This document shows, piece by piece, positions 1-64,000 of a stretch of 64,000 nt of DNA (positions are counted from its first letter, which is position 1; the number at the start of each line of letters is the position of its first letter). Below the pieces are notes generated by a model. The model was not told the DNA's origin. It worked only from the letters and a program-made list of their open reading frames with translations, and made no database searches. The DNA comes from Tolypothrix carrinoi HA7290-LM1 (GTDB taxonomy: Bacteria > Cyanobacteriota > Cyanobacteriia > Cyanobacteriales > Nostocaceae). The position numbers were made by a program, and so were the translations under genes. The stretch is from assembly GCA_019358935.1 (NCBI GenBank), contig JAHHIK010000009.1, positions 1-64,000 of the forward strand. Reading direction: 5' to 3'.

Positions 1-124
1 AGTTCTTCCGGAGCCAACTGGAGAAGCGTTTCACGGTCTAGTTTCACAGGCAGGTCTTTTTCCATAATTGTGATATTCCGCCTGAGATGTCACACTTGTC
101 AATACCCCTGACCTGAATCCTTAC
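1..124 (-). mobile_element. Left end of an IS66-family element; transposase ORF starts at 65 and runs off the window
   Basis: Minus strand from 124 reads GTAAGGATTCAGG (IS66 ends begin GTAAG), followed by ATG at 65 giving MEKDLPVKLDRETLLQLAPEE. It abuts the 3' end of the ISL3 pseudogene. Confidence 0.6.
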
Positions 125-655
125 CAACAAAGTAAACATTTAACTCGGAAATTAGCTTTCATTGCGAAAGCCATAAGCAGACCTTTTAATTAATTTAAGT
201 TTATTATTTATGCCCTCAACAACACCACTACTCGTTCTATTATCAAAGTATGCGATTATTTCATCGCAAAGAGCGAATAATAGTTTGCCGACTTTCCGGA
301 AAGTACTTTACTGCGTTTTGAAGCCAACGACCAAGATTAAATAAAGCAATTAACCAATCATCTGTCCGCTCAAAAATCATTCGTAACTCTTCTTTTAAAT
401 CATACATTTTTCCTAAAAATGGACACGCCTTTTTAACTTGTTCTAATTTTACTTTTTGTTGTGCTTTCAGATTATTTTTATTTTTTAGCAGTGAGTATTT
501 ACTTTTATTTACTGCTTCTAAAATCTCTCGTTTTTCGGATTTTGAATCGAGCTTTTCAGCTTGACATTTTTGTTGCTTACGTTGTTTGTCTAGCTCATCA
601 ATAACTTGCTTCATAACATGAAATCTATCCGCAATTACTTGAGCATTTGGCATTA

Positions 656-1972
656 GAGTATTGCAAGAAATAAATGATCCAAAATTAAGCAGAGTTACAA
701 AAGATTTCAACAAACCATTTTTTCAAGTTTGGTAAACGCTGAATTTTCTTTTCAACTTCCGCCATTGCCTCTTCAGTCAACTTGACTCCTGTATGGTAAA
801 CTCGATCAATCAAAGTAACCGTAGGATTTTTACCCTTAAAAGTTAGAGTCGAAGCTAACTTGAGTACGGCATCAACACTCTCTAGCAGGCTACCGCTCCA
901 ATGTTGTTCGAGCCACCCAAAAGCTCGTTCAATAGGGTTGTATTTGCTGTGGTAGGGTGGATAGTAAGCTAATTGGATCGTAAGTTGAAACTTGTGGGCA
1001 AATTCAAGGATACGAAACATAAATTGAGTTCGCCGAGAGTTATTTTCTGGTCCATTGTCTTGGTTGATAACTATTTTATGGATGTGAGAAAAGCGCTCTG
1101 TGACTGCTAACCACCAATCTTCAAGTATGTCAACAATACAATCAGCAGTCAGTTTGGACTGAATGAAGAATAAAAATAGCTCACCTTCTTGAGGTAAAAA
1201 AATACCGTAGGGAGTTAAAGTTGGGCAATCTGAAAAGTCATGATCCAAGGCAACAGTAGTGACACGAGTTTTTCCACCTCTGTCAAATTCCCCAACTTTT
1301 ATCCCAACCTTTGCGTCGAGAGAAATCCTTAGTGTTGTTGGGTCATCGTCAGCTTGCTGATTTATACGATTAACCTCTTTAAAAATAGCTCCTGTTTCTG
1401 GTATCTCTTTTATCGGCTTGGTTTTGGCAACCCGCTTTAAGCCATAACCCAATTGATTCAATCGTTGTCGAATAACCTCAATTGAAGGCAGTTCTTCATC
1501 CTGATATCCTTTTAGTTCAATCAGTTGATGACGAACCTCTGCTGCCGAGAGGCGAGTGTATAGTTTAATGCTGTTGAAAGTTGGGTCTGTTTGACTCTGC
1601 GGGTCTACAATTGACACTATGTCTGACAGTAAGTTCGTCAAATTCTCTTCACTACGCTTACGTCCCCTAAGCCTAAACGAATCGGCAATCGACATTCCAT
1701 GCTCTAATTCTTGCATTCCTTTACGAATGGTGCGTCTATTCCAACCTAATTCTCTTTCTGCTATTATTTGTCCTCCTCTTCCTAAACCTTTAACTACTTC
1801 TGCCATAAATTGCCGTCTATCACTTCCTTTTAATTTCTTAGATGTGTTGATGTAAAGGGATTTAAGGCTGTCCGTGAGTTGGATAAGGGATTCTGGAAAC
1901 ATAGAACAGATGGCACACTGATTGTTTCTCCACTATCCCAGCATTTTGGATCATTTATTTCTTGGATTACTC
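656..1972 (-). mobile_element. ISAzo13-family insertion sequence, apparently intact
   Basis: Terminal inverted repeats GAGTATTGCAAGAAATAAATGATCCAAAA / GAGTAATCCAAGAAATAAATGATCCAAAA. TTA duplication at 653-655 and 1973-1975; removing the element restores the ISL3 frame (EELMPNAQ). Confidence 0.92.
685..1902 (-). CDS. ISAzo13-family transposase
   Basis: 405 aa; ISLDAK, NQDNGPEN and YYPPYHSKYNPIER motifs. Confidence 0.92.
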   Translation of the reverse strand: MFPESLIQLTDSLKSLYINTSKKLKGSDRRQFMAEVVKGLGRGGQIIAERELGWNRRTIRKGMQELEHGMSIADSFRLRGRKRSEENLTNLLSDIVSIVDPQSQTDPTFNSIKLYTRLSAAEVRHQLIELKGYQDEELPSIEVIRQRLNQLGYGLKRVAKTKPIKEIPETGAIFKEVNRINQQADDDPTTLRISLDAKVGIKVGEFDRGGKTRVTTVALDHDFSDCPTLTPYGIFLPQEGELFLFFIQSKLTADCIVDILEDWWLAVTERFSHIHKIVINQDNGPENNSRRTQFMFRILEFAHKFQLTIQLAYYPPYHSKYNPIERAFGWLEQHWSGSLLESVDAVLKLASTLTFKGKNPTVTLIDRVYHTGVKLTEEAMAEVEKKIQRLPNLKKWFVEIFCNSA

Positions 1973-2819
1973 TTAGTTCTTCAACTAAATTTTTCTAAGG
2001 TTTCCATAAATCTATGCTAACCTCTTCAATGTTACATAAAACCTCAACTCCCCACTCTATAAACACTTCCCTAATTTTATCTTGCGTGCGTTCGCTCAAA
2101 ATAGCGATTAATTTCCTCTTTTCTAAATCTACTAAAACTGCACAGTAATTTCCTTGCCCTTTTCTCAATGCTATTTCATCAATTCCTAATCGTTTCAAGT
2201 CGAATGGTTTTGAGTCTAAAAATTCTTGAGATGCGTCTTTTAACATCGTTTCTATCTCTTCCGGGGTAGCATGGTTTCTTTTTGCCACACTCTTAATATC
2301 ATCTTCTAAAACTTGTTGTACAATATCTTTCGCCAATCTTTTTGTATAAGTCCTTTTCTTTTTAACAAAATCTAATTCTTCACTAAATGGTTTACGACAT
2401 TTTTCACACTTAAACTGCCGTCTATTTATTTCTAAATATACTGGTTGACCACTTAACGGTAATCTTTAATTAGAAATCGATGATTTTGGTGTAATCTGTG
2501 ACTCTTAGTTCCACAGTGTGGACAAATGCTTTCTTTTTTACAAGGCTCAATTTGTAAAATTACACCTATCCCTTCATGTTGGCGTTTAGATATTACTTTT
2601 ATTTCCTCAATATTCAGAAGTTCTGTTAGAAGTTTATTACCAGATTTATAAGTCATGACTAAAATATACCTTGTTCTTGTATTTATCATCGTCTCAAAAA
2701 ACGATTAAATTACCCAAATGTCAAGCCGAGGAAAACTTTTCTTGTTTTTTGTATATACATTTTTTCATGTTTTTTGTGGAAATAACTAACTTTTTAGCAT
2801 ATCAATTACCGAAGAACCA

Positions 2820-3158
2820 GTTAAAAGTTCCAAAACTCGCACAGTTGTGAATCGAGCAGGAAGATGCATTTCGTATGGCTGCACAAACCCTTTGTCGTAG
2901 CAACTGTGCATTAGGAGCATATTACCGTCGTATGCTTTTCCCGCATGGGCGCACCAAAGGCAATTACCGCTACTGCTCATAAAGAGCGCACGCATTTTTT
3001 ATCGCCTTTGGACATCTGGCGATCGCTACACTGACCCAGGTATTGATGCCTATGAGCAACAGTATCGAGACCGTATGCTTAAAAACCTTAAGAAAAAAGC
3101 TCTGGCTTTGGGCTTAGAACTCATCCCTATTTCTAACGCAACGGAATGTGTTTCTTAG
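2820..3158 (+). pseudogene. IS110-family transposase C-terminal remnant
   Basis: Frameshifted reading AFRMAAQTL..ALGAYYRRM..GAPKAITATAHK..RIFYRLWTSG..YEQQYRDRMLKNLKKKA. Confidence 0.75.
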
Positions 3159-3199
3159 GAGTTGACCCATCAAGTAGCCCCCGGAGTGTTATATCTCGC

Positions 3200-3810
3200 T
3201 TCTGGTGAATGCCGAGAGTCTGGATTTATATTAAGGGCAAGCAATGGTCAATTCACAGCCGCGCGTTGGAGCGAACGAGACAACGTGGACTATCCGTTAA
3301 ACCTTGCCTTGCCGCTATTGAGGTTTCTACTGCGGAGGATTTGGCTACTCGCTGGCAGGAGATTGCTACGGATGTTGCGTTTTAAGGACTGGGCTTGTAC
3401 TTCGAGATGGTCTTTCGGGAAACAACCCTTGATTATTGGTGGGAGAGTAGTTGAAAGGATGTGGCTAAGGGGCGATCGCGGAGCACGCCCTATGCCCCAA
3501 CCAAGCTTCGCTTGGTTGCTTTGAGCGAAGCTCAGGGGGAGGGCAGTTTCCCAAACTGCCCTCCGGGCATATACGGGCGATCGCTTCTCTCCCCAACGCC
3601 CCCCTCTGTGACAATATGAATGAGAGCAATTGCTCAATGCTATCCGCGCTCATATTTTAGATTTAAGCGGTCGAATTTGACCGTCGCTCATTTTAGGATT
3701 GACCCCCACTGGTCGTGCTACGGTAAAACAGTTACGGTGAAATCGCTGGTCTTGTGGTTAAAGAGCGCCGCGCTCTGTTTACCGAGTGAGAACATCCAAC
3801 CAAAGATTTA
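3200..3810 (+). pseudogene. Possible degraded HNH endonuclease remnant
   Basis: Patches NLAL and ILGLTPTGRATVKQL resemble a common cyanobacterial HNH family; multiple stops and interruptions. Confidence 0.3.
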
Positions 3811-3818
3811 ATTGAATA

Positions 3819-5025
3819 CTCCCTTCCCGCCAGAAGATTACCGATAATGTAAGATAAAGTATTACGCAAGTAGTGCTGGGGTAGCTGAAATGCATAAATC
3901 TCTACTGAACCGAACATTCCAACTAGGCGATCGTCAACTAGACTTAGACTTGTGGCAAAAATTGTACTACAAGCATCAACAAGAATATTTGCGTCAAAGA
4001 TTATTAGCAATTAAATACTTGTATGAGGGTAAAACCAGAACAGAAGTGTCGGAATTACTAAACTGTACATATAAAACTTTATCAACTTGGATAGATAAGT
4101 TTCTTGAAGACGGGTTGAATGAATTAGTTAAACCAATAGCCCATCGAGTACCGTCTAGATTAAACTCAGAGCAAAGGCAAGAACTCAAAATAATGTTGCT
4201 ATCAGAGAAACCAGTAGACTACGGCATAGATAGAAATATTTGGACAGGTGAAATTATTAGTAGCGTGATTGAATCACGATGGAGAGTTAAGTTGAAAACG
4301 AGTCGAATATATGAAATATTAGAAGAATTAAATTTATCCCACCAAAAAGCACACCGAGACTACGATAATGCTGATACAGAACAACAAAAACTTTTTGTAT
4401 CAACTTTCAAAAAAACTGCAATCTAAGCAAGAAAAAGAAAAAATAGTATTTTTTGATGAATTTGCTGTCTACGACCGTCCGAGTATTTTTTATGGATGGG
4501 CTGAAAAGAATACGCGTCCTCAGATACCAAGCAATGAAAAAGGACGAAGGAACAAATTAAATGGAATGATTGCTGTGGATGCCGTAACAGGTGAAGAATA
4601 TTTAAAATTAAAAGAAAAATCAAAAACTGAAGATGTATCTAGTTATTTTGCCCTCCTGGCAAGCGATTGTGTTGAACAGGGATTTAACAAACTGAGTGTA
4701 ATTTTAGATAATAACTCTACACATAAGAACAAAATGCAACTTCAATTGCAAGATCACCTTTCAAATTTGGATATTCAGGATAAAATTGTCGTGAATTTTA
4801 TTCACACTCCTCCCTATTCACCAGATTTTAATTTAGCGGAGTATATAATTCATCTTTTAAGACTTCAACTTTTACATCATCTTCCCCTTGGTGTGAACAT
4901 TCAACAAGTACGAGAGAAGCTAGAAAATTATTTTCAACATTCCCATCTTCAGACATCAGAACAAATTCAAAACACAATTCAACACATTTATACTTTAGTT
5001 TAGTAATCTTAGAGTGAGAATGAAG
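3819..5025 (+). mobile_element. IS630-family insertion sequence
   Basis: TA at 3817-3818 and 5026-5027; imperfect TIRs CTCCCTTCCCGCCAGAAGATTAC / CTTCATTCTCACTCTAAGATTAC. Confidence 0.85.
3890..5003 (+). CDS. IS630-family transposase in two frames (HTH 3890-4426, DDE to 5003), probable programmed -1 frameshift
   Basis: A-run TTTCAAAAAAAC near 4404-4416 at the overlap; FFDE, ILDNNSTH and PPYSPDFNLAE motifs. Confidence 0.88.
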
Positions 5026-5027
5026 TA

Positions 5028-5192
5028 GTCTTTTTGATGCTTGTAGTATAGTTTTTGCTACAACTCTAAGTTGAACTGGCGATCGCATAGTTGGAATGTT
5101 CGGTTTCTCAGATATTCACCCATAATGTTCCCCTTATCACCTTATGTATTACTTTTTCCTACATTATCGGTAATCTTCTAGTGGGAAGGGAG
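5028..5192 (-). mobile_element. Left-end remnant of a second, related IS630 copy in inverted orientation
   Basis: Reverse complement matches 3819-3985, covering the TIR and the transposase start (MGEYLRNRTFQLCDRQFNLEL*QKLYYKHQKD). Confidence 0.8.
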
Positions 5193-5205
5193 TAAGCTAA
5201 TCAAC

Positions 5206-5571
5206 TCATCTAAGAGAACAAACTCCGTCGTCTTTATCGCTTTCTAGTTTGATTTTGAATGCAGCGGCGATGGCTTTGTCTACAAGTGCGATCGCATTCT
5301 CTACAGCATTTATAATCTGTTGGTCGTTTGTCTTTTTAGATAGGTGTCTAAGCTGCATAAGTTGGCTTTTAGCAGCCCCACCATATGCTCGTACTTTGAT
5401 TAAATCTGCGGGTGGTTTTTCTCTCATAACCCGTTTCAACCCACAATTTCTCAGATACTCAGAGGCAGTTTGATTGGTAGCAGCAGCTTTATCCTCAATG
5501 ATAGCTTTCTCGTCATCGAAGAGATATACCTTTAGGGATTTCTTTCTCGTAGTGTTTGAATTCGTTGTCAT
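5206..5571 (-). CDS. MobC/MobA-like ribbon-helix-helix plasmid mobilisation accessory protein
   Basis: RKKSLKVYLFDDEKAIIEDKA..TASEYLRNCGL is a typical RHH MobC-type N-terminus. Confidence 0.65.
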   Translation of the reverse strand: MTTNSNTTRKKSLKVYLFDDEKAIIEDKAAATNQTASEYLRNCGLKRVMREKPPADLIKVRAYGGAAKSQLMQLRHLSKKTNDQQIINAVENAIALVDKAIAAAFKIKLESDKDDGVCSLR

Positions 5572-5781
5572 ATAAAGTTATATATATTTTGAATTTCTGT
5601 TTGCAATTTATAATTATTTTGATTTTGGTTATGTAAAATTGGCTTAATCAAAGTCGTTACGAATAAATATACTCTTTTAACGAATATTCCTTATTCTCAA
5701 TAATTAGTTTTATTGCAATTACTTTTAATCGAAATTAATAAATTGATTTGACTACTTGAAACAGTCTGTTGGTTTATATTC

Positions 5782-6172
5782 GACCCTAGTAAACATACCT
5801 TGTCCAAGTACGGGGATATGGCACAATAGCAGTATCTTCCCAGTACGCCAGTGCCACCACATGACTGTTATAACCGACACAGTATGTTTATGACAATGCG
5901 TAAAATACTGCAATGCCTACAATGTTTGTGTAGTGAGATACTGTTCTAATTGTAAACGCAGGCGATCGCGGGTTATTTATCTAAATAAATATATTTAAAA
6001 GTAAGTATAAAAAATATTTAAAGTACTGAAAAAAATCTCCAATTAGAAAATAAAAAATAAGACAAAGTGTTTTATATTGTGTTACATAACGAGACGGGGA
6101 GGATTGGGAATTTGTGATAATTGAGGTATTACTGACCCTAGTAAACATACCTTGTCTAAGTGCGGGGATATG
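5782..6172 (+). repeat. Two 39-bp direct repeats (5782-5820 and 6134-6172)
   Basis: GACCCTAGTAAACATACCTTGTC(C/T)AAGT(A/G)CGGGGATATG, 37/39 identical. Confidence 0.9.
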
Positions 6173-6480
6173 ACTTTTTAGGGCGAGCCTGTGGTAGCGA
6201 GGGGATACTACTGCAATGCTGGGATATAGCTAGTGTATGTGTAACCATACCATGAGTTTAACAATACGCATGTACTAGGAATACTCCTACTATGCTGGGG
6301 TATTGTGAGGGAAACAGGAGCATAGTCGGAGATGACATTTTCTCAGTATGAGGTTATGGTATAAGCAAGTACAGACCAGCACTTATATTTTACGATTTGT
6401 CTATCATCTATTAGTACAATTCTCGTGCTGTAATACTTCAATTGTGAAGCGCGTGGTTAGTAGGGTTTAAAGGGAGGGAG

Positions 6481-6987
6481 ATGAGTACAGAATTTGTTAT
6501 ACCGCAGATAAAGAGGAGTGGGAATACGGAGACGGGGAAGATGTTCAAGTACTTGATATCTAACCCGATGGAGATGGGGTTGGTAGAGACAGTAGTATAT
6601 ACCCTCAAAGCGTTTTGGTTGCCCCTGTCGATGCATTCAGTTGGGATTAGGGGAGAAAAACTGAGGAAGGTTGCCTTATGGGCGATTGGAGTATTGGAGA
6701 GCCAGATTCAGACGATTAAGCGTGTGTGTGGATTGGAGGAGATATCACAGTTGGTACTGATTACCCCTATGGTTAGTCCGCAAACAGCAGCAGTGGTTTC
6801 TCCTGCTGTGGCGTATCAAGAACCAAATAGTAATGCTTCTTCTTCTGTTGCTACACTTGCCCAACAAGAAGAATTATCCCAACAAAACGCATCTGGGGTA
6901 GAGGATAATTATGATGACTTTTTTGATGATGATTCGGATGTGATACCTGCGGGGGCGATTGAGGGGGATGCAGGATTTAGGGTCTAA
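6481..6987 (+). CDS. Hypothetical plasmid protein (LKAFWLP motif; possible ParM partner)
   Basis: 168 aa, GGAGG RBS, acidic tail. Resembles small proteins I recall beside cyanobacterial ParM/StbA genes; unverified. Confidence 0.65.
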   Translation: MSTEFVIPQIKRSGNTETGKMFKYLISNPMEMGLVETVVYTLKAFWLPLSMHSVGIRGEKLRKVALWAIGVLESQIQTIKRVCGLEEISQLVLITPMVSPQTAAVVSPAVAYQEPNSNASSSVATLAQQEELSQQNASGVEDNYDDFFDDDSDVIPAGAIEGDAGFRV

Positions 6988-7033
6988 AAAAGAAAAATTT
7001 CTCGTTTTGGCGAGGAATTTTTCTTTGTTTCGT

Positions 7034-7357
7034 TTAATTCACAAATACTTCGTGATTATGGAGGGTTTTACCAATAACGGTGAGGATATTGAGTATATAG
7101 TTGGCATCGTTACCACAGAAAGTGACTTGACCAACTGTGGTTGTAGATGTGGAAAATTCTGATTTGTTAGTGCGAATAAGACGATAATAATCTCGAAGTT
7201 TGGGAAGGTCATCCTTGCTAAAAGGGATATAATCGGGATCAATTTCTTTACCACAGAATCGGGCAATATCGTAGGCGATACTACTGGGGATGGACTCAAC
7301 AATTGCTATGACATCTCTAGTTTGAGGATTGTCAATTTTGTAGAAAGTTTTAGACAT
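7034..7357 (-). CDS. Hypothetical protein
   Basis: ATG at 7357 with AGGAG RBS (MSKTFYKIDNPQ...). Confidence 0.65.
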   Translation of the reverse strand: MSKTFYKIDNPQTRDVIAIVESIPSSIAYDIARFCGKEIDPDYIPFSKDDLPKLRDYYRLIRTNKSEFSTSTTTVGQVTFCGNDANYILNILTVIGKTLHNHEVFVN

Positions 7358-7515
7358 GAGTTTTTCTCCTGCCAATTGTTTCAGCAGAATTTCGCGTCAA
7401 GCGGCTGTAAAAAAAAGACGGCGAGGTCAGAAAAAATAAAAATTCCTCAGTTCATGAGGGATTGAGGTTTTGAATTGGTTGATTGAAGTATTTTGAATTC
7501 ACATGATTCTCATAA

Positions 7516-8420
7516 TGAACTACCCCGCCGCGTAGGCGGACGGGGTTTCTCCCGGTTCCGCCACTAGCTCGGATTTTTGTCTCTTCGCTTGCCCAAGTTG
7601 CTTCATAGATCCGGTATTCTTGCATTTACTAGTCTTTGAAGTAGAGCTTAGACATCCAAGACTATCGAGGCTGGTTCCCAACCCCGGTTGTTGATTAGTC
7701 ACAACGTTGTACATCACTATCGCGCTACCCGCATCACGTGGTATTTCAAATCCACAATCTGAGCATACATGGTGACGATTTGATAGCTCTGCCCATTCCT
7801 TATGAATTATTCCACACTTGGGGCAACGCTGAGATGGCTTGATATTTTTGGTCGGTAGCACAATCATCAATCCGCCCTTCGCTTCAATCTTGTAGGTCAG
7901 CATCTTGTTGAGAGTGCCAAAACCCACAGAAAGAATAGACTTATTGAGTCCCGCTTTTTGCTTCTTACGTTTGCTACCTTTTTTTGCTTTGCGGGTCATC
8001 CCCTTCGTGTTGAGATGCTCAGTTACGCCGATGTCATAACGACTTGCAATCTCTGACGTAACCTTATGCTGCCAATCCCGACGCTGAGTCCCAGCATGAG
8101 CGTTGTAGTCTTGCAACACGCTTGTTTGCTTTCTTCCAACGTTGCGACGCCTTGGTTTTCTTGTTTCTGTTAGGAGCTTGTTTGCGTCGTAATTCTTTGG
8201 AAGCACGTTTTATTTTGACCTCGGTCTTTTGAGTAAAACGTGGATTAGATATCTGCTCAACATCCTTTCCGTTATAGGTCGTAATGGCTGTCTCGCATCC
8301 GAGATCAAAAGCCACAATTGAGTTGTATGCCAACTCAGATTGAGACCCAAACTTTGCTGCAACGTCGGAGACTTCGACGGTAAAAGATGCAAACCATTGC
8401 TTCAAACCTGGTTTGTAGAG
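7516..8420 (-). pseudogene. tnpB: IS200/IS605-type TnpB RNA-guided endonuclease, 5'-truncated and frameshifted near 8098; right end retained
   Basis: RuvC-I AFDLG, RuvC-II VTEHL, SQRCPKCG / CSDCG zinc finger, RuvC-III RD; 3' hairpin CCCCGTCCGCCTACGCGGCGGGGTAGTTCA. Confidence 0.85.
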
Positions 8421-8620
8421 TTTGGTAGTGCCAAAAACTCTTCTAACCACTGTTGCTTACTAATGCCGTAATTCTCAATGTCCTCCCATCCCTGCGCTCC
8501 CGCGATGATTGCCAGAATCGGAATTACTAAGATGTCTGTGAGTTGATGTTTCTTGGTTCGCTCTACTCTTGGGTCTTTGATATCCGCAAAATGCTCGACT
8601 AGACTCTGCTGAATACTGGC
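8421..8620 (-). pseudogene. ISAs1-family transposase N-terminal remnant
   Basis: SLVEHFADIKDPRVERTKKHQLTDILVI..GAQGWEDIENYGISKQQWLEEFLALPN, joined directly to the TnpB remnant. Confidence 0.8.
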
Positions 8621-9057
8621 GAAAAAGTTGCTATGACAACTATTTTTAGCCCTGATTCTGATGTTGGCTCTGGCTTGATATCAACCCTATGAAAGTCAAA
8701 CCTGTCTCATGGTATGACTGTGGGAAGTGAGCAAATTAACAATTACAGGTCACGACCGCAGAGCGATTGCAAAGGAGCGTAGTATCGATTGAGCAAATGG
8801 TTAACAAAACCTGGAATTCGGTTTGCTTCGTTCAACACTGCCCGTCGAACAATTCTTTAAATTATCAGCTATGTACATAATTTGCAAAGGGCAAGTTAAA
8901 GGCGTTACTATACTAAAGGGAATATTTTAGCGCGGCCGCAGAATTCGGAACTCAAATTTTTGGAGTGGTTGCTTCTCGCGAGTTTTAGTCAAGTCAATGG
9001 CTTGTCAGACCGCAGTTAAAGCAACACAACCCATGGTACTGATCGGGAGAGAGTTCA

Positions 9058-12000
9058 ATGATTGCTCTAGCTGGGATCGCCTTCCATTGCAAAATCTATT
9101 CAAGTTCAGCATCTGTTGTGTACCGGGGTATCAGGGTGCAGGATGGTCGGGCAATCATCGTCAAACTACTTAAGCAAGATTATCCCTCTCCTGAAGAACT
9201 AATTCGCTATAGGCAGGAATATGAAATTACCCGTTCCCTCAAAGAGGAAGGAGTAATCAAAGCATATAGTCAGCAAGACTATCAGCGCACGCTCGTTATT
9301 CTCTTGGAAGATTTCGGTGGAGAATCTATCGAAAGATGGATGCGGCAGCAACCAAACTTTTGTCCTATACCTTTATCCAATTTCTTACGATTAGCAATCG
9401 ATATCACAGATATTTTGGGCAGAATTCATGCTGCTGGAGTCATTCACAAAGATATCAATCCTAGCAACATCGTCCTTAATCCGAATACTGGCGTTGTCAA
9501 AATTATTGACTTTGGTATTGCCACCCGCTTTAACCGCACCAATCCGACGTTCAAAAGTCCCCATGTGTTAGAAGGCACGCTTGCCTATCTGTCGCCAGAG
9601 CAAACCGGGCGGATGAACCGGATGCTCGACTATCGCACCGATTTCTACTCGCTGGGCGTAACCTTCTACGAACTGTTAACTGGACAGCTACCGTTCCCCA
9701 CTCAAGACATCCTGGAGCTAGTTCATTGCCATATTGCCAAACCGCCGATTCCTCCGCATGAATTGAACGCCACGATTCCCAAACCCATTTCAGGCATAAT
9801 TTTGAAGTTGATGGCGAAAAATGCGGAGGATCGCTATCAAAGTGCCTGGGGCATCAAAGCGGATCTAGAACGCTGCGCTCAACAACTGGCAGAAATGGGT
9901 CAGATCAACGCCATGCCGTTGGGACTGCAAGATGTTTCAGAACAGTTTTGCATTCCTCAGAAACTGTATGGACGAGAAGCGGAGACTAAAGCATTATTGG
10001 CGGCGTTTGACAGAGTGGCTAGAAAAGAGACGTTTGGCGAAATTTGTCAACTAAAGGAAGGCATAGAAAATGCTCAATTCAATGTCGAACTCATGCTCGT
10101 TGCTGGTTACGCTGGCGTTGGCAAAACAGCATTGGTGCAAGAACTCTATAAACCCATTACAGCAAAGCACGGCTATTTCATATCGGGTAAATTTGACCAA
10201 TTCAGGCGCAATATTCCCTACAGCGCCATTGTGGATGCCCTGCAAAAGTTGGTGCAGCAACTTCTGGGGGAACCGGATGAGCAAGTGCAACAGTGGCGAT
10301 CGCGTCTGCTCTCAGCTTTAGGAAGCAATGGGCAAATCATCATTGATGTCATTCCTGAAGTTGAATTAATTATTGGCAAACAGCCACCCGTACCCGAAGT
10401 TGGAGCAACTGAAGCTCAAAATCGCTTTAATCGAATCTTTCAAAATTTTGTGCGGGTGTTTTGTTCAAAAGAACATCCCCTGGTCATCTTCTTAGACGAT
10501 TTACAATGGTTCGACTCCGCGACGCTGAAGTTAATCGAGTTAATATTACTCGACGAGCAAACCCAATATCTATTTTTGATTGGAGCCTACCGAGACTCGG
10601 AAGTGCATCCAACGCATCCACTAGTATTAACGCTCTTAGAACTACGAAACCAAGGGGCAGTACTTCAGGAGATTACCTTAGCACCCTTAACGCTCGAACC
10701 CTTGAGTCAACTGATTGCCGAGACGCTAGGTCGCAATATTGACACCGTTCGTTCTTTAGCCCAATTAGTGTTACGTAAAACCGAAGGCAACCCTTTCTTT
10801 GTCGGTGAATTTTTGCGAATGCTGTATAGCGAAAATCTGTTAATTTTTAATGCGAAACAGTTAAGCTGGCAGTGGGATATTGCTCAAATTCAAGCCCAAA
10901 ATATTACCGATAATGTGGTGGAGTTGCTGCTGATCCAGTTGAAGAAATTGCCAAATGAAACACGGCGAATTCTTCGCTTAGCCGCTTGTGTTGGAGCTGA
11001 ATTTGATTTAGAAACGTTAGCGATCGCTTGTGAAAAATCGCCGAAAGTAATTTCTCTAGATTTACTAGCTGCAATACATGCTGGATTAATTCAACCTCTA
11101 TCTGAATTAGACGAAAACTTGTTAGTTCAAGACTACAAGTTTTTGCACGATCGGGTACAGCAAGCTGCTTATGCCTTAATTGATGAGCCGCAAAAACAAG
11201 TTGTTCATCTCCAAATTGGTCGCAATTTACTCGAAAAAACTTCACCAGAGCAGCGATCAGAGCGACTGTTTGAAATCGTCGATCATCTCGATCGGGGAAT
11301 TGAGTTTGTCACCGCTCGAGTAGAACGAAATGAAATTGCCAAATTGAATTTAATGGCAGGTCAGAAAGCAAACACAGCAACGGCTTATGAAGCAGCTCTT
11401 CAGTATTTCAATATAGGACTGAAACTCCTAGATACAGACAGTTGGCTCAGTGAGTATGACCTTACCTTAGCACTGTACTCAGAAGCAGCAGCGGCAGCGT
11501 ATCTTCACGGTCGCTTTAGTGAAATGGAACACTTCGTCGAAGTGGTACTCAATCGCGCCAAAACAGCGATCGACAAAGTGCAGGTTTACGATAGCAGAAT
11601 TCAGGGATATTTGTCACAGGGCAACCTGAAATCAGCACTAAAAATTGGCTCGGAAGTGTTAAAGCTCCTGGGAATAGATTTAATAGAAAATCCAAGTCAG
11701 GTAGATATTCAAAGGGAATTGGAGTCAACGGCTGCACTACTCGCTGAACGAGAAATCGAAGACTTAATTAATCTACCAAAGATGACCGCACCAGAACCGC
11801 GCTCAGCAATTTATATCCTAGCGAATATTGTGGCTGCTGCAAATATGGTATCACCAGCACTAATGATACTGATTGTGTGCAAAATGGTAAATTTATCGCT
11901 CGACTACGGCAATGCTACCTGGTCACCACTGAGTTATGCTTCCTACGGAGTTATTCTATGTGAAGTTGTTCAAGACATTGAACTCGGTTATAAATTTGGC

Positions 12001-15000
12001 AAATTGGCTCTGGGCTTGGCAGAACGATTGAAGACCAAAAAAGGTAGTAGCAAAGCATTAACGATATTTAGTGCCAACGTCATGCACCGGAAGGTACATT
12101 TTAGGAAAACAATACCAATTCTGGTTGATGCATATCAAAACGGAGTAGAAACCGGAGACTTTGAATTCGCTGGCTATGCTGCATCTATTGTATGTTGTCA
12201 CTCGTTTTTTGTTGGTGAGGAACTCACGCAACTGGAACAAAAAACGGCAACCTACAGCAAAGCGCTCGGTCAAATCAGACGGGAAATCTCCTCGAATTCG
12301 ATTGCAATATTGTGGCAGACAATCCTTAATCTGTTAGGTAGGTCTGAGAATCCCAGCCGTTTAATGGGTAGTGTATATGATGAAGAGCAAGCGCTATCGC
12401 ACGCTATTGCAGTTAAAGATGAAAATGGAATTCACTACTTCTATTTAAACAAAGTTATACTGTGTTATCTATTTGGGGAGTATTATCAAGCTGCACAAAT
12501 TGCTGTGTTAGAAAGGCAGTATTTTGAAGAGGTAACAGCACCTATATTCAATTTCTACGATTCTCTTGTGCTTTTGAGCCTATTGGTTGAGGCTTCAAGC
12601 TCCCAAAAAGAAGCGATGCTAAGTTGTGTAAACACCAACCAAGAAAAGATGCAAAAATGGGCAGAACACGCCCCCATGAATTATCTACATAAATTTCATC
12701 TGGTCGAGGCAGAAAAAGCGCGAGTCTTAGGGCAATTTTTTGAGGCTGAAGAGTTTTACGAACGCGCTATATCAGGTGCTTCTGAGCATGAGTTTATCCA
12801 AGAAGAAGCATTAGCTTATGAATTAGCAGCTAAACATTATCTGGCGCGAGGTCGGGAAAAATTTGCCCAAACCTACATGAAAGAAGCCCACTACTGCTAT
12901 GAACGCTGGGGCGCAAAAGCAAAGGTTAAAGATATAGAAAGTCGCTATGGGCAGTTCTTTCCTCAGTCTTCTAGGGCATACCCCACGTCAGTTCCTACCA
13001 CTTCTGGAACCACATATAATAACTCACCCATCGCTTTCGATTTGGCGGCGGTACTGAAAGCATCCCAGGCAATTTCTCGTGAAATTGAACTAGAGCAGTT
13101 GCTTCGTTCCTTAATGCAGATTTTAATCGAGAACGCTGGCGCACAAACCGGATACTTGATTCTGGAAAACGCAGGAGAATGGGCAATTGAAGCGTCAGGT
13201 GAATTAAGTTATGTAGATGGTGAGAATATTTATACTACACAATTGCTGCAATCGCTCCCAACCGCAAATCGCTTACCCGAAACAATTATTAATTGTGTTA
13301 TCCGCACTCATGAATCTGTCATTTTAAATGATGCGACTCGTGAAGGTATTTTTATCAACGATCCATACATTCAACAGCACCAAACCAAATCTATTTTCTG
13401 TTTGCCATTGCTCAATTCAGCGAAGCTAGTTGGCGTACTGTATCTCGAAAATAAATTGGCGGTTGGGGCATTTACAACCGAAAGAACGCAAGTCTTGAAT
13501 CTATTATCCACCCAGGCAGCGATCGCGATCGAAAATGCTTTCCTTTACTCAAAGCTGCGGAAGAGCGAAAGCAAGATAACTCAGTTTCTCGAAGCGGTTC
13601 CGGTCGGGATTGCGATCGTGGATGCGACTGGTCGCCCTTACTATGCCAACCAACGGGGCATTCAGCTAACGGGTAAAGGAACCGATCCCTCCGTAGCACC
13701 GGAGCAAATTTCAGCAGTTTATCAGTTTTATGAAGCGGGAACGGAGCGAATATATCCGACAGAGAAACTGCCAACTGTCCGAGCGTTAAAGGGCGATCGC
13801 ACCAGGAGTGAAGATCTAGAAATTCGGCAAAACAACACCACAATTCCAGTTGAGGCATGGGGAACGCCAGTTTATGACGAACGGGGCAATATAGCTTATG
13901 CGATCATCGCCTTTCAAGACATTACCCAGCGCAAACAAGCCGAGAAATTACTAGCCGATTACAATCGGACTTTAGAGCAACAGATTGCCCAACGAACCGC
14001 AGCGTTACAGAAAAGTGAAGCGAATTATCGCAATCTGATCCAAACTGCGAATTCAATCATCGTTCGCTGTGATATGCAAGGACGGATTCAATACTTGAAT
14101 GACTGCGGGCTGGAATTTTTTGGCTATGAGGCACACGAGATTTTAGGGCGTACCTTACTCGAAACGATCGTTCCAGAAATCGATAGCTGTGGGCGCGATC
14201 TCAAACCATTTGTCCAAAACCTGTTTCACGACCCTGAATCTTATCTGCAATCTTATCTGCAAGTCGAGAATGAAAACCTGTGTCGAGACGGCAGACGGGT
14301 TTGGGTTGCCTGGTCAAATCAGGCAATTTTGGATGAACAGGGACAGGTGGTGGAAATTCTATCCGTTGGCAATGACATCACAGGGCGCAAACAAGCCGAG
14401 GCAGCTCTACAGCGCAGTGAAGCCAAGTTTCGCAATATCTTTGAAAATTCACAGGTAGGGATCTTCCGCACGCGCCTCTCGGATGGATTAATTATCGATG
14501 CCAATCAACGCTTTGCGGATCTATTTGGCTATGATTCACCCGATGAGATGATTGGGAAGAAACAGACTACAGACTGTTATGTAAATTCCAGCGATCGCCA
14601 GCAAGCCATTGAGTTGCTGAAGCGCGATCGTGAACTGCAAAACTTTGAAGTGCAACTGCAAAAACGAGACGGTACGCTGTTTTGGGGACTTTACTCGACT
14701 CGTCTGAATGCAGCCGATGAATGCATGGAAGGAGTGATTGCAGATATTAGCGATCGCGTATCAGCAGAAGCCGCCCTACAAGCCTCAGAAGCAGAACTAC
14801 AGCTCTTATTTGCGGCAATTCCCGACTCGCTGTGTGTACTCACTGCTGAAGGGCAAATCATCAAAAAAGTAGATCCCGATCGGTTAAATCAACCAATTGA
14901 GGCTCAGATTGGTAAGACACTGCATCAGGTGTTTGAAAAAGAACAAGCTGATGAATTTATGGGTTACATTCAGCAGGTGCTGAGAACCCAACAAATACTC

Positions 15001-15741
15001 ACAGTCGAGTACAGCTTGTGGATAGCTGGACGACAAACCTGGTTTTCGGCTCGCATTGCACCGATTCGGCACGAGCGAGTAATTTGGCTGTCGCGAGATA
15101 TTACGGCTCTTAAGCAAGCAGAAGCAGCCTCGATTCTGGAAGAACGCAACCGCATGGCACGCGAAATTCACGACACACTCGCTCAGGCGTTTACAGGCAT
15201 TCTGGCTCAGGTAGGAGCTGCAAACCAGGTGCTAACGGATGATTTAGAAGCAACTGGGGCACATCTAGACCTGATCAAAGAATTGGCGCGAACTGGATTG
15301 ACTGAAGCGCGGCGATCGGTGGTAGCGCTCCGTCCTCAGCTTTTGGAGGAGGGCAGTTTACAGAGCGCTCTACATCGCCTCGTCGCTCAACACAGAACTG
15401 CCGCAATGGATACCACTTTATACTATAGAATAGAGGGTGCAGTGTATTCTCTACCCACTGAAGTCGAGAGTAACCTACTGCGGATTGGGCAGGAAGCATT
15501 AACTAATGCGACTAGACACGCCAATGCTGACGAAATTCGAGTGGAGCTAGTCTATGATCGCGATCGGTTTTGCTTGCGTGTGACAGACAATGGACAGGGC
15601 TTTGGAGTTGGGAGTATTCCATCCTCTGAGGGTTTTGGCTTATTGGGCATGAGCGAACGGGCAGAGCGCATCGGCGCACAACTGACGATTAGGAGTCAAC
15701 CTGGACAAGGAACAGAAATTATTGTCACCGTCAACCCTTGA
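9058..15741 (+). CDS. Multidomain Ser/Thr kinase - AAA ATPase - GAF - PAS repeats - HisKA_3 histidine kinase
   Basis: 2227 aa; HKDINPSN/DFG kinase, GYAGVGKT Walker A, GAF, several PAS/PAC, EERNRMAREIHDTLAQ and HATPase motifs. Confidence 0.95.
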   Translation: MIALAGIAFHCKIYSSSASVVYRGIRVQDGRAIIVKLLKQDYPSPEELIRYRQEYEITRSLKEEGVIKAYSQQDYQRTLVILLEDFGGESIERWMRQQPNFCPIPLSNFLRLAIDITDILGRIHAAGVIHKDINPSNIVLNPNTGVVKIIDFGIATRFNRTNPTFKSPHVLEGTLAYLSPEQTGRMNRMLDYRTDFYSLGVTFYELLTGQLPFPTQDILELVHCHIAKPPIPPHELNATIPKPISGIILKLMAKNAEDRYQSAWGIKADLERCAQQLAEMGQINAMPLGLQDVSEQFCIPQKLYGREAETKALLAAFDRVARKETFGEICQLKEGIENAQFNVELMLVAGYAGVGKTALVQELYKPITAKHGYFISGKFDQFRRNIPYSAIVDALQKLVQQLLGEPDEQVQQWRSRLLSALGSNGQIIIDVIPEVELIIGKQPPVPEVGATEAQNRFNRIFQNFVRVFCSKEHPLVIFLDDLQWFDSATLKLIELILLDEQTQYLFLIGAYRDSEVHPTHPLVLTLLELRNQGAVLQEITLAPLTLEPLSQLIAETLGRNIDTVRSLAQLVLRKTEGNPFFVGEFLRMLYSENLLIFNAKQLSWQWDIAQIQAQNITDNVVELLLIQLKKLPNETRRILRLAACVGAEFDLETLAIACEKSPKVISLDLLAAIHAGLIQPLSELDENLLVQDYKFLHDRVQQAAYALIDEPQKQVVHLQIGRNLLEKTSPEQRSERLFEIVDHLDRGIEFVTARVERNEIAKLNLMAGQKANTATAYEAALQYFNIGLKLLDTDSWLSEYDLTLALYSEAAAAAYLHGRFSEMEHFVEVVLNRAKTAIDKVQVYDSRIQGYLSQGNLKSALKIGSEVLKLLGIDLIENPSQVDIQRELESTAALLAEREIEDLINLPKMTAPEPRSAIYILANIVAAANMVSPALMILIVCKMVNLSLDYGNATWSPLSYASYGVILCEVVQDIELGYKFGKLALGLAERLKTKKGSSKALTIFSANVMHRKVHFRKTIPILVDAYQNGVETGDFEFAGYAASIVCCHSFFVGEELTQLEQKTATYSKALGQIRREISSNSIAILWQTILNLLGRSENPSRLMGSVYDEEQALSHAIAVKDENGIHYFYLNKVILCYLFGEYYQAAQIAVLERQYFEEVTAPIFNFYDSLVLLSLLVEASSSQKEAMLSCVNTNQEKMQKWAEHAPMNYLHKFHLVEAEKARVLGQFFEAEEFYERAISGASEHEFIQEEALAYELAAKHYLARGREKFAQTYMKEAHYCYERWGAKAKVKDIESRYGQFFPQSSRAYPTSVPTTSGTTYNNSPIAFDLAAVLKASQAISREIELEQLLRSLMQILIENAGAQTGYLILENAGEWAIEASGELSYVDGENIYTTQLLQSLPTANRLPETIINCVIRTHESVILNDATREGIFINDPYIQQHQTKSIFCLPLLNSAKLVGVLYLENKLAVGAFTTERTQVLNLLSTQAAIAIENAFLYSKLRKSESKITQFLEAVPVGIAIVDATGRPYYANQRGIQLTGKGTDPSVAPEQISAVYQFYEAGTERIYPTEKLPTVRALKGDRTRSEDLEIRQNNTTIPVEAWGTPVYDERGNIAYAIIAFQDITQRKQAEKLLADYNRTLEQQIAQRTAALQKSEANYRNLIQTANSIIVRCDMQGRIQYLNDCGLEFFGYEAHEILGRTLLETIVPEIDSCGRDLKPFVQNLFHDPESYLQSYLQVENENLCRDGRRVWVAWSNQAILDEQGQVVEILSVGNDITGRKQAEAALQRSEAKFRNIFENSQVGIFRTRLSDGLIIDANQRFADLFGYDSPDEMIGKKQTTDCYVNSSDRQQAIELLKRDRELQNFEVQLQKRDGTLFWGLYSTRLNAADECMEGVIADISDRVSAEAALQASEAELQLLFAAIPDSLCVLTAEGQIIKKVDPDRLNQPIEAQIGKTLHQVFEKEQADEFMGYIQQVLRTQQILTVEYSLWIAGRQTWFSARIAPIRHERVIWLSRDITALKQAEAASILEERNRMAREIHDTLAQAFTGILAQVGAANQVLTDDLEATGAHLDLIKELARTGLTEARRSVVALRPQLLEEGSLQSALHRLVAQHRTAAMDTTLYYRIEGAVYSLPTEVESNLLRIGQEALTNATRHANADEIRVELVYDRDRFCLRVTDNGQGFGVGSIPSSEGFGLLGMSERAERIGAQLTIRSQPGQGTEIIVTVNP

Positions 15742-15752
15742 GTAGCATCACG

Positions 15753-16382
15753 ATGAGCCAAGCCACAACAATTCGGGTTCTGATTGCAGACGATCATGCC
15801 ATTTTCCGGCAAGGATTAGCCACGATTATTAACCGTGACCCAGATATGAACGCGATCGCCCAAGCTGAAAATGGAGAACAAGCGATCGCTCTATTTGGGG
15901 AACACCAACCGGATGTAACGCTAATGGATCTGCGAATGCCTGAAGTGGACGGAGTTACCGCCATTGGTGCAATTTGTGCTACTGCTAAATCTGCTCGGAT
16001 TATTGTACTGACCACGTATGACAGTGACGAAGATATCTATCGGGGATTGCAGGCAGGCGCAAAAGGATACCTGTTGAAAGAAACTGAACCTGACGAGCTT
16101 CTAAATGCCATTCGTACCGTTCATCGGGGGCAGCAGTATATTCCGCCCGATGTGGGAGCAAAGTTGGTACAGCGCCTCAGCAACCCAGAACTGAGTGAAA
16201 GAGAACTGGCGGTACTCCGCTCACTAGCACAGGGGATGAGTAATGCCGATATTGCGGCTGCTTTGAGTATCGGTGAAGGCACTGTTAAATCTCATGTCAA
16301 TCGGATTTTGAATAAGTTAGATGTCAGCGATCGCACCCAAGCTGTGATTGTTGCGGTTAAACGCGGCATTGTTAGTTTGTAG
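15753..16382 (+). CDS. NarL/LuxR-family response regulator
   Basis: IADDH, MDLRMP receiver domain; LSEREL..TVKSHVNRIL HTH. Confidence 0.95.
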   Translation: MSQATTIRVLIADDHAIFRQGLATIINRDPDMNAIAQAENGEQAIALFGEHQPDVTLMDLRMPEVDGVTAIGAICATAKSARIIVLTTYDSDEDIYRGLQAGAKGYLLKETEPDELLNAIRTVHRGQQYIPPDVGAKLVQRLSNPELSERELAVLRSLAQGMSNADIAAALSIGEGTVKSHVNRILNKLDVSDRTQAVIVAVKRGIVSL

Positions 16383-16604
16383 GGTGTACTTTCGATCGAA
16401 TTGAGATTCTAACTTGAGTTATAACCAGCCTTCTACTTCACGATGGCATGGTTGCTCTATCAATTTGTACTGTAAAAATTTTAACTTGCTATAGACGACA
16501 GCTTGAAGGCGATCTCCTATATTGAATCTATGCAAACAGTTATGCAATCAATGAACCCATGCAAGTCAATTGCAAGGTTCCATGTTTGATGCAGATGTAA
16601 AAAA

Positions 16605-17162
16605 ATGAACGACGATCGTAGCCACAGTTCCTTACTTGTACCACCTTCAACCCAAGATTGGATGCAAGGTGTGCTAAGTGCTAAGGTCGTGCTGGTGATG
16701 TATGGAGACTATCAATGCTCTAAAAGTGCGGACGTTTACAAGCTGAGTCAAGCGATCAAACGAGAGCCAAGTGCTGTTTCTGGAGAGGATAATTTATGCT
16801 TTATCTTCCGTCATTTTCCGCAAATACAGATTCATCCTCATGCTCAACGGGCAGCCCAAGCCGCTGAAGCCGCCGCTGTCCAAGGACAGTTTTGGTCAAT
16901 GCACGATACTTTATTTGCTCATCAACAAAACTTAGAGAATGGTTATCTTGTTGAGTACGCCAATGATTTAGGGCTTGATATTCCTCAGTTTCTCAAAGAG
17001 TTGTCTAAACAAGTGCATGTCGATCGTATCAATGAAGATATCAAAGGTGGATGCAAGAGTGGAATAACGGCTGCTCCAGCCCTATTTATCAATCACATTC
17101 GATATGTCGGATGTTGGAGAATAACAGAGTTGATGGCAGCCATTGTTGCTGCAAGTCACTAA
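16605..17162 (+). CDS. DsbA/thioredoxin-fold protein (CxxC altered to CSKS)
   Basis: YGDYQCSKS, FRHFP, HPHAQRAAQAAEAA. Confidence 0.85.
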   Translation: MNDDRSHSSLLVPPSTQDWMQGVLSAKVVLVMYGDYQCSKSADVYKLSQAIKREPSAVSGEDNLCFIFRHFPQIQIHPHAQRAAQAAEAAAVQGQFWSMHDTLFAHQQNLENGYLVEYANDLGLDIPQFLKELSKQVHVDRINEDIKGGCKSGITAAPALFINHIRYVGCWRITELMAAIVAASH

Positions 17163-17242
17163 GCTCTTTTCATATCTGACTTGTTTGTTAATGCTAGTAT
17201 CCGCGATCGCCCTTACTACAAAAATCAGGAGGTTACACCAAC

Positions 17243-17842
17243 ATGGTTCAAGAGCAAACTGTAAACAAACCAGAAAATGTACAGGCAACTCCCAACCTGA
17301 CACCCGCTCAGGAAGCCTTGCAAGCACTTTGGGAAGAGCATTTACAGTACGAGTTTGGCACTCACAGTACTGAAGATGCCCTCGCTACGATGGTTGAAGA
17401 TGCTTACGTTAACCACATCCCGGTAATGACTGGGGGAGTCGGGAAACCAGCACTGCGCGAGTTTTATTCCAAATACTTCATTCCACAGATGCCGCCGGAC
17501 ATGGAGTTGACCCCAATCTCGCGCACGATCGGGACAGATCAACTCGTGGATGAAATGGTGGCTAAGTTCACTCATACTGTTTGGATGGAATGGATATTAC
17601 CCGGCGTTGCTCCCACCGGAAAACGGGTGGAAGTGCCAGCAGTAGCGATCGTCCAGTTCCGTGACGGCAAACTAGCCCACGAACACATTTACTGGGATCA
17701 GGCAAGTGTATTGGTTCAAGTCGGCTTGCTCGATCCGGGTACACTTCCCGTCGTGGGCGTTGACAGTGCGCGTAAGGCGCTCGATCCGAACTTGCCCTCA
17801 AACACACTAATTCATTGCGCCAGCGATGGCGACTCAGCATGA
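17243..17842 (+). CDS. SnoaL-like / ester cyclase family protein
   Basis: LWEEHLQYEF, YVNHIPVMTGG, HEHIYWDQASVL. Confidence 0.85.
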   Translation: MVQEQTVNKPENVQATPNLTPAQEALQALWEEHLQYEFGTHSTEDALATMVEDAYVNHIPVMTGGVGKPALREFYSKYFIPQMPPDMELTPISRTIGTDQLVDEMVAKFTHTVWMEWILPGVAPTGKRVEVPAVAIVQFRDGKLAHEHIYWDQASVLVQVGLLDPGTLPVVGVDSARKALDPNLPSNTLIHCASDGDSA

Positions 17843-18019
17843 AATACAACACCGGCATTTCTCACTAACAGATTAGTAACCTGGTAGTAGTGCCATCCTA
17901 GCTGTCTTGCGCCAATTTCTTGAAAACAACACACTGTCTATTTTGACTGCTAAGTCAAAATAGAGTTAAACATAAGCTCTATCTAGCTTTCAGTGATTGG
18001 GAGCGCAAAACTTGTGAGC

Positions 18020-18170
18020 AATGCGGGTGATAGCACTGTGCGGGAACAACGGGCGGTGCTTGAAACACATCGGCAGGAGGTTAAGGAGCGACTGTGTGAA
18101 CTCAGTTGCCATTTGGAAGCGATTGAGAAAAAAAATCAATCGCTGTAAACAAGAGGAACAAATTAAGTAC
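18020..18170 (+). pseudogene. MerR-family regulator C-terminal remnant
   Basis: GDSTVREQRAVLETHRQEVKERLCELSCHLEAIEKKI with no HTH upstream. Confidence 0.55.
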
Positions 18171-18196
18171 TCCAAGGAAATTGAAAGAAGTTAACT

Positions 18197-19003
18197 ATGA
18201 ATGTGCTAATTGTCTATGCTCATCACGAACCCAAGTCCTTTAATGGCGCACTGAAAGACATTGCTGTTGCGGTTTTGACCGAGGTAGGCCACCAAGTAAA
18301 AGTGTCGGATTTGTATGCCATGAATTTCAAAGCCATTGCCGACCGGGCTGACTTTAAGGAGATGCTAGAGCCCGACTATTTGAAGTACGGGATTGAGCAG
18401 CGACATGCTTACGAGAACGATGCGCTAGCTGACGATATCAAGGCTGAACAAGAAAAGCTGCGTTGGGCAGACTTGCTAATCCTCCAATTTCCAATTTATT
18501 GGTTCTCGGTGCCCGCCATTCTCAAGGGCTGGGTGGACCGGGTGTTCACGACGGGCTTTGCCTACAGCAAAGGTATGTCTTACGACACTGGCGGATTGAA
18601 AGGCAAGCGAGCAATGCTTTCGTTCACTACTGGCGATCCGTTCGATACCTATGCCCACAACGGTCGTCATGGTGATATAGACATAGTGCTCTGGCCAATT
18701 CAGAATGGTATTCTCCGCTTTGTCGGCTTCGATGTTCTACCTCCATTTATTGCTTGGTCTGCTGCCAGAGGGGGTCAAGAGATTCGTGAGCGCCACTTGG
18801 TTGACTATCGTGGCAGACTTCTTGCCCTAGACAGGACGGAGCCGCTATTTTTTCATTTAGCAGAGGATTACAACGAGTCGTGGCGGCTTCGACCAGGCAT
18901 TGAAGCACGTACACCGGGGCAGAGAACGATGGCCCGAGATGAGTGTGTAAGCTTACGGAATGCTCAAGTCTTGCAACTAGGAAGTTCGCTTCTTGCAGAA
19001 TAG
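18197..19003 (+). CDS. NAD(P)H-dependent quinone oxidoreductase (flavodoxin-2 family)
   Basis: AHHEPKSFN, QFPIYWFSVPAILKGWVDRV. Confidence 0.92.
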   Translation: MNVLIVYAHHEPKSFNGALKDIAVAVLTEVGHQVKVSDLYAMNFKAIADRADFKEMLEPDYLKYGIEQRHAYENDALADDIKAEQEKLRWADLLILQFPIYWFSVPAILKGWVDRVFTTGFAYSKGMSYDTGGLKGKRAMLSFTTGDPFDTYAHNGRHGDIDIVLWPIQNGILRFVGFDVLPPFIAWSAARGGQEIRERHLVDYRGRLLALDRTEPLFFHLAEDYNESWRLRPGIEARTPGQRTMARDECVSLRNAQVLQLGSSLLAE

Positions 19004-19049
19004 CAATATTCGCGCAACTCTCGATTTAGCCCAATCCCTTCAAACCTTT

Positions 19050-19262
19050 GTTCCGGCTTTTGTGTCCACGAGTACTTGTCGATCTCCAGTGTCGATCAAG
19101 AAAGCATTAATCGATGCCTCGACAGGATTAGTCAGAAAGTTTTTCTGAAGCAGGCGATCGGTTTCTGTTGGGTTCGTATTCGACAGCAGCGTATGTAGAT
19201 CCTGGGGGAGTGTGCCGTCGCTCAGGACTGTAATTGTGAAATCACCTAACTTGAATGGATAG
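19050..19262 (-). repeat. About 210-bp inverted near-identical copy of part of the MBL-fold gene (27492-27703)
   Basis: Reverse complement aligns almost base for base with 27492-27703. Confidence 0.92.
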
Positions 19263-19639
19263 TCCTAGATGTAATTTGTGCCTTGGTTTCTATTTATGGG
19301 TAGTGTTCTAGATTAGTGGTTAAGACTCCTGAAACGTTCAACATCTAAACCCTTCAGGCAAAGAGCAATAAATCTAGAACATTACCGTTCTATCTGAAGT
19401 ATATTGAGTTCTAATGCTTGACTGCTTTCAGATTCTTACGACGATTTGTCAGATTCTTCTGGTGAAGAGCAAGCCCCCCAGATTTCTCATCAGCCTAAGC
19501 CATTTTAGGAGCTAGAGACCTTGAACAAAAGAGCGTTCTAGACAATCTGGCTTGCATGACAGACTGTTTTTTTGAAGATTTTTCTATAAGCCTTGCTTCA
19601 CAGGCTTTACAAGCTATTTTAGGGAAGCGTAGTGAGAAA

Positions 19640-19744
19640 TCCGGGATTAATGAAACTGCGATCGTAGATATTCCTGAAGCTGACGATCAAGATGTAGAAG
19701 ATGCTATCCTCGCTGCCCGTCGCACTTTTGATGACGGCTATTGA
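19640..19744 (+). pseudogene. Aldehyde dehydrogenase N-terminal fragment
   Basis: IVDIPEADDQDVEDAILAARRTFDDG followed by a stop. Confidence 0.5.
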
Positions 19745-19805
19745 GCAAAAATGACCGAACATGAGCGACAGCATTAAGAAAACTATTTTTCAGGGGGAAC
19801 TATCG

Positions 19806-19949
19806 ATGAAACTTACTGACACTAAAATTCCCATAACAAATGACATCGATTTCAGCCAAAGGCAGATTACGACAAATATTAAACCCAAACAGAAAAAACT
19901 TACTGCTCATTGGTTACTTGACGAAAACTCCAAGCTTTTTAGCCAGTGA
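19806..19949 (+). CDS. Small hypothetical protein, possibly truncated by a premature TGA
   Basis: MKLTDTK...LTAHWLLDENSKLFSQ*VLED*. Confidence 0.4.
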   Translation: MKLTDTKIPITNDIDFSQRQITTNIKPKQKKLTAHWLLDENSKLFSQ

Positions 19950-20007
19950 GTTTTGGAAGATTAATTGAAAGCAAATTTCAACAATAAATACTGAGAGAAA
20001 TAGCTTT

Positions 20008-21174
20008 ATGAACATTGCAATTATTGGAGGTGGAATTGGCGGTTTGGCAACCGCGAATGCACTACTCACGAAGGGATTTAAAGTACAAGTCTACGAGCGA
20101 GCCAAAGTTTTGCGACCGATTGGTGCGGGTCTAAGCTTAACCCCAAACGGTTTGAATAGCCTCAATGCGGTTCAACCAGGGATAGCCCAGACATTAATAA
20201 AAGCAGGCAGTCCAATCCATACTCTAATCTTGAAACGCAGCACTGGAGAGACGATCGCGTCAAAGTCAATGGAAATAATGCAGAGATATGGACAGCCTAT
20301 GTTAATGATTCAGTGGTCAAAACTGCAAGCCATTCTGGCATCGGTACTACCGCCCGAAATCATTCATCTTCAGCATCGCTGTGTAGGCTTTGAGGAGCAA
20401 GACGACAGTGTTAAGGTCTATTTTCCAGATGGAAAAACAGTCCAAGCAGACTTGCTGATTGGCGCAGATGGCATTAATTCTGTTGTCAGGCAGGGAATAA
20501 TAGGAGATGGGTTTCCTAACTATGCAGGGCGAATGTCTTGGCGGGCGCTCGTTCGATATTCTCACGAGCAATTGTCTCCCAACGCAACAACTTTAATAAC
20601 GTCATCCAATGGTCAAAATTCCATGCTGATGGATGTGGGGGATGGTTATACCTTTTGGGGTACAAGTGCATTATCGGCAGACGATTATGTCAATCGACGG
20701 GCAACCGATGCTAAGACTCACGTTTTGAAGATATTTGCAGGGTGGGCAGAGCCTGTAGGGGCGATAATCGCAGCCACACCCGCAGCAGATATTGTAGAGC
20801 GCCCTATTTGCGATCGCCCGCCCTTAGATCGTTGGAGTAAGGGTAGAGTGACGCTCTTGGGAGATGCGGCTCATCCTGTCGTCCCCTCTCTAGGACAAGG
20901 TGCAAATATGGCGTTTGAGGACGCTTACGAACTAGCGGAGTGTCTTGCCGTCGCTCCGAATATAGAGGCGGCACTTAATGCTTATGAAAACAGTCGCATT
21001 CCTCGTACAGCAATTATTTACGATCACAGTGCTACTCAGGGTTATAAAGCTTATCAACCCGATAGTGAAAACACATTCACTGAAATGATGAAACCATCTT
21101 TTAGGAGTCAGGATGACTTTGAAGCATGGCTTTATCGCTATAATCCAATCGCTCAAAAGCGAAAAGTTTATTAA
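20008..21174 (+). CDS. FAD-dependent monooxygenase
   Basis: GGGIGG, GADG, GDAAH..P..GQGAN motifs. Confidence 0.93.
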   Translation: MNIAIIGGGIGGLATANALLTKGFKVQVYERAKVLRPIGAGLSLTPNGLNSLNAVQPGIAQTLIKAGSPIHTLILKRSTGETIASKSMEIMQRYGQPMLMIQWSKLQAILASVLPPEIIHLQHRCVGFEEQDDSVKVYFPDGKTVQADLLIGADGINSVVRQGIIGDGFPNYAGRMSWRALVRYSHEQLSPNATTLITSSNGQNSMLMDVGDGYTFWGTSALSADDYVNRRATDAKTHVLKIFAGWAEPVGAIIAATPAADIVERPICDRPPLDRWSKGRVTLLGDAAHPVVPSLGQGANMAFEDAYELAECLAVAPNIEAALNAYENSRIPRTAIIYDHSATQGYKAYQPDSENTFTEMMKPSFRSQDDFEAWLYRYNPIAQKRKVY

Positions 21175-21512
21175 GCGTCTTTAATATTAGATTAAGGAGA
21201 ACTAACAATGAGCGATCGCATTTCTGCCGAGATCGGCGACGAGATTTCGGGGGCCACCTGGAATTTTGCCTACTGATACGACAACTTAGCAAAACTATTG
21301 TGGTCAGTAGATCTACATTGCGATCGCAGACATTGCACTACAAGTAGGTTTTTCTAGCCAAAGTCATTTAACACAACAGTTAAAACGATTTACAGGAATG
21401 ACACCAAAGCAGGTTCGCTCTTTATCAACAAAATACCATAAGAATTTGAAAGCAGTTGAGCATTAAAACTCAGTACACCTTGAAATGTCAGTTTAAAGGC
21501 TCTGGAGTAAGT

Positions 21513-23105
21513 GTGAGTAATATAACGAATCAGCTACCAGTTGAAGTATCAAGTCTTAATACACCAATGCAAGCAATTTTTGATTATATTGTGATTGGCG
21601 CCGGTTCAGCAGGCTGCGTTGTTGCCAACCGTCTTACAGAAGACCCTAATACTAAAGTATTGCTGCTCGAAGCGGGTGGTCCTGATACCAAGCCAGAACT
21701 TCAAGTTCCCTCAGTGTGGCCTACTACACTCTTAGGCTCGGAAGTGGACTGGGCATACTTAACTGAAGGGGAACCTTACTTAAATAACCGCAAAATTTTA
21801 TCTTCACGCGGTAAAGTCTTGGGCGGCAGCAGTTCGATTAATGGCATGATTTATATACGAGGCAATGAACGTGACTACAATAGCTGGCAAGCGTTAGGTA
21901 ATATTGGTTGGAGTTATCAGGATGTCTTGCCTTACTTCAAGAAATCGGAAAACCAGCAGCGGGGAGCATCGTTATTTCACGGGGTTGATGGACCACTTAG
22001 CATCACAGATCCACTCTCTCCTGCAAAAGTGTCGCAACGCTTTGTGGAAGCCGCGATCGCACAGGGCTATGAGCAAAATCCCGACTTTAATGGCGTACAG
22101 CAGGAAGGTGCAGGACTTTACCAAGTAACCGTGAAAGATGGCAAGCGCCAAAGTACAGCAGTGGCATTTCTGCGTCCGATTAAAGATCGCCCCAACTTGA
22201 CCATTCAAACAGGAGCATTGGTGACTCGTTTACTGTTTGAGGGAAAGCGCGCGGTAGGGGTAGTGTATGTTCAAAACGGAACGGAGTATCAAGTTAGGGT
22301 CAACTCCGAAGTGATTTTGAGTGCTGGCGCCTTCGATTCTCCTAAACTGCTAATGCTTTCTGGAATTGGACCAACTGAACATCTGCGGGCTTCCGGCATT
22401 CCTGTAGTTTTTGATTTGCCGGGTGTCGGCCAGAATCTTCAAGATCACCCACTTGCTGTTATTGCCTACCAGTCTACTCAGGACGTGCCCCTTGCGCCAA
22501 GTAGTAATGGGGGAGAGGCTGGGTTATTTCTGCATACCAACAATAATTTAGATGCGGCGCCTAATTTGCAATTTACAATTGTTCCGATTTTATATGTCGA
22601 TCCTGCCTATGCACGTGAAGGTCCGGCATTCACCCTTCCCTTTTACATCACCCGTCCTGAAAGTCGTGGTAGTGTAAGACTACGTTCCTCCTCCCCCTTC
22701 GACCCACCGTTGATTCGGGTCAACTATCTTCAGAAAGAATCTGACATGCAACTGATGGTTGAAGGACTTAAAATTTTGCGTCAAATTGTGTACTCCGATG
22801 CGTTTAATGAGTTTCGGGGCGAGGAAATTGCTCCAGGGAGTTCCGTGCATAGCGACAAAGCAATCGAAGATTATATTCGGCAAACGTGCGGTACGGCATG
22901 GCATCCTGTTGGGACGTGCAAAATGGGTATTGATCAAATGGCGGTTGTCGATCCTCAACTCAAGGTACGGGGGATTGAAGGGTTACGAGTTGTTGATGCA
23001 TCGATTATGCCAACTATGATCACAGGAAACACAAATGCATCGGCAATTATGATTGGAGAAAAGGCTGCCGATTTGATAAAAGTTGGAACAAAATTGCCTC
23101 AATGA
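21513..23105 (+). CDS. GMC-family oxidoreductase (choline dehydrogenase-like); start could be 21567
   Basis: GAGSAG, GGSSSINGM, HPVGTCKMG, GNTNA motifs. Confidence 0.93.
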   Translation: MSNITNQLPVEVSSLNTPMQAIFDYIVIGAGSAGCVVANRLTEDPNTKVLLLEAGGPDTKPELQVPSVWPTTLLGSEVDWAYLTEGEPYLNNRKILSSRGKVLGGSSSINGMIYIRGNERDYNSWQALGNIGWSYQDVLPYFKKSENQQRGASLFHGVDGPLSITDPLSPAKVSQRFVEAAIAQGYEQNPDFNGVQQEGAGLYQVTVKDGKRQSTAVAFLRPIKDRPNLTIQTGALVTRLLFEGKRAVGVVYVQNGTEYQVRVNSEVILSAGAFDSPKLLMLSGIGPTEHLRASGIPVVFDLPGVGQNLQDHPLAVIAYQSTQDVPLAPSSNGGEAGLFLHTNNNLDAAPNLQFTIVPILYVDPAYAREGPAFTLPFYITRPESRGSVRLRSSSPFDPPLIRVNYLQKESDMQLMVEGLKILRQIVYSDAFNEFRGEEIAPGSSVHSDKAIEDYIRQTCGTAWHPVGTCKMGIDQMAVVDPQLKVRGIEGLRVVDASIMPTMITGNTNASAIMIGEKAADLIKVGTKLPQ

Positions 23106-23523
23106 TGGTGAAAGCCTCAGAAATAGCCTTCCGCCGCACTATCAAGCGTTATTTGACTCTCTAGCTAGAGAATCGGACGATCATACGCTGGTGATGCCGT
23201 TTGAGCTTTGGCGAGAAGCGCTTCTCAATGATGCTGACCTCGAACTGGCTCGATCCAGTTACGCACGATTATCACCCCAAGCGTATCAACCGTGGATTGA
23301 CAAGTTGGACTTGAAGCAGTTTTACTCGCTGCCCATTCCTAAAAGTTACCTCTACTGTACAGAAGATAATGTCCTCCCTCAAGGCGAACAGTGGGGTTGG
23401 CATCCGAGAATGTCTAACCGCTTGGGGCTATTTCGGCTTGTACAAATGCCCGGTAGTCACGAGGTCATGTTTTCTAACCCGGTTGGTTTAGCAGAAAAGA
23501 TTATTGTGGCAGGGCGCGACTAG
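23098..23523 (+). pseudogene. C-terminal half of an alpha/beta hydrolase paralogous to 28746-29471
   Basis: Highly similar to 29049-29471; lacks the nucleophile-containing N-terminal half and is fused to the end of the GMC gene. Confidence 0.85.
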
Positions 23524-23570
23524 CAGCAGAATTTGCAATTGTGTTTATTGATTGAAACAGGAGAAACAGG

Positions 23571-23690
23571 ATGATACTGCAAGATAAAGTGGCGTTAGTG
23601 ACTGGCGGAACTTCAGGAATTGGTCGTGCAGCCGCGATCGCTTATGCCCAACAACAAGCAAAGGTGGTGGTTGGTCGGCGAATGGACTTC
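23571..23690 (+). pseudogene. SDR oxidoreductase N-terminal stub
   Basis: [26 protein letters not shown], then diverges. Confidence 0.75.
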
Positions 23691-23868
23691 AAGCGCCAGG
23701 AATGGCATATTCTGCGCCCGAATCTCTTGATGCAGGGCTTGTTAAACTTCAACTCGACGATCGCCGCTCAAAACGCCTTTTATGCCGCGAACATCTGCGG
23801 TGAAGTGAAGCTTACGAGGCGTGAGGTGGCACACAAAATTTGCAGCAATCTTTCAATGTAGGGGAACA

Positions 23869-25245
23869 ATGACAACTACGAATAGACACAGTGCTTCTTT
23901 CAATGATCTGGCAACACTTCTCACAGGACAGCTTGTTCTGTTTGAAGACGCTAACTATGAAGAGGTGCGCCAACTCTGGAATGGTAAGGTAAAAACTCAA
24001 CCTGCCGCGATCGCTCGGTGTCTCACTGTACAAGATGTCATTCATACGATTCGCTGGACAAGAGCACAGGGACTGCCCCTCTCGGTTCGAGGTGCTGGAC
24101 ATGAGATTTTCGGACGATCGCTCCTGGAGAATGGCGTGGTGATCGATCTTTCTCAGGTGAAAGCTGTTACCGTTGATCCAAACAAGCGCACAGCTCAGAT
24201 TCAAGCTGGAGCAACAGCTAGCGACCTGATCGAAGCAGCACAGCAATACGGGTTAGCAACCACCACAGGAACAATCTCTAGCGTTGGGATGACCGGACTG
24301 ACTCTGGGGGGCGGCTATGGTCCTCTGAACGGTGCCTACGGACTGGCTGCTGATAATTTGCTGTCGGCACAAGTGGTCACTGCTGATGGGCAGCTTATCA
24401 CCGCAAACGCCAAGGAAAATGCCGACCTACTCTGGGGACTGCGCGGCGGCGGTGGCAATTTTGGAGTTGTTGTCTCCCTAGAGTTTCGCCTGCATCCGCT
24501 CACAACCGTGTTATCGGGTTTACTGCTCTATCCTTTGGATCAAGCTAGAACTGTGTTACACCGTTTTAACGAGTTCATCGCCACCGCTCCTGATGAATTG
24601 ACGATTCGGTCTGGATTCCTTCAGATCCCCGATGGTCAGACGGTGCTGTTTCTCTCACCGACTTATTGTAGCTCGCTCGAAATGGGTGAGCAGGCTATTG
24701 CACCTCTGCGGACTTTTGGTACAGTGCTGGTCGATCAGATGCAATCTGTTTCTTATAACGAATTAATTCATAGTAGCGATGCGTTCACTCCAAAGGGTCG
24801 TCACTACTACCTTCAAACTCAGTCGCTTGACGGCTTGCAGACTGAGACGATCGAGGCACTGATTGAACAGGGACTGCCATTGCCCTCTCCATTTTCAGCG
24901 ATTAATCTCCATCACTTTCATGGAGCCGCAAGTCGGGTCGGTGTGTCCGAGACTGCTTTTGCGCTGCGTCAGGATCATCTGATGGTTGAGCTAATTGCAG
25001 CTTGGGAGCCACAGGACGACGAGCAGCGGTATATCCAATGGGCACAGAACCTCTCACAGGCACTAGCACCCTATGCTTTCAAAGGGGGATACATCAATCT
25101 CCTAGATGAGCAAGAACAGGAGCGCGTTCGGCTTGCCTTCGGGTTGAACTATGAGCGATTGCTCGATCTTAAGCAGAAATACGATCCAGATGATGTGTTT
25201 CGATCGACGATCGGACATCTCGCACCCAATTCGCTCACACGGTAA
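23869..25245 (+). CDS. FAD-binding oxidoreductase, berberine bridge enzyme-like
   Basis: SVRGAGH, LRGGGGNFGVV, YINL, KQKYDP. Confidence 0.93.
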   Translation: MTTTNRHSASFNDLATLLTGQLVLFEDANYEEVRQLWNGKVKTQPAAIARCLTVQDVIHTIRWTRAQGLPLSVRGAGHEIFGRSLLENGVVIDLSQVKAVTVDPNKRTAQIQAGATASDLIEAAQQYGLATTTGTISSVGMTGLTLGGGYGPLNGAYGLAADNLLSAQVVTADGQLITANAKENADLLWGLRGGGGNFGVVVSLEFRLHPLTTVLSGLLLYPLDQARTVLHRFNEFIATAPDELTIRSGFLQIPDGQTVLFLSPTYCSSLEMGEQAIAPLRTFGTVLVDQMQSVSYNELIHSSDAFTPKGRHYYLQTQSLDGLQTETIEALIEQGLPLPSPFSAINLHHFHGAASRVGVSETAFALRQDHLMVELIAAWEPQDDEQRYIQWAQNLSQALAPYAFKGGYINLLDEQEQERVRLAFGLNYERLLDLKQKYDPDDVFRSTIGHLAPNSLTR

Positions 25246-25248
25246 GAC

Positions 25249-25533
25249 TCTGACAAATCATCGTCGTTCATAACAGGTGAAACATTGATGTTAGATGGTG
25301 GGTATATCGCGCAGTAGTCGATCGGCAGTGCGAAACGTTGCGCCCCAGTCGCGATCGACACCGATACGAATCCCGCAGATGGAGACGTTTCCGCAGTCAT
25401 GATCAAGATGATTGCCCTCGGTCGCTACGGGCAGGGTGACGAGGTAGCTGGCATAGTCTCTTATCTCGCCAGTTCTGAAACTGCTTTTGTTACGGGTACG
25501 AGTCTCAAAATTGATGGCGGCTATACCGCTTGA
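25249..25533 (+). pseudogene. Two consecutive SDR C-terminal remnants
   Basis: SDKSSSFITGETLMLDGGYIAQ* (to 25317) and [34 protein letters not shown] (to 25533). Confidence 0.75.
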
Positions 25534-25585
25534 ACGAGACGTAATCAAATTTGTTGTAATCACTAAACTCAACCAGGAGAACACT

Positions 25586-26341
25586 ATGTCACAGAAACTC
25601 GCGGGAAAAGTTGCACTCGTCACGGGCGGCACCAGCGGCATCGGACTTGCCACTGCTAAGCGATTTGTCGCTGAAGGTGCCTATGTCTTTATCACGGGTC
25701 GTCGTCAGACTGAACTTGATGCTGCTGTAACCGAGATTGGTAAGAACGTGACTGGCATTCAGGGCAATGTCTCAGATCTGACAGACCTCGATCGCCTTTA
25801 CGCCACGATCGAGCAAGAGCAAGGTCGCCTGGACATCCTCTTTGCTAATGCTGGCGCTGGTGAACTCATCCCGCTCGGATCGATCACCGAAGAACACTTT
25901 GACAAAACCTTCAACACCAATGTCAAGGGTCTACTTTTCACCGTGCAGAAGGCACTGCCACTGATGCCAGAGGGCGCTTCCATTGTCCTGAATGCCTCAA
26001 CTAATTCCATCAAGGGTATCCCAGCCTTCAGTGTTTATAGCGCTACCAAAGCCGCCGTGCGATCGTTTGCCCGCACCTGGACACTCGACCTCAAAGACCG
26101 CCAGATTCGAGTGAATGCGGTCAGCCCTGGTTTCATTCCGACTCCCGCTTACGATCTTCTCTGGGGACTCAGTGAAGAGCAGTTGAAAGAATTTGTGGAG
26201 AGCCAAGCTAACAATATCCCATTGGGACGAGCCGGCACGCCCGACGAGGTTGCCAAAGCCGTTGTCTTTCTGGCTTCAGATGACAGCAGCTTTGTCAACG
26301 GCATTGAGCTATTCGTCGATGGTGGCATGGCACAAATCTAA
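25586..26341 (+). CDS. SDR-family oxidoreductase
   Basis: [25 protein letters not shown]. Confidence 0.95.
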
Positions 26342-26503
26342 ATGGGTGCTGCGTCCAGAGCGGCCAGCTAACAGTGCAGCAGACGGTTTAAAGCCGCTAG
26401 TGCTGCGTTCGAGTTTCTTTGCCGCCGCTGATTTGAACCGTTGGGCCATTGCACTTAAGTTAAATCAAACGAGAATCCGACGCAGCATTCATAGGAGATT
26501 TCA

Positions 26504-27337
26504 ATGCCTTACGTCACTGTCAGTCAAGAAAATTCTGCAACCATTGATCTCTACTACGAAGATCTTGGGACAGGTCAACCGATTGTTCTCATTCATGGAT
26601 TTCCCCTCAACGGTCATTCCTGGGAAAAGCAGGTCTTAGTGCTGCTAAATGCGGGGTATCGAGTCATTACCTACGATCGCAGAGGATTTGGTGCTTCTAG
26701 CCAACCCTCATTTGGCTATGACTACGATACCTTTGCAGCAGATTTGAACGTGCTGATGACCCAGCTTAACTTGCAGGATGCTGTGCTGGTCGGCTTCTCA
26801 ATGGGAACAGGCGAAGTTACGCGATACCTTGGCAAATATGGCTCAGAGCGGGTGCAGAAAGCCGTGCTGATGGCTCCAGTGCCGCCCTTCCTACTGAAGA
26901 CTGATGACAATCCTGAAGGTGTCGATCGAAGCGTTTTCAATGGCATTATGAAAGCGATTGTTGAAGATCGTCCAGCTTACTTTTCTGCATTTTTCAAAGA
27001 ATTCTTCAATGTGGATGTGTTGCTGGGTAAGCGGATTAGCAATGAAGCAATTCAGGCAAGTTGGAATGTGGCTGTAGGGGCTTCTGCTAAAGGGACTTTA
27101 GATTGTGTACCGTCCTGGCTCACCGATTTCCGCGATGATCTGCCCCGCATTGATGTACCAACCCTGATCCTTCATGGAGACAGCGATCGCATTTTGCCAC
27201 TTGAGTCCACCGCAGCAAGACTCCCGAAGTTGATTAAAAACAGTCAACTGGTTGTCATTCCTGGCGGACCGCACGCCATTAACTGGACGCACGCTGATCA
27301 GATCAATCCCTTGTTGTTGGACTTTCTTCAGGGGTGA
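26504..27337 (+). CDS. Alpha/beta hydrolase, non-heme haloperoxidase/arylesterase-like
   Basis: HGFP, DRRGFG, GFSMG, HGDSD, GPH. Confidence 0.93.
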   Translation: MPYVTVSQENSATIDLYYEDLGTGQPIVLIHGFPLNGHSWEKQVLVLLNAGYRVITYDRRGFGASSQPSFGYDYDTFAADLNVLMTQLNLQDAVLVGFSMGTGEVTRYLGKYGSERVQKAVLMAPVPPFLLKTDDNPEGVDRSVFNGIMKAIVEDRPAYFSAFFKEFFNVDVLLGKRISNEAIQASWNVAVGASAKGTLDCVPSWLTDFRDDLPRIDVPTLILHGDSDRILPLESTAARLPKLIKNSQLVVIPGGPHAINWTHADQINPLLLDFLQG

Positions 27338-27375
27338 TTATCTATCGAATCTTTTATCGCTAAAAAGGTTCTAAT

Positions 27376-28344
27376 ATGTTTTCTAGACTGATGATAGCGG
27401 TTGCAACCACAGTGCTAATGATTGTGACCTCTTGTATTTTTCCAGCGGTATCACCACTGGGCAAAAGTGCGATCGCTCAAGTGCCAGGTGTCTATCCATT
27501 CAAGTTAGGTGATTTCACAATTACAGTCCTGAGCGACGGCACACTCCCCCAGGATCTACATACGCTGCTGTCCAATACGAACCCAACAGAAACCGATCGC
27601 CTGCTTCAGAAAAACTTTCTGACTAATCCTGTCGAGGCATCGATTAATGCTTTCTTGATCGACACTGGAGATCAACAAGTACTCGTGGACACGGGAGCCG
27701 GAACCTTTTTTGGTCCAAAACTGGGCGGCAAGCTTCAAACATCGTTAAAGGCAGCAGGCTACACGCCTAACGAGATTGATGCAATCCTCCTAACTCATAT
27801 TCATACCGATCATAGTGGGGGGCTGGTCGAAGCTGGTCAACGGGTGTTTCCTGCCGCCACGCTCTATGTCGGCAAACCAGATGTCGATTTCTGGTTTGAT
27901 CGAGCGAATGCCACGCGATTCAACGTTGCTGAAAAATACTTTGACGAAGCCGCGAAAACTGTCAAACCTTATTTAGATGCAGGCAAGGTGAAATCGTTTT
28001 CTGGCAAGACAGCCCTTCTACCGGGAATCACCGCGCATCCCACACCCGGACACACTCCTGGTCATAGCTGCTATGTGGCGGCAAGCAAGGGCGAGAGCAT
28101 CGAGTTTTGGGGCGATATTGTTCACTTTGCTTCGGTGCAATTTCCCAAGCCAGAAATTACAGTTGCTTATGATGTCGATGCCAATGCTGCTGCGGCACAA
28201 CGCAAAAAACAGTTTGCGAGAGCGGAAGCATCCCGAATTTTGGTAGCAGGCGCACATTTGCCCTTTCCCGGCGTTGGACACCTTCGGGCAGCAGATCAAG
28301 GTTATGCCTGGGTGCCAGTGGATTACCGCTGGCGTGAACCCTAA
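27376..28344 (+). CDS. MBL-fold metallo-hydrolase with N-terminal signal peptide (methyl-parathion hydrolase-like)
   Basis: THIHTDH, GHTPGH, WGDIVH, AGAHLPFPG. Confidence 0.92.
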   Translation: MFSRLMIAVATTVLMIVTSCIFPAVSPLGKSAIAQVPGVYPFKLGDFTITVLSDGTLPQDLHTLLSNTNPTETDRLLQKNFLTNPVEASINAFLIDTGDQQVLVDTGAGTFFGPKLGGKLQTSLKAAGYTPNEIDAILLTHIHTDHSGGLVEAGQRVFPAATLYVGKPDVDFWFDRANATRFNVAEKYFDEAAKTVKPYLDAGKVKSFSGKTALLPGITAHPTPGHTPGHSCYVAASKGESIEFWGDIVHFASVQFPKPEITVAYDVDANAAAAQRKKQFARAEASRILVAGAHLPFPGVGHLRAADQGYAWVPVDYRWREP

Positions 28345-28435
28345 AGGATTCATAGTAATCATTTTAGCAACTTGATGATAGTTGCGATCGCACCACAACC
28401 ATTCGAGCAAACTTCAAGCTATTGAGCAAAACCTC

Positions 28436-28666
28436 ATGAATGACTACTCTACTACTCTAGAGACACAATTGAATACGATGAGAACACAAATCTCTAGCAG
28501 CCTTGAAAAAGCACGAGACCAGAGAGATACACTCAAACGTACAAACTCTCGCTACATCACAAGCAATATCATTCTCAGCGCCCTAGCCACACTCCTAGCA
28601 GGCATGGCGGGAACGATCGGCAATGCTCAAAAGCGGATATACAGCGAGTTAATTTTCGATCGTTAA
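28436..28666 (+). pseudogene. Truncated membrane protein (SLATT/DUF4231-like) fused to an SDR tail repeat
   Basis: One TM helix, then sequence identical to the end of the SDR remnant at 30319. Confidence 0.4.
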
Positions 28667-28745
28667 TGGTGGACTCACAGCGAACCGATTCATTTCAAGA
28701 GAGAACAAATGGGCTTGATTTTCAGATCGCAACTAAAGGAATTCT

Positions 28746-29471
28746 ATGTCAATTTTTGTCTTAGTTCATGGCTCCTGGCATGATGGTTCTGCTTGGCAAG
28801 CAGTCGTTGACCATATAGAAGCAAAAGGACATCTGGCGTTTGCTCCTACGATCGCGGGTCATGGGAAAGGCGTAGATAAAAACGTTAACCATGCTCAATG
28901 TACGCAATCGATCGTTGATTACATTGTGAGCAAAGACTTAACCGATATTGTTCTCTTAGGTCATAGTTTTGCCGGAACAATCATTGCGAAAGTTGCTGAA
29001 GCGATTCCCGATCGCATTCGACGGCTCATCTTCTTCGATGCCTTTGTCCTCAACGATGGAGAGAGCCTTAAAGATAACGTTCCACCGCATCTTCAAACAT
29101 TACTCGACGAGCTAGTTAGAGAATCAAACGATCAGATGATGGTTATACCTTTTGAGATGTGGCGAGAAGCGTTTCTCAACGATGCTGACCTCGATTTGGC
29201 TCGATCAAGTTACGCACAACTATCCCCTGAACCGTATCAACCGTGGATTGACAAGCTGGACTTGAGGCAGTTTTACTCGCTGCCCATTCCTAAAAGTTAC
29301 CTCTACTGTACAGAAGACACTGCTTTACCTCAAGGCGAGTGGGGATGGCATCCCAGGATGTCTAACCGCTTAGGGCAATTTCGGTTCGTGCAAATGCCCG
29401 GTAGCCATGAGGTGATGTTTTCTAACCCGGTTGGTTTAGCAGAAAAGATTATTGTGGCAGGACGGGACTAG
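28746..29471 (+). CDS. Alpha/beta hydrolase (salicylate esterase-like)
   Basis: LVHGSWH, GHSFAG, PGSHE. Confidence 0.92.
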   Translation: MSIFVLVHGSWHDGSAWQAVVDHIEAKGHLAFAPTIAGHGKGVDKNVNHAQCTQSIVDYIVSKDLTDIVLLGHSFAGTIIAKVAEAIPDRIRRLIFFDAFVLNDGESLKDNVPPHLQTLLDELVRESNDQMMVIPFEMWREAFLNDADLDLARSSYAQLSPEPYQPWIDKLDLRQFYSLPIPKSYLYCTEDTALPQGEWGWHPRMSNRLGQFRFVQMPGSHEVMFSNPVGLAEKIIVAGRD

Positions 29472-29587
29472 CAACATGATGGTTTCATAACAAAATAAAC
29501 GAGTTGCCGTTCTTTGAGAAGTAGAAAAATAGCTTGAATACCGTTGAGTGACTCAATTTACAACACGGAGAGAAACAAGGAGAAATT

Positions 29588-29962
29588 ATGGAAACTAGAC
29601 AAATCGCCGTCATAGAGCGACTGCAACAAGCACAGAACGCACAAGACCTGGAAGCGCTTTTAGCCTGCTTTGCACCCAACTTTCAGGGCAATCATCCACT
29701 CCATCCTGAGAGAGATATCGAGGGAATTGAGAATGCCCGTAAGAATTGGTCTGGCATCTTCCACGCCATCCCAGACTTTCACTCAGAGTTGCTCCGTTCG
29801 GCAGTAGAGGGTGACACGGCTTGGGCTGAGTGGTACTGGTTCGGCACCCATCGTGATGGTACGCAGTTTGGTATGCGCGGCGTGACTATTGTTGGTGTAC
29901 AAGCGGATCAGATCAAGTGGGCACGCTTGTATATGGAACCTGTATCAGCGAGTAGCGAATAA
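29588..29962 (+). CDS. NTF2/SnoaL-like protein
   Basis: 124 aa; AGGAG RBS; DLEALLACFA..HP..WSGIFHAIPDF. Confidence 0.85.
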   Translation: METRQIAVIERLQQAQNAQDLEALLACFAPNFQGNHPLHPERDIEGIENARKNWSGIFHAIPDFHSELLRSAVEGDTAWAEWYWFGTHRDGTQFGMRGVTIVGVQADQIKWARLYMEPVSASSE

Positions 29963-29971
29963 CCCGTAAAC

Positions 29972-30338
<367 letters not shown>

Positions 30339-30723
30339 CTTTTGATTGTTGATGGTGGAATCACAGTGAATCGATCCATAAACAAATCAAATCACGATGG
30401 TTCGTTGAGGCGATGGTCAACTCTACATTTTAAGGTGGTGGATAAAATGATTAAGTGCAAAGATTTTGCGCCTCGGATTACTAAACGGGGACCTTTCGGC
30501 GGACCTTCTGAGTATGAATCCTTCTCTGAGGTTGTTAGTGCTGTCAATCAGTGGATCGAAAGTAAAAGATCAAGCCAGAGCCGTGTTACACCGTTTTAAC
30601 AAGTTCATCGCAACAGCACCCGAAAGCTTACCCTTTAATGACGAAACCTCGGCACGAATTACGCTCTTCAATTGCAAACTGCTTAACCCGCAAGTGTTTC
30701 GGCTTTTCTTAGTGCCATTCGAT

Positions 30724-31074
30724 TTAGCGCCGATTTTGACGATATTCCTCCAAGTTGTCGATAACATCCAGAATTTCAACGAAGCGAGAGCCAAAGTCTG
30801 TCAATTTATACTCTACACGCGGTGGGATCTCAGGATAAGCAATCTTTTCCACAATGCCAAAATTAACGAGATCGGACAACCGCTCATTCAAAACCTTGGT
30901 CGTCAATCCCGTAGTCGCACGGGTCATCGCTCCTGGACGCTTAATGCCTGCGCGAATTAAGCGTAAAACTTCCAACATCCATTTACACCCAAGCGTATGC
31001 TCCACAATATAGGCAACGTTTGGCTGGGAGCGAGGAAACTTTTTTGGTGTGCTACGAGGCTGTGATATCTGCAT
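30724..31074 (-). CDS. HxlR-family winged-helix transcriptional regulator
   Basis: GCKWMLEVL, TKVLNERL, YPEIPPRVEYKLT. Confidence 0.92.
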   Translation of the reverse strand: MQISQPRSTPKKFPRSQPNVAYIVEHTLGCKWMLEVLRLIRAGIKRPGAMTRATTGLTTKVLNERLSDLVNFGIVEKIAYPEIPPRVEYKLTDFGSRFVEILDVIDNLEEYRQNRR

Positions 31075-31199
31075 TTGCTACTAAACGGTAACTACCTTAC
31101 CAAATCGTGCTGACTTGCGAAGTTAGGGAGAACTTACCTATGCTGAATGGTATTGAAATCCCGTCACTGTTTATTCTACATCAAGGAGATTTGGCACAG

Positions 31200-32168
31200 A
31201 TGGAATCTATGAAAGCAGCCGTATTAACTGCGTTTGGTGATGCTGAGAAGTTTGAGATTCAAACTGTTCCCACACCAACACTGAAGGCGAATCAGGTGTT
31301 AGTCAGAGTTTGTGCAACCTCGATTAACCCGATCGACTACCAAACTCGTCGTGGTGATTACAAGGAACTGGTTCGATTACCCGCCATTCTTGGAGTCGAT
31401 GTTTCAGGGGTGATTGAGGCAATTGGCGAAGCCGTGACTGATTTCAAGGTGGGAGACAACGTGTATTACTCGCCGCAAGTTTTTGGAGAATTCGGTAGCT
31501 ACGCTCAGTATCATGTGGCTGATGCAGCGATTGTTGCATTGAAGCCTGCAAATCTATCGCACATTGAAGCAGCTTCTTTTCCGCTTGCAGGCGGAACTGC
31601 TTGGGATTGTCTAGTGACTAGGGGCAATCTACAAGTTGGTGAAACAGTTCTCATCCATGCGGGTGCGGGTGGAGTGGGTTCGATCGCAGTTCAACTCGCC
31701 AAAGCGATAGGGGCATACGTTTTTGCGACGTGTAGTTCTAGAAACCGAGATTTCGTGACAGAACTGGGCGCAGATCGGGTGATTGATTACAAAAATGAAG
31801 ATTACGTAGAAGTCATTCGTCAAGAAACAAATGGACTGGGTGTGGATTTAGTTCTAGATACGATCGGCGGAGAAACAATTCAGCGTAGTCTAGAAATCAT
31901 TCGTCCCTTCGGTAGGCTTACAAGCATTGTAGACATTGCAATACCGCAATCGCTTCTTGAAGCATGGGGCAAGAATCTGACGATTCATTTTGTTTTTTCA
32001 CCCCAGTACCGAGCAAAATTAGAGGCTTTGACAAAACTCATCGAGCGTCATCAGCTTCGCCCAGTGATTGATTCAGTATTGTCTTGGGATCAGGTCGTTC
32101 TGGCACATCAGCGTCTAGAGCAGGGAGGAACATGGGGCAAAATTGTGCTGAAGTTTACAGAAAATTAG
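31200..32168 (+). CDS. MDR-family (zinc-type alcohol dehydrogenase / quinone oxidoreductase-like) protein
   Basis: SINPID, LGVDVSG, HAGAGGVG; AGGAG RBS. Confidence 0.92.
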   Translation: MESMKAAVLTAFGDAEKFEIQTVPTPTLKANQVLVRVCATSINPIDYQTRRGDYKELVRLPAILGVDVSGVIEAIGEAVTDFKVGDNVYYSPQVFGEFGSYAQYHVADAAIVALKPANLSHIEAASFPLAGGTAWDCLVTRGNLQVGETVLIHAGAGGVGSIAVQLAKAIGAYVFATCSSRNRDFVTELGADRVIDYKNEDYVEVIRQETNGLGVDLVLDTIGGETIQRSLEIIRPFGRLTSIVDIAIPQSLLEAWGKNLTIHFVFSPQYRAKLEALTKLIERHQLRPVIDSVLSWDQVVLAHQRLEQGGTWGKIVLKFTEN

Positions 32169-32231
32169 ACCAGCTTTACGGCGTTGGTAATTGCTAAACG
32201 GATCGGAGTTTGATTGTGTGCTGAAGATGAG

Positions 32232-32460
32232 AAGGCAGAAGTACGAAGGCAGAGGGCAGAAGGGAAACCCCATAAATGAATTTAGGGGTTTCTACTTAGA
32301 ATATCTTGTGCCTTGCACTACGTGTCTCTGCACAAATCTTTTCTTTTCTCCACGAATGAATTCGGGGGCTTGAAACCTTTCGGGCAGAATGCATCGGACG
32401 AAATTGTTTGGTATAAATCTTTCTTAAACCTTCTGCCCTCTGCCCTCAGCCTTCTGCCTT
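32232..32460. repeat. Cyanobacterial MITE-like repeat with (GGCAGAA/G)n inverted termini
   Basis: AAGGCAGAAG..GGCAGAGGGCAGAAGG versus CCTTCTGCCCTCTGCC..CTTCTGCCTT. Confidence 0.7.
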
Positions 32461-32806
32461 TTTTCGGTCAACATTGATTGGAACAGGAGAAACAGGATGA
32501 TACTGCAAGACAAAGTGGCTAGTTGCTAGAGGAACATCAGGAACTGGCAGAGCAACCGCCACCCTTGCGGTATCTGCGGAGCAGCGCGCTTTTGGTGCTG
32601 CGGGCGCAAAATGGTCTTCTGCGACAAACCCGATGTAGAAGGGGAAGAAACTGCTGCTCTTATTCGCGAGACTGGAGCGGAGTGCTTGTTTTCAATCGCA
32701 CAGTAACACCATAAGAATCTGACAAACGGCCCTAAGAATCTGAAAGAAACCAAGCCTGGGAACTGGCTACACTCCAGATATATATGTAGAAAAGGACTTA
32801 GACACC

Positions 32807-33205
32807 ATGAGAAAGCAACTTGTGAATCCGCCACAACGGTATGATGGCAAACCACACGGATTGTCCCACGCTGTTATCGATACCGCAACAGGCACCGTCT
32901 ACATCTCGGGTCAAGTTGACTGGGACATGAACCACCAAGTTTCATCCCACACCGTCGAGGGGCAACTCAAGAACGCGCTAAATAACCTAACGATCGTCCT
33001 AGATGCATCGGGAAGCTCCGTAGAGAATTTGCTGAACCTTCGCATCTACATTCGCGGTGAATTTGGAGAATTCCTTGAGGATATTGCACCAATTCTCGCA
33101 CAATTTCTGGCAAACTCGCGCCCCGCGCTTACTGGCATCGGTGTTGCCTCACTCGCCTCCCCAGAAATATTAGTTGAGATTGAGGCAACAGCAGCCCTTA
33201 AGTAA
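32807..33205 (+). CDS. RidA/YjgF-family protein
   Basis: VYISGQV, PALTGIGVASLA..LVEIEATA. Confidence 0.9.
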   Translation: MRKQLVNPPQRYDGKPHGLSHAVIDTATGTVYISGQVDWDMNHQVSSHTVEGQLKNALNNLTIVLDASGSSVENLLNLRIYIRGEFGEFLEDIAPILAQFLANSRPALTGIGVASLASPEILVEIEATAALK

Positions 33206-33379
33206 TTATCTGCTTACTGGGTTGGCGAAATCCCTCCAATGGGAGAAGCATCGATCGCGGAATCAAGGTTAGTATGTATTCTTCCTGTTGGATTTCTGGC
33301 TGGTGACTATTTTTGCTGCGCCAAAATCAGGCTGAAAAAAGCTAGAACGTGTTTATTCTGCAACTGCAAGCAATCGGTG

Positions 33380-33675
33380 AGAGCATCTCCTTAGTTCTGG
33401 GTACAGTGTTGCTCGCACTCGTCACGCCCGTCGGCGAGGAACTGCTCTTCCGAGGTGTCATCACTAATGCACTGCTACGCTACGGTCCGTTCATCGGGGT
33501 CGTGGGCAGCACCCTGATCTTCGCCCTCATGCACGGCTTCAACACCGTCTTCCCCGCCGCCTTGGTGGTCGGTCTCGTCACCGCCGAGGTGTACCGCCGC
33601 AACGGATCGGTCTGGCCCGCCGTTGTCGTCAACCTGCCCACAATCCCCGTGATGGTGCTCGCTGGCACGGGCTGA
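33380..33675 (+). pseudogene. CPBP (CAAX) intramembrane protease C-terminal fragment, GC-rich
   Basis: PVGEELLFRG, FALMH; no N-terminus and the usual final His motif is missing. Confidence 0.75.
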
Positions 33676-33880
33676 TATGACGGATCGGAGTTTGATTTTG
33701 TGCTGAAGGTCGATATTAATTGAAATCATTGAGAGTGCCTGGGGAGATTTTCCATCCTCCTACCGTTTAGTCATCAGCCAACCTCAGAACATTGTGTATG
33801 TAGCCTGCCCGACTGACTTTGCTCCTGAGTTGAATTACATGCGAAATATCGAGGCAATTCAATGTAAGCGTTTTTCCATA

Positions 33881-34000
33881 TTTTAGAGAGCGATTGACGT
33901 GACGATTCAAAAACTTTTAAAAACTTGCCACCAAATTTTAGAGAGCGACTGACGCGACAATTGAAAACCGTTTAAAAACTTTCCACCAACTTTTAGAGAG
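33881..34000 (+). repeat. 55-bp tandem repeat, two units plus a partial third
   Basis: TTTTAGAGAG starts at 33881, 33936 and 33991; units share TGACG and TTTAAAAACTT.CCACCAA. Confidence 0.85.
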
Positions 34001-34169
34001 GGAGTGCCAATTTAGTTTGTGAATAAGTGTGTAAAGGAGCTCTTTCTCACCGGGGGAACTGATGTAATTTGGTTCTGGGTTACCTGACATATAGTTGAAG
34101 CAAGCTGGATATCCGCTTTCAACGTACATATAAATGATGCGACATCTGGTTCCGTTGAATGCAGCACAA

Positions 34170-34310
34170 TTACCGCTTCGGTGGTTTGGATGAGTCGTAT
34201 TGGTACTGTTTGCATTCTTTACCGCCACTGGTGTCGCTGTAGTGAATTGGATCTACAGTGCAAGGGAGATATTTGTTGGAGGTGAAGTAGGAGCAAGTTT
34301 GGCAGGACAT
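34170..34310 (-). CDS. 46-aa Cys-rich protein, DUF6464-like (below ORF-track cutoff)
   Basis: MSCQTCSYFTSNKYLPCTVDPIHYSDTSGGKECKQYQYDSSKPPKR; preceded by the backbone upstream motif. Confidence 0.6.
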   Translation of the reverse strand: MSCQTCSYFTSNKYLPCTVDPIHYSDTSGGKECKQYQYDSSKPPKR

Positions 34311-34419
34311 AGTTTTTGAATGAGTTGTTAATTCAGTTTCGCGGAGCGCGATTGTAAAACTGCCTGAATGTCAACTAAATTTTCAGTGAGCTTAAGCGTG
34401 ATTTTGCCAGTGTAGTATA

Positions 34420-34887
34420 TTAACCATCTTTGTATTTTTTAGTTGATATGTTGTTTAATAAACCCGCGATATCTTCGGCATTAAACTTGTGTTTATTTTT
34501 AAGGTAATTAGGATATGTGGGTTTAATTAATTCTGGAGGACACATTTCTTCAGCCCGTCTAGATATTTCTTTAATAAGTTGATTTGTTGTACATTTTCTT
34601 AACTGAAACATTCTCTCTTTAATACTTTCAATGTCAGTATTGTCCCATATAATGATTATTTCCCCACCTAGCGCCTTGATAACATTTTCGACTGTTTTTA
34701 ACTTAGACCTTTCAGGTTCTTCAAAAAATTTGCCAATTGCTGAATGATATCTTGTTGCTGGGCTATTTTCTTCTCCAGTAATCTCTGCATATTTCTTGGC
34801 TAATTTGTATAGCGTCCATCCTAAATCTTCAAGCCTGAGTTCGAGTAATTCTTTCCACCCAATATTGCTATTAAATCTAAACCACAT
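34420..34887 (-). CDS. XRE/HTH-like DNA-binding protein
   Basis: LEDLGWTLYKLAKKY..KLKTVENVIKALGGEIII; divergent from parM. Confidence 0.7.
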   Translation of the reverse strand: MWFRFNSNIGWKELLELRLEDLGWTLYKLAKKYAEITGEENSPATRYHSAIGKFFEEPERSKLKTVENVIKALGGEIIIIWDNTDIESIKERMFQLRKCTTNQLIKEISRRAEEMCPPELIKPTYPNYLKNKHKFNAEDIAGLLNNISTKKYKDG

Positions 34888-35066
34888 AATTAATTGCCAT
34901 GCGTTTGTTCAGGGGGAAAGGAGCATAGCTAGAGTGGTAGTTTATGTTATTACAATATCTTAATAAAAAATAGGGTTTTTGAAATTTGTATGAACTAATC
35001 CCCTCTCATTTACGTGTGAGTTAGATTGGTTGTTACAAAATCATTCGTTAATAAAAAATTTCATAT

Positions 35067-36323
35067 ATGGCTAAAACTAGCGATAAAGCTCAACCTGAGA
35101 AAATTGTTTTAACTTTAGACATGGGCGGAAGCAAGACTAAGGCGATTGTACAGGAATATCCGGAAGGAAAGCCGCAAGTTTTGTTGATGGACTCTGAAGT
35201 TGCTGATGTGGCGAAGGCTTCGGTTGAGAATATACAACCAGAAGGGCTGCCTGAATCTCGTACTTGGGTAGGTGTGGGTGGAGAATACTATGTACTGGGT
35301 ACACTTGCTCGGCACCAGTTTCGGGGAATATCGCAATTGAAGGAACTTAAGTACGAACTGGCAGTACCCAAGGTATGTGGGGCAATTTGGTTGGCGAAAG
35401 AGAAATTGGGACTGGGGAATAATGTTTCTGTTTATTTGAATATTTTGCTGCCACCAGGGGAAACTCAAGACAAGGTTCAGTTGGAAACTCGATTGAAGGA
35501 GGTTTTTACAGGATTTGAAACTCCAGCGGGTAAGATGCGGGTGAAGATGGCTTATTATAACGTGGCATCTGAAGGAAGCGGTATATTCTTTTATCGCAGA
35601 CGCACCTTGGGGGGTACTATACCTACCTCGATGTTTGTGATGGTGGGTTATCGCAATGCGAGCGCTTTTATTGTTCGAGATGGTGTTCCCAGTCGGGGAA
35701 TTACTAGCGATTTGGGTATGTCTTGGCTTGTCAACAATTTTGTTGACAAAACATCAGGACTAAGTCCTGATGATACTAGTATTGTTGAGGTTTTGGTTGA
35801 GGCGGGTGCAAGTTGTGACTCCCAGGTGTTACAAAAACTTTCTCGCAAGCGCAAACCTGATGAGATCAAGGCTGATGGGGAGTCTATGTCTAAGGCTTTA
35901 TTGCTTGCTAGGGATGAGTACTGGCGGGCAATGGCGAGGTGGTTGCGCTCCAGAATAGAGGATGATGTGTGCGAGTTGATATTTTGTGGGGGTACAGCTG
36001 ATTACATCCGCCTTGAGATTGATGCTTATTTTAAGAAACAAGGTATTCCAATATCTTGGCACGCCGACATTGCGATTCCAGATATAGCCAGTAGCCTGGG
36101 CAATCGCATGACAGATGTAATTGCTCTGCACGAGCACATAGTGTTGGAATTGGATAGGTTAACTCATTACGAGCGCTCTCAATCTTTGTTTGATGCTCCT
36201 ACGGTTAAACCTTCCTCGGTTGCTGATATTGAGGTGAAAGCTAATACCCCTACTAAGTTTGTTCCCAATTATACTCCCCGCCCTGTCCCCAAGGAGTTTC
36301 TCACGATGAGCGATAAGATTTAG
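35067..36323 (+). CDS. parM: ParM/StbA-family actin-like ATPase
   Basis: DMGGSKTK phosphate-1, SEGSG, MVGYRNAS, FCGGTA. Confidence 0.88.
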   Translation: MAKTSDKAQPEKIVLTLDMGGSKTKAIVQEYPEGKPQVLLMDSEVADVAKASVENIQPEGLPESRTWVGVGGEYYVLGTLARHQFRGISQLKELKYELAVPKVCGAIWLAKEKLGLGNNVSVYLNILLPPGETQDKVQLETRLKEVFTGFETPAGKMRVKMAYYNVASEGSGIFFYRRRTLGGTIPTSMFVMVGYRNASAFIVRDGVPSRGITSDLGMSWLVNNFVDKTSGLSPDDTSIVEVLVEAGASCDSQVLQKLSRKRKPDEIKADGESMSKALLLARDEYWRAMARWLRSRIEDDVCELIFCGGTADYIRLEIDAYFKKQGIPISWHADIAIPDIASSLGNRMTDVIALHEHIVLELDRLTHYERSQSLFDAPTVKPSSVADIEVKANTPTKFVPNYTPRPVPKEFLTMSDKI

Positions 36324-36445
36324 CCTATGCCAGCGTGGATGTACAGTAGTTTGAGATACTGTTTCTGTTGCAAAAGTTGAGCGATCGCTCTTGAATCTGT
36401 TGAAAAACAAACAGCCAGGATGTTATCCCGACTGTTTGTTATTTG

Positions 36446-36823
36446 TTAGAATGGTATTTCTTGTTCTACCAGTTCAGCTTCAGCATATTGCTTTTGCCGC
36501 TGTTCCCGGCGTTGCCAAGATTTCTTGTTGTACAGTAAAAGTTCTTCCATTCCCAAGTTGAACTTCTCTTTAGCAAAAGCTAGAAGCTGTTCGATGGTGT
36601 ATCGTTTATCTTCTGCTTTGCCAAAGGTGAGTTCAAACTGGATTTTGAATGCATCTTTGTCGAATGCTTCGCCTAACATCCGCTTTGATTCGAGATAGTG
36701 GATGTCTTTAATGCTGTAGAATATCGCATTATATTTGCGTTCATCAAAAGCATTAATTTGGAATTCACCCATTAAGGAATCGTCGATTATGGAAAGCTGA
36801 GTTTTGGTCGATTTAGTAGGCAT
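36446..36823 (-). CDS. Hypothetical protein, paralog of 36926-37282; ends EQEIPF
   Basis: ATG at 36823 with AGGAG RBS. Confidence 0.8.
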   Translation of the reverse strand: MPTKSTKTQLSIIDDSLMGEFQINAFDERKYNAIFYSIKDIHYLESKRMLGEAFDKDAFKIQFELTFGKAEDKRYTIEQLLAFAKEKFNLGMEELLLYNKKSWQRREQRQKQYAEAELVEQEIPF

Positions 36824-36883
36824 ATTTATCTCCTGTTGAATGTTTTTTCTGTATTTATTGTGCGAATGCACCTGTAAAAAAAG

Positions 36884-36917
36884 GAAATCTCACTCAAATC
36901 ACGAGTGAGATTTCTTT
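36884..36917 (-). terminator. Intrinsic terminator-like hairpin
   Basis: GAAATCTCACTC-loop-GAGTGAGATTTC followed by a T run on the minus strand. Confidence 0.7.
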
Positions 36918-36925
36918 TAGATTGA

Positions 36926-37282
36926 CTAGATAACTTCTGGTTGATTGGCAAGATATTTCTCTCGACGCTGCCAGGTTTTGCGGTTGACTTCAAGAAGTTC
37001 TTCTAACCCCTTGTTGAAACGGTCGATTGAGAATTGAATCATCTGTTCAACCGTGTACTTGGGTTGTTCAACTGTGCCGAAGGTTTCCTGGAACTTTGCT
37101 TTGAATTCCTCCCATTCAGCCTTTTTCCACTTTGTACCAGACTTAGCCTCAGAGGATTTTCCATAAACTTCCTGTAGTCCGTAGTAGACTGCCTTGAGCT
37201 TGCTTTCTTGATATGATCGGAGTTGGTAAATACCCATTGTAGAATCATTAATTTTGACAAGCTTGTTGGTTTTAGTAGCCAT
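36926..37282 (-). CDS. Hypothetical protein, paralog of 36446-36823
   Basis: Shares DS.MG..Q, F..TFG..E..YT.EQ and EELL..N.K.WQRRE. Confidence 0.8.
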   Translation of the reverse strand: MATKTNKLVKINDSTMGIYQLRSYQESKLKAVYYGLQEVYGKSSEAKSGTKWKKAEWEEFKAKFQETFGTVEQPKYTVEQMIQFSIDRFNKGLEELLEVNRKTWQRREKYLANQPEVI

Positions 37283-37644
37283 AGTTATATCTCCACAAGT
37301 ATGAGTTATTTTTATTCATAATTTATCGGCGAACGCCGCTGCAAAAAATAAACGTATGAGTTATTTTTTTTCCTGTTAGTAATCTTCTTTATTTTGCGTA
37401 GCAGCTACTTGGGACGTGGATTTTTCCGGCTATGTAGTTTATAAAGACAGCTTCAGCTAAATATTTAAGTGCCTAAAGCCTTTACTTAGAAAGTTTTTAC
37501 TTTGCTTAAGAATGTAATTATGATGTTCTCCAACTTTAGTTGTACTTAATTACTAAATATTTGTTTGTTGTGGAAATTTCGGTATGTAAGTGAAGATAAA
37601 AACTTGATTGTAATTTATCTTTTTTACACGAGGAACTTGCATCT

Positions 37645-38244
37645 ATGTTGGCTTTAAAGCAAGAATTTTTTTCCAGCTATACGGCGGTTACACTTAACGA
37701 AGACACTTCTCCAACGCACAGTTTTCGCAATATAAACTGGGGAATGGGCCAGATTTATTTTGCCGATTCTGGTAATTATCAACCATTAGAAGTGAAAACC
37801 ATCTACTATAAGAATTCACCTATCCGCGTTGTCATAACTCCCGACGGTTTAGAGTGGGTTGCGCTTGATATTTTGCGTGCTTTGTTTTCTTCGGATCGGT
37901 TGTGCAATTATTACTGGGCATTGCAAACCTTGCCTATAATTTTTCGTCCAAAGCGATTAATTAAATCTTCAGGAGTAATTCAGTCCGAGGAAAATATGTC
38001 TAATGCTCTATTGAAGATAAAACACACGCTTCGTGTTGATGAAATTCATTGTTCAAAAATGCAGAATGAAGCATCTTTCAGAACAGTTATTCTTCACGAA
38101 GTTTTATTTAGCTGGCTATCTAAATATCTGAGCGATGAATCAATTTATGAATTTTGCGACTGGTTTTCCAACCACACCCAATTAGTGGATATGGGTTGTG
38201 AACGCCAGTATCAACCAGAAGTAATTGCATATTTCGCCGCTTAG
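37645..38244 (+). CDS. Bro-N-like DNA-binding protein
   Basis: YKNSPIRVVITPDGLEWVALDILRAL..EFCDWF. Confidence 0.6.
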   Translation: MLALKQEFFSSYTAVTLNEDTSPTHSFRNINWGMGQIYFADSGNYQPLEVKTIYYKNSPIRVVITPDGLEWVALDILRALFSSDRLCNYYWALQTLPIIFRPKRLIKSSGVIQSEENMSNALLKIKHTLRVDEIHCSKMQNEASFRTVILHEVLFSWLSKYLSDESIYEFCDWFSNHTQLVDMGCERQYQPEVIAYFAA

Positions 38245-38767
38245 TATACACAGATGCACGACTACTATAATTCTGATGAGTTGCTCGTTTCCCAGTTGAA
38301 GCGTCAATGCAACTTTTGGGTTGATTCGCTCTTATTTGCGGCATTCTTATATCGCAATTGAACTTTTCTCTTGCCCGATTTATGAAACAGGTAAAGCGTG
38401 GGATAAAGGCTACTGTTTGGGATATGTCATTTATGCGTTACCTGGGGACTTAACCTATCTTAAGATCCGTGAAGATATTCTTTATCGCGTAGCCCATAGC
38501 TTATCTAGATTTTTTTATGCATAGTAGATGATGCTTGCCCTTATCAGGTTGTTAATGTAGTTAGTCAAGCGCGTATGATGAATGTTCATCCCATGAATCA
38601 AGCTCTATTTTTAGAGTATTGTTTGCAACTTGATTCCTCTCAATCAAAAGTCTTATAAACAATTGCAGCACTCAATCATTAGTATCTATCGGGTGCAGTG
38701 TGTTTCCAGAAGGAGAGGGGGGTAAAGATAAATATGCAACCCCCACTTTTGTTTATAATTAGCGCCT

Positions 38768-39748
38768 CTAAATCGTTTCTTTTTCTGCTTCGATCTCATT
38801 TGAAGGCTGCATTAAATCCAGAAGCTGTTTTAATAATTTATCAACTTTATTTAACCTTTTTTTATCTTCTAAAAGGGTTTTATCTTTCATTATCAACGAT
38901 GAAATTTTTACCATTTGTGCAGCTAATTCTCTTGTAGGCGTTTTTTGTTTTTCTTGTTTGCTAGTTTCCAGGATGCCCCCTACTATCTCTCTTATCTGTG
39001 ATAGGGATAGTTTTTCCTCAATTACCTTTTTTAAACAAGCTTGTCGTTGTGCTAAATCCTTAATTTTGGAGATGGCAGTTGCTTTGGTATATTCCAGTTC
39101 CCCTATGAGGAGTACTTCCTGAATGTCGGCGGGTAATTTGAGTAGGGGTAGGCGGTTAGCTACAAATGATTGCCATGTAATTTTGCCTAATTTAGAGAAA
39201 ATGTCTTGTATGGTAAGTCCTTCCGAACTAACCATAACGTTATGGTTAGAATTTCCCTTAGCTTCGTTATTCATGTCATATAGTAGTGAAACTACCATAT
39301 CTCTGTCAATATCTAGCTCGTTGGCGAGTAGTTCAATAATGCCGATAGTTTCTTCATAAGCGTTGAGGTCTTCTCTTTGTAGGTTTTCGCCCAACCGGAT
39401 GCGGCTTGCAGTTTGGTCATCGCAGTCAATGATATTGACGGGTATTTCTTCTAACCCAATTAAAGCGCAAGCACGAAGGCGGCGTTCGCCAGCCATGAGT
39501 TCGTAAGTGCTGCCTTCTGTAGGTCTGACTGCAATGGGTGCAAGAAGCCCATTTTGTTTGATATCGTTGGCTAGAGATTGTAGTGCTTCGGCATCAAAGT
39601 AGCGTCTTGGTTGGGATGGGGGAAGGATGATTGAATCTATTGGTAGGGTACTAGTGTTTTTGTTATTTGTGTTTTCTTCACTGGCACTACCCAATAAATC
39701 ATCAAGTGCATTTTTGTCGTATCCTTTCAGTTCAATTTGTTTGGTCAT
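38768..39748 (-). CDS. parB: ParB/RepB/Spo0J partition protein
   Basis: QPRRYFD, AGERRLRA, ENLQREDLNAYEE. Confidence 0.95.
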   Translation of the reverse strand: MTKQIELKGYDKNALDDLLGSASEENTNNKNTSTLPIDSIILPPSQPRRYFDAEALQSLANDIKQNGLLAPIAVRPTEGSTYELMAGERRLRACALIGLEEIPVNIIDCDDQTASRIRLGENLQREDLNAYEETIGIIELLANELDIDRDMVVSLLYDMNNEAKGNSNHNVMVSSEGLTIQDIFSKLGKITWQSFVANRLPLLKLPADIQEVLLIGELEYTKATAISKIKDLAQRQACLKKVIEEKLSLSQIREIVGGILETSKQEKQKTPTRELAAQMVKISSLIMKDKTLLEDKKRLNKVDKLLKQLLDLMQPSNEIEAEKETI

Positions 39749-39750
39749 AT

Positions 39751-40527
39751 TTAAAGTTTGACGAGGTAAGAAGCTATTTCTTCTAAGATACTAACTGCGG
39801 GGTGGTTTTTTTTCCACAGAGCAAGTGGAAGATGTGCTTGTGATGCGCTTGGAAAATCTATTGATTTAGGAATAGGGGTAGTTATGTGGACGCGTCCTGA
39901 CATTTGGTTTTTGATGGCTTCGAGTATACCTGATTGTTGCAGGGTGCGTTTATCGTGCTGGGTTGGTATAAAAGCTGCAATTTGTAAGTCTTTGTGTCCT
40001 CCTTTTTTGAGACGGGCAATTGTTGTTAGTAGTTGTTCTGTGGCTGCATAGCATTTATATTCTGTCTGGACTGGTATCAATATATGGGTAGCAGCAAGCA
40101 GGCTCATAATGCTTAAATAGCCCAGTGAGGGAGGGCAATCTATCAAGATGTAATCGTATTTATCGGCTATTGGTTCGAGTATAAATTTTAGTTTTTGACG
40201 GTTGTCGGTTGTAATATCGCGTCCTAACTCTAGTTCAGCACCAGCTAAAGCATTATTGCTGGGTACAAGATGCATCTTGTGGATGGGTTCGTGCCAAATA
40301 TCTAGGTGTGCGCGTTCGGTGACAGCAGCATATATTGTCTGCTCGGATTTTAGTTCTTTGGGTTCAATCCCCATGAAGGTTGTCAGGCTGGCTTGGGGGT
40401 CCATATCGACAAGCAGGACTTGGTGTTTTTGTGCAAGATGATACCCCAGGTTGTGTACAGTTGTTGTTTTTCCAGCACCGCCTGACTGGTTAAATGCGGC
40501 AATTATCTTGGTCTTTTTGTTGTACAT
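39751..40527 (-). CDS. parA: ParA-family partition ATPase
   Basis: FNQSGGAGKTT, DMDPQASLT, IDCPPSLG. Confidence 0.95.
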   Translation of the reverse strand: MYNKKTKIIAAFNQSGGAGKTTTVHNLGYHLAQKHQVLLVDMDPQASLTTFMGIEPKELKSEQTIYAAVTERAHLDIWHEPIHKMHLVPSNNALAGAELELGRDITTDNRQKLKFILEPIADKYDYILIDCPPSLGYLSIMSLLAATHILIPVQTEYKCYAATEQLLTTIARLKKGGHKDLQIAAFIPTQHDKRTLQQSGILEAIKNQMSGRVHITTPIPKSIDFPSASQAHLPLALWKKNHPAVSILEEIASYLVKL

Positions 40528-40586
40528 AGGTAATTGGGTTCTTAAATATGTAATTGAGTTCTTAAGTAGGTAATTGGGTTCAAAAT
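40527..40586. promoter_or_regulatory. Three 20-bp tandem repeats directly upstream of parA (candidate operator or parS)
   Basis: TAGGTAATTGGGTTCTTAAA / TATGTAATTGAGTTCTTAAG / TAGGTAATTGGGTTCAAAAT. Confidence 0.65.
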
Positions 40587-40982
40587 CAACTGTCACACGC
40601 CCTTATAATCCTTACCTTATGGAAGTATTATATTCGCTCTTGTGTTACAGTTTTACAAATAAGAAGCCGTAGATAGGTTAACTCTACTATTTCTGACGGT
40701 TCAATGAGTGCATTTTTGAGGTACAGAAAATTGATAAATCTAGTTTTACTCAAGGTTTGAGATATAGGACGAGTTGTAAATTGTATTAGCCTTGAAGCAA
40801 TACTTTGTCTAAGATGCTCGCCGAAGACAGCGCCCGTCCTGCCATAAGCGATAAGCGAGCAAAGCGCCCGCACTATATAAGTGCAACTCTATCAAACGGT
40901 AATGAAAAAAAGTAAAGAAAATAATGTCAGGATGAGTGTTTAGACTCACACTAACATTATTCTTAAATGAAATCAGAATTTA

Positions 40983-41402
40983 TTAAAATGCCGGCACCTC
41001 GCTTAGTTCCTCATCGCTATCGCTGGAAATATTTTCTTCTAGCAATTCTTGTGCGAAGTCGGGAGTTTCTTCTTTTGTAGATTCAAATTGCACTAATTCC
41101 TGGATAGTTTTTCCAGTTGAGATGAACCCTCTAATTACGAGGCTAGCAACTTTTTCTTTGTAGCCTTCTCGTTCGTTGACTTGTAAGTCGATGTATCCGG
41201 TAGCTATGCCTTGGGAGTTTCCCCCGGAACATTTGATGTCTACGGCTGGGATACCTTTGGCACGGTAGGAAATTTCATCTATTACCGCCCCATCTTTACC
41301 CCGATAGCTAAATTCAGCTATTCCGTAAGTGATTAAACTACCCAATGAGTCGTGGGACTCATTGACGCTTTTGATTACTACTGTTGCGTTGGTTTCAATC
41401 AT
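40983..41402 (-). CDS. Divergent OB-fold SSB/PriB-like protein with acidic tail
   Basis: GYIDLQVNEREGYKEKVASLVI resembles the second cyanobacterial SSB-like family; tail SDSDEELSEVPAF. Confidence 0.55.
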   Translation of the reverse strand: MIETNATVVIKSVNESHDSLGSLITYGIAEFSYRGKDGAVIDEISYRAKGIPAVDIKCSGGNSQGIATGYIDLQVNEREGYKEKVASLVIRGFISTGKTIQELVQFESTKEETPDFAQELLEENISSDSDEELSEVPAF

Positions 41403-41478
41403 GATGTTGTAAAACAATTCACTAAACGAACAATGCCCCAACCGATTGTTCTGGGCTGGGGACTTGACGAAGATATTT

Positions 41479-41862
41479 TTAGTAATTTGCGTTAGCAATG
41501 CTTGCGGTTTGTTTTTCTTCTTTATAGGATTTATCCTCGTTCTTTGGAGAACCTAATAATTCGATTGTTTGAACCGTTACTATTGGTTTAGACCGCATTG
41601 CACCTGAATTTTTGTCTGTCCACCTATCGAATCCAAATTCACCTACTATAGCGATTTGTGTTCCCTTTTTGACGTAATTTGCAATTACCTCGGCGGTTGA
41701 ACCCCAGGCGATAAGGTCGAACCATAATGCATTTTCACTTTTGTAAGGAGGTCTAACTGCAACCGAGATACTTGCTTTTACCGAGCCACTTTCAAAATAA
41801 CGGATTTCCGGGTCTTGACCGCAGCGTCCGACAATTGTGATGCGATTGAGATACTCGCTCAT
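41479..41862 (-). CDS. ssb: Single-stranded DNA-binding protein
   Basis: LNRITIVGRCGQDPEIRYFESG, WFDLIAWG..AEVIANYVKKG. Confidence 0.93.
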   Translation of the reverse strand: MSEYLNRITIVGRCGQDPEIRYFESGSVKASISVAVRPPYKSENALWFDLIAWGSTAEVIANYVKKGTQIAIVGEFGFDRWTDKNSGAMRSKPIVTVQTIELLGSPKNEDKSYKEEKQTASIANANY

Positions 41863-42044
41863 AAAATTTGTTGAAATTTTTAATACTTCAAATCCTTTTT
41901 GCGTAAGCACCTGTCTTGTTTGTGGTTGTTTGCGACTGGATGGGGGATATCCACAATTTTTCTAATATCTGGCTATCTTGTTTATCTATTGGTAGAAAAG
42001 TTATAGATACGGGAAATATATATGTATCGATTTATTAATTATTT

Positions 42045-43034
42045 ATGGAAACATTTAAATTAGAAGTAGATGTAGCACGCTCTTTTAAATCAAGATTTAT
42101 CAAATGTAAGTTAGTCTTGCTTGCTCTAATGTGGATGCAATATGATGAAGACCAACACGGAGATGGAAGTGCTAATTACTCGTCGCCTTTATTTGTAGAC
42201 AATTCCGAATGGTGGGATAGAAATGGTGGTTCCGATGTCGAACATTTTAGAAAGGTATCTAATACAGCTCGAATTGGTGCTTGGGATGAGGTGATGTCAC
42301 TTTGTTTGGTAGACCTTCTTTCTCCCAACCCAACTTGCTTGCATGATGCTTCTTATTCTGCTCTTGTGGCAATTCTCATGCATCTTGTAGATAATGAGCT
42401 TGAGGGAAGATTTATCAACTCTACCGACCAATATTTTGCTCGCAAGATCGCTTATCAAAGCTTAAAAACTTTGGGTGAGAAATATTTTATTGGCACAGAT
42501 AGTTTTTCTCTAACTGGAATTGAGGACGGAGATCCTTTGATGTGGGGGTTGGCGCTACATTATCTTGCGCTTGAGGTTGTAGCTATAGGTGATTTTGGTA
42601 TGGCGAATAGCGATATAGATGAAGAGGGAATTGAAGATTTCCTGGACAATATGGATGATGTTGAAAGGGCTGAGTTTAACATTCAACTTGGGTTTCTGCC
42701 AGATGGTTATTTTCAGGTCTTGCCCTATGTTGAAAAATGGACTGACCGCACCGCAGTTTTATCAAGATTAATCCATAGGATAGTGTATTACATATTTGTT
42801 GGGCATGGGTATGATGCTAATTGCCTTAACGAGATAATGTCGATTCCGTTTAATTCTCGCGTCCCCACTACTTTTCAATCGTTGTTGGTTGCTGCTGTTT
42901 ATCGGGTTGGTTATTTTATAACTAATAGGGGTGTTGAGGAATGGCAGGAAAGTAGAAACTGGTTTTTATGGGAGGCTTTTTCTAATTTATTACCCTTCTA
43001 TAACAGGGGTAGAAAAGATGCTGCGGAATTGTAG
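42045..43034 (+). CDS. Hypothetical acidic protein
   Basis: 329-aa ORF on the strand opposite the operon; hairpin after the stop. Confidence 0.75.
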   Translation: METFKLEVDVARSFKSRFIKCKLVLLALMWMQYDEDQHGDGSANYSSPLFVDNSEWWDRNGGSDVEHFRKVSNTARIGAWDEVMSLCLVDLLSPNPTCLHDASYSALVAILMHLVDNELEGRFINSTDQYFARKIAYQSLKTLGEKYFIGTDSFSLTGIEDGDPLMWGLALHYLALEVVAIGDFGMANSDIDEEGIEDFLDNMDDVERAEFNIQLGFLPDGYFQVLPYVEKWTDRTAVLSRLIHRIVYYIFVGHGYDANCLNEIMSIPFNSRVPTTFQSLLVAAVYRVGYFITNRGVEEWQESRNWFLWEAFSNLLPFYNRGRKDAAEL

Positions 43035-43123
43035 GAAAAAATCAGGTTGGTTTAACCAATCCTGATAATACTTTGCTTGATTTATAGTTGCACAGCTATA
43101 ACTGCATGATAGCTGTTGGTTGT

Positions 43124-43786
43124 TTAAAAAAGTGATAATTGGGGATTATTTTCCTCTGTAGATTGATTGTTTAAGAGGGGTTTTTGCTTAAGCTTTTTAC
43201 CCCATTCGTTACTTGCACCCTTTACCACATAAGCGCGGATATCGGTGGCGAGAGTTTCATAATCATGCTGAATTTGTTTGTAATTGATTGGCGTTATACC
43301 AATACTTTCCCAAAGTTTATCGTAATCATAATTTGGAAATGGTTTGTGTTTGGAGAGAGTAGTATGTGAAGCCCAAAGGTATACGTTTGTCCACTCCCAA
43401 GATAGTGGAACTTCAAAAGTAATTGGCATTATTACAGCAAGCACTTCGCTTGGCGTAGCAAGTTTCCCTACCTCACCTTTATCTACCTCCTCTAGGATTG
43501 TATCTAGTCTGTCAACTACAATTGCTTGCCACACCCAATTAGGAATAGCATCCCTCCATTCTCGCCGACCAGTGATTGTGGGACCAGCTAGATATTTAAT
43601 TAATTGTGCATCCACCTCTGCTAGTTCTAACAAACAGGCGAATACCTTTCTATCCATACCCATGCTGGCTAGAATCTTAAGCATTTTTTGAATATTTGGA
43701 GTTAGTATTTTTTCTCCTTTTAATTTACTATTTTTGATTGTTTGTTCAATATCAAACAGGCTTTGTTGTTGCATTTTAACCTCCAT
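43124..43786 (-). CDS. Hypothetical protein with N-terminal QQSLF and C-terminal QLSLF motifs
   Basis: 220 aa (start may be 43774). Confidence 0.8.
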   Translation of the reverse strand: MEVKMQQQSLFDIEQTIKNSKLKGEKILTPNIQKMLKILASMGMDRKVFACLLELAEVDAQLIKYLAGPTITGRREWRDAIPNWVWQAIVVDRLDTILEEVDKGEVGKLATPSEVLAVIMPITFEVPLSWEWTNVYLWASHTTLSKHKPFPNYDYDKLWESIGITPINYKQIQHDYETLATDIRAYVVKGASNEWGKKLKQKPLLNNQSTEENNPQLSLF

Positions 43787-43847
43787 ATAAAAAGCCGTCA
43801 GCTAATTATTACTAGCTGGCGGCTGCCTTCATCTTTTGGGGATTTTT

Positions 43848-44660
43848 TTAGCGCAAGAGTAGGTTATCCCATACGTTTCTAGGTGATACGTGACATTGAA
43901 ATTGTTCTCTTGCTGTCGTAAAGAAAGCGAGCAATCCCGTCTTTTTAGTCTTTTCCCACCATCTTGTCTCTAAGTAGGTGAGTAATAAAGCTTGGGTTGA
44001 TTTATCCTGTTTACTTGTCCAATTACTCACTTCTAGGGCTGTAATTACATTTTTGGGAGGTACTTGCAGTTGGTCGAGTATGCTTTCTGGTATGGAATTT
44101 AACAGACTGTGGAATGCGATCGCACGACCAGGACTGCCTAAACAAAGTTCGAGTATGTCTTGATGGAGGTAGATTTTATGGTTTTCCAGAATAGTTTTTA
44201 GTTCATCAATAGGTAGTTGAGCAAATGGGATTATTTGACACCTACTTTTTATGGTAGGCAGTATATTCTGGGCTTGGGATGTAATGAGGATAAATATTCC
44301 TTTTCCTGGTGACTCTAAGATTTTAAGTAAGGCGTTGGCGGCGTTTAGCGTGATACTGTCGCAGTCGTGGATAATTACTATTTTGCGATCGCCTTCAATA
44401 GGAGAGGTTGAAAGGAAGGCGATCGTTTCCCGTACCTGTTCTACTCCGATAGTAGAATTGTCTTCTTGCGGACGCACTTCCAGCATATCTGTGGTGCTAC
44501 AGATGTAGTCAGCAAATAGTCGGGCAGTTTTGGTTTTACCTACCCCTTCGACGGTGCTGGTAAATAGGTAGGCGCTTGAAATTTGATTTTGGGCAATCGC
44601 ATTATTTAAGATTAGTTTTGCGGTATGCTGCCCGATTATCTCGTTAAAGAGGTTGTTCAT
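43848..44660 (-). CDS. holB: DNA polymerase III delta-prime-like clamp loader subunit
   Basis: AYLF..EGVGK, AANALLKILE.P, LPTIKSRCQ. Confidence 0.9.
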   Translation of the reverse strand: MNNLFNEIIGQHTAKLILNNAIAQNQISSAYLFTSTVEGVGKTKTARLFADYICSTTDMLEVRPQEDNSTIGVEQVRETIAFLSTSPIEGDRKIVIIHDCDSITLNAANALLKILESPGKGIFILITSQAQNILPTIKSRCQIIPFAQLPIDELKTILENHKIYLHQDILELCLGSPGRAIAFHSLLNSIPESILDQLQVPPKNVITALEVSNWTSKQDKSTQALLLTYLETRWWEKTKKTGLLAFFTTAREQFQCHVSPRNVWDNLLLR

Positions 44661-45610
44661 AGGGTGCAGATTTTGATGATGGTGGGGGTGAAGTTGTCAA
44701 TGCCAGACTTGAGTTCACCTTCAAGTTGGATTAGTGCTACGAGTATTTGTTTGAGTTTAACGACGCTTACAGCTTCGACTTCTTTTTTGAGGAAGTACAG
44801 CCTTTTGGGGTTGCTGAGTTCGGCGAGTGTTGAGATTTTATTGTCGGGCAGTTTTTCTTCTACCCCAGCTTTCGTAATTAACCAAGTGCGGAAGTAACTT
44901 ATGAGGGTGGCGACTATTTTAAGAGGGTGTTCATCCTCAACTAGTAGGCGGTGGAGTATTTGTCCTGCTGTATCGGCTCTACTATTTTTAATGGCGTGGG
45001 CGAGTTCGGTACAACTGATATTGTTGTTGCTTATAAGTGACTGAACATCTCCTAACTCCAATTTTTGCCCCTGAGCGTAGATAGCAAGTTTGGTTAATTC
45101 GCTATCGAGCCGTGCAGTATTGTTTCCAATTGCCTCCACTAGATAGGTAGTGGCGGCGGGGACAAGCTCTAAGGAATGGGTTTTTACTGCTGCTTGAATT
45201 AGTTTTTCTATTCCTTGTTTATCCCAACTGGGGATGAGAGGAAATTCTTCAACTTCGGCGTGTTTGAATAGTGCTTTGACGACTTTGCTTCTACCATCAG
45301 GTTTCCAAAGTGAGGTAATTAAAAGTAGGTTTGGAGTAGGTACTTTGTCAAGATTTTTTAAGAGTGAGGAAATTATTTCATCCGAACATTTATTGAATAT
45401 TGTCCCATCTGTAATGTGGACAATTTTTCCACCTTCCCCCAAGGGAACTGTCATTACCTCTGTTATTGCCTGGGGTATTGCTGCTGCTTTGTTATCAACT
45501 CGAATGTAGTTGAAGATTTCCCACTCTTGGGTAGTAAAATCTTTAATTAATTCTTCCACCCTTTTTGATATTGAGTGGATATCTTCCCCATAAATTAATT
45601 TTACTGGCAT
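44657..45610 (-). CDS. holA: DNA polymerase III delta clamp loader subunit
   Basis: LIYGED, T.PLG.GG, KPDGRSK, RLDSELTKL, EHPLKIVATL, NPKRLYFL (cyanobacterial HolA pattern). Confidence 0.9.
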   Translation of the reverse strand: MPVKLIYGEDIHSISKRVEELIKDFTTQEWEIFNYIRVDNKAAAIPQAITEVMTVPLGEGGKIVHITDGTIFNKCSDEIISSLLKNLDKVPTPNLLLITSLWKPDGRSKVVKALFKHAEVEEFPLIPSWDKQGIEKLIQAAVKTHSLELVPAATTYLVEAIGNNTARLDSELTKLAIYAQGQKLELGDVQSLISNNNISCTELAHAIKNSRADTAGQILHRLLVEDEHPLKIVATLISYFRTWLITKAGVEEKLPDNKISTLAELSNPKRLYFLKKEVEAVSVVKLKQILVALIQLEGELKSGIDNFTPTIIKICTL

Positions 45611-45831
45611 GGGTATCTTGCTAAATGTTTATATATAAGTGCGTTAGCTAGCAAGTGGTGGTAAATAAATTTTCAAGTTATTGATATTTGTAGTTAGTCA
45701 TTATTTCTCCTGTAAATTAGATGGTTAAATTTAATTTTTACAAATTTTATCAATTCGATTCTTTATCATTAGAGTTATTTTAATTAACTTATTTATCCCT
45801 AAATTCATTATTTATAACTTTTGACTGGAGT

Positions 45832-46047
45832 CTATAAAAAATTAACGCTTGATTTTAATTTTGATGCTATTAGATAACATCCTAGGCTGAAGAGAAGACT
45901 CGCAATTAATGTAAGTACCGCAATTCTAACTAGCGACATTGCGAATAAATCATCTAAATTTTTATAAACTAATCTAGGATTATTATTTCCTATTGGAGTT
46001 ATTATCCACATTACTTTTTGTATATTTAGTGTGAAAAATATTACCAC
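45832..46047 (-). CDS. Possible small membrane protein
   Basis: One hydrophobic helix in a very AT-rich gap; weak start. Confidence 0.3.
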   Translation of the reverse strand: MVIFFTLNIQKVMWIITPIGNNNPRLVYKNLDDLFAMSLVRIAVLTLIASLLFSLGCYLIASKLKSSVNFL

Positions 46048-46088
46048 AGACTTATTAATTAGGCTGTAGTAATATCATTTTTATCCTT

Positions 46089-46874
46089 TTATAGGATTCC
46101 CTTGTTGCCAACCGATTGTATATCAACTTTACTTTGGTTGACATCTTGAACTGAATTTATAACTTGCTGAGTACCGTGATATTTGCGCCAGCCATCTAAG
46201 TCGCTTAGGTATTGCAACAGCGCAGATGGACCAGCTACCTGATATAGCGAGATGGCTGATTCCCACTCCCGAAAATTTGCTTTTTTATCGTTGAGAATTT
46301 TGATAATGGCACTGGGAAGTTTGTATCGAGTGCCACTATTTAAATTAATGTGCGGTGTGGTTTCTAGAAGTAGTTCCTGTTCGGATAGGGGTACACCGCC
46401 ATCTTTAAGATTTATCTCGTTTAGTTGGGCAGTTATACCTGAGAGAGGTAGGGTTTGTTGGGTTATACTGGCGACTAATATTTTCTGTTTAGTCTTCCTA
46501 GATTTGACAACTACAGGGTTTTTGGGAATGGGTATTAAGTAGCTTTGTGGAAGTTCAAGTGATAGCTGTTCTTTGAGTCGGTAGGGTAAGGTTTGTTTTT
46601 GGGCTGGGGTAATCTCGTAGGAGAAATTGGCTGTTTGTCTGGGGTCGCCAAACTTTCGGAGTTTGATTCTTACCTTGTAAGATATACTTCCTTGAATGAG
46701 TGTATGACTGTCAATAACTGTAGGTATACTATGTTCCCACCATACAATTTCAACAACTCGGTCGCCGTCTAATGAGTTATAGACATTGGTTAATCTGGCG
46801 TAGGGCTTTACTTCAAGGAAGTTATTTAACCACTTGCGTTGTTTTTTGTTGAGCAGTGATAATTTTTTAGCCAT
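46089..46874 (-). CDS. Hypothetical protein directly downstream of polB
   Basis: 261 aa, 2 bp after the polB stop; internal QLSLEL. Confidence 0.8.
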   Translation of the reverse strand: MAKKLSLLNKKQRKWLNNFLEVKPYARLTNVYNSLDGDRVVEIVWWEHSIPTVIDSHTLIQGSISYKVRIKLRKFGDPRQTANFSYEITPAQKQTLPYRLKEQLSLELPQSYLIPIPKNPVVVKSRKTKQKILVASITQQTLPLSGITAQLNEINLKDGGVPLSEQELLLETTPHINLNSGTRYKLPSAIIKILNDKKANFREWESAISLYQVAGPSALLQYLSDLDGWRKYHGTQQVINSVQDVNQSKVDIQSVGNKGIL

Positions 46875-46876
46875 TG

Positions 46877-48691
46877 TTAGAAAAGAGTCAGTTGTTTGCC
46901 GCTGTTTAGCATTTTAGGGTTTGCAATTTGCAGGATTTCTACTCGTTTTTGGGCGAGTAATTTGATGTAATACTGTGATGAATACTTTTGTAGGCTGTTG
47001 ATGTCTGTTACACCCAGAATGCTGTAATAATAAGTCACGACATCTCCGGGTTTTCCAAGTTTGAGAAGTTCTTTTTCACCCTCTTTAATTCTGCGAGTAA
47101 TGCACAAGTTTTCTTTTGGATATTCCCTTGATAAAATATGGGATAAAATGTGGGTGTAATACTCTTCTGCTGCTGATATATCTTGGATTAGGAGAGTTAA
47201 ATACTGAATGGAAAACTCTTTCTCTAGTTGCGAGCGATCGCGATTGCGCCAGTTGCCTTTGGTGATGATTTTCCCGTGCGGAAGCCATAGGAGGTAGTTT
47301 TTGGTTCCTCTTTCCGGGATAAACATCGCCGAAGCGATAAACTCTAGTTTGACGGTTATCCCTTCAGGCAGTTGAGATTGAAGTAAACAATGTATCTCTT
47401 CTGGATTGGGGTGGGTGAAAAACACCCCGTCAGTGTCAACTTCCACGGGAGTACCCCCTTCATAAGTGATAATTTCAATCATGAGTTTGAGTACCTTTCT
47501 GCTGTAGGCTGTCACCAAAGCCGCAGCCTCCATATCGTTGAAGGCGAGTTCAGATGTGCCGAAGAAGCCAAATTCGGAGTTAGCTAGAACTTTGACAGAT
47601 TCTCTCTTCTCCTTGGCAGCAATATTTCCACTAGATGCAAGTTGTTCCAGTCTAGATTTTTCATTCACCAGATATTGCAGGATACTTAGCCCAATACGTT
47701 TTGTATCTTTGATTGAGCAAATACCCTTGTCTAGCATTGCCCAAGGGTGCATTGAGCTAATATCTGCATATCCGACCTTTCTATACAGTCCAGGGATAGA
47801 GTAGGCCATGCCTCCCTGGAATTTGTACTTGCGATCGGGTTTGGGTTTATAGCCTGGATAATGATGCTCAAATATTCGCTCCCACTTGGTACCATTACCA
47901 GCAAGTGCTAGCTGCTGGAGATTCATTTCCGGTACAATTAGTGCTTCGTAATAGTATGACGGTACAAGTCTGTTAGCAATTAACTGCGTGTCTTCGAGGT
48001 CGTACACAAGATACTCTTTTAGCCGTTTCCATCCCTTACTGTTGGGGCCATCTTTCCAACAAGCGAGGATTTCCTCATAAGGAAGAACCAGTCTGGTGTT
48101 TTGGCGCAGTCCCATGTCCAATACAGCTTTTTTGAGCGACCTTCCGTTGGTTAGCTTTTTGGTGACAAAATCCCACCTGAGAACGCAGATGTAAACGTCT
48201 ACATGCTGGCTATTTTGGACAAATACCTCCCGAATTTTTAGCGGTTCGCCTCGTACCTTGGCAGTTCGGATAGTCCGAGATTTGGATGCAATTTTAAATG
48301 GGTGTTTTATACCATGCAGGTTGGATCTAGTGATAATGAATGGAATGTCAAATTCCATCCCGTTGTAGGTGAAAATTACATCTGGATTTTTCTTCTTTAA
48401 GTGATTGAAAAAGTCTGTGATAGTTTGTGCTTCTGAAATATTCATAAAAACAGTAGGATATCCCATTTCATCCATACACCCGATGGCATAAATGCGATTT
48501 TCAATTGGGTCTATACCTGCTGTTTCAATATCGACAAATAACTGTGAAAGTTCCTGGTATGGCTTGAGTTGTACTTGCGGTTGCCAGGGTTGAATTGGAG
48601 TGGGGTCTTTCCAATAAATGTCTAGTTTATCTTCATCGACAATGATTATACCCCTAGATTTTTTGACAAAATCCCTGTGGTTATAACTCAT
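46877..48691 (-). CDS. polB: Family B DNA polymerase with 3'-5' exonuclease domain and C-terminal clamp-binding motif
   Basis: ExoI DIET, ExoII YNGMEFD, ExoIII YLVYD; motif A DISSMHP, motif B KVLANSEFG, motif C DTDG; ends QLTLF. Confidence 0.9.
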   Translation of the reverse strand: MSYNHRDFVKKSRGIIIVDEDKLDIYWKDPTPIQPWQPQVQLKPYQELSQLFVDIETAGIDPIENRIYAIGCMDEMGYPTVFMNISEAQTITDFFNHLKKKNPDVIFTYNGMEFDIPFIITRSNLHGIKHPFKIASKSRTIRTAKVRGEPLKIREVFVQNSQHVDVYICVLRWDFVTKKLTNGRSLKKAVLDMGLRQNTRLVLPYEEILACWKDGPNSKGWKRLKEYLVYDLEDTQLIANRLVPSYYYEALIVPEMNLQQLALAGNGTKWERIFEHHYPGYKPKPDRKYKFQGGMAYSIPGLYRKVGYADISSMHPWAMLDKGICSIKDTKRIGLSILQYLVNEKSRLEQLASSGNIAAKEKRESVKVLANSEFGFFGTSELAFNDMEAAALVTAYSRKVLKLMIEIITYEGGTPVEVDTDGVFFTHPNPEEIHCLLQSQLPEGITVKLEFIASAMFIPERGTKNYLLWLPHGKIITKGNWRNRDRSQLEKEFSIQYLTLLIQDISAAEEYYTHILSHILSREYPKENLCITRRIKEGEKELLKLGKPGDVVTYYYSILGVTDINSLQKYSSQYYIKLLAQKRVEILQIANPKMLNSGKQLTLF

Positions 48692-49288
48692 GAACTAGAG
48701 ACTTTTCTAATTGTGAATGAAAGATTTTTCGCGTTCAGGATATATTGCAATACTTGTGGGTACTGACTGAGGAAGTATTCTATATCTTTAATACTGGTAA
48801 TCATTAACTCTTTATTTTATTCGCACTAGTTAATAATTGGATACTCTAGATTAGAATACTTCAGATTAAAAATAATTTTAATATCAGAATACACCCCATG
48901 ATTTTAAATTTTACTACGTAACAAGAGGAAACTAAACTTATAAACTTATCTAGACTATTTATATTTATAAGATTATGTTTATTCATACTAACTTTAATTA
49001 AGATTATTACCTTTATGGCGTATGCTTGTGCCGTGGTTAACCTCGGTCGCAAAATATTTATAATATTTTTATTAAAGAAAAACCAATTGCTTATCCAATA
49101 CATATACTGATGCTATTGGTTTAATTTTAATATATTTACTGTTTTGCTATTATTATCGTGAAAAAATACGTACTTGAATGGGAAAAGAGAAAAATTATGT
49201 TTAAATGTTAAGCCCAAAAATAAAAAAAATTAATTAAAAAGTTGAAACCTCTTTTAATTGCCAAAACTAAAAGAGGTTTTAACTTATG

Positions 49289-49519
49289 CTATGCTTGTTG
49301 GCTGTTGTTCAAGTATGCTTGAAATCGTTGGACTATGGCTTTGATTTCTTGTGCAGCTAGTACAGCAGCGAAAGTATCATTTGCTAGTTCTTGGTTAATA
49401 AACATCCCATGTTCATTTTTAGGACTTTCTTCGATTTGTCCTCCTGCATCATTTTCAATTTGTTCTCCTAATTCTTCTAAAGTTTTTAATTGTTGTTGAA
49501 ATAATTTGCGATATTCCAT
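49289..49519 (-). CDS. Hypothetical protein
   Basis: 76 aa, flanked by hairpins and preceded by the upstream motif. Confidence 0.65.
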   Translation of the reverse strand: MEYRKLFQQQLKTLEELGEQIENDAGGQIEESPKNEHGMFINQELANDTFAAVLAAQEIKAIVQRFQAYLNNSQQA

Positions 49520-49627
49520 GTATTTAACAAAGAAATTGTAAGTTGTATAATATTAAGAGCGTTAGCTATAGCTGCGGTTTTATTTGAACTAATAACTAAC
49601 TCTCCCTAATCAGGGAGAGTTGCTATT

Positions 49628-50917
49628 CTAAGCTTGTTGCAGTTGTGTTTGTTGCAACTTTTGAATAACTTCCACCCACACTAAGGCTTTCTTTCCATTA
49701 ATGGGTGTAAGCTTTTGCCAGTGTTCCTGTAACTGTGTCTGCGATAAGTGGGGTAACTGTTCTTTTGCCCAGTTAATTGCGTCTTGGGCAGTTTTCCAAT
49801 CCTTCCAGGGTTGAGTTTGGGAACTATTCTTTGTGGTTTGAACTATCTCGATAATGGTAGCTTCCATCCACAAGTGCGCGTTTTCATCTCGCATAAGATT
49901 TTGACGTGCCATCAGGAGTGCGATCGCACTGTGGATGTGGTTAACGCTCCACGATTTGGAGATTGTTGTAAGGGAATTCCAGGTTTCCTCTTCGAGTTGG
50001 GTAATATTTCTGCCATCGGGGTTGGTTTTGCAGACAAGCAGGTCTTTTAGAAAGCTGACAAGGCTTGTGTGGATGGTGATTGGGTGCTTGCCGCATTCAA
50101 TCCAATTTTGGAGAATGCCTAAATTGCCTGTAATTTGTCTAAGAGTGATATTTTCAAAGAAAGTGACTAAATCGTATTCGGGGATAATACCCGATAGTTC
50201 CCATACCCAATTGGGAGTGATTTCTCCTTCTCCCAGCAAGGTTAGTTGGTCTAAAAGTTTGAGTGAGTCGCGCAAGTGTCCCTTGTTTGTTTTGGCGACG
50301 GCTGTTAATGCTAGCGGATTGATATTTATACCTTCCTGGTGGGCAACTTTTTCTAGGTAATTTACAACTAGTGAGAGGGTAACCCTTCTAAAATCGAACT
50401 TTTGGCAGCGGGAGGTAATAGTTTCTGGGACTTTGTGTACCTCGGTGGTACAGAAGATGAACACAACATGGGCTGGTGGTTGTTCTAATGTTTTGAGTAA
50501 TGCTTGCCACGATTGGTGGGAAAGGGCATGACATTCATCTATTATTAGGATTTTGTACCTACCCTCGATTGGTTTAAGTTGAAGGTTGGATACCATCTCG
50601 CGGATGTTATCTACACCAGAGTGGCTGGCGGCATCAAGTTCGGTTACATCGAGAGATGAGGAGTGGGAAATAGTCTGACAAGAATTGCACTCGCCACAGG
50701 GTTCGGTTGTTGGTTCCTCTGTTGATTGACAGTTGAGAGATTTGGCGAGAATGCGCGCTGTAGTCGTTTTACCCGTACCCTTGGGACCGGTAAATAGATA
50801 GGCTGGGGCAGTCTTTTTGAGCAAGATCGCATTATTCAGGGTGCGTACAATATGTTCTTGTCCGACTATTTGTGAAAGTTGCTGGGGGCGATACTTGAGA
50901 TGCAGTGGTGTGTACAT
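49628..50917 (-). CDS. dnaX: DNA polymerase III gamma/tau-like clamp loader ATPase
   Basis: LKYRPQ, GPKGTGKT, C..PCGECNSC, DECH, SRCQ. Confidence 0.95.
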   Translation of the reverse strand: MYTPLHLKYRPQQLSQIVGQEHIVRTLNNAILLKKTAPAYLFTGPKGTGKTTTARILAKSLNCQSTEEPTTEPCGECNSCQTISHSSSLDVTELDAASHSGVDNIREMVSNLQLKPIEGRYKILIIDECHALSHQSWQALLKTLEQPPAHVVFIFCTTEVHKVPETITSRCQKFDFRRVTLSLVVNYLEKVAHQEGININPLALTAVAKTNKGHLRDSLKLLDQLTLLGEGEITPNWVWELSGIIPEYDLVTFFENITLRQITGNLGILQNWIECGKHPITIHTSLVSFLKDLLVCKTNPDGRNITQLEEETWNSLTTISKSWSVNHIHSAIALLMARQNLMRDENAHLWMEATIIEIVQTTKNSSQTQPWKDWKTAQDAINWAKEQLPHLSQTQLQEHWQKLTPINGKKALVWVEVIQKLQQTQLQQA

Positions 50918-50987
50918 ATTTGAGAAAGTCAAATTTTCTAAATGGATTTGTGTATAGCCAGTAAAAATGCTGGCTATACTTGTTGGT

Positions 50988-52304
50988 CTATAAAGCTGCT
51001 GTTTCTACTGGTTTTGCTTCCTGCTTGCGCTTGCGGGATTTTGACTTGCTGGTGCTAGCTGTATCAGACGGGGATGTTTCTGTTATGCTGGTTGTTTCAT
51101 TAGATACCTCTTGTTCGGAAATATCTACTGTTTCACTTTCTGGCTTGGAAGTGGTGGCAAGATTTTCTGGTTTATCGAAATCTTGGACGTCTACGGGCAT
51201 AATTAGTGTTAATTGGTCGAGCAATCCACCTACAGGAGAAATGATGACTGGTTGGAGGGGTTTGTTAAATCTGAATAGGATTTCATCGGTTGAAATGTGT
51301 TTGAGTGCTTCTTGTAGATAGCTACTGTTTACCCCAATACCGATGTTTTCCCCTATACTGGTTTGGGTTTTCATAAGTAAAGAATCTACCGCATCGCCAA
51401 TATCAGTATTACCTGTCATTAATGTTGCTTGTTGATCGTTCACCTCCCACAGGATTTTAACAATCTTGTGTTTTTTCTCTGCGAAATGGCTGATTCTTTT
51501 GAGAATAATTTCCATACCCTTGCGCTCTACAATTAGCTCGTTGGCAAAGCTTTTAGGTATAAGGTTGTTGATACGGGGAAATTCTCCTTCTAACAACCTG
51601 GATGTCAGTTCGGCATTTGGCAAGATAAACTGGATGGTGTTGTTTGCGACTTTGAGCGTACAACTGTTATTTTCGGCTGTTGTCGCCAAGATTTTTGCCA
51701 ACTCGGTGAGGCTTCTTCTAGGGACTGTGAATGATAGTGGTTCGTAGTTTCGCTCCAGCTTGGAAGATACAAACGCAAGGCGGTGTCCGTCGGTGCTGGC
51801 GCAACTCCAATTTTCACCTTGTAACTGAAAATGTACGCCTGTGAGGATGAGTTTGGTTTCGTCTGCGCTGCTGCAATACAGACAAGCTTCCAAGGCAGCT
51901 TGTAGCTTCTTGCTAGGAATGCTGATTTCGGTAGGGTTTTCTGTTTGTGGGATGCTTGGAAAATCTTCTGGATTTCCTCCTATAATACGACATTTTCCCG
52001 TGCTGTGGCTGATAACACAGGCGCGATCGCTTACTTCAATGTCCAGTTCGCCGCTTCCTAGATTGTTAACTGTATCGACTAGTAGTTTGGCGTTTAAAGC
52101 GACTACACCTGAGCGTATAATATTAATTATCGCTGTAGTTTTGATACTTACATTCAGGTCAGTACCAATGACGGTAAGTCTGCCCGAATCCGAGGCTTCG
52201 ATTAACAAACTTCCGAGTATAGGGTCTACTGGTTTTGTGGATATGCCGTTTTTGGCTGTTTCTAAGAGTTCCGCCAGTACAGATTGAGTAATTATTAGTT
52301 TCAT
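50988..52304 (-). CDS. dnaN: DNA polymerase III beta sliding clamp with C-terminal S/T/K-rich extension
   Basis: GTDL, ILTGVHF, STDGHRLA, RLLEGEFP, LIMPV. Confidence 0.95.
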   Translation of the reverse strand: MKLIITQSVLAELLETAKNGISTKPVDPILGSLLIEASDSGRLTVIGTDLNVSIKTTAIINIIRSGVVALNAKLLVDTVNNLGSGELDIEVSDRACVISHSTGKCRIIGGNPEDFPSIPQTENPTEISIPSKKLQAALEACLYCSSADETKLILTGVHFQLQGENWSCASTDGHRLAFVSSKLERNYEPLSFTVPRRSLTELAKILATTAENNSCTLKVANNTIQFILPNAELTSRLLEGEFPRINNLIPKSFANELIVERKGMEIILKRISHFAEKKHKIVKILWEVNDQQATLMTGNTDIGDAVDSLLMKTQTSIGENIGIGVNSSYLQEALKHISTDEILFRFNKPLQPVIISPVGGLLDQLTLIMPVDVQDFDKPENLATTSKPESETVDISEQEVSNETTSITETSPSDTASTSKSKSRKRKQEAKPVETAAL

Positions 52305-52376
52305 GGTGTATTTTGCCAGGGCATGATTTGTAAAGTGCTAGCGTGTTAACTAGCACCCTTGAAGTTTTACAAATGG

Positions 52377-53288
52377 TTAGTAAGGCAATTTGTCTAATTC
52401 GGATGAATTAGCTGGTGAGATTCCGACTGTTTCTACTGCACTTGGTAGTAGTAAATTATTATCTAGACCTGGAATTGCCATAGGTTTGTTGGGTTCGAGG
52501 GATTCCCATACGTAATTCTTAACGTCAGCTTTAAACCCTACGAAGTAGTTTTGCCATGTTTCTAGTGTTGGGGTTTCGTGTTCGACTACCTTGCAAGCAA
52601 AACTTTTTTGTTTGGTTCCAGCTTGTTCTCTAGCTGTTTTGAAGCAAAAGATTCCTAGAGAATAAAACAAGGTATTTTTTTGTTTGGCTGGGATACCATT
52701 AATAATTGAATGGCAAGTATTTAATTCTTTGCAGAATTCTTGCCAATGAGTGGCAAAGGATGCTTGATTTGCGCCCATTGCCTTATAAGTTAGGGGAATT
52801 TGATGCAGGGGTTGATTATTTTTGTCTAGCAGGAAGACTTGAAAATACTGTAGGTTGCCAATATTTTCGTCTTCTTTCATTTCAAGAGTGTACTTTCCTA
52901 AAATTATTGTTGACGAGTTTGGTTCTTGGGATTGCTTTCTATCAAATCCCAACACTGGCGATTTGGGACACACCAACATTCTGGGATTTTGGATAAGAAT
53001 ACCCTTTTCTTCACCACCGCTAGACTCAAACGTGTAGGTTATGAGTTGCTTGTCGTCAAAGTCCATCCAACCTGCATTTGCCATTTGGTCTACACTTATG
53101 AAATACCCGCAGGTTTGTGAGGTAGTACCGCGAAGTGCTTGGATGCGAGGGAGTCGTGCATTTGGGTCTAAAAACTCAGGCGAACAAAATTCATCTTTTT
53201 CTGTTACTTGAGGAATTGTTGTTGAATGAGTTTCGGCAGTATTACTTTTTGTTTGAGTTTCATTTAAATTGGCTTGAGTTTTAGCCAT
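52377..53288 (-). CDS. DUF5895-like cyanobacterial protein
   Basis: LPRIQALRG, CGYFIS, PRMLVCPKSP, FLLDKNNQPLHQIPL. Confidence 0.7.
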   Translation of the reverse strand: MAKTQANLNETQTKSNTAETHSTTIPQVTEKDEFCSPEFLDPNARLPRIQALRGTTSQTCGYFISVDQMANAGWMDFDDKQLITYTFESSGGEEKGILIQNPRMLVCPKSPVLGFDRKQSQEPNSSTIILGKYTLEMKEDENIGNLQYFQVFLLDKNNQPLHQIPLTYKAMGANQASFATHWQEFCKELNTCHSIINGIPAKQKNTLFYSLGIFCFKTAREQAGTKQKSFACKVVEHETPTLETWQNYFVGFKADVKNYVWESLEPNKPMAIPGLDNNLLLPSAVETVGISPANSSELDKLPY

Positions 53289-53402
53289 ATTTATCCTTAT
53301 TGAACTAGTTCATATACCCTGTGCATTTGCATATGCCGTGATAAAAAATAAAGTTGCCTGTTATAAACAAGTAACTTAAAAGTTAATCTTGGAAGTAATT
53401 AT

Positions 53403-53663
53403 TTAAGTAATCTCTTCTAAGTCGTATGAATATTCTCCTTCTAAATACTCATTTTTAGTCTTAATAAGTTTGTGATACGTTTTTTCTAAATTGCTGATTA
53501 ATTCTTGAAGAACTAGCGTGGTTTCAGTAGTGAAAGTTAGACTCACTGTTGTGCCAATTGAATTATGTATTGCGACTGTTTGTTCATCTGGACTACCGTA
53601 CACTGTGACGCTACTTTCTTTTCCAGGAATAAATCTGTAGGATGTGATTGTCTGAATTGTCAT
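53403..53663 (-). CDS. Hypothetical protein
   Basis: 86-aa co-oriented ORF. Confidence 0.6.
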   Translation of the reverse strand: MTIQTITSYRFIPGKESSVTVYGSPDEQTVAIHNSIGTTVSLTFTTETTLVLQELISNLEKTYHKLIKTKNEYLEGEYSYDLEEIT

Positions 53664-53892
53664 TTTACTTCTTGGCTATTTTGGTTTTTTTTGCAACATA
53701 TTGTTGACTAAATTAGTGATATTACTTAGCTTTAAACTAGCTAGTTTGCACTTGCTTACAGCATCTTCTAACTTCCAACTCTTGCTATTCAAGTATTTTG
53801 TAGCTAATGTGCTTCTCTCATATGGGAAATAGGTATGTTATATACCTATTCCTATTTTCGTCAACCTGCCAGTATACAATGCGTTTATAATA

Positions 53893-54029
53893 GACCTGTC
53901 CGCAAATAAAGCTCAAAATAGCTGAAACCCTTACATAGCTTACTTTTTAGCTCAGGGAAGAGAGAAAACTCTAAAACCCTCTCCAGAGCTAGGTTTCAGG
54001 CAAATAAAGTTATCATTTCCGGATAAGTC
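53893..54029. mobile_element. About 137-bp MITE
   Basis: TIRs GACCTGTCCGCAAAT / ATTTCCGGATAAGTC flanked by TAATA direct repeats (53888-53892, 54030-54034). Confidence 0.7.
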
Positions 54030-54036
54030 TAATACA

Positions 54037-55098
54037 TTAAGGCTTGTATATTTTGATGATGCGGGTGGCTACGCTTGTGGGGTTATTTGATTGCAAAAAG
54101 GCATCTTTGGGTAGAGACTCATCATATAAATTCCAATTTTCTAGCCATTCTTTAAAATCCTTATATTTATTGTTGAAGAATACTGACTCTGGAACTATTG
54201 CTATCAGGATTCCTCCTGAATGAATTAACTTCCACGCATGGTAAATATGTTCAATTAATTGAGAGAAGGGAGGGTTCATAATGATATGAGAGTATAAATT
54301 TTCGGCTGTACAACCTAGAAAATCTCTACCTACTAAGTTGAACCCTTTCAATTCGAGGATTCTACGTAGAGTTGGGTTAATCTCTACTACTTCTAAATTG
54401 ACTTGATGATATTTATTGAGTATGGATTCGGCAATACAGCCAGAGCCAGCGCTGGGTTCAAGTATGCGAGAGCTTTCATTAATTTCTGCTAACTGAATTA
54501 GGCGATCGCAAACAGGAGGTGGGCTGGGGAAGAAGTCTCCAGACTTCATTCCAATGATTTTTAACTCCAGCCGATTTAGCTCTTGTTGAGTAGTATTAAC
54601 CTTATCAGGTTTAACAACTTTCTGAATTTCAGCTATCGCAGACATAATCTCGCCTGCGGTGCAAATACTTGCGCGGTAGAGAGACTTTATCCTATCTTGA
54701 TAATACTCATTGGAGAGAATTTCTTCTACCTCTTCGAGAGTCCTTGCTCTTTGAGAGATTTTGTACAGTGCTTCTGCTTGGGACTTTTGGGAGATGCCCC
54801 GCAGCACTTCGGGGGTATTTCCCACAAACCACATTTGGGCTATAGCAAGTAACCAAGATTGGATTGTTTGTAGTTCTACTCCTTCGGCGATAATTGATTG
54901 AGCGATTGTTTTGCGGCGTTTGGTTGCCCGCTGTTTGTTTATGGCAGGATTGAGCTTATTGTCAATTGATTGTTGCATCGAGGTGGCAAGTTCTTGCAGT
55001 TTCGCGGCTTGCTTCGGGTTGGGAGTGTTGAGATTGAAGGTGTAGATTTCGCCGGGGGTTGTATGTTCTGGGATTATTTTAAAGAGCGATAGTTGCAT
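54037..55098 (-). CDS. SAM-dependent (probably N6-adenine DNA) methyltransferase, N-terminal MQLSLF
   Basis: DFFPSP, LEPSAGSG (motif I), MNPPF (motif IV). Confidence 0.85.
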   Translation of the reverse strand: MQLSLFKIIPEHTTPGEIYTFNLNTPNPKQAAKLQELATSMQQSIDNKLNPAINKQRATKRRKTIAQSIIAEGVELQTIQSWLLAIAQMWFVGNTPEVLRGISQKSQAEALYKISQRARTLEEVEEILSNEYYQDRIKSLYRASICTAGEIMSAIAEIQKVVKPDKVNTTQQELNRLELKIIGMKSGDFFPSPPPVCDRLIQLAEINESSRILEPSAGSGCIAESILNKYHQVNLEVVEINPTLRRILELKGFNLVGRDFLGCTAENLYSHIIMNPPFSQLIEHIYHAWKLIHSGGILIAIVPESVFFNNKYKDFKEWLENWNLYDESLPKDAFLQSNNPTSVATRIIKIYKP

Positions 55099-55399
55099 TT
55101 TCTTGTAGATCCTTGAGCGCGCATTTGACAATGAGTGATTCTTCTGTACCCCAGACTTTTATTTCCCAAGGAGTATTTAGGCGTTCGCTTGGGCGAATTA
55201 CAGCTTTAGTGCATTTGTCCTTACGGGTTATCCATACAAGGAAGCTTTCGGCTTTTTCCTTAGAGTTAAACCCAAAGTAGGTAGTTTTTCTTACTCCCGT
55301 AGGGCTGGTAATGGTGGCGACTCGCGGAGATAAAATGTTAAATGTCCAACCATCGGGGGTAAGTTCAACTTTTTTGACTTTAATTTCTGGGGAGTTCAT
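55079..55399 (-). CDS. Hypothetical protein
   Basis: 106 aa, overlapping both neighbours. Confidence 0.75.
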   Translation of the reverse strand: MNSPEIKVKKVELTPDGWTFNILSPRVATITSPTGVRKTTYFGFNSKEKAESFLVWITRKDKCTKAVIRPSERLNTPWEIKVWGTEESLIVKCALKDLQENATIAL

Positions 55400-56070
55400 A
55401 ATTCAACTTCAGGAATGGCATCTAGATATTCTTTAGTTGTAATTTCCCTATTCATCCACTTGTGATGGATGATTTCTAAACTTTCTTGCTCAACTTCTTG
55501 TTGAATTTCCTCTACCGCAAACTGTGTAATAATAGACAACAGTCTTTCTTTGAAAGCTATGTGTTTTACTTCTGAATAGGTGAATTGGTAAATATCCGCT
55601 GTGTTGACGAACAAGTAGATTAGATTAATTTTTTCCGCTGGTAATTGGGTTTTCTCATAGAGTAAGAATAATCTTAGTTGAGTATGAAATGAATTCTCTA
55701 AAGACTGAAAATTTGATGGTTTTTGGATAGTCCAGTCCAGTGCAATTACCTGTTGTTCCTGATAAATGATTAAGTCATAATTAGCGTGGACTAACTGTGA
55801 CTTGTAGAGATACTGCGCTTCGGCATTCCATTGTTTGTTACCAGGAATTTCTAGAAATGGTAGCAGCACTTTTACCCACTTGCCTAATTGAGGATATGCC
55901 TTTAAGAATGGTTCTACAGGTAGTCCTAGCCCAATCTGCTGCATGATGATGTGAAACTTGCCACCAAGTTTTTCACCTTGGCTAATTGGTGATGTACGTA
56001 TGGTGTTTTTACCTGAACTTTTACTTTCACATTCAAGCTTTTCTAACAGACTTGGATTAAATCTGTCCAT
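55396..56070 (-). CDS. PD-(D/E)XK nuclease-fold protein, possibly degenerate
   Basis: G.KFH..MQQ, YDLII, ALDWT (usually DWK), QLRLF. Confidence 0.6.
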   Translation of the reverse strand: MDRFNPSLLEKLECESKSSGKNTIRTSPISQGEKLGGKFHIIMQQIGLGLPVEPFLKAYPQLGKWVKVLLPFLEIPGNKQWNAEAQYLYKSQLVHANYDLIIYQEQQVIALDWTIQKPSNFQSLENSFHTQLRLFLLYEKTQLPAEKINLIYLFVNTADIYQFTYSEVKHIAFKERLLSIITQFAVEEIQQEVEQESLEIIHHKWMNREITTKEYLDAIPEVEL

Positions 56071-56134
56071 AATAAAAATCTGTCCTAAAAAATACTCAGG
56101 ACAGATATGTGTTAACTGTTGTGGTTGTTTTTAT

Positions 56135-56968
56135 TTAGACAGTGTGATATTTATCTAAGTTTTTAACTGTGGTTTGGATACTGCGACAAGACATAGAAAT
56201 TAGGTTGAAGTAGCTAACAAACTTGCTTATTTTTCCTATTAGGGTTAACTCTAATAGGTATTGGGATGCAATGGCTGATGTCATGCGGTTTATGAATAGA
56301 GTTTGGTGATTAAGTATTTGAATTTCCGCACACGAGAGGTTGTTGCTGCTAAGTTCTTCAGGCTTTGGGATTAGTAATTCGGGATGTACCAGCGCTGGGG
56401 ATGGTAGGTGTTTCCAGAATGCGGGTTTATCTGGGTTATTGGAGGCGGTTACAATATTGAAATCAGCGTGGGTTCCTAATATAACTTGTCCTGATAGTGA
56501 ACTGTTACCGCAGTCTAGCCAGAAGAAGTCAGCTTGTTCGCGCGGGCTGTTATATTTTAAACACGAGTGAATTTGTGCCCTGGCGGCAGCATTGTCCACG
56601 CAGCCGATGATAATTGTGAGGGTATTCCACTTGTAATTTTCTACATGGTTAGGGGAAAACCAATCTGAAATTGCTGTTACTACTACCCCATATTTGGCAC
56701 TGCACCTGGTGGCTAGACATTGTGCTTTGGGAAAACTTATCTCAGATGGTTGGTAATTTTGGCGTGCGATATTTTTAGGTTCGACGCTATCTCCATCGAT
56801 GATGGTGAGGTTAGCCTTTTTCTCGTTTTGCTGTAGCTGTACTATGAGGCGGCAAACATCTTCGGCAAGATACCCCCCTGTGCCACCAGCCCCTACTAAA
56901 ATAAAATTTACTTTGCGGTGGGGACGGGGGAGAACGGGTAAGAAAAATTCTGTGTCGATTTGTATCAT
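56135..56968 (-). CDS. PRTRC-type ThiF/E1 adenylyltransferase
   Basis: GAGGTGG, DGDSVEPKNIARQ, GCVDN, WLDCGN, LSCAE. Confidence 0.92.
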   Translation of the reverse strand: MIQIDTEFFLPVLPRPHRKVNFILVGAGGTGGYLAEDVCRLIVQLQQNEKKANLTIIDGDSVEPKNIARQNYQPSEISFPKAQCLATRCSAKYGVVVTAISDWFSPNHVENYKWNTLTIIIGCVDNAAARAQIHSCLKYNSPREQADFFWLDCGNSSLSGQVILGTHADFNIVTASNNPDKPAFWKHLPSPALVHPELLIPKPEELSSNNLSCAEIQILNHQTLFINRMTSAIASQYLLELTLIGKISKFVSYFNLISMSCRSIQTTVKNLDKYHTV

Positions 56969-57537
56969 AACTCAAATATCAAATTAGGGTCAATTTCAAT
57001 GAAGTGGTTGTATGCCCCTACGCGGGTGTAGATGGTAGGCTTTTTGTCAACTGTGCCGATAATTCCAAATATGCGGAACTTTCCTGACTCCTCTTGGTTG
57101 TCTTGGTTGCTGGGGATTGCTCTCATACAGCCGTGTGAGTGGATTTCAACCAATGTTTGGCTGTATCTGAGGTTTGTATTTTCCAGCGAGCGCACATGAG
57201 TTGAGGATGCTTCTTGTGCTGGTGTGTGACACCACCATTGGCTATTTGCAACCCCCAAATAAAAAAGGATTTCTTGATGGGGATTAATCCGCGCAGCATT
57301 GATGATGTCTGCAATTATGCTTGCTGGCACTTTTGGTACATTTAACTTGAAATAGGGTTGTATTTGTGCCAATCCTATTATGTGGGTATGGGCGATTTGC
57401 AAGCAGATTTCTAATTCTGGGCGGTGCGATCGCGCATATACTCCATCAGATGCAAGCCAGTATTCCTGAAGTTTTTGGCTCTTTGGGGGAAGGTTGTGAC
57501 TGACAGCGTAGTTATAGCTGATGAAGAGGTTATTCAT
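56965..57537 (-). CDS. JAB/MPN metallo-isopeptidase (PRTRC protein A-like)
   Basis: E...EIHSHG....S..D..EE JAMM motif. Confidence 0.9.
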   Translation of the reverse strand: MNNLFISYNYAVSHNLPPKSQKLQEYWLASDGVYARSHRPELEICLQIAHTHIIGLAQIQPYFKLNVPKVPASIIADIINAARINPHQEILFYLGVANSQWWCHTPAQEASSTHVRSLENTNLRYSQTLVEIHSHGCMRAIPSNQDNQEESGKFRIFGIIGTVDKKPTIYTRVGAYNHFIEIDPNLIFEL

Positions 57538-58246
57538 GTTGGAATAGATACTTGGGTATATCGTTTGGCGTTTTGATTGTTTGATACTCTCTAGCGACTA
57601 ATTCCTTTGCTGGGAAGGATTTTGTGGTTCGTAGGCTGATCAACAAGTCGCAGACATTGTGGGGGTGTGATTTTGATTTGTTTTGGCTGAAGTCTTGGTT
57701 GAAAGGGCTGTTCCAGAACAATTTCCAGGTTTTATTGATTGAGTCGGGATTACAAGCAGGTGGGATGTTCCTACCGAAGCAAATTTTATTTGAGTCGTCC
57801 CAAATATTTGGTAACGGCGCTTTGTATAATTGACAATCCTGCTTGAAGGTTCTTCCTTTAACTGCCCATAAGTAGTAGCTGCTGTTGCATCCAGCGAATA
57901 TAAATGCTGGCATGGGAATAGTTATTGTATTGTTTCCTTCTGGAGTTTGTATTGAGACTGAATATTTTTGGGGCGGGTAAAATTGAATAATACCTTCTCC
58001 ATTTGGTGTTATTTCCCACCACAGCGTATTGGGAGATAACCATCCTGAATTTACAGTTTTGGCTGTAAACGCTTTTTCCACAGCTTCAGGCGATAGAAAT
58101 TTATGCTGTGTTTTATTACCTTCTTTTTCTATCAGTACAAACTGTCCTTTGAGAATGATTAGATGCCCTAAAATTTCCTGCTGTGGAATGTTATTCAGTA
58201 TGACTTGAGTGTTTAATCCTGTATTTATATGGCAGCTTGATTCCAT
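57530..58246 (-). CDS. Prokaryotic E2 family D protein (PRTRC protein B-like)
   Basis: LYKAPLPNIWDDSNKICFG with catalytic-position Cys; FWNSPF. Confidence 0.88.
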   Translation of the reverse strand: MESSCHINTGLNTQVILNNIPQQEILGHLIILKGQFVLIEKEGNKTQHKFLSPEAVEKAFTAKTVNSGWLSPNTLWWEITPNGEGIIQFYPPQKYSVSIQTPEGNNTITIPMPAFIFAGCNSSYYLWAVKGRTFKQDCQLYKAPLPNIWDDSNKICFGRNIPPACNPDSINKTWKLFWNSPFNQDFSQNKSKSHPHNVCDLLISLRTTKSFPAKELVAREYQTIKTPNDIPKYLFQHE

Positions 58247-58947
58247 ATTTTGACTACCTTCTTTCGATTGGCTATTGATACTTCTATCCAGTCTGATAAC
58301 TCTTCAAATTGGTTTAATATGATGCTGGCTTCTTGCCATTTATCGGCGATCAGTAATACATTTTCTTCACTCCACTCCCACCAATATCCAGTTTCATAGG
58401 TTGTGTCTAACCAAATATTGCCTGTTGAATAGTCGAGAACACTCAGGCTAGTTACTAAATATTTGATTGGTGATTTTAACTTGTTACAGATTTTTACAAG
58501 TTTTTGAAAGTCTATATTTTCCACATCTGCTATATAATCAGGTTTAAACCCAAATTCTTCTTCCCAATATTCAAGGCTATACCCACTACCCATAACCGAG
58601 AGTAAGAATTTTTCGCTTGCCTCTAAATCTTCAAGGTTTTCATTCCACCATTCAAGTCTTTGTGGTAATATAGCTATACTTTCATACTCTCCGTATGTTT
58701 CTATTTCATCAATAAATTCAACTGGAAACAAGTTTGAATTTACTAGGTGAATAAATTCAATTTCTCTATCTGAATATATGCAATCAGGATGTGTTTTTCT
58801 GTTTATAGGTGTTTTTGACTCATACCATTCTTCTGCAAATAGTTTTTGATATAAACTGAGTAAACTTGCTTTTTGAGAGAAGTTTTCCAGATAGGTGATT
58901 GCTTCTGTACAGGTGATGGGTATTTTAAATAGTTCTAGTGATATCAT
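58225..58947 (-). CDS. Acidic hypothetical protein in the Ubl cassette (positional equivalent of PRTRC protein F)
   Basis: 240 aa between the Ubl and E2 genes, overlapping the E2 start. Confidence 0.65.
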   Translation of the reverse strand: MISLELFKIPITCTEAITYLENFSQKASLLSLYQKLFAEEWYESKTPINRKTHPDCIYSDREIEFIHLVNSNLFPVEFIDEIETYGEYESIAILPQRLEWWNENLEDLEASEKFLLSVMGSGYSLEYWEEEFGFKPDYIADVENIDFQKLVKICNKLKSPIKYLVTSLSVLDYSTGNIWLDTTYETGYWWEWSEENVLLIADKWQEASIILNQFEELSDWIEVSIANRKKVVKIWNQAAI

Positions 58948-58991
58948 GATGAACGATAACTGCCGCTAGTGTGGATAGCGGCGTTGCTTAA

Positions 58992-59414
58992 CTACAATAC
59001 GGGATAATTGCTGGATGCAGGGGGTTGTTGTCCGAGGGACTTAAAAACCTTATCTGTATATGTTTCCCAGTTTTCCCCCATTTTGATTGTCTGATTTATT
59101 TGTGAGCGCATACTAATTAAAACTTCTAAAGTTAGTTGATTTTTTATTTCTAGAAGCTTCAATTCCCAAGCTAATACAAACGCTGGGTTAATTTGTTCAG
59201 ATGCTAATTTGAGTTCTGTGATGCAATTACCCTTGGTTCCAGCGCGTTTAACAAGTCTTATTTCGGTTGTTTCTCCTGTAGTTGTACGAGTAATTTCGGC
59301 ATTGGCATATTCTGGAAAATAAGTGCTGATTGCCAGTCTTAGCTTGTTGTCATCTATTGCTGTATTTGGTGGGATAGGAACTTGCTGCCCTTCGATAATA
59401 GCGATATAATTCAT
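58992..59414 (-). CDS. Ubiquitin-like protein (PRTRC protein C-like) with C-terminal extension
   Basis: STYFPEYANAEI and LVKRAGTKG ending at residue 62, followed by 78 more residues. Confidence 0.8.
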   Translation of the reverse strand: MNYIAIIEGQQVPIPPNTAIDDNKLRLAISTYFPEYANAEITRTTTGETTEIRLVKRAGTKGNCITELKLASEQINPAFVLAWELKLLEIKNQLTLEVLISMRSQINQTIKMGENWETYTDKVFKSLGQQPPASSNYPVL

Positions 59415-59419
59415 GGCGA

Positions 59420-59869
59420 TTAGAATAGTGAAAGTTGTTGTTTATCCGACTCGTTTGGATGGAAGTTATTAGATAAATCTCGTTTTTGTACTTGTTTACG
59501 CTCCTGAGATTGATTAATATGATTAAGAGCAATCTTTCTTTTTTCGGCGGCTTCAATAATTTTAGGTAAGGCTACCTCTAATTCTTGAATACTTTCTTGA
59601 ATGATGGTTTGTTGGGTTATTTCCTGATAGCTAGCATTTTTGATAATGGGAGGTGCATTTTTAATACCAATGGAGAAAATAGCCTGTTGCTCGTCTGGAT
59701 AAATTTGGATGGTTATTAGATAGACTTTAGGGTTTGATATGCTGTTGCTGTTATCTTCATAATCATCTGTTTCATCACTATCTTCTAAGCTATTGTTGTT
59801 ACTAGAATTCAAATCACTACTGTAACTAGCTTTGGAGTTAGTTACACTTTCTTGCTCTTGATTGTTCAT
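59420..59869 (-). CDS. Hypothetical protein (PRTRC protein E-like position) ending QLSLF
   Basis: ATG at 59869 overlaps the PrimPol stop (ATGA); acidic N-terminus. Confidence 0.75.
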   Translation of the reverse strand: MNNQEQESVTNSKASYSSDLNSSNNNSLEDSDETDDYEDNSNSISNPKVYLITIQIYPDEQQAIFSIGIKNAPPIIKNASYQEITQQTIIQESIQELEVALPKIIEAAEKRKIALNHINQSQERKQVQKRDLSNNFHPNESDKQQLSLF

Positions 59870-60834
59870 GAGAGGTTGGCAAATTTTGCAAGGGTACGAA
59901 TGGTAATGCCTGTTCTGCGGAAAGACTGCCATTTGTAGGCACATTCTCCTGGTTTGTATTTGGGTGATAGTTGACTCCATATGTCCCAGGCTTTGAGTAA
60001 GGTAGGGCTGACTGATTTAAGTGCCATTCCAACTTGAATCCAAGTTGTATAGTCAGAAGCGAACCTGGGGTGTATGACTTCTAAGAATGTAAGTGCAGCT
60101 TGAATATTGGTTTCAATATCGGGGTATAAGTTTACGCATCTGTTTGCCTGATGTGTGCGGTTAGATTTTTCTTGGAGAGAACTCGATGGAGAGTGAATTA
60201 CCCTTTCCTTCTCCTGCTTTAATAGCATTTGGGCTACTACCCAATCTGGTGCGTAAGCAACTTGTTTTTCTTGCGGACTGCAACCGGGAACCCACCGATA
60301 GTATCTTCCTTCTGGGTGGTAGGAAGGAGGTAAAACTGACGCATGATTTTTACCTCTAAACTCCAGATTTGAGATTTTGCTGGACTTGATTGATGATTTT
60401 TCAGTGATTAAGTATAGAAGTTGGCGCTTGTATTCACCTCCAGAGGTGAAGGCGACAGTCGCCGGGAGGTATGCAAGTGCGCTTTCGTATAACTTTTGGG
60501 GAGAAATTTTGTCTATTTCACCCTCTTCTAGTTTTTTGTTGAGGATTAGAATTTGACCCCAGGCGCGGAATCCGTCGCAGTCGATAGCGACGATGTGTCC
60601 TTCGGGTTGGTTATCGCCGCAGACAATAGCAACCCCAGTGGCAGGTGTATACCTCTTCCCCGACCAAATTTTGCATCTAGTACGAATGAGTTCGGCTTGT
60701 AGCTGTTTGGGTGAGTAAGTTTTATACTGCCATTCTTTTCCCCCCAGAGGTCGCTTGCCAAATGTGGGTATAACCCTCCATCTGTCGGGTAGTGTTTCCA
60801 GGGACGAGATAATTTTACCTGCCTGGGCGTGCAT
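59866..60834 (-). CDS. Bifunctional primase/polymerase (Prim-Pol) with PriCT-2 domain
   Basis: KRPLG..WQ, VAIDCDG, LEFRG..SVLPPSYHP; DYTTWIQVGMALK..WDIWSQLSPKY..C.YKWQSF. Confidence 0.9.
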   Translation of the reverse strand: MHAQAGKIISSLETLPDRWRVIPTFGKRPLGGKEWQYKTYSPKQLQAELIRTRCKIWSGKRYTPATGVAIVCGDNQPEGHIVAIDCDGFRAWGQILILNKKLEEGEIDKISPQKLYESALAYLPATVAFTSGGEYKRQLLYLITEKSSIKSSKISNLEFRGKNHASVLPPSYHPEGRYYRWVPGCSPQEKQVAYAPDWVVAQMLLKQEKERVIHSPSSSLQEKSNRTHQANRCVNLYPDIETNIQAALTFLEVIHPRFASDYTTWIQVGMALKSVSPTLLKAWDIWSQLSPKYKPGECAYKWQSFRRTGITIRTLAKFANLS

Positions 60835-60940
60835 GATTTCATTTGATTCCTACTAGTTAACTTTAGTAACTAGATGCATGAGCTTTTGGTGGTGGTTAGC
60901 TGTATTTTGGGCAAGCAGTTATTACTACTTGCCCTATGTT

Positions 60941-61672
60941 TTAGGCTAATCGTTGACTAAGAGCATTTTCCACTTGATAAGTTCCAAGAGTGCAGTTTGC
61001 ATCATAGGGGAAAGTGGGAAATTCCGGGAATTTATTTATAGCTTTTGTTACCCTACACATCACCATTGCTCCCTCCCTTCCCTTTTTGTTTAGTAAGTGA
61101 TGATAGCTGATGACTTCAAATTCATTGTTACCTGCTTCAAATTTGCTTTTTGCGTGTAGGGAAATAGCCTTTTCCCAATTGGGTTGCCATGACATAAGGG
61201 TATTGATTGCTTTTTCTCTAAATGTCGTGTTATCCATGTAATTAAGAATATCTGATACACAACTCTCCCTTTTAGCTATAACTTCGCGAGCGTAATTAAT
61301 TAACCAGTATTCTGCTTCTTGAAGTAGGGTGCGTGATTTTCTATCCAGGCATATTTCGTCATGGCTTTTTGCCATTACATATGCCCGTTGCTCAAAAACC
61401 ATACCGTTAAGGCGCATTTTTAAATCAGATGGATAAAAGGTCATCAAATCAGCTAATTCATCACTAATTGCAGGTAAGGGATATTTGATCGGGGGATAGA
61501 TTTTGACTTGATATCCTAAATTTACTGCATGTTCAACTATTAGGTGAATATCGGATGCAGGGATACAATCACCTATTTGGTAATTTTTATCCAGAAGTAA
61601 ATATGTTGGCGCATGAACAATTTGGAATTTTTGAGGTGATTGTTCGCAGTCAGGAACTAGCTCTACGTACAT
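60941..61672 (-). CDS. Hypothetical protein
   Basis: About 243-aa co-oriented ORF (TTG at 61684 is an alternative start). Confidence 0.75.
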   Translation of the reverse strand: MYVELVPDCEQSPQKFQIVHAPTYLLLDKNYQIGDCIPASDIHLIVEHAVNLGYQVKIYPPIKYPLPAISDELADLMTFYPSDLKMRLNGMVFEQRAYVMAKSHDEICLDRKSRTLLQEAEYWLINYAREVIAKRESCVSDILNYMDNTTFREKAINTLMSWQPNWEKAISLHAKSKFEAGNNEFEVISYHHLLNKKGREGAMVMCRVTKAINKFPEFPTFPYDANCTLGTYQVENALSQRLA

Positions 61673-61815
61673 AATACTAACCAAATTATTTTTTATTTGG
61701 TTAGGCGTTAGTTAGTGTCGTGATTTTGCTGTTGCAGTGTTGTGTAAAATTTCTTATAAAGCTAATAGACTTCATATAAAAAGTTCTGCTCTTAATGTAT
61801 AGAGCAGAACTTGTT

Positions 61816-64000
61816 TTAGACTATTTGTACTTCTTGTTGGATTAAATTTTGAAGTATAAGTAATCCAACTTGTTTGGAGATTGCTGTATTGTCATCGGGG
61901 CATCTGTAAATAACAGTACAGTTTGAACACCCGTGCTTGCATGGACAATTTTCCACTAAGAATCTTGCCCTCGATACGGCTTTTTCCAGATATTGAAATA
62001 GTGTATTGCACATTCCGGTTCCTCCCTCAACTGTATCGAAGAAGTAGCCGACTAAGTTAGGCTGAGTTGGTTCTTCATAAAGCATAAAGTCAATATCTTT
62101 ACTACTAGCACCATGTTCAACTAGTGGTAATGCTAGCATCAGTTGATGTGCTAGACTGTGGATACAAATGTCGGTTTCTTTATATTCAAATAACTCCCTC
62201 TCCTCTTTTGGAATGTACTTCTGATTCTTTATTGGTAACCTAATTTGCTCTACTTTTGACTTGAAGAAATTTCTCGCTTGTCGGTCTATCTCAATTTGCA
62301 AACAACTGGTAGAACAGCTAATAGTCAAAGCTTCCTTATATAATACTTCTTCTACTAGTTGGATTATGTCTTTATCTGTGAGTTCGCTGTTGCATATGGA
62401 ACAGTTTTGTAGTTTACTTGCTAGAGATTGATTGTGGTTTCTGCAATCTTGGTTTGGACAAGTCCATTTTGACTCTCGATTGTATAACCTGTATCCGGAC
62501 ACTGACTCAGAGATGTTACATATTTTAGGAGTAAGTTTTATTACTCCCATTGGCAGTTTGATTGACTTTGCTTCCCCAGTAGTTTTAACTTCCTCAAATT
62601 TAATTAGTCCTTGAGGGCGGGTAAATAAATTTGTTTGTCCAATAGGCTTGAGGAAAGCTTGCCCTTCTTGGATTTTTAACTCTGATGATTTATACCAAAC
62701 TGGATTACCATCAAAATCCTGGGCTGTATAAATTGCATTAGGGTATACTTCTCTTAAAGCAGTGTTGACCGCACTTTGTTCAAACTCCTCCCCAGTTGAG
62801 GTGTTGATATAGTTGATATTGTTGCTTCTGCTCCCCCTAATCTTGATATCGCCGTGTACGTAACCTAAATTGCGGGCGCACGCTAGCTTGCTGTTGAAGC
62901 TGTACACGAGCTTGTTTTCTTGAAGAAGTTGGTTTGCGATCGCAAGTCCAGTTTGTCCGAAATGCTTGCTGATTTGGTTGATTGTCGGGCGTGACTCTTT
63001 GCAGCAGGCTAGAATATGGCACGCGAGTAGATTTTCAAAATTGGGGTTGAAGTTGATGATCTCCGGTGGGTCGGTTAACAACCGTTCGGGATTTTTCGAG
63101 TAGTAAGAGTCTAAAATAGACTGTTTGGAAGGTATGAAGACAACTAGCCCTTCTTGTTTTCTGCCGGCACGACCTGCCCTTTGCCGGAAGGATAGGATGC
63201 TTCCAGGATACTTGCAAATCAGGACGGCATCAATACAGCCGAGGTCTAACCCCGCTTCGAGAGCTGACGTTGACACGATAAACTTGATTTCCCCAGATTT
63301 GATATCTGCAATGATTTTCCTCCTTTGGTTGTTTTTCAAATTGGCGTAAAATGCAGAAATACTATTTTGGAGGTGAAATAACCCATTTTCAGTTAATATT
63401 TTGCGGATTGTTTGGGTTAGGGTTTTGACCATTTCTCTGCTGTCGCAAAAGCATATTCCCACCACATCTTTACTGACAAGTGAAGCTGCTATTTCGGCGG
63501 TTGCGTACAAAGTACTATTCTGGGGTTTGAGACTGATAAATGTGGTTTCAGCTTTTCTTGCACCGCTTTGGCTAATTACTGTAAAATTGCTTTTACGGTT
63601 GGAAATCTTTTGGGCTATCTCTTGGCTATTGCTGATAGTAGCTGAGGCAAAGATATATTGTAATTTGGATATATCACTTCCAGCTAGTTTTATCAGTAGT
63701 TGAGTGCGACGGTTTAGCAAAGCGAAATTGCTACCAAAAATACCACTATAGTAATGAGCCTCATCAACCGTGATTATGGAAATTTTGCGTAGTGTTTCAA
63801 TGAAGTTATAGTTATCAAATTGGTAGTTGGTAAGCTCGTGATTCCAAACATCGGGCGTGACGCAAATAATCGAGGGTTTATGTGTATAAAGCTTTTTGCG
63901 CTCTTGGGATGGAGTATCGCCATTAATATTTAGAATTGCGGGGCGGATAGGCTCTGGTAGGAGATTGATAAACTCCTTTATTTTCTCCTCTTGGTCAAAT
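61816..64000 (-). CDS. DEAH-box helicase with DUF1998 zinc domain (MrfA/Hrq1/SftH-like); 5' end outside the window
   Basis: Frame is open to 64000: NGDTP, TPD, VDEAH, SAT, STSALEAGLDLG, QRAGRAGR, GGTG, CPCKHGCSNC. Confidence 0.92.
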   Translation of the reverse strand, partial: FDQEEKIKEFINLLPEPIRPAILNINGDTPSQERKKLYTHKPSIICVTPDVWNHELTNYQFDNYNFIETLRKISIITVDEAHYYSGIFGSNFALLNRRTQLLIKLAGSDISKLQYIFASATISNSQEIAQKISNRKSNFTVISQSGARKAETTFISLKPQNSTLYATAEIAASLVSKDVVGICFCDSREMVKTLTQTIRKILTENGLFHLQNSISAFYANLKNNQRRKIIADIKSGEIKFIVSTSALEAGLDLGCIDAVLICKYPGSILSFRQRAGRAGRKQEGLVVFIPSKQSILDSYYSKNPERLLTDPPEIINFNPNFENLLACHILACCKESRPTINQISKHFGQTGLAIANQLLQENKLVYSFNSKLACARNLGYVHGDIKIRGSRSNNINYINTSTGEEFEQSAVNTALREVYPNAIYTAQDFDGNPVWYKSSELKIQEGQAFLKPIGQTNLFTRPQGLIKFEEVKTTGEAKSIKLPMGVIKLTPKICNISESVSGYRLYNRESKWTCPNQDCRNHNQSLASKLQNCSICNSELTDKDIIQLVEEVLYKEALTISCSTSCLQIEIDRQARNFFKSKVEQIRLPIKNQKYIPKEERELFEYKETDICIHSLAHQLMLALPLVEHGASSKDIDFMLYEEPTQPNLVGYFFDTVEGGTGMCNTLFQYLEKAVSRARFLVENCPCKHGCSNCTVIYRCPDDNTAISKQVGLLILQNLIQQEVQIV

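Follow-up and report, generated by a model that had tools for sequence, protein, structure and literature searches.

The window is a 64,000-nucleotide stretch of a Tolypothrix carrinoi HA7290-LM1 contig. It contains intact ORFs for PolB, DnaN, DnaX, HolA, HolB, SSB, an SSB-fold protein, PrimPol-PriCT2 and an MrfA/DUF1998 helicase, in one mostly co-oriented run as the sequence-only reading had described. The module genes are on the minus strand and a single ORF (42045-43034) has the opposite orientation. The features are as follows.

38768..40596, minus strand: parA-parB partition genes, bordering the module
40983..41399, minus strand: predicted SSB/PriB-fold protein (structure model), acidic tail ending in Phe
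41479..41910, minus strand: SSB (Pfam/NCBIfam)
43124..43786, minus strand: protein matching the clamp motif at each end (QQSLF and QLSLF)
43848..44660, minus strand: HolB, delta-prime subunit, SRC motif (PRK07399, 248 bits, cut-off 230)
44657..45610, minus strand: HolA, clamp loader delta subunit (TIGR01128, 178 bits, cut-off 80)
46089..46874, minus strand: protein encoded immediately downstream of polB and shared by most relatives
46877..48691, minus strand: family B DNA polymerase of the G3 group (604 aa) with intact exonuclease and polymerase motifs
49628..50932, minus strand: DnaX, gamma-like, 434 aa (TIGR02397, 423 bits, cut-off 250)
50988..52304, minus strand: DnaN beta sliding clamp, 438 aa (TIGR00663, 256 bits, cut-off 138)
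52377..53288, minus strand: DUF5895, candidate phage-type SSB, usually immediately upstream of dnaN
54037..55131, minus strand: DNA methyltransferase-like protein, N-terminal QLSLF
55396..56070, minus strand: conserved protein with a pCHRO.01 homolog that carries a PD-(D/E)XK nuclease annotation
56135..58947, minus strand: PRTRC-type cassette (ThiF/E1, JAB, E2-D and a neighbour)
59420..59980, minus strand: first gene of the PRTRC-type run, C-terminal QLSLF
59866..60834, minus strand: PrimPol (PF09250) and PriCT-2 (Pfam)
61816..64000, continuing to contig position 64518, minus strand: MrfA/Hrq1-like SF2 DEAH helicase with DUF1998 (MZB) domain, 900 aa

The replicon is a conjugative plasmid of the pCC7120beta type, and the plasmid origin proposed earlier was correct: the contig is colinear with pCC7120beta and carries a T4SS, nikA and parAB. 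The DnaE, DnaG and DnaB families had no match among the 90 scanned ORFs of the contig, and the sole DnaE-N match of the Tolypothrix genome is on a different contig. DnaE was found on none of seven complete plasmids, in line with the earlier claim that the replicon lacks dnaE, and was rejected as a plasmid partner; no cyanobacterial plasmid appeared in the best 40 of 2336 DnaE matches either. Host copies of dnaN, dnaX, holA and holB are located elsewhere in the genome (32-44% identity to the plasmid copies). No hexameric replicative helicase was detected by family scans of these ORFs, which left several without an assignment, or in the pCC7120beta annotation. No convincing repeat array that could mark iterons or an origin was found inside the module, and promoter-like sites were as frequent as expected by chance (23 versus 22.8).

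The PolB ORF has an exonuclease match (E 2.5e-12) and a weak polymerase domain match (E 1.6e-4) in Pfam/NCBIfam. Residues D54/E56, D115, Y227/D231, D310, K367/N371, D419/D421 and K464/Y466, corresponding to ExoI-III, motifs A, B and C, and KxY, are conserved in a 30-row alignment. These are the motifs of a family B DNA polymerase, and DNA polymerase activity is predicted. The best PDB matches are distant archaeal PolBs, and none is a solved structure of a close relative. Motif C (VEVDTDG) contains a glutamate, E417, that is nearly invariant in the alignment; a conserved glutamate at this site defines the G3 group, which includes Nostoc and Salinibacter phage PolBs (Kazlauskas et al. 2020, PMC7544198). 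ExoII reads TYNGMEFD rather than 'GWN', placing the enzyme outside the Pol II-like G1 group. All 17 phage matches are of these two kinds (seven Nostoc-type, with Anabaena and Dolichospermum phages, and ten Salinibacter), and lytic Nostoc phages have close relatives listed as their DNA polymerase. A clade of plasmid and Nostoc-phage PolBs, including the plasmid enzyme, was already noted by Chenard et al. 2016 (PMC4916379), and the window PolB is 85% identical to the pCC7120beta enzyme named there. The dN/dS of polB is 0.05-0.14, which indicates strong purifying selection.

Among the matches listed, 31 of 150 PolB relatives are at least 1200 aa long, and those that were scanned carry PrimPol, PriCT-2, DUF3987, DUF5906/D5 or AAA_25 domains. 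Three PolB fusion relatives contain a domain resembling the putative initiator of the Tolypothrix element, and a HolA-PolB fusion is known (P0025). PolBs from Deinococcus plasmids, which account for 10 of 29 records (23-26% identity), had no clamp genes within 7 kb at the one locus inspected and were excluded from our linkage counts.

The plasmid DnaN is 33.5% identical to the host DnaN, has a low-complexity tail of roughly 65 aa and keeps the pocket residues TDGHRL and MPV. In a quick clamp tree, PolB-linked DnaNs formed a separate clade and the PCC 7424 clamp was a long branch of unsettled position. The Walker A, DECH, SRC and zinc cysteine motifs of DnaX are intact, and together with delta and an SRC-bearing delta-prime it provides the components of a minimal bacterial clamp loader. 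DnaX is approximately 200 C-terminal residues shorter than the host protein (631 aa), matches positions 2-392 of a 640-position cyanobacterial model, and does not have the tau C-terminal region involved in polymerase-helicase coupling.

PolB ends in QLTLF (600-604), a beta-clamp motif of the consensus type QL[S/D]LF (PMC3716654). Terminal QL[ST]LF is present at 19 of 22 GTDB polB loci, mostly as QLSLF in relatives; two loci have variants and one has a truncated ORF. The terminal motif is kept in the PCC 7424 PolB at 39% identity, and is absent from the phage N1 PolB and from two PolBs that lack a neighbouring clamp gene. Such terminal motifs occur in 4 of 28 module ORFs versus 9 of 7969 other ORFs (p 8e-8). 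In a complex model, PolB 594-604 occupied the canonical pocket of the plasmid clamp with a score of 0.65 (best control 0.02). The score mark was reached by 116 of 157 solved pairs and 2 of 215 mismatched pairs; at least 88% of contacts were common between runs and the partner pLDDT was at least 55, and the pass rests on likeness to solved clamp-peptide complexes. Together, the motif and the model support PolB as a predicted partner of a bacterial beta clamp, as had been suggested. QLTLF would bind the host clamp too, so the motif does not show a private pair.

The conserved linkage anticipated by the sequence-only reading was observed: DnaN, HolA and PrimPol are present on all 19 cyanobacterial PolB plasmids, several of which are near-copies. 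Among the matches listed, 41 cyanobacterial plasmids carry holA; 19 of these have PolB, 13 a Klenow-like PolA, none both, and nine neither. The last group, the DnaN-like matches on 452 plasmids across bacteria and the phage relatives of PolB would fit a clamp and loader working chiefly for host Pol III or for other clients, with PolB a phage-derived passenger. We regard this as very improbable, as PolB never occurs on cyanobacterial plasmids without DnaN and HolA, is under strong selection, conserves its clamp motif and is found fused to HolA, and as the plasmid DnaX is short.

The window PrimPol is homologous to the N-terminal part of PrimPol-PolB fusions and of Rep proteins from small plasmids. 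The SF2 helicase is not on every module plasmid and is missing from pANACY.02. ORF 40983-41399 had no Pfam match, and its low-confidence model (pLDDT 61) shows a five-stranded OB fold and gave, among the matches listed, solely SSB/PriB chains (Foldseek probability 1.00, best E 2.4e-3, TM about 0.5). DUF5895 has a confident model with a weak likeness to OB-fold ssDNA-binding proteins. Its best Z was 4.7 (rmsd 5.0, 161 aligned) and the Z against T4 gp32 was 4.4 (rmsd 16.8, 156 aligned); neither reaches 5 or is high enough to be trusted, and Foldseek gave no match at E 0.001.

We consider the chances about even that the cluster is an accessory, clamp-dependent, plasmid-private module for synthesis of plasmid DNA, responsible for elongation during plasmid replication. 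SSB-type proteins would coat the plasmid DNA in its single-stranded form, PrimPol would prime it, DnaX-HolA-HolB would place the plasmid clamp on the primer end, and the G3 PolB would dock on it through QLTLF for processive, proofreading extension. Other motif-bearing plasmid proteins may use the same clamp. The module would act after a separate, exchangeable initiator and without tau-type coupling to a DnaB helicase.

The module does not amount to the complete host-independent replisome claimed by the sequence-only reading: a hexameric helicase was not found, pANACY.02 lacks the SF2 helicase, DnaX is short, and separate initiators are frequent (four of six complete PolB plasmids). Furthermore, plasmids survive its damage or loss. 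In two records of T. variabilis plasmid C, polB is split by IS5 at residue 261. Plasmid pBOCT2 keeps the common backbone with the module deleted, while a co-resident plasmid carries the module, and contig G225:C2 has a decayed module alongside a DUF3854 Rep. The module is thus not always intact, as that of an essential plasmid replicon would be. Host enzymes can probably stand in, so the module can be lost. No DUF3854 or DUF3987 match was found on pBOCT2 or plasmid C, nor a listed CyRepA or CyRepX on the latter; PMC10899382 lists neither protein for pCC7120beta or plasmid C. A bolder version, in which pCC7120beta-type plasmids (two without a known Rep) encode their own machine, with PolB on beta clamp and loader, AEP-primed, SF2-opened and independent of host Pol III, DnaG and DnaB, its polymerase slot exchangeable between families A and B, appears unlikely.

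The main alternative is conjugation, in which the module would convert the T-strand to duplex in the recipient (or make the donor replacement) free of a foreign host replisome. VirB4 is on all 19 PolB plasmids, the toolkit suits single-stranded templates with no hexameric helicase found, and cultured strains tolerate module loss. Seen from the relaxase, the module lies beyond nikA, and its transcription runs toward the presumed oriT; such a layout is described for leading-region genes (PMC11541004). The inferred T-strand is richer in G than C and in T than A, and the strand asymmetry of the Tolypothrix contig at fourfold sites (0.40) is the largest among 42 contigs of at least 60 kb. However, GC skew is strong in the Tolypothrix contig and pCC7120beta but weak in three other module plasmids, and is seen in pBOCT2 and in the conjugative contig C24, which has no module; we rejected it as proof of a replication mode. 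The matching VirB4 type occurs on 131 plasmids, only 19 of which have PolB, and T4SS genes are intact on pBOCT2 and plasmid C despite the deleted module and split polB. In the Tolypothrix contig and pCC7120beta, 28-60 kb of cargo separates nikA from the module, and Rep-type fusions of PolB relatives also argue against conjugation. A conserved RdRP-like protein adjoins the relaxase and is an alternative primase candidate. Overall, a conjugative role is possible but somewhat doubtful.

For the elongation-module reading we counted linkage, the clamp motif, the complex model, fusions, PolB/PolA exclusivity, dN/dS and the decayed G225:C2 module with its DUF3854 Rep; against it we counted plasmid C and pBOCT2, universal VirB4, host-clamp compatibility, and exchange of polB between lineages whose clamps share only 54% identity. 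Helicases of the MrfA/Hrq1 type act in repair. The presence of one in the module, the dispensability of the module, and the family B repair enzyme Pol II with its own clamp motif are consistent with gap filling on the plasmid during repair or recombination, as Pol II performs on the host clamp. At the steric-gate position PolB has His, which replaces Tyr in 21 of 22 GTDB loci and might relax sugar selection. Nevertheless, a repair role seems improbable: a private clamp and full loader are not obviously needed for it, the proofreading motifs are intact, and close relatives either carry fused primase-helicase Rep domains or are listed as the polymerase of lytic Nostoc phages.

The 'hybrid' character noted earlier, a PolB with a bacterial clamp, is less odd than claimed, since Pol II of E. 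coli likewise belongs to family B and has a C-terminal beta-clamp motif, QLGLF (PMC3716654). A family B polymerase on the beta clamp was already known. Both enzymes share the family and a C-terminal clamp pentapeptide, whereas Pol II (G1) is encoded on the chromosome and works in repair on the host clamp, and the window PolB belongs to another group and is accompanied by its own clamp, loader, primase and SSBs. As in T4-like replisomes (gp43, gp45, gp44/62, gp32), a mobile element encodes a PolB together with a clamp, a loader and an SSB of its own, but in T4 the clamp and loader are archaeo-eukaryotic rather than bacterial DnaN and DnaX/HolA/HolB, and here priming is of AEP type and a gp41-like helicase was not found. 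HelPrimPolB and the PrimPol-DUF3987/CyRep-type replicases likewise place PrimPol and PolB in a single replication unit; here the genes are separate, lack the fused P-loop domain and have an added clamp system. The clamp and minimal DnaX-delta-delta' loader are homologous to those of the Pol III holoenzyme with motifs intact, in contrast to the missing DnaE on plasmids tested, the shorter DnaX and the PolB-linked clamp clade. The accessible parts of PMC7544198 and PMC4916379 link neither G3 nor plasmid PolBs to a clamp, loader or primase and give no function for G3 PolBs, and the word 'clamp' is absent from the main text of the latter.

How most large cyanobacterial plasmids replicate has yet to be explained. 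In the module, a G3 enzyme comes with what are likely its primase, clamp loader and processivity factor. Because a plasmid of Nostoc PCC 7120, a model strain, carries it, deletion and reconstitution can address both plasmid replication and G3 function. If the module replicates the plasmid, this would show that a bacterial clamp system on mobile DNA can work with a replicase of either family A or family B, and host-independent vectors could result. We found no published description of the module in literature covering few subscription journals. The 2001 Nostoc PCC 7120 genome paper reportedly mentions Pol III subunit genes on pCC7120beta.

RNA-library contigs from 4 of the 23 runs listed were compared with a related module and covered 28-30 of its 30 bins, although contigs cannot show transcription and one run looked DNA-like; this coverage was left out of the evidence. 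A PHROGs search of the uncharacterised module ORFs gave no matches. The PRTRC cassette is interleaved with the module and is not core; the PCC 7424 and Calothrix 7716 clusters have none nearby. This E1/JAB/E2 cassette, DUF5895, the DNA methyltransferase and the clamp-binding motifs within the run had all been overlooked in the sequence-only reading.

The window covers the first 64 kb of a 108.7 kb contig that encodes VirD4, VirB10, a VirB4 homolog, nikA and parAB, and whose gene order is colinear with that of pCC7120beta, a module-bearing plasmid of Nostoc PCC 7120. Because of these transfer and partition genes and this colinearity, the contig is assigned to a conjugative plasmid, bearing out the plasmid location proposed in the sequence-only reading. 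The genes named in that reading are all intact ORFs, on the minus strand save one. DnaN, DnaX, HolA and HolB each score above the NCBIfam cut-off; PF09250 and PriCT-2 domains were identified in PrimPol, and DEAH and MrfA Zn domains in the helicase. PolB has a weak Pfam score, yet its exonuclease and polymerase catalytic residues are complete. The second SSB-like ORF has a predicted fold resembling SSB/PriB. The host clamp and loader genes are located elsewhere in the genome (32-44% identity to the plasmid copies), and the single DnaE-N match in the genome, that of the host, is outside this contig.

A GTDB scan identified 22 loci, with shared gene order wherever contigs permit. PLSDB contains 29 records with this PolB, 10 from distant Deinococcus and 19 cyanobacterial (including several near-identical strains). 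The top DnaN matches in plasmids fall on the identical set of 19, and HolA, PrimPol and VirB4 are each present on 19/19, confirming the expected linkage of polB with clamp, loader and primpol in related plasmids. Plasmids of Gloeothece, Chroococcidiopsis and Calothrix share the core order DUF5895-dnaN-dnaX-polB-holA-holB; in Anabaena cylindrica the order is the same except that DUF5895 is missing. The helicase occurs on at least 15 of the 19 (best 40 of 960 matches) and was not found on pANACY.02. In a phylum sample, PolB was present in 11 of 401 genomes, including T. carrinoi itself, several as fragments. A dnaE partner on the replicon, which the earlier reading had proposed searching for, was not detected on complete plasmids (0/5 by profile, 0/7 by tblastn). 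Broken module remnants (polB, holA and dnaX pieces) occur in two chromosome-sized contigs (L141 and L142, genomes G041 and G151), and an ssb/SSB-like/parAB block without the polymerase-clamp module is found on T. carrinoi contig C141 and on pBOCT2 (L084), a plasmid with the same backbone.

PolB has the motif C VEVDTDG, and its 17 phage matches are all to Nostoc-type or Salinibacter phages, so it appears to fit group G3 as defined in PMC7544198. PolB was already noted on pCC7120beta, pP742402 and T. variabilis plasmid C in PMC4916379, whose account of plasmid PolB leaves the clamp unmentioned. Pol II on the beta clamp, T4-type triads and PrimPol-PolB fusions are each precedents for part of the module; we found no published description of the PolB-clamp-loader-PrimPol combination.

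PolB ends in QLTLF, which is close to QL[S/D]LF, the beta-clamp motif consensus given in PMC3716654. Across the 22 GTDB loci the terminal motif is exact in 19, variant in two and lost in one, a truncated ORF. PCC 7424 PolB (39% identical) retains it, whereas phage N1 PolB and two PolBs with no clamp genes nearby lack it. Terminal clamp motifs occur in 4 of 28 module ORFs versus 9 of 7969 ORFs in the rest of the genome. The plasmid DnaN retains the pocket residues, and a complex model places PolB 594-604 in the plasmid clamp pocket with a score of 0.65, against 0.02 for the best control; 116 of 157 solved pairs and 2 of 215 mismatched pairs reach this mark. The runs had at least 88% of contacts in common and a partner pLDDT of at least 55. 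As similar complexes have already been solved, the model shows likeness to clamp-peptide complexes rather than binding, and PolB-clamp docking is predicted. One PolB relative is a HolA-PolB fusion. The suggested tree against host chromosomal copies was run for DnaN and placed PolB-linked clamps mostly apart: this quick tree, built from 45 clamps, unites 12 PolB-linked ones in a single clade (SH-aLRT 99) separate from chromosomal clamps, leaves the PCC 7424 clamp without a firm placement, and nests two plasmid clamps lacking a PolB partner among host clamps. A proofreading G3 PolB likely works on the plasmid-encoded beta clamp with a gamma-like loader. The clamp has a low-complexity tail (50988-51180) with a basic patch at its end, similar to that of PCC 7424.

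Purifying selection acts on polB (dN/dS 0.05-0.14). That PolB is a passenger is very improbable. The gene has moved between plasmid lineages: its synonymous difference to pCC7120beta is lower (0.44) than that of dnaX (0.60) and of the other genes (0.66-0.87). At the motif A position assigned as the steric gate on established knowledge of this motif, 21 of 22 GTDB loci have His; among distant relatives, 128 of the 131 that could be read have Tyr. His replaces Tyr across the Nostocales clade (window 46877-48691, motif A DISSMHP) and might relax ribonucleotide exclusion.

We give an even chance to a role in accessory plasmid replication. Among the matches listed, 31 of 150 PolB relatives are at least 1200 aa long. 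Domain scans covered 31 relatives, of which the long ones have PrimPol, PriCT-2, DUF3987, DUF5906/D5 or AAA_25 domains. The window PrimPol matches the N-termini of long PolB fusions and of small-plasmid Reps. A 1277-aa protein on T. carrinoi contig C96 (L122:1944-5777) has CxxC and GVGKS motifs and no Pfam match. A similar domain is fused to PolB in three relatives (P0013, P0058 and P0102), and the nearest relative has a homolog on its polB-bearing contig. The protein resembles one on pANACY.02 that we take, on gene order alone, for the CyRepX that PMC10899382 lists, and is a putative CyRepX-like initiator. Of 41 cyanobacterial plasmids that carry holA, 19 have this PolB and, among the matches listed, 13 have a Klenow-like PolA and none has both; therefore, the polymerase slot of clamp-bearing plasmids is exchangeable. 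The remaining nine have neither (best 50 of 159 PolA matches), one having a truncated PolA. Contig C91 of T. carrinoi (L037:4081-5844) encodes a Klenow-like PolA of 587 aa that contains an internal QLSLL and adjoins a DUF5895 gene; PolA of this type is the hallmark of a sister family among clamp-bearing plasmids and is present too on 12-42 kb plasmids. The 11 kb contig C173 (L038) has a second plasmid-type dnaN-dnaX-holA set, with neither holB nor polB.

Of the proposed host-independent synthesis machine, a PolB/clamp/loader core is likely; the short DnaX (434 aa versus 631 aa in the host), separate initiators and losses speak against a full, essential replisome. General family scans of the ORFs revealed neither a DnaB-like nor a DnaG-like gene. 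Of six complete PolB plasmids, four encode an initiator of another kind, separate from the module (DUF3854 in two, DUF3987 in one, CyRepX in one); pCC7120beta and plasmid C have no known initiator. In plasmid C, an IS5 insertion splits polB at residue 261, separating the exonuclease portion from the polymerase portion; the pieces are without sign of decay and the transfer genes are intact. pBOCT2 is missing the PrimPol-to-ssb stretch and a co-resident plasmid has the module. Another contig, G225:C2, combines a decayed module with a DUF3854 Rep. A repair role is improbable.

Strand synthesis after transfer is possible, though we consider it less probable than accessory replication. The VirB4 on every PolB plasmid favours it, as does the module's location on the nikA side away from the relaxase, pointing toward the presumed oriT (a positional concept taken from PMC11541004), and the strand bias of the inferred T-strand is the largest among 42 large contigs. 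However, VirB4 of this type is on 131 plasmids, most without the module, and three module plasmids show a weak bias.

A backbone protein of 2200-3100 aa with a DxDGD motif comes after the relaxase:

C96 (L121:5816-15259), T. carrinoi contig: DxDGD-motif protein
C24 (L120:1824-5159), T. carrinoi contig: DxDGD-motif protein
pCC7120beta 147920-155665: DxDGD-motif protein

The C24 protein weakly matches RdRP (E 5.8e-4), and PMC3417536 put forward a primase role for RdRP-like enzymes encoded by mobile elements. The window DUF5895 (52377-53288) shares 51% identity with its PCC 7424 counterpart and ~25% with neighbours in closer plasmids, so this gene was also swapped; language-model features relate it to cyanophage Pam3 gp34. 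Other features of the window are:

56135-59980: PRTRC-type ubiquitin-like cassette within the module; its first gene has a terminal clamp motif, as does that of the paralogous C24 cassette (QLTLF)
48692-49627: AT-rich 0.9-kb dnaX-polB gap with a 21-nt inverted repeat (49239-49285); relatives have differing inserts here
40527-40581: three 15-nt repeats, 20-nt spacing, close to the parA start
33876-34006: three imperfect 21-nt repeats, 55-nt spacing, near a ParM-like gene (35067-36323), which may form a centromere-like site
9058-33675: higher-GC cargo island encoding a 2227-aa kinase/AAA/PAS sensor, a LuxR regulator and many oxidoreductases and hydrolases
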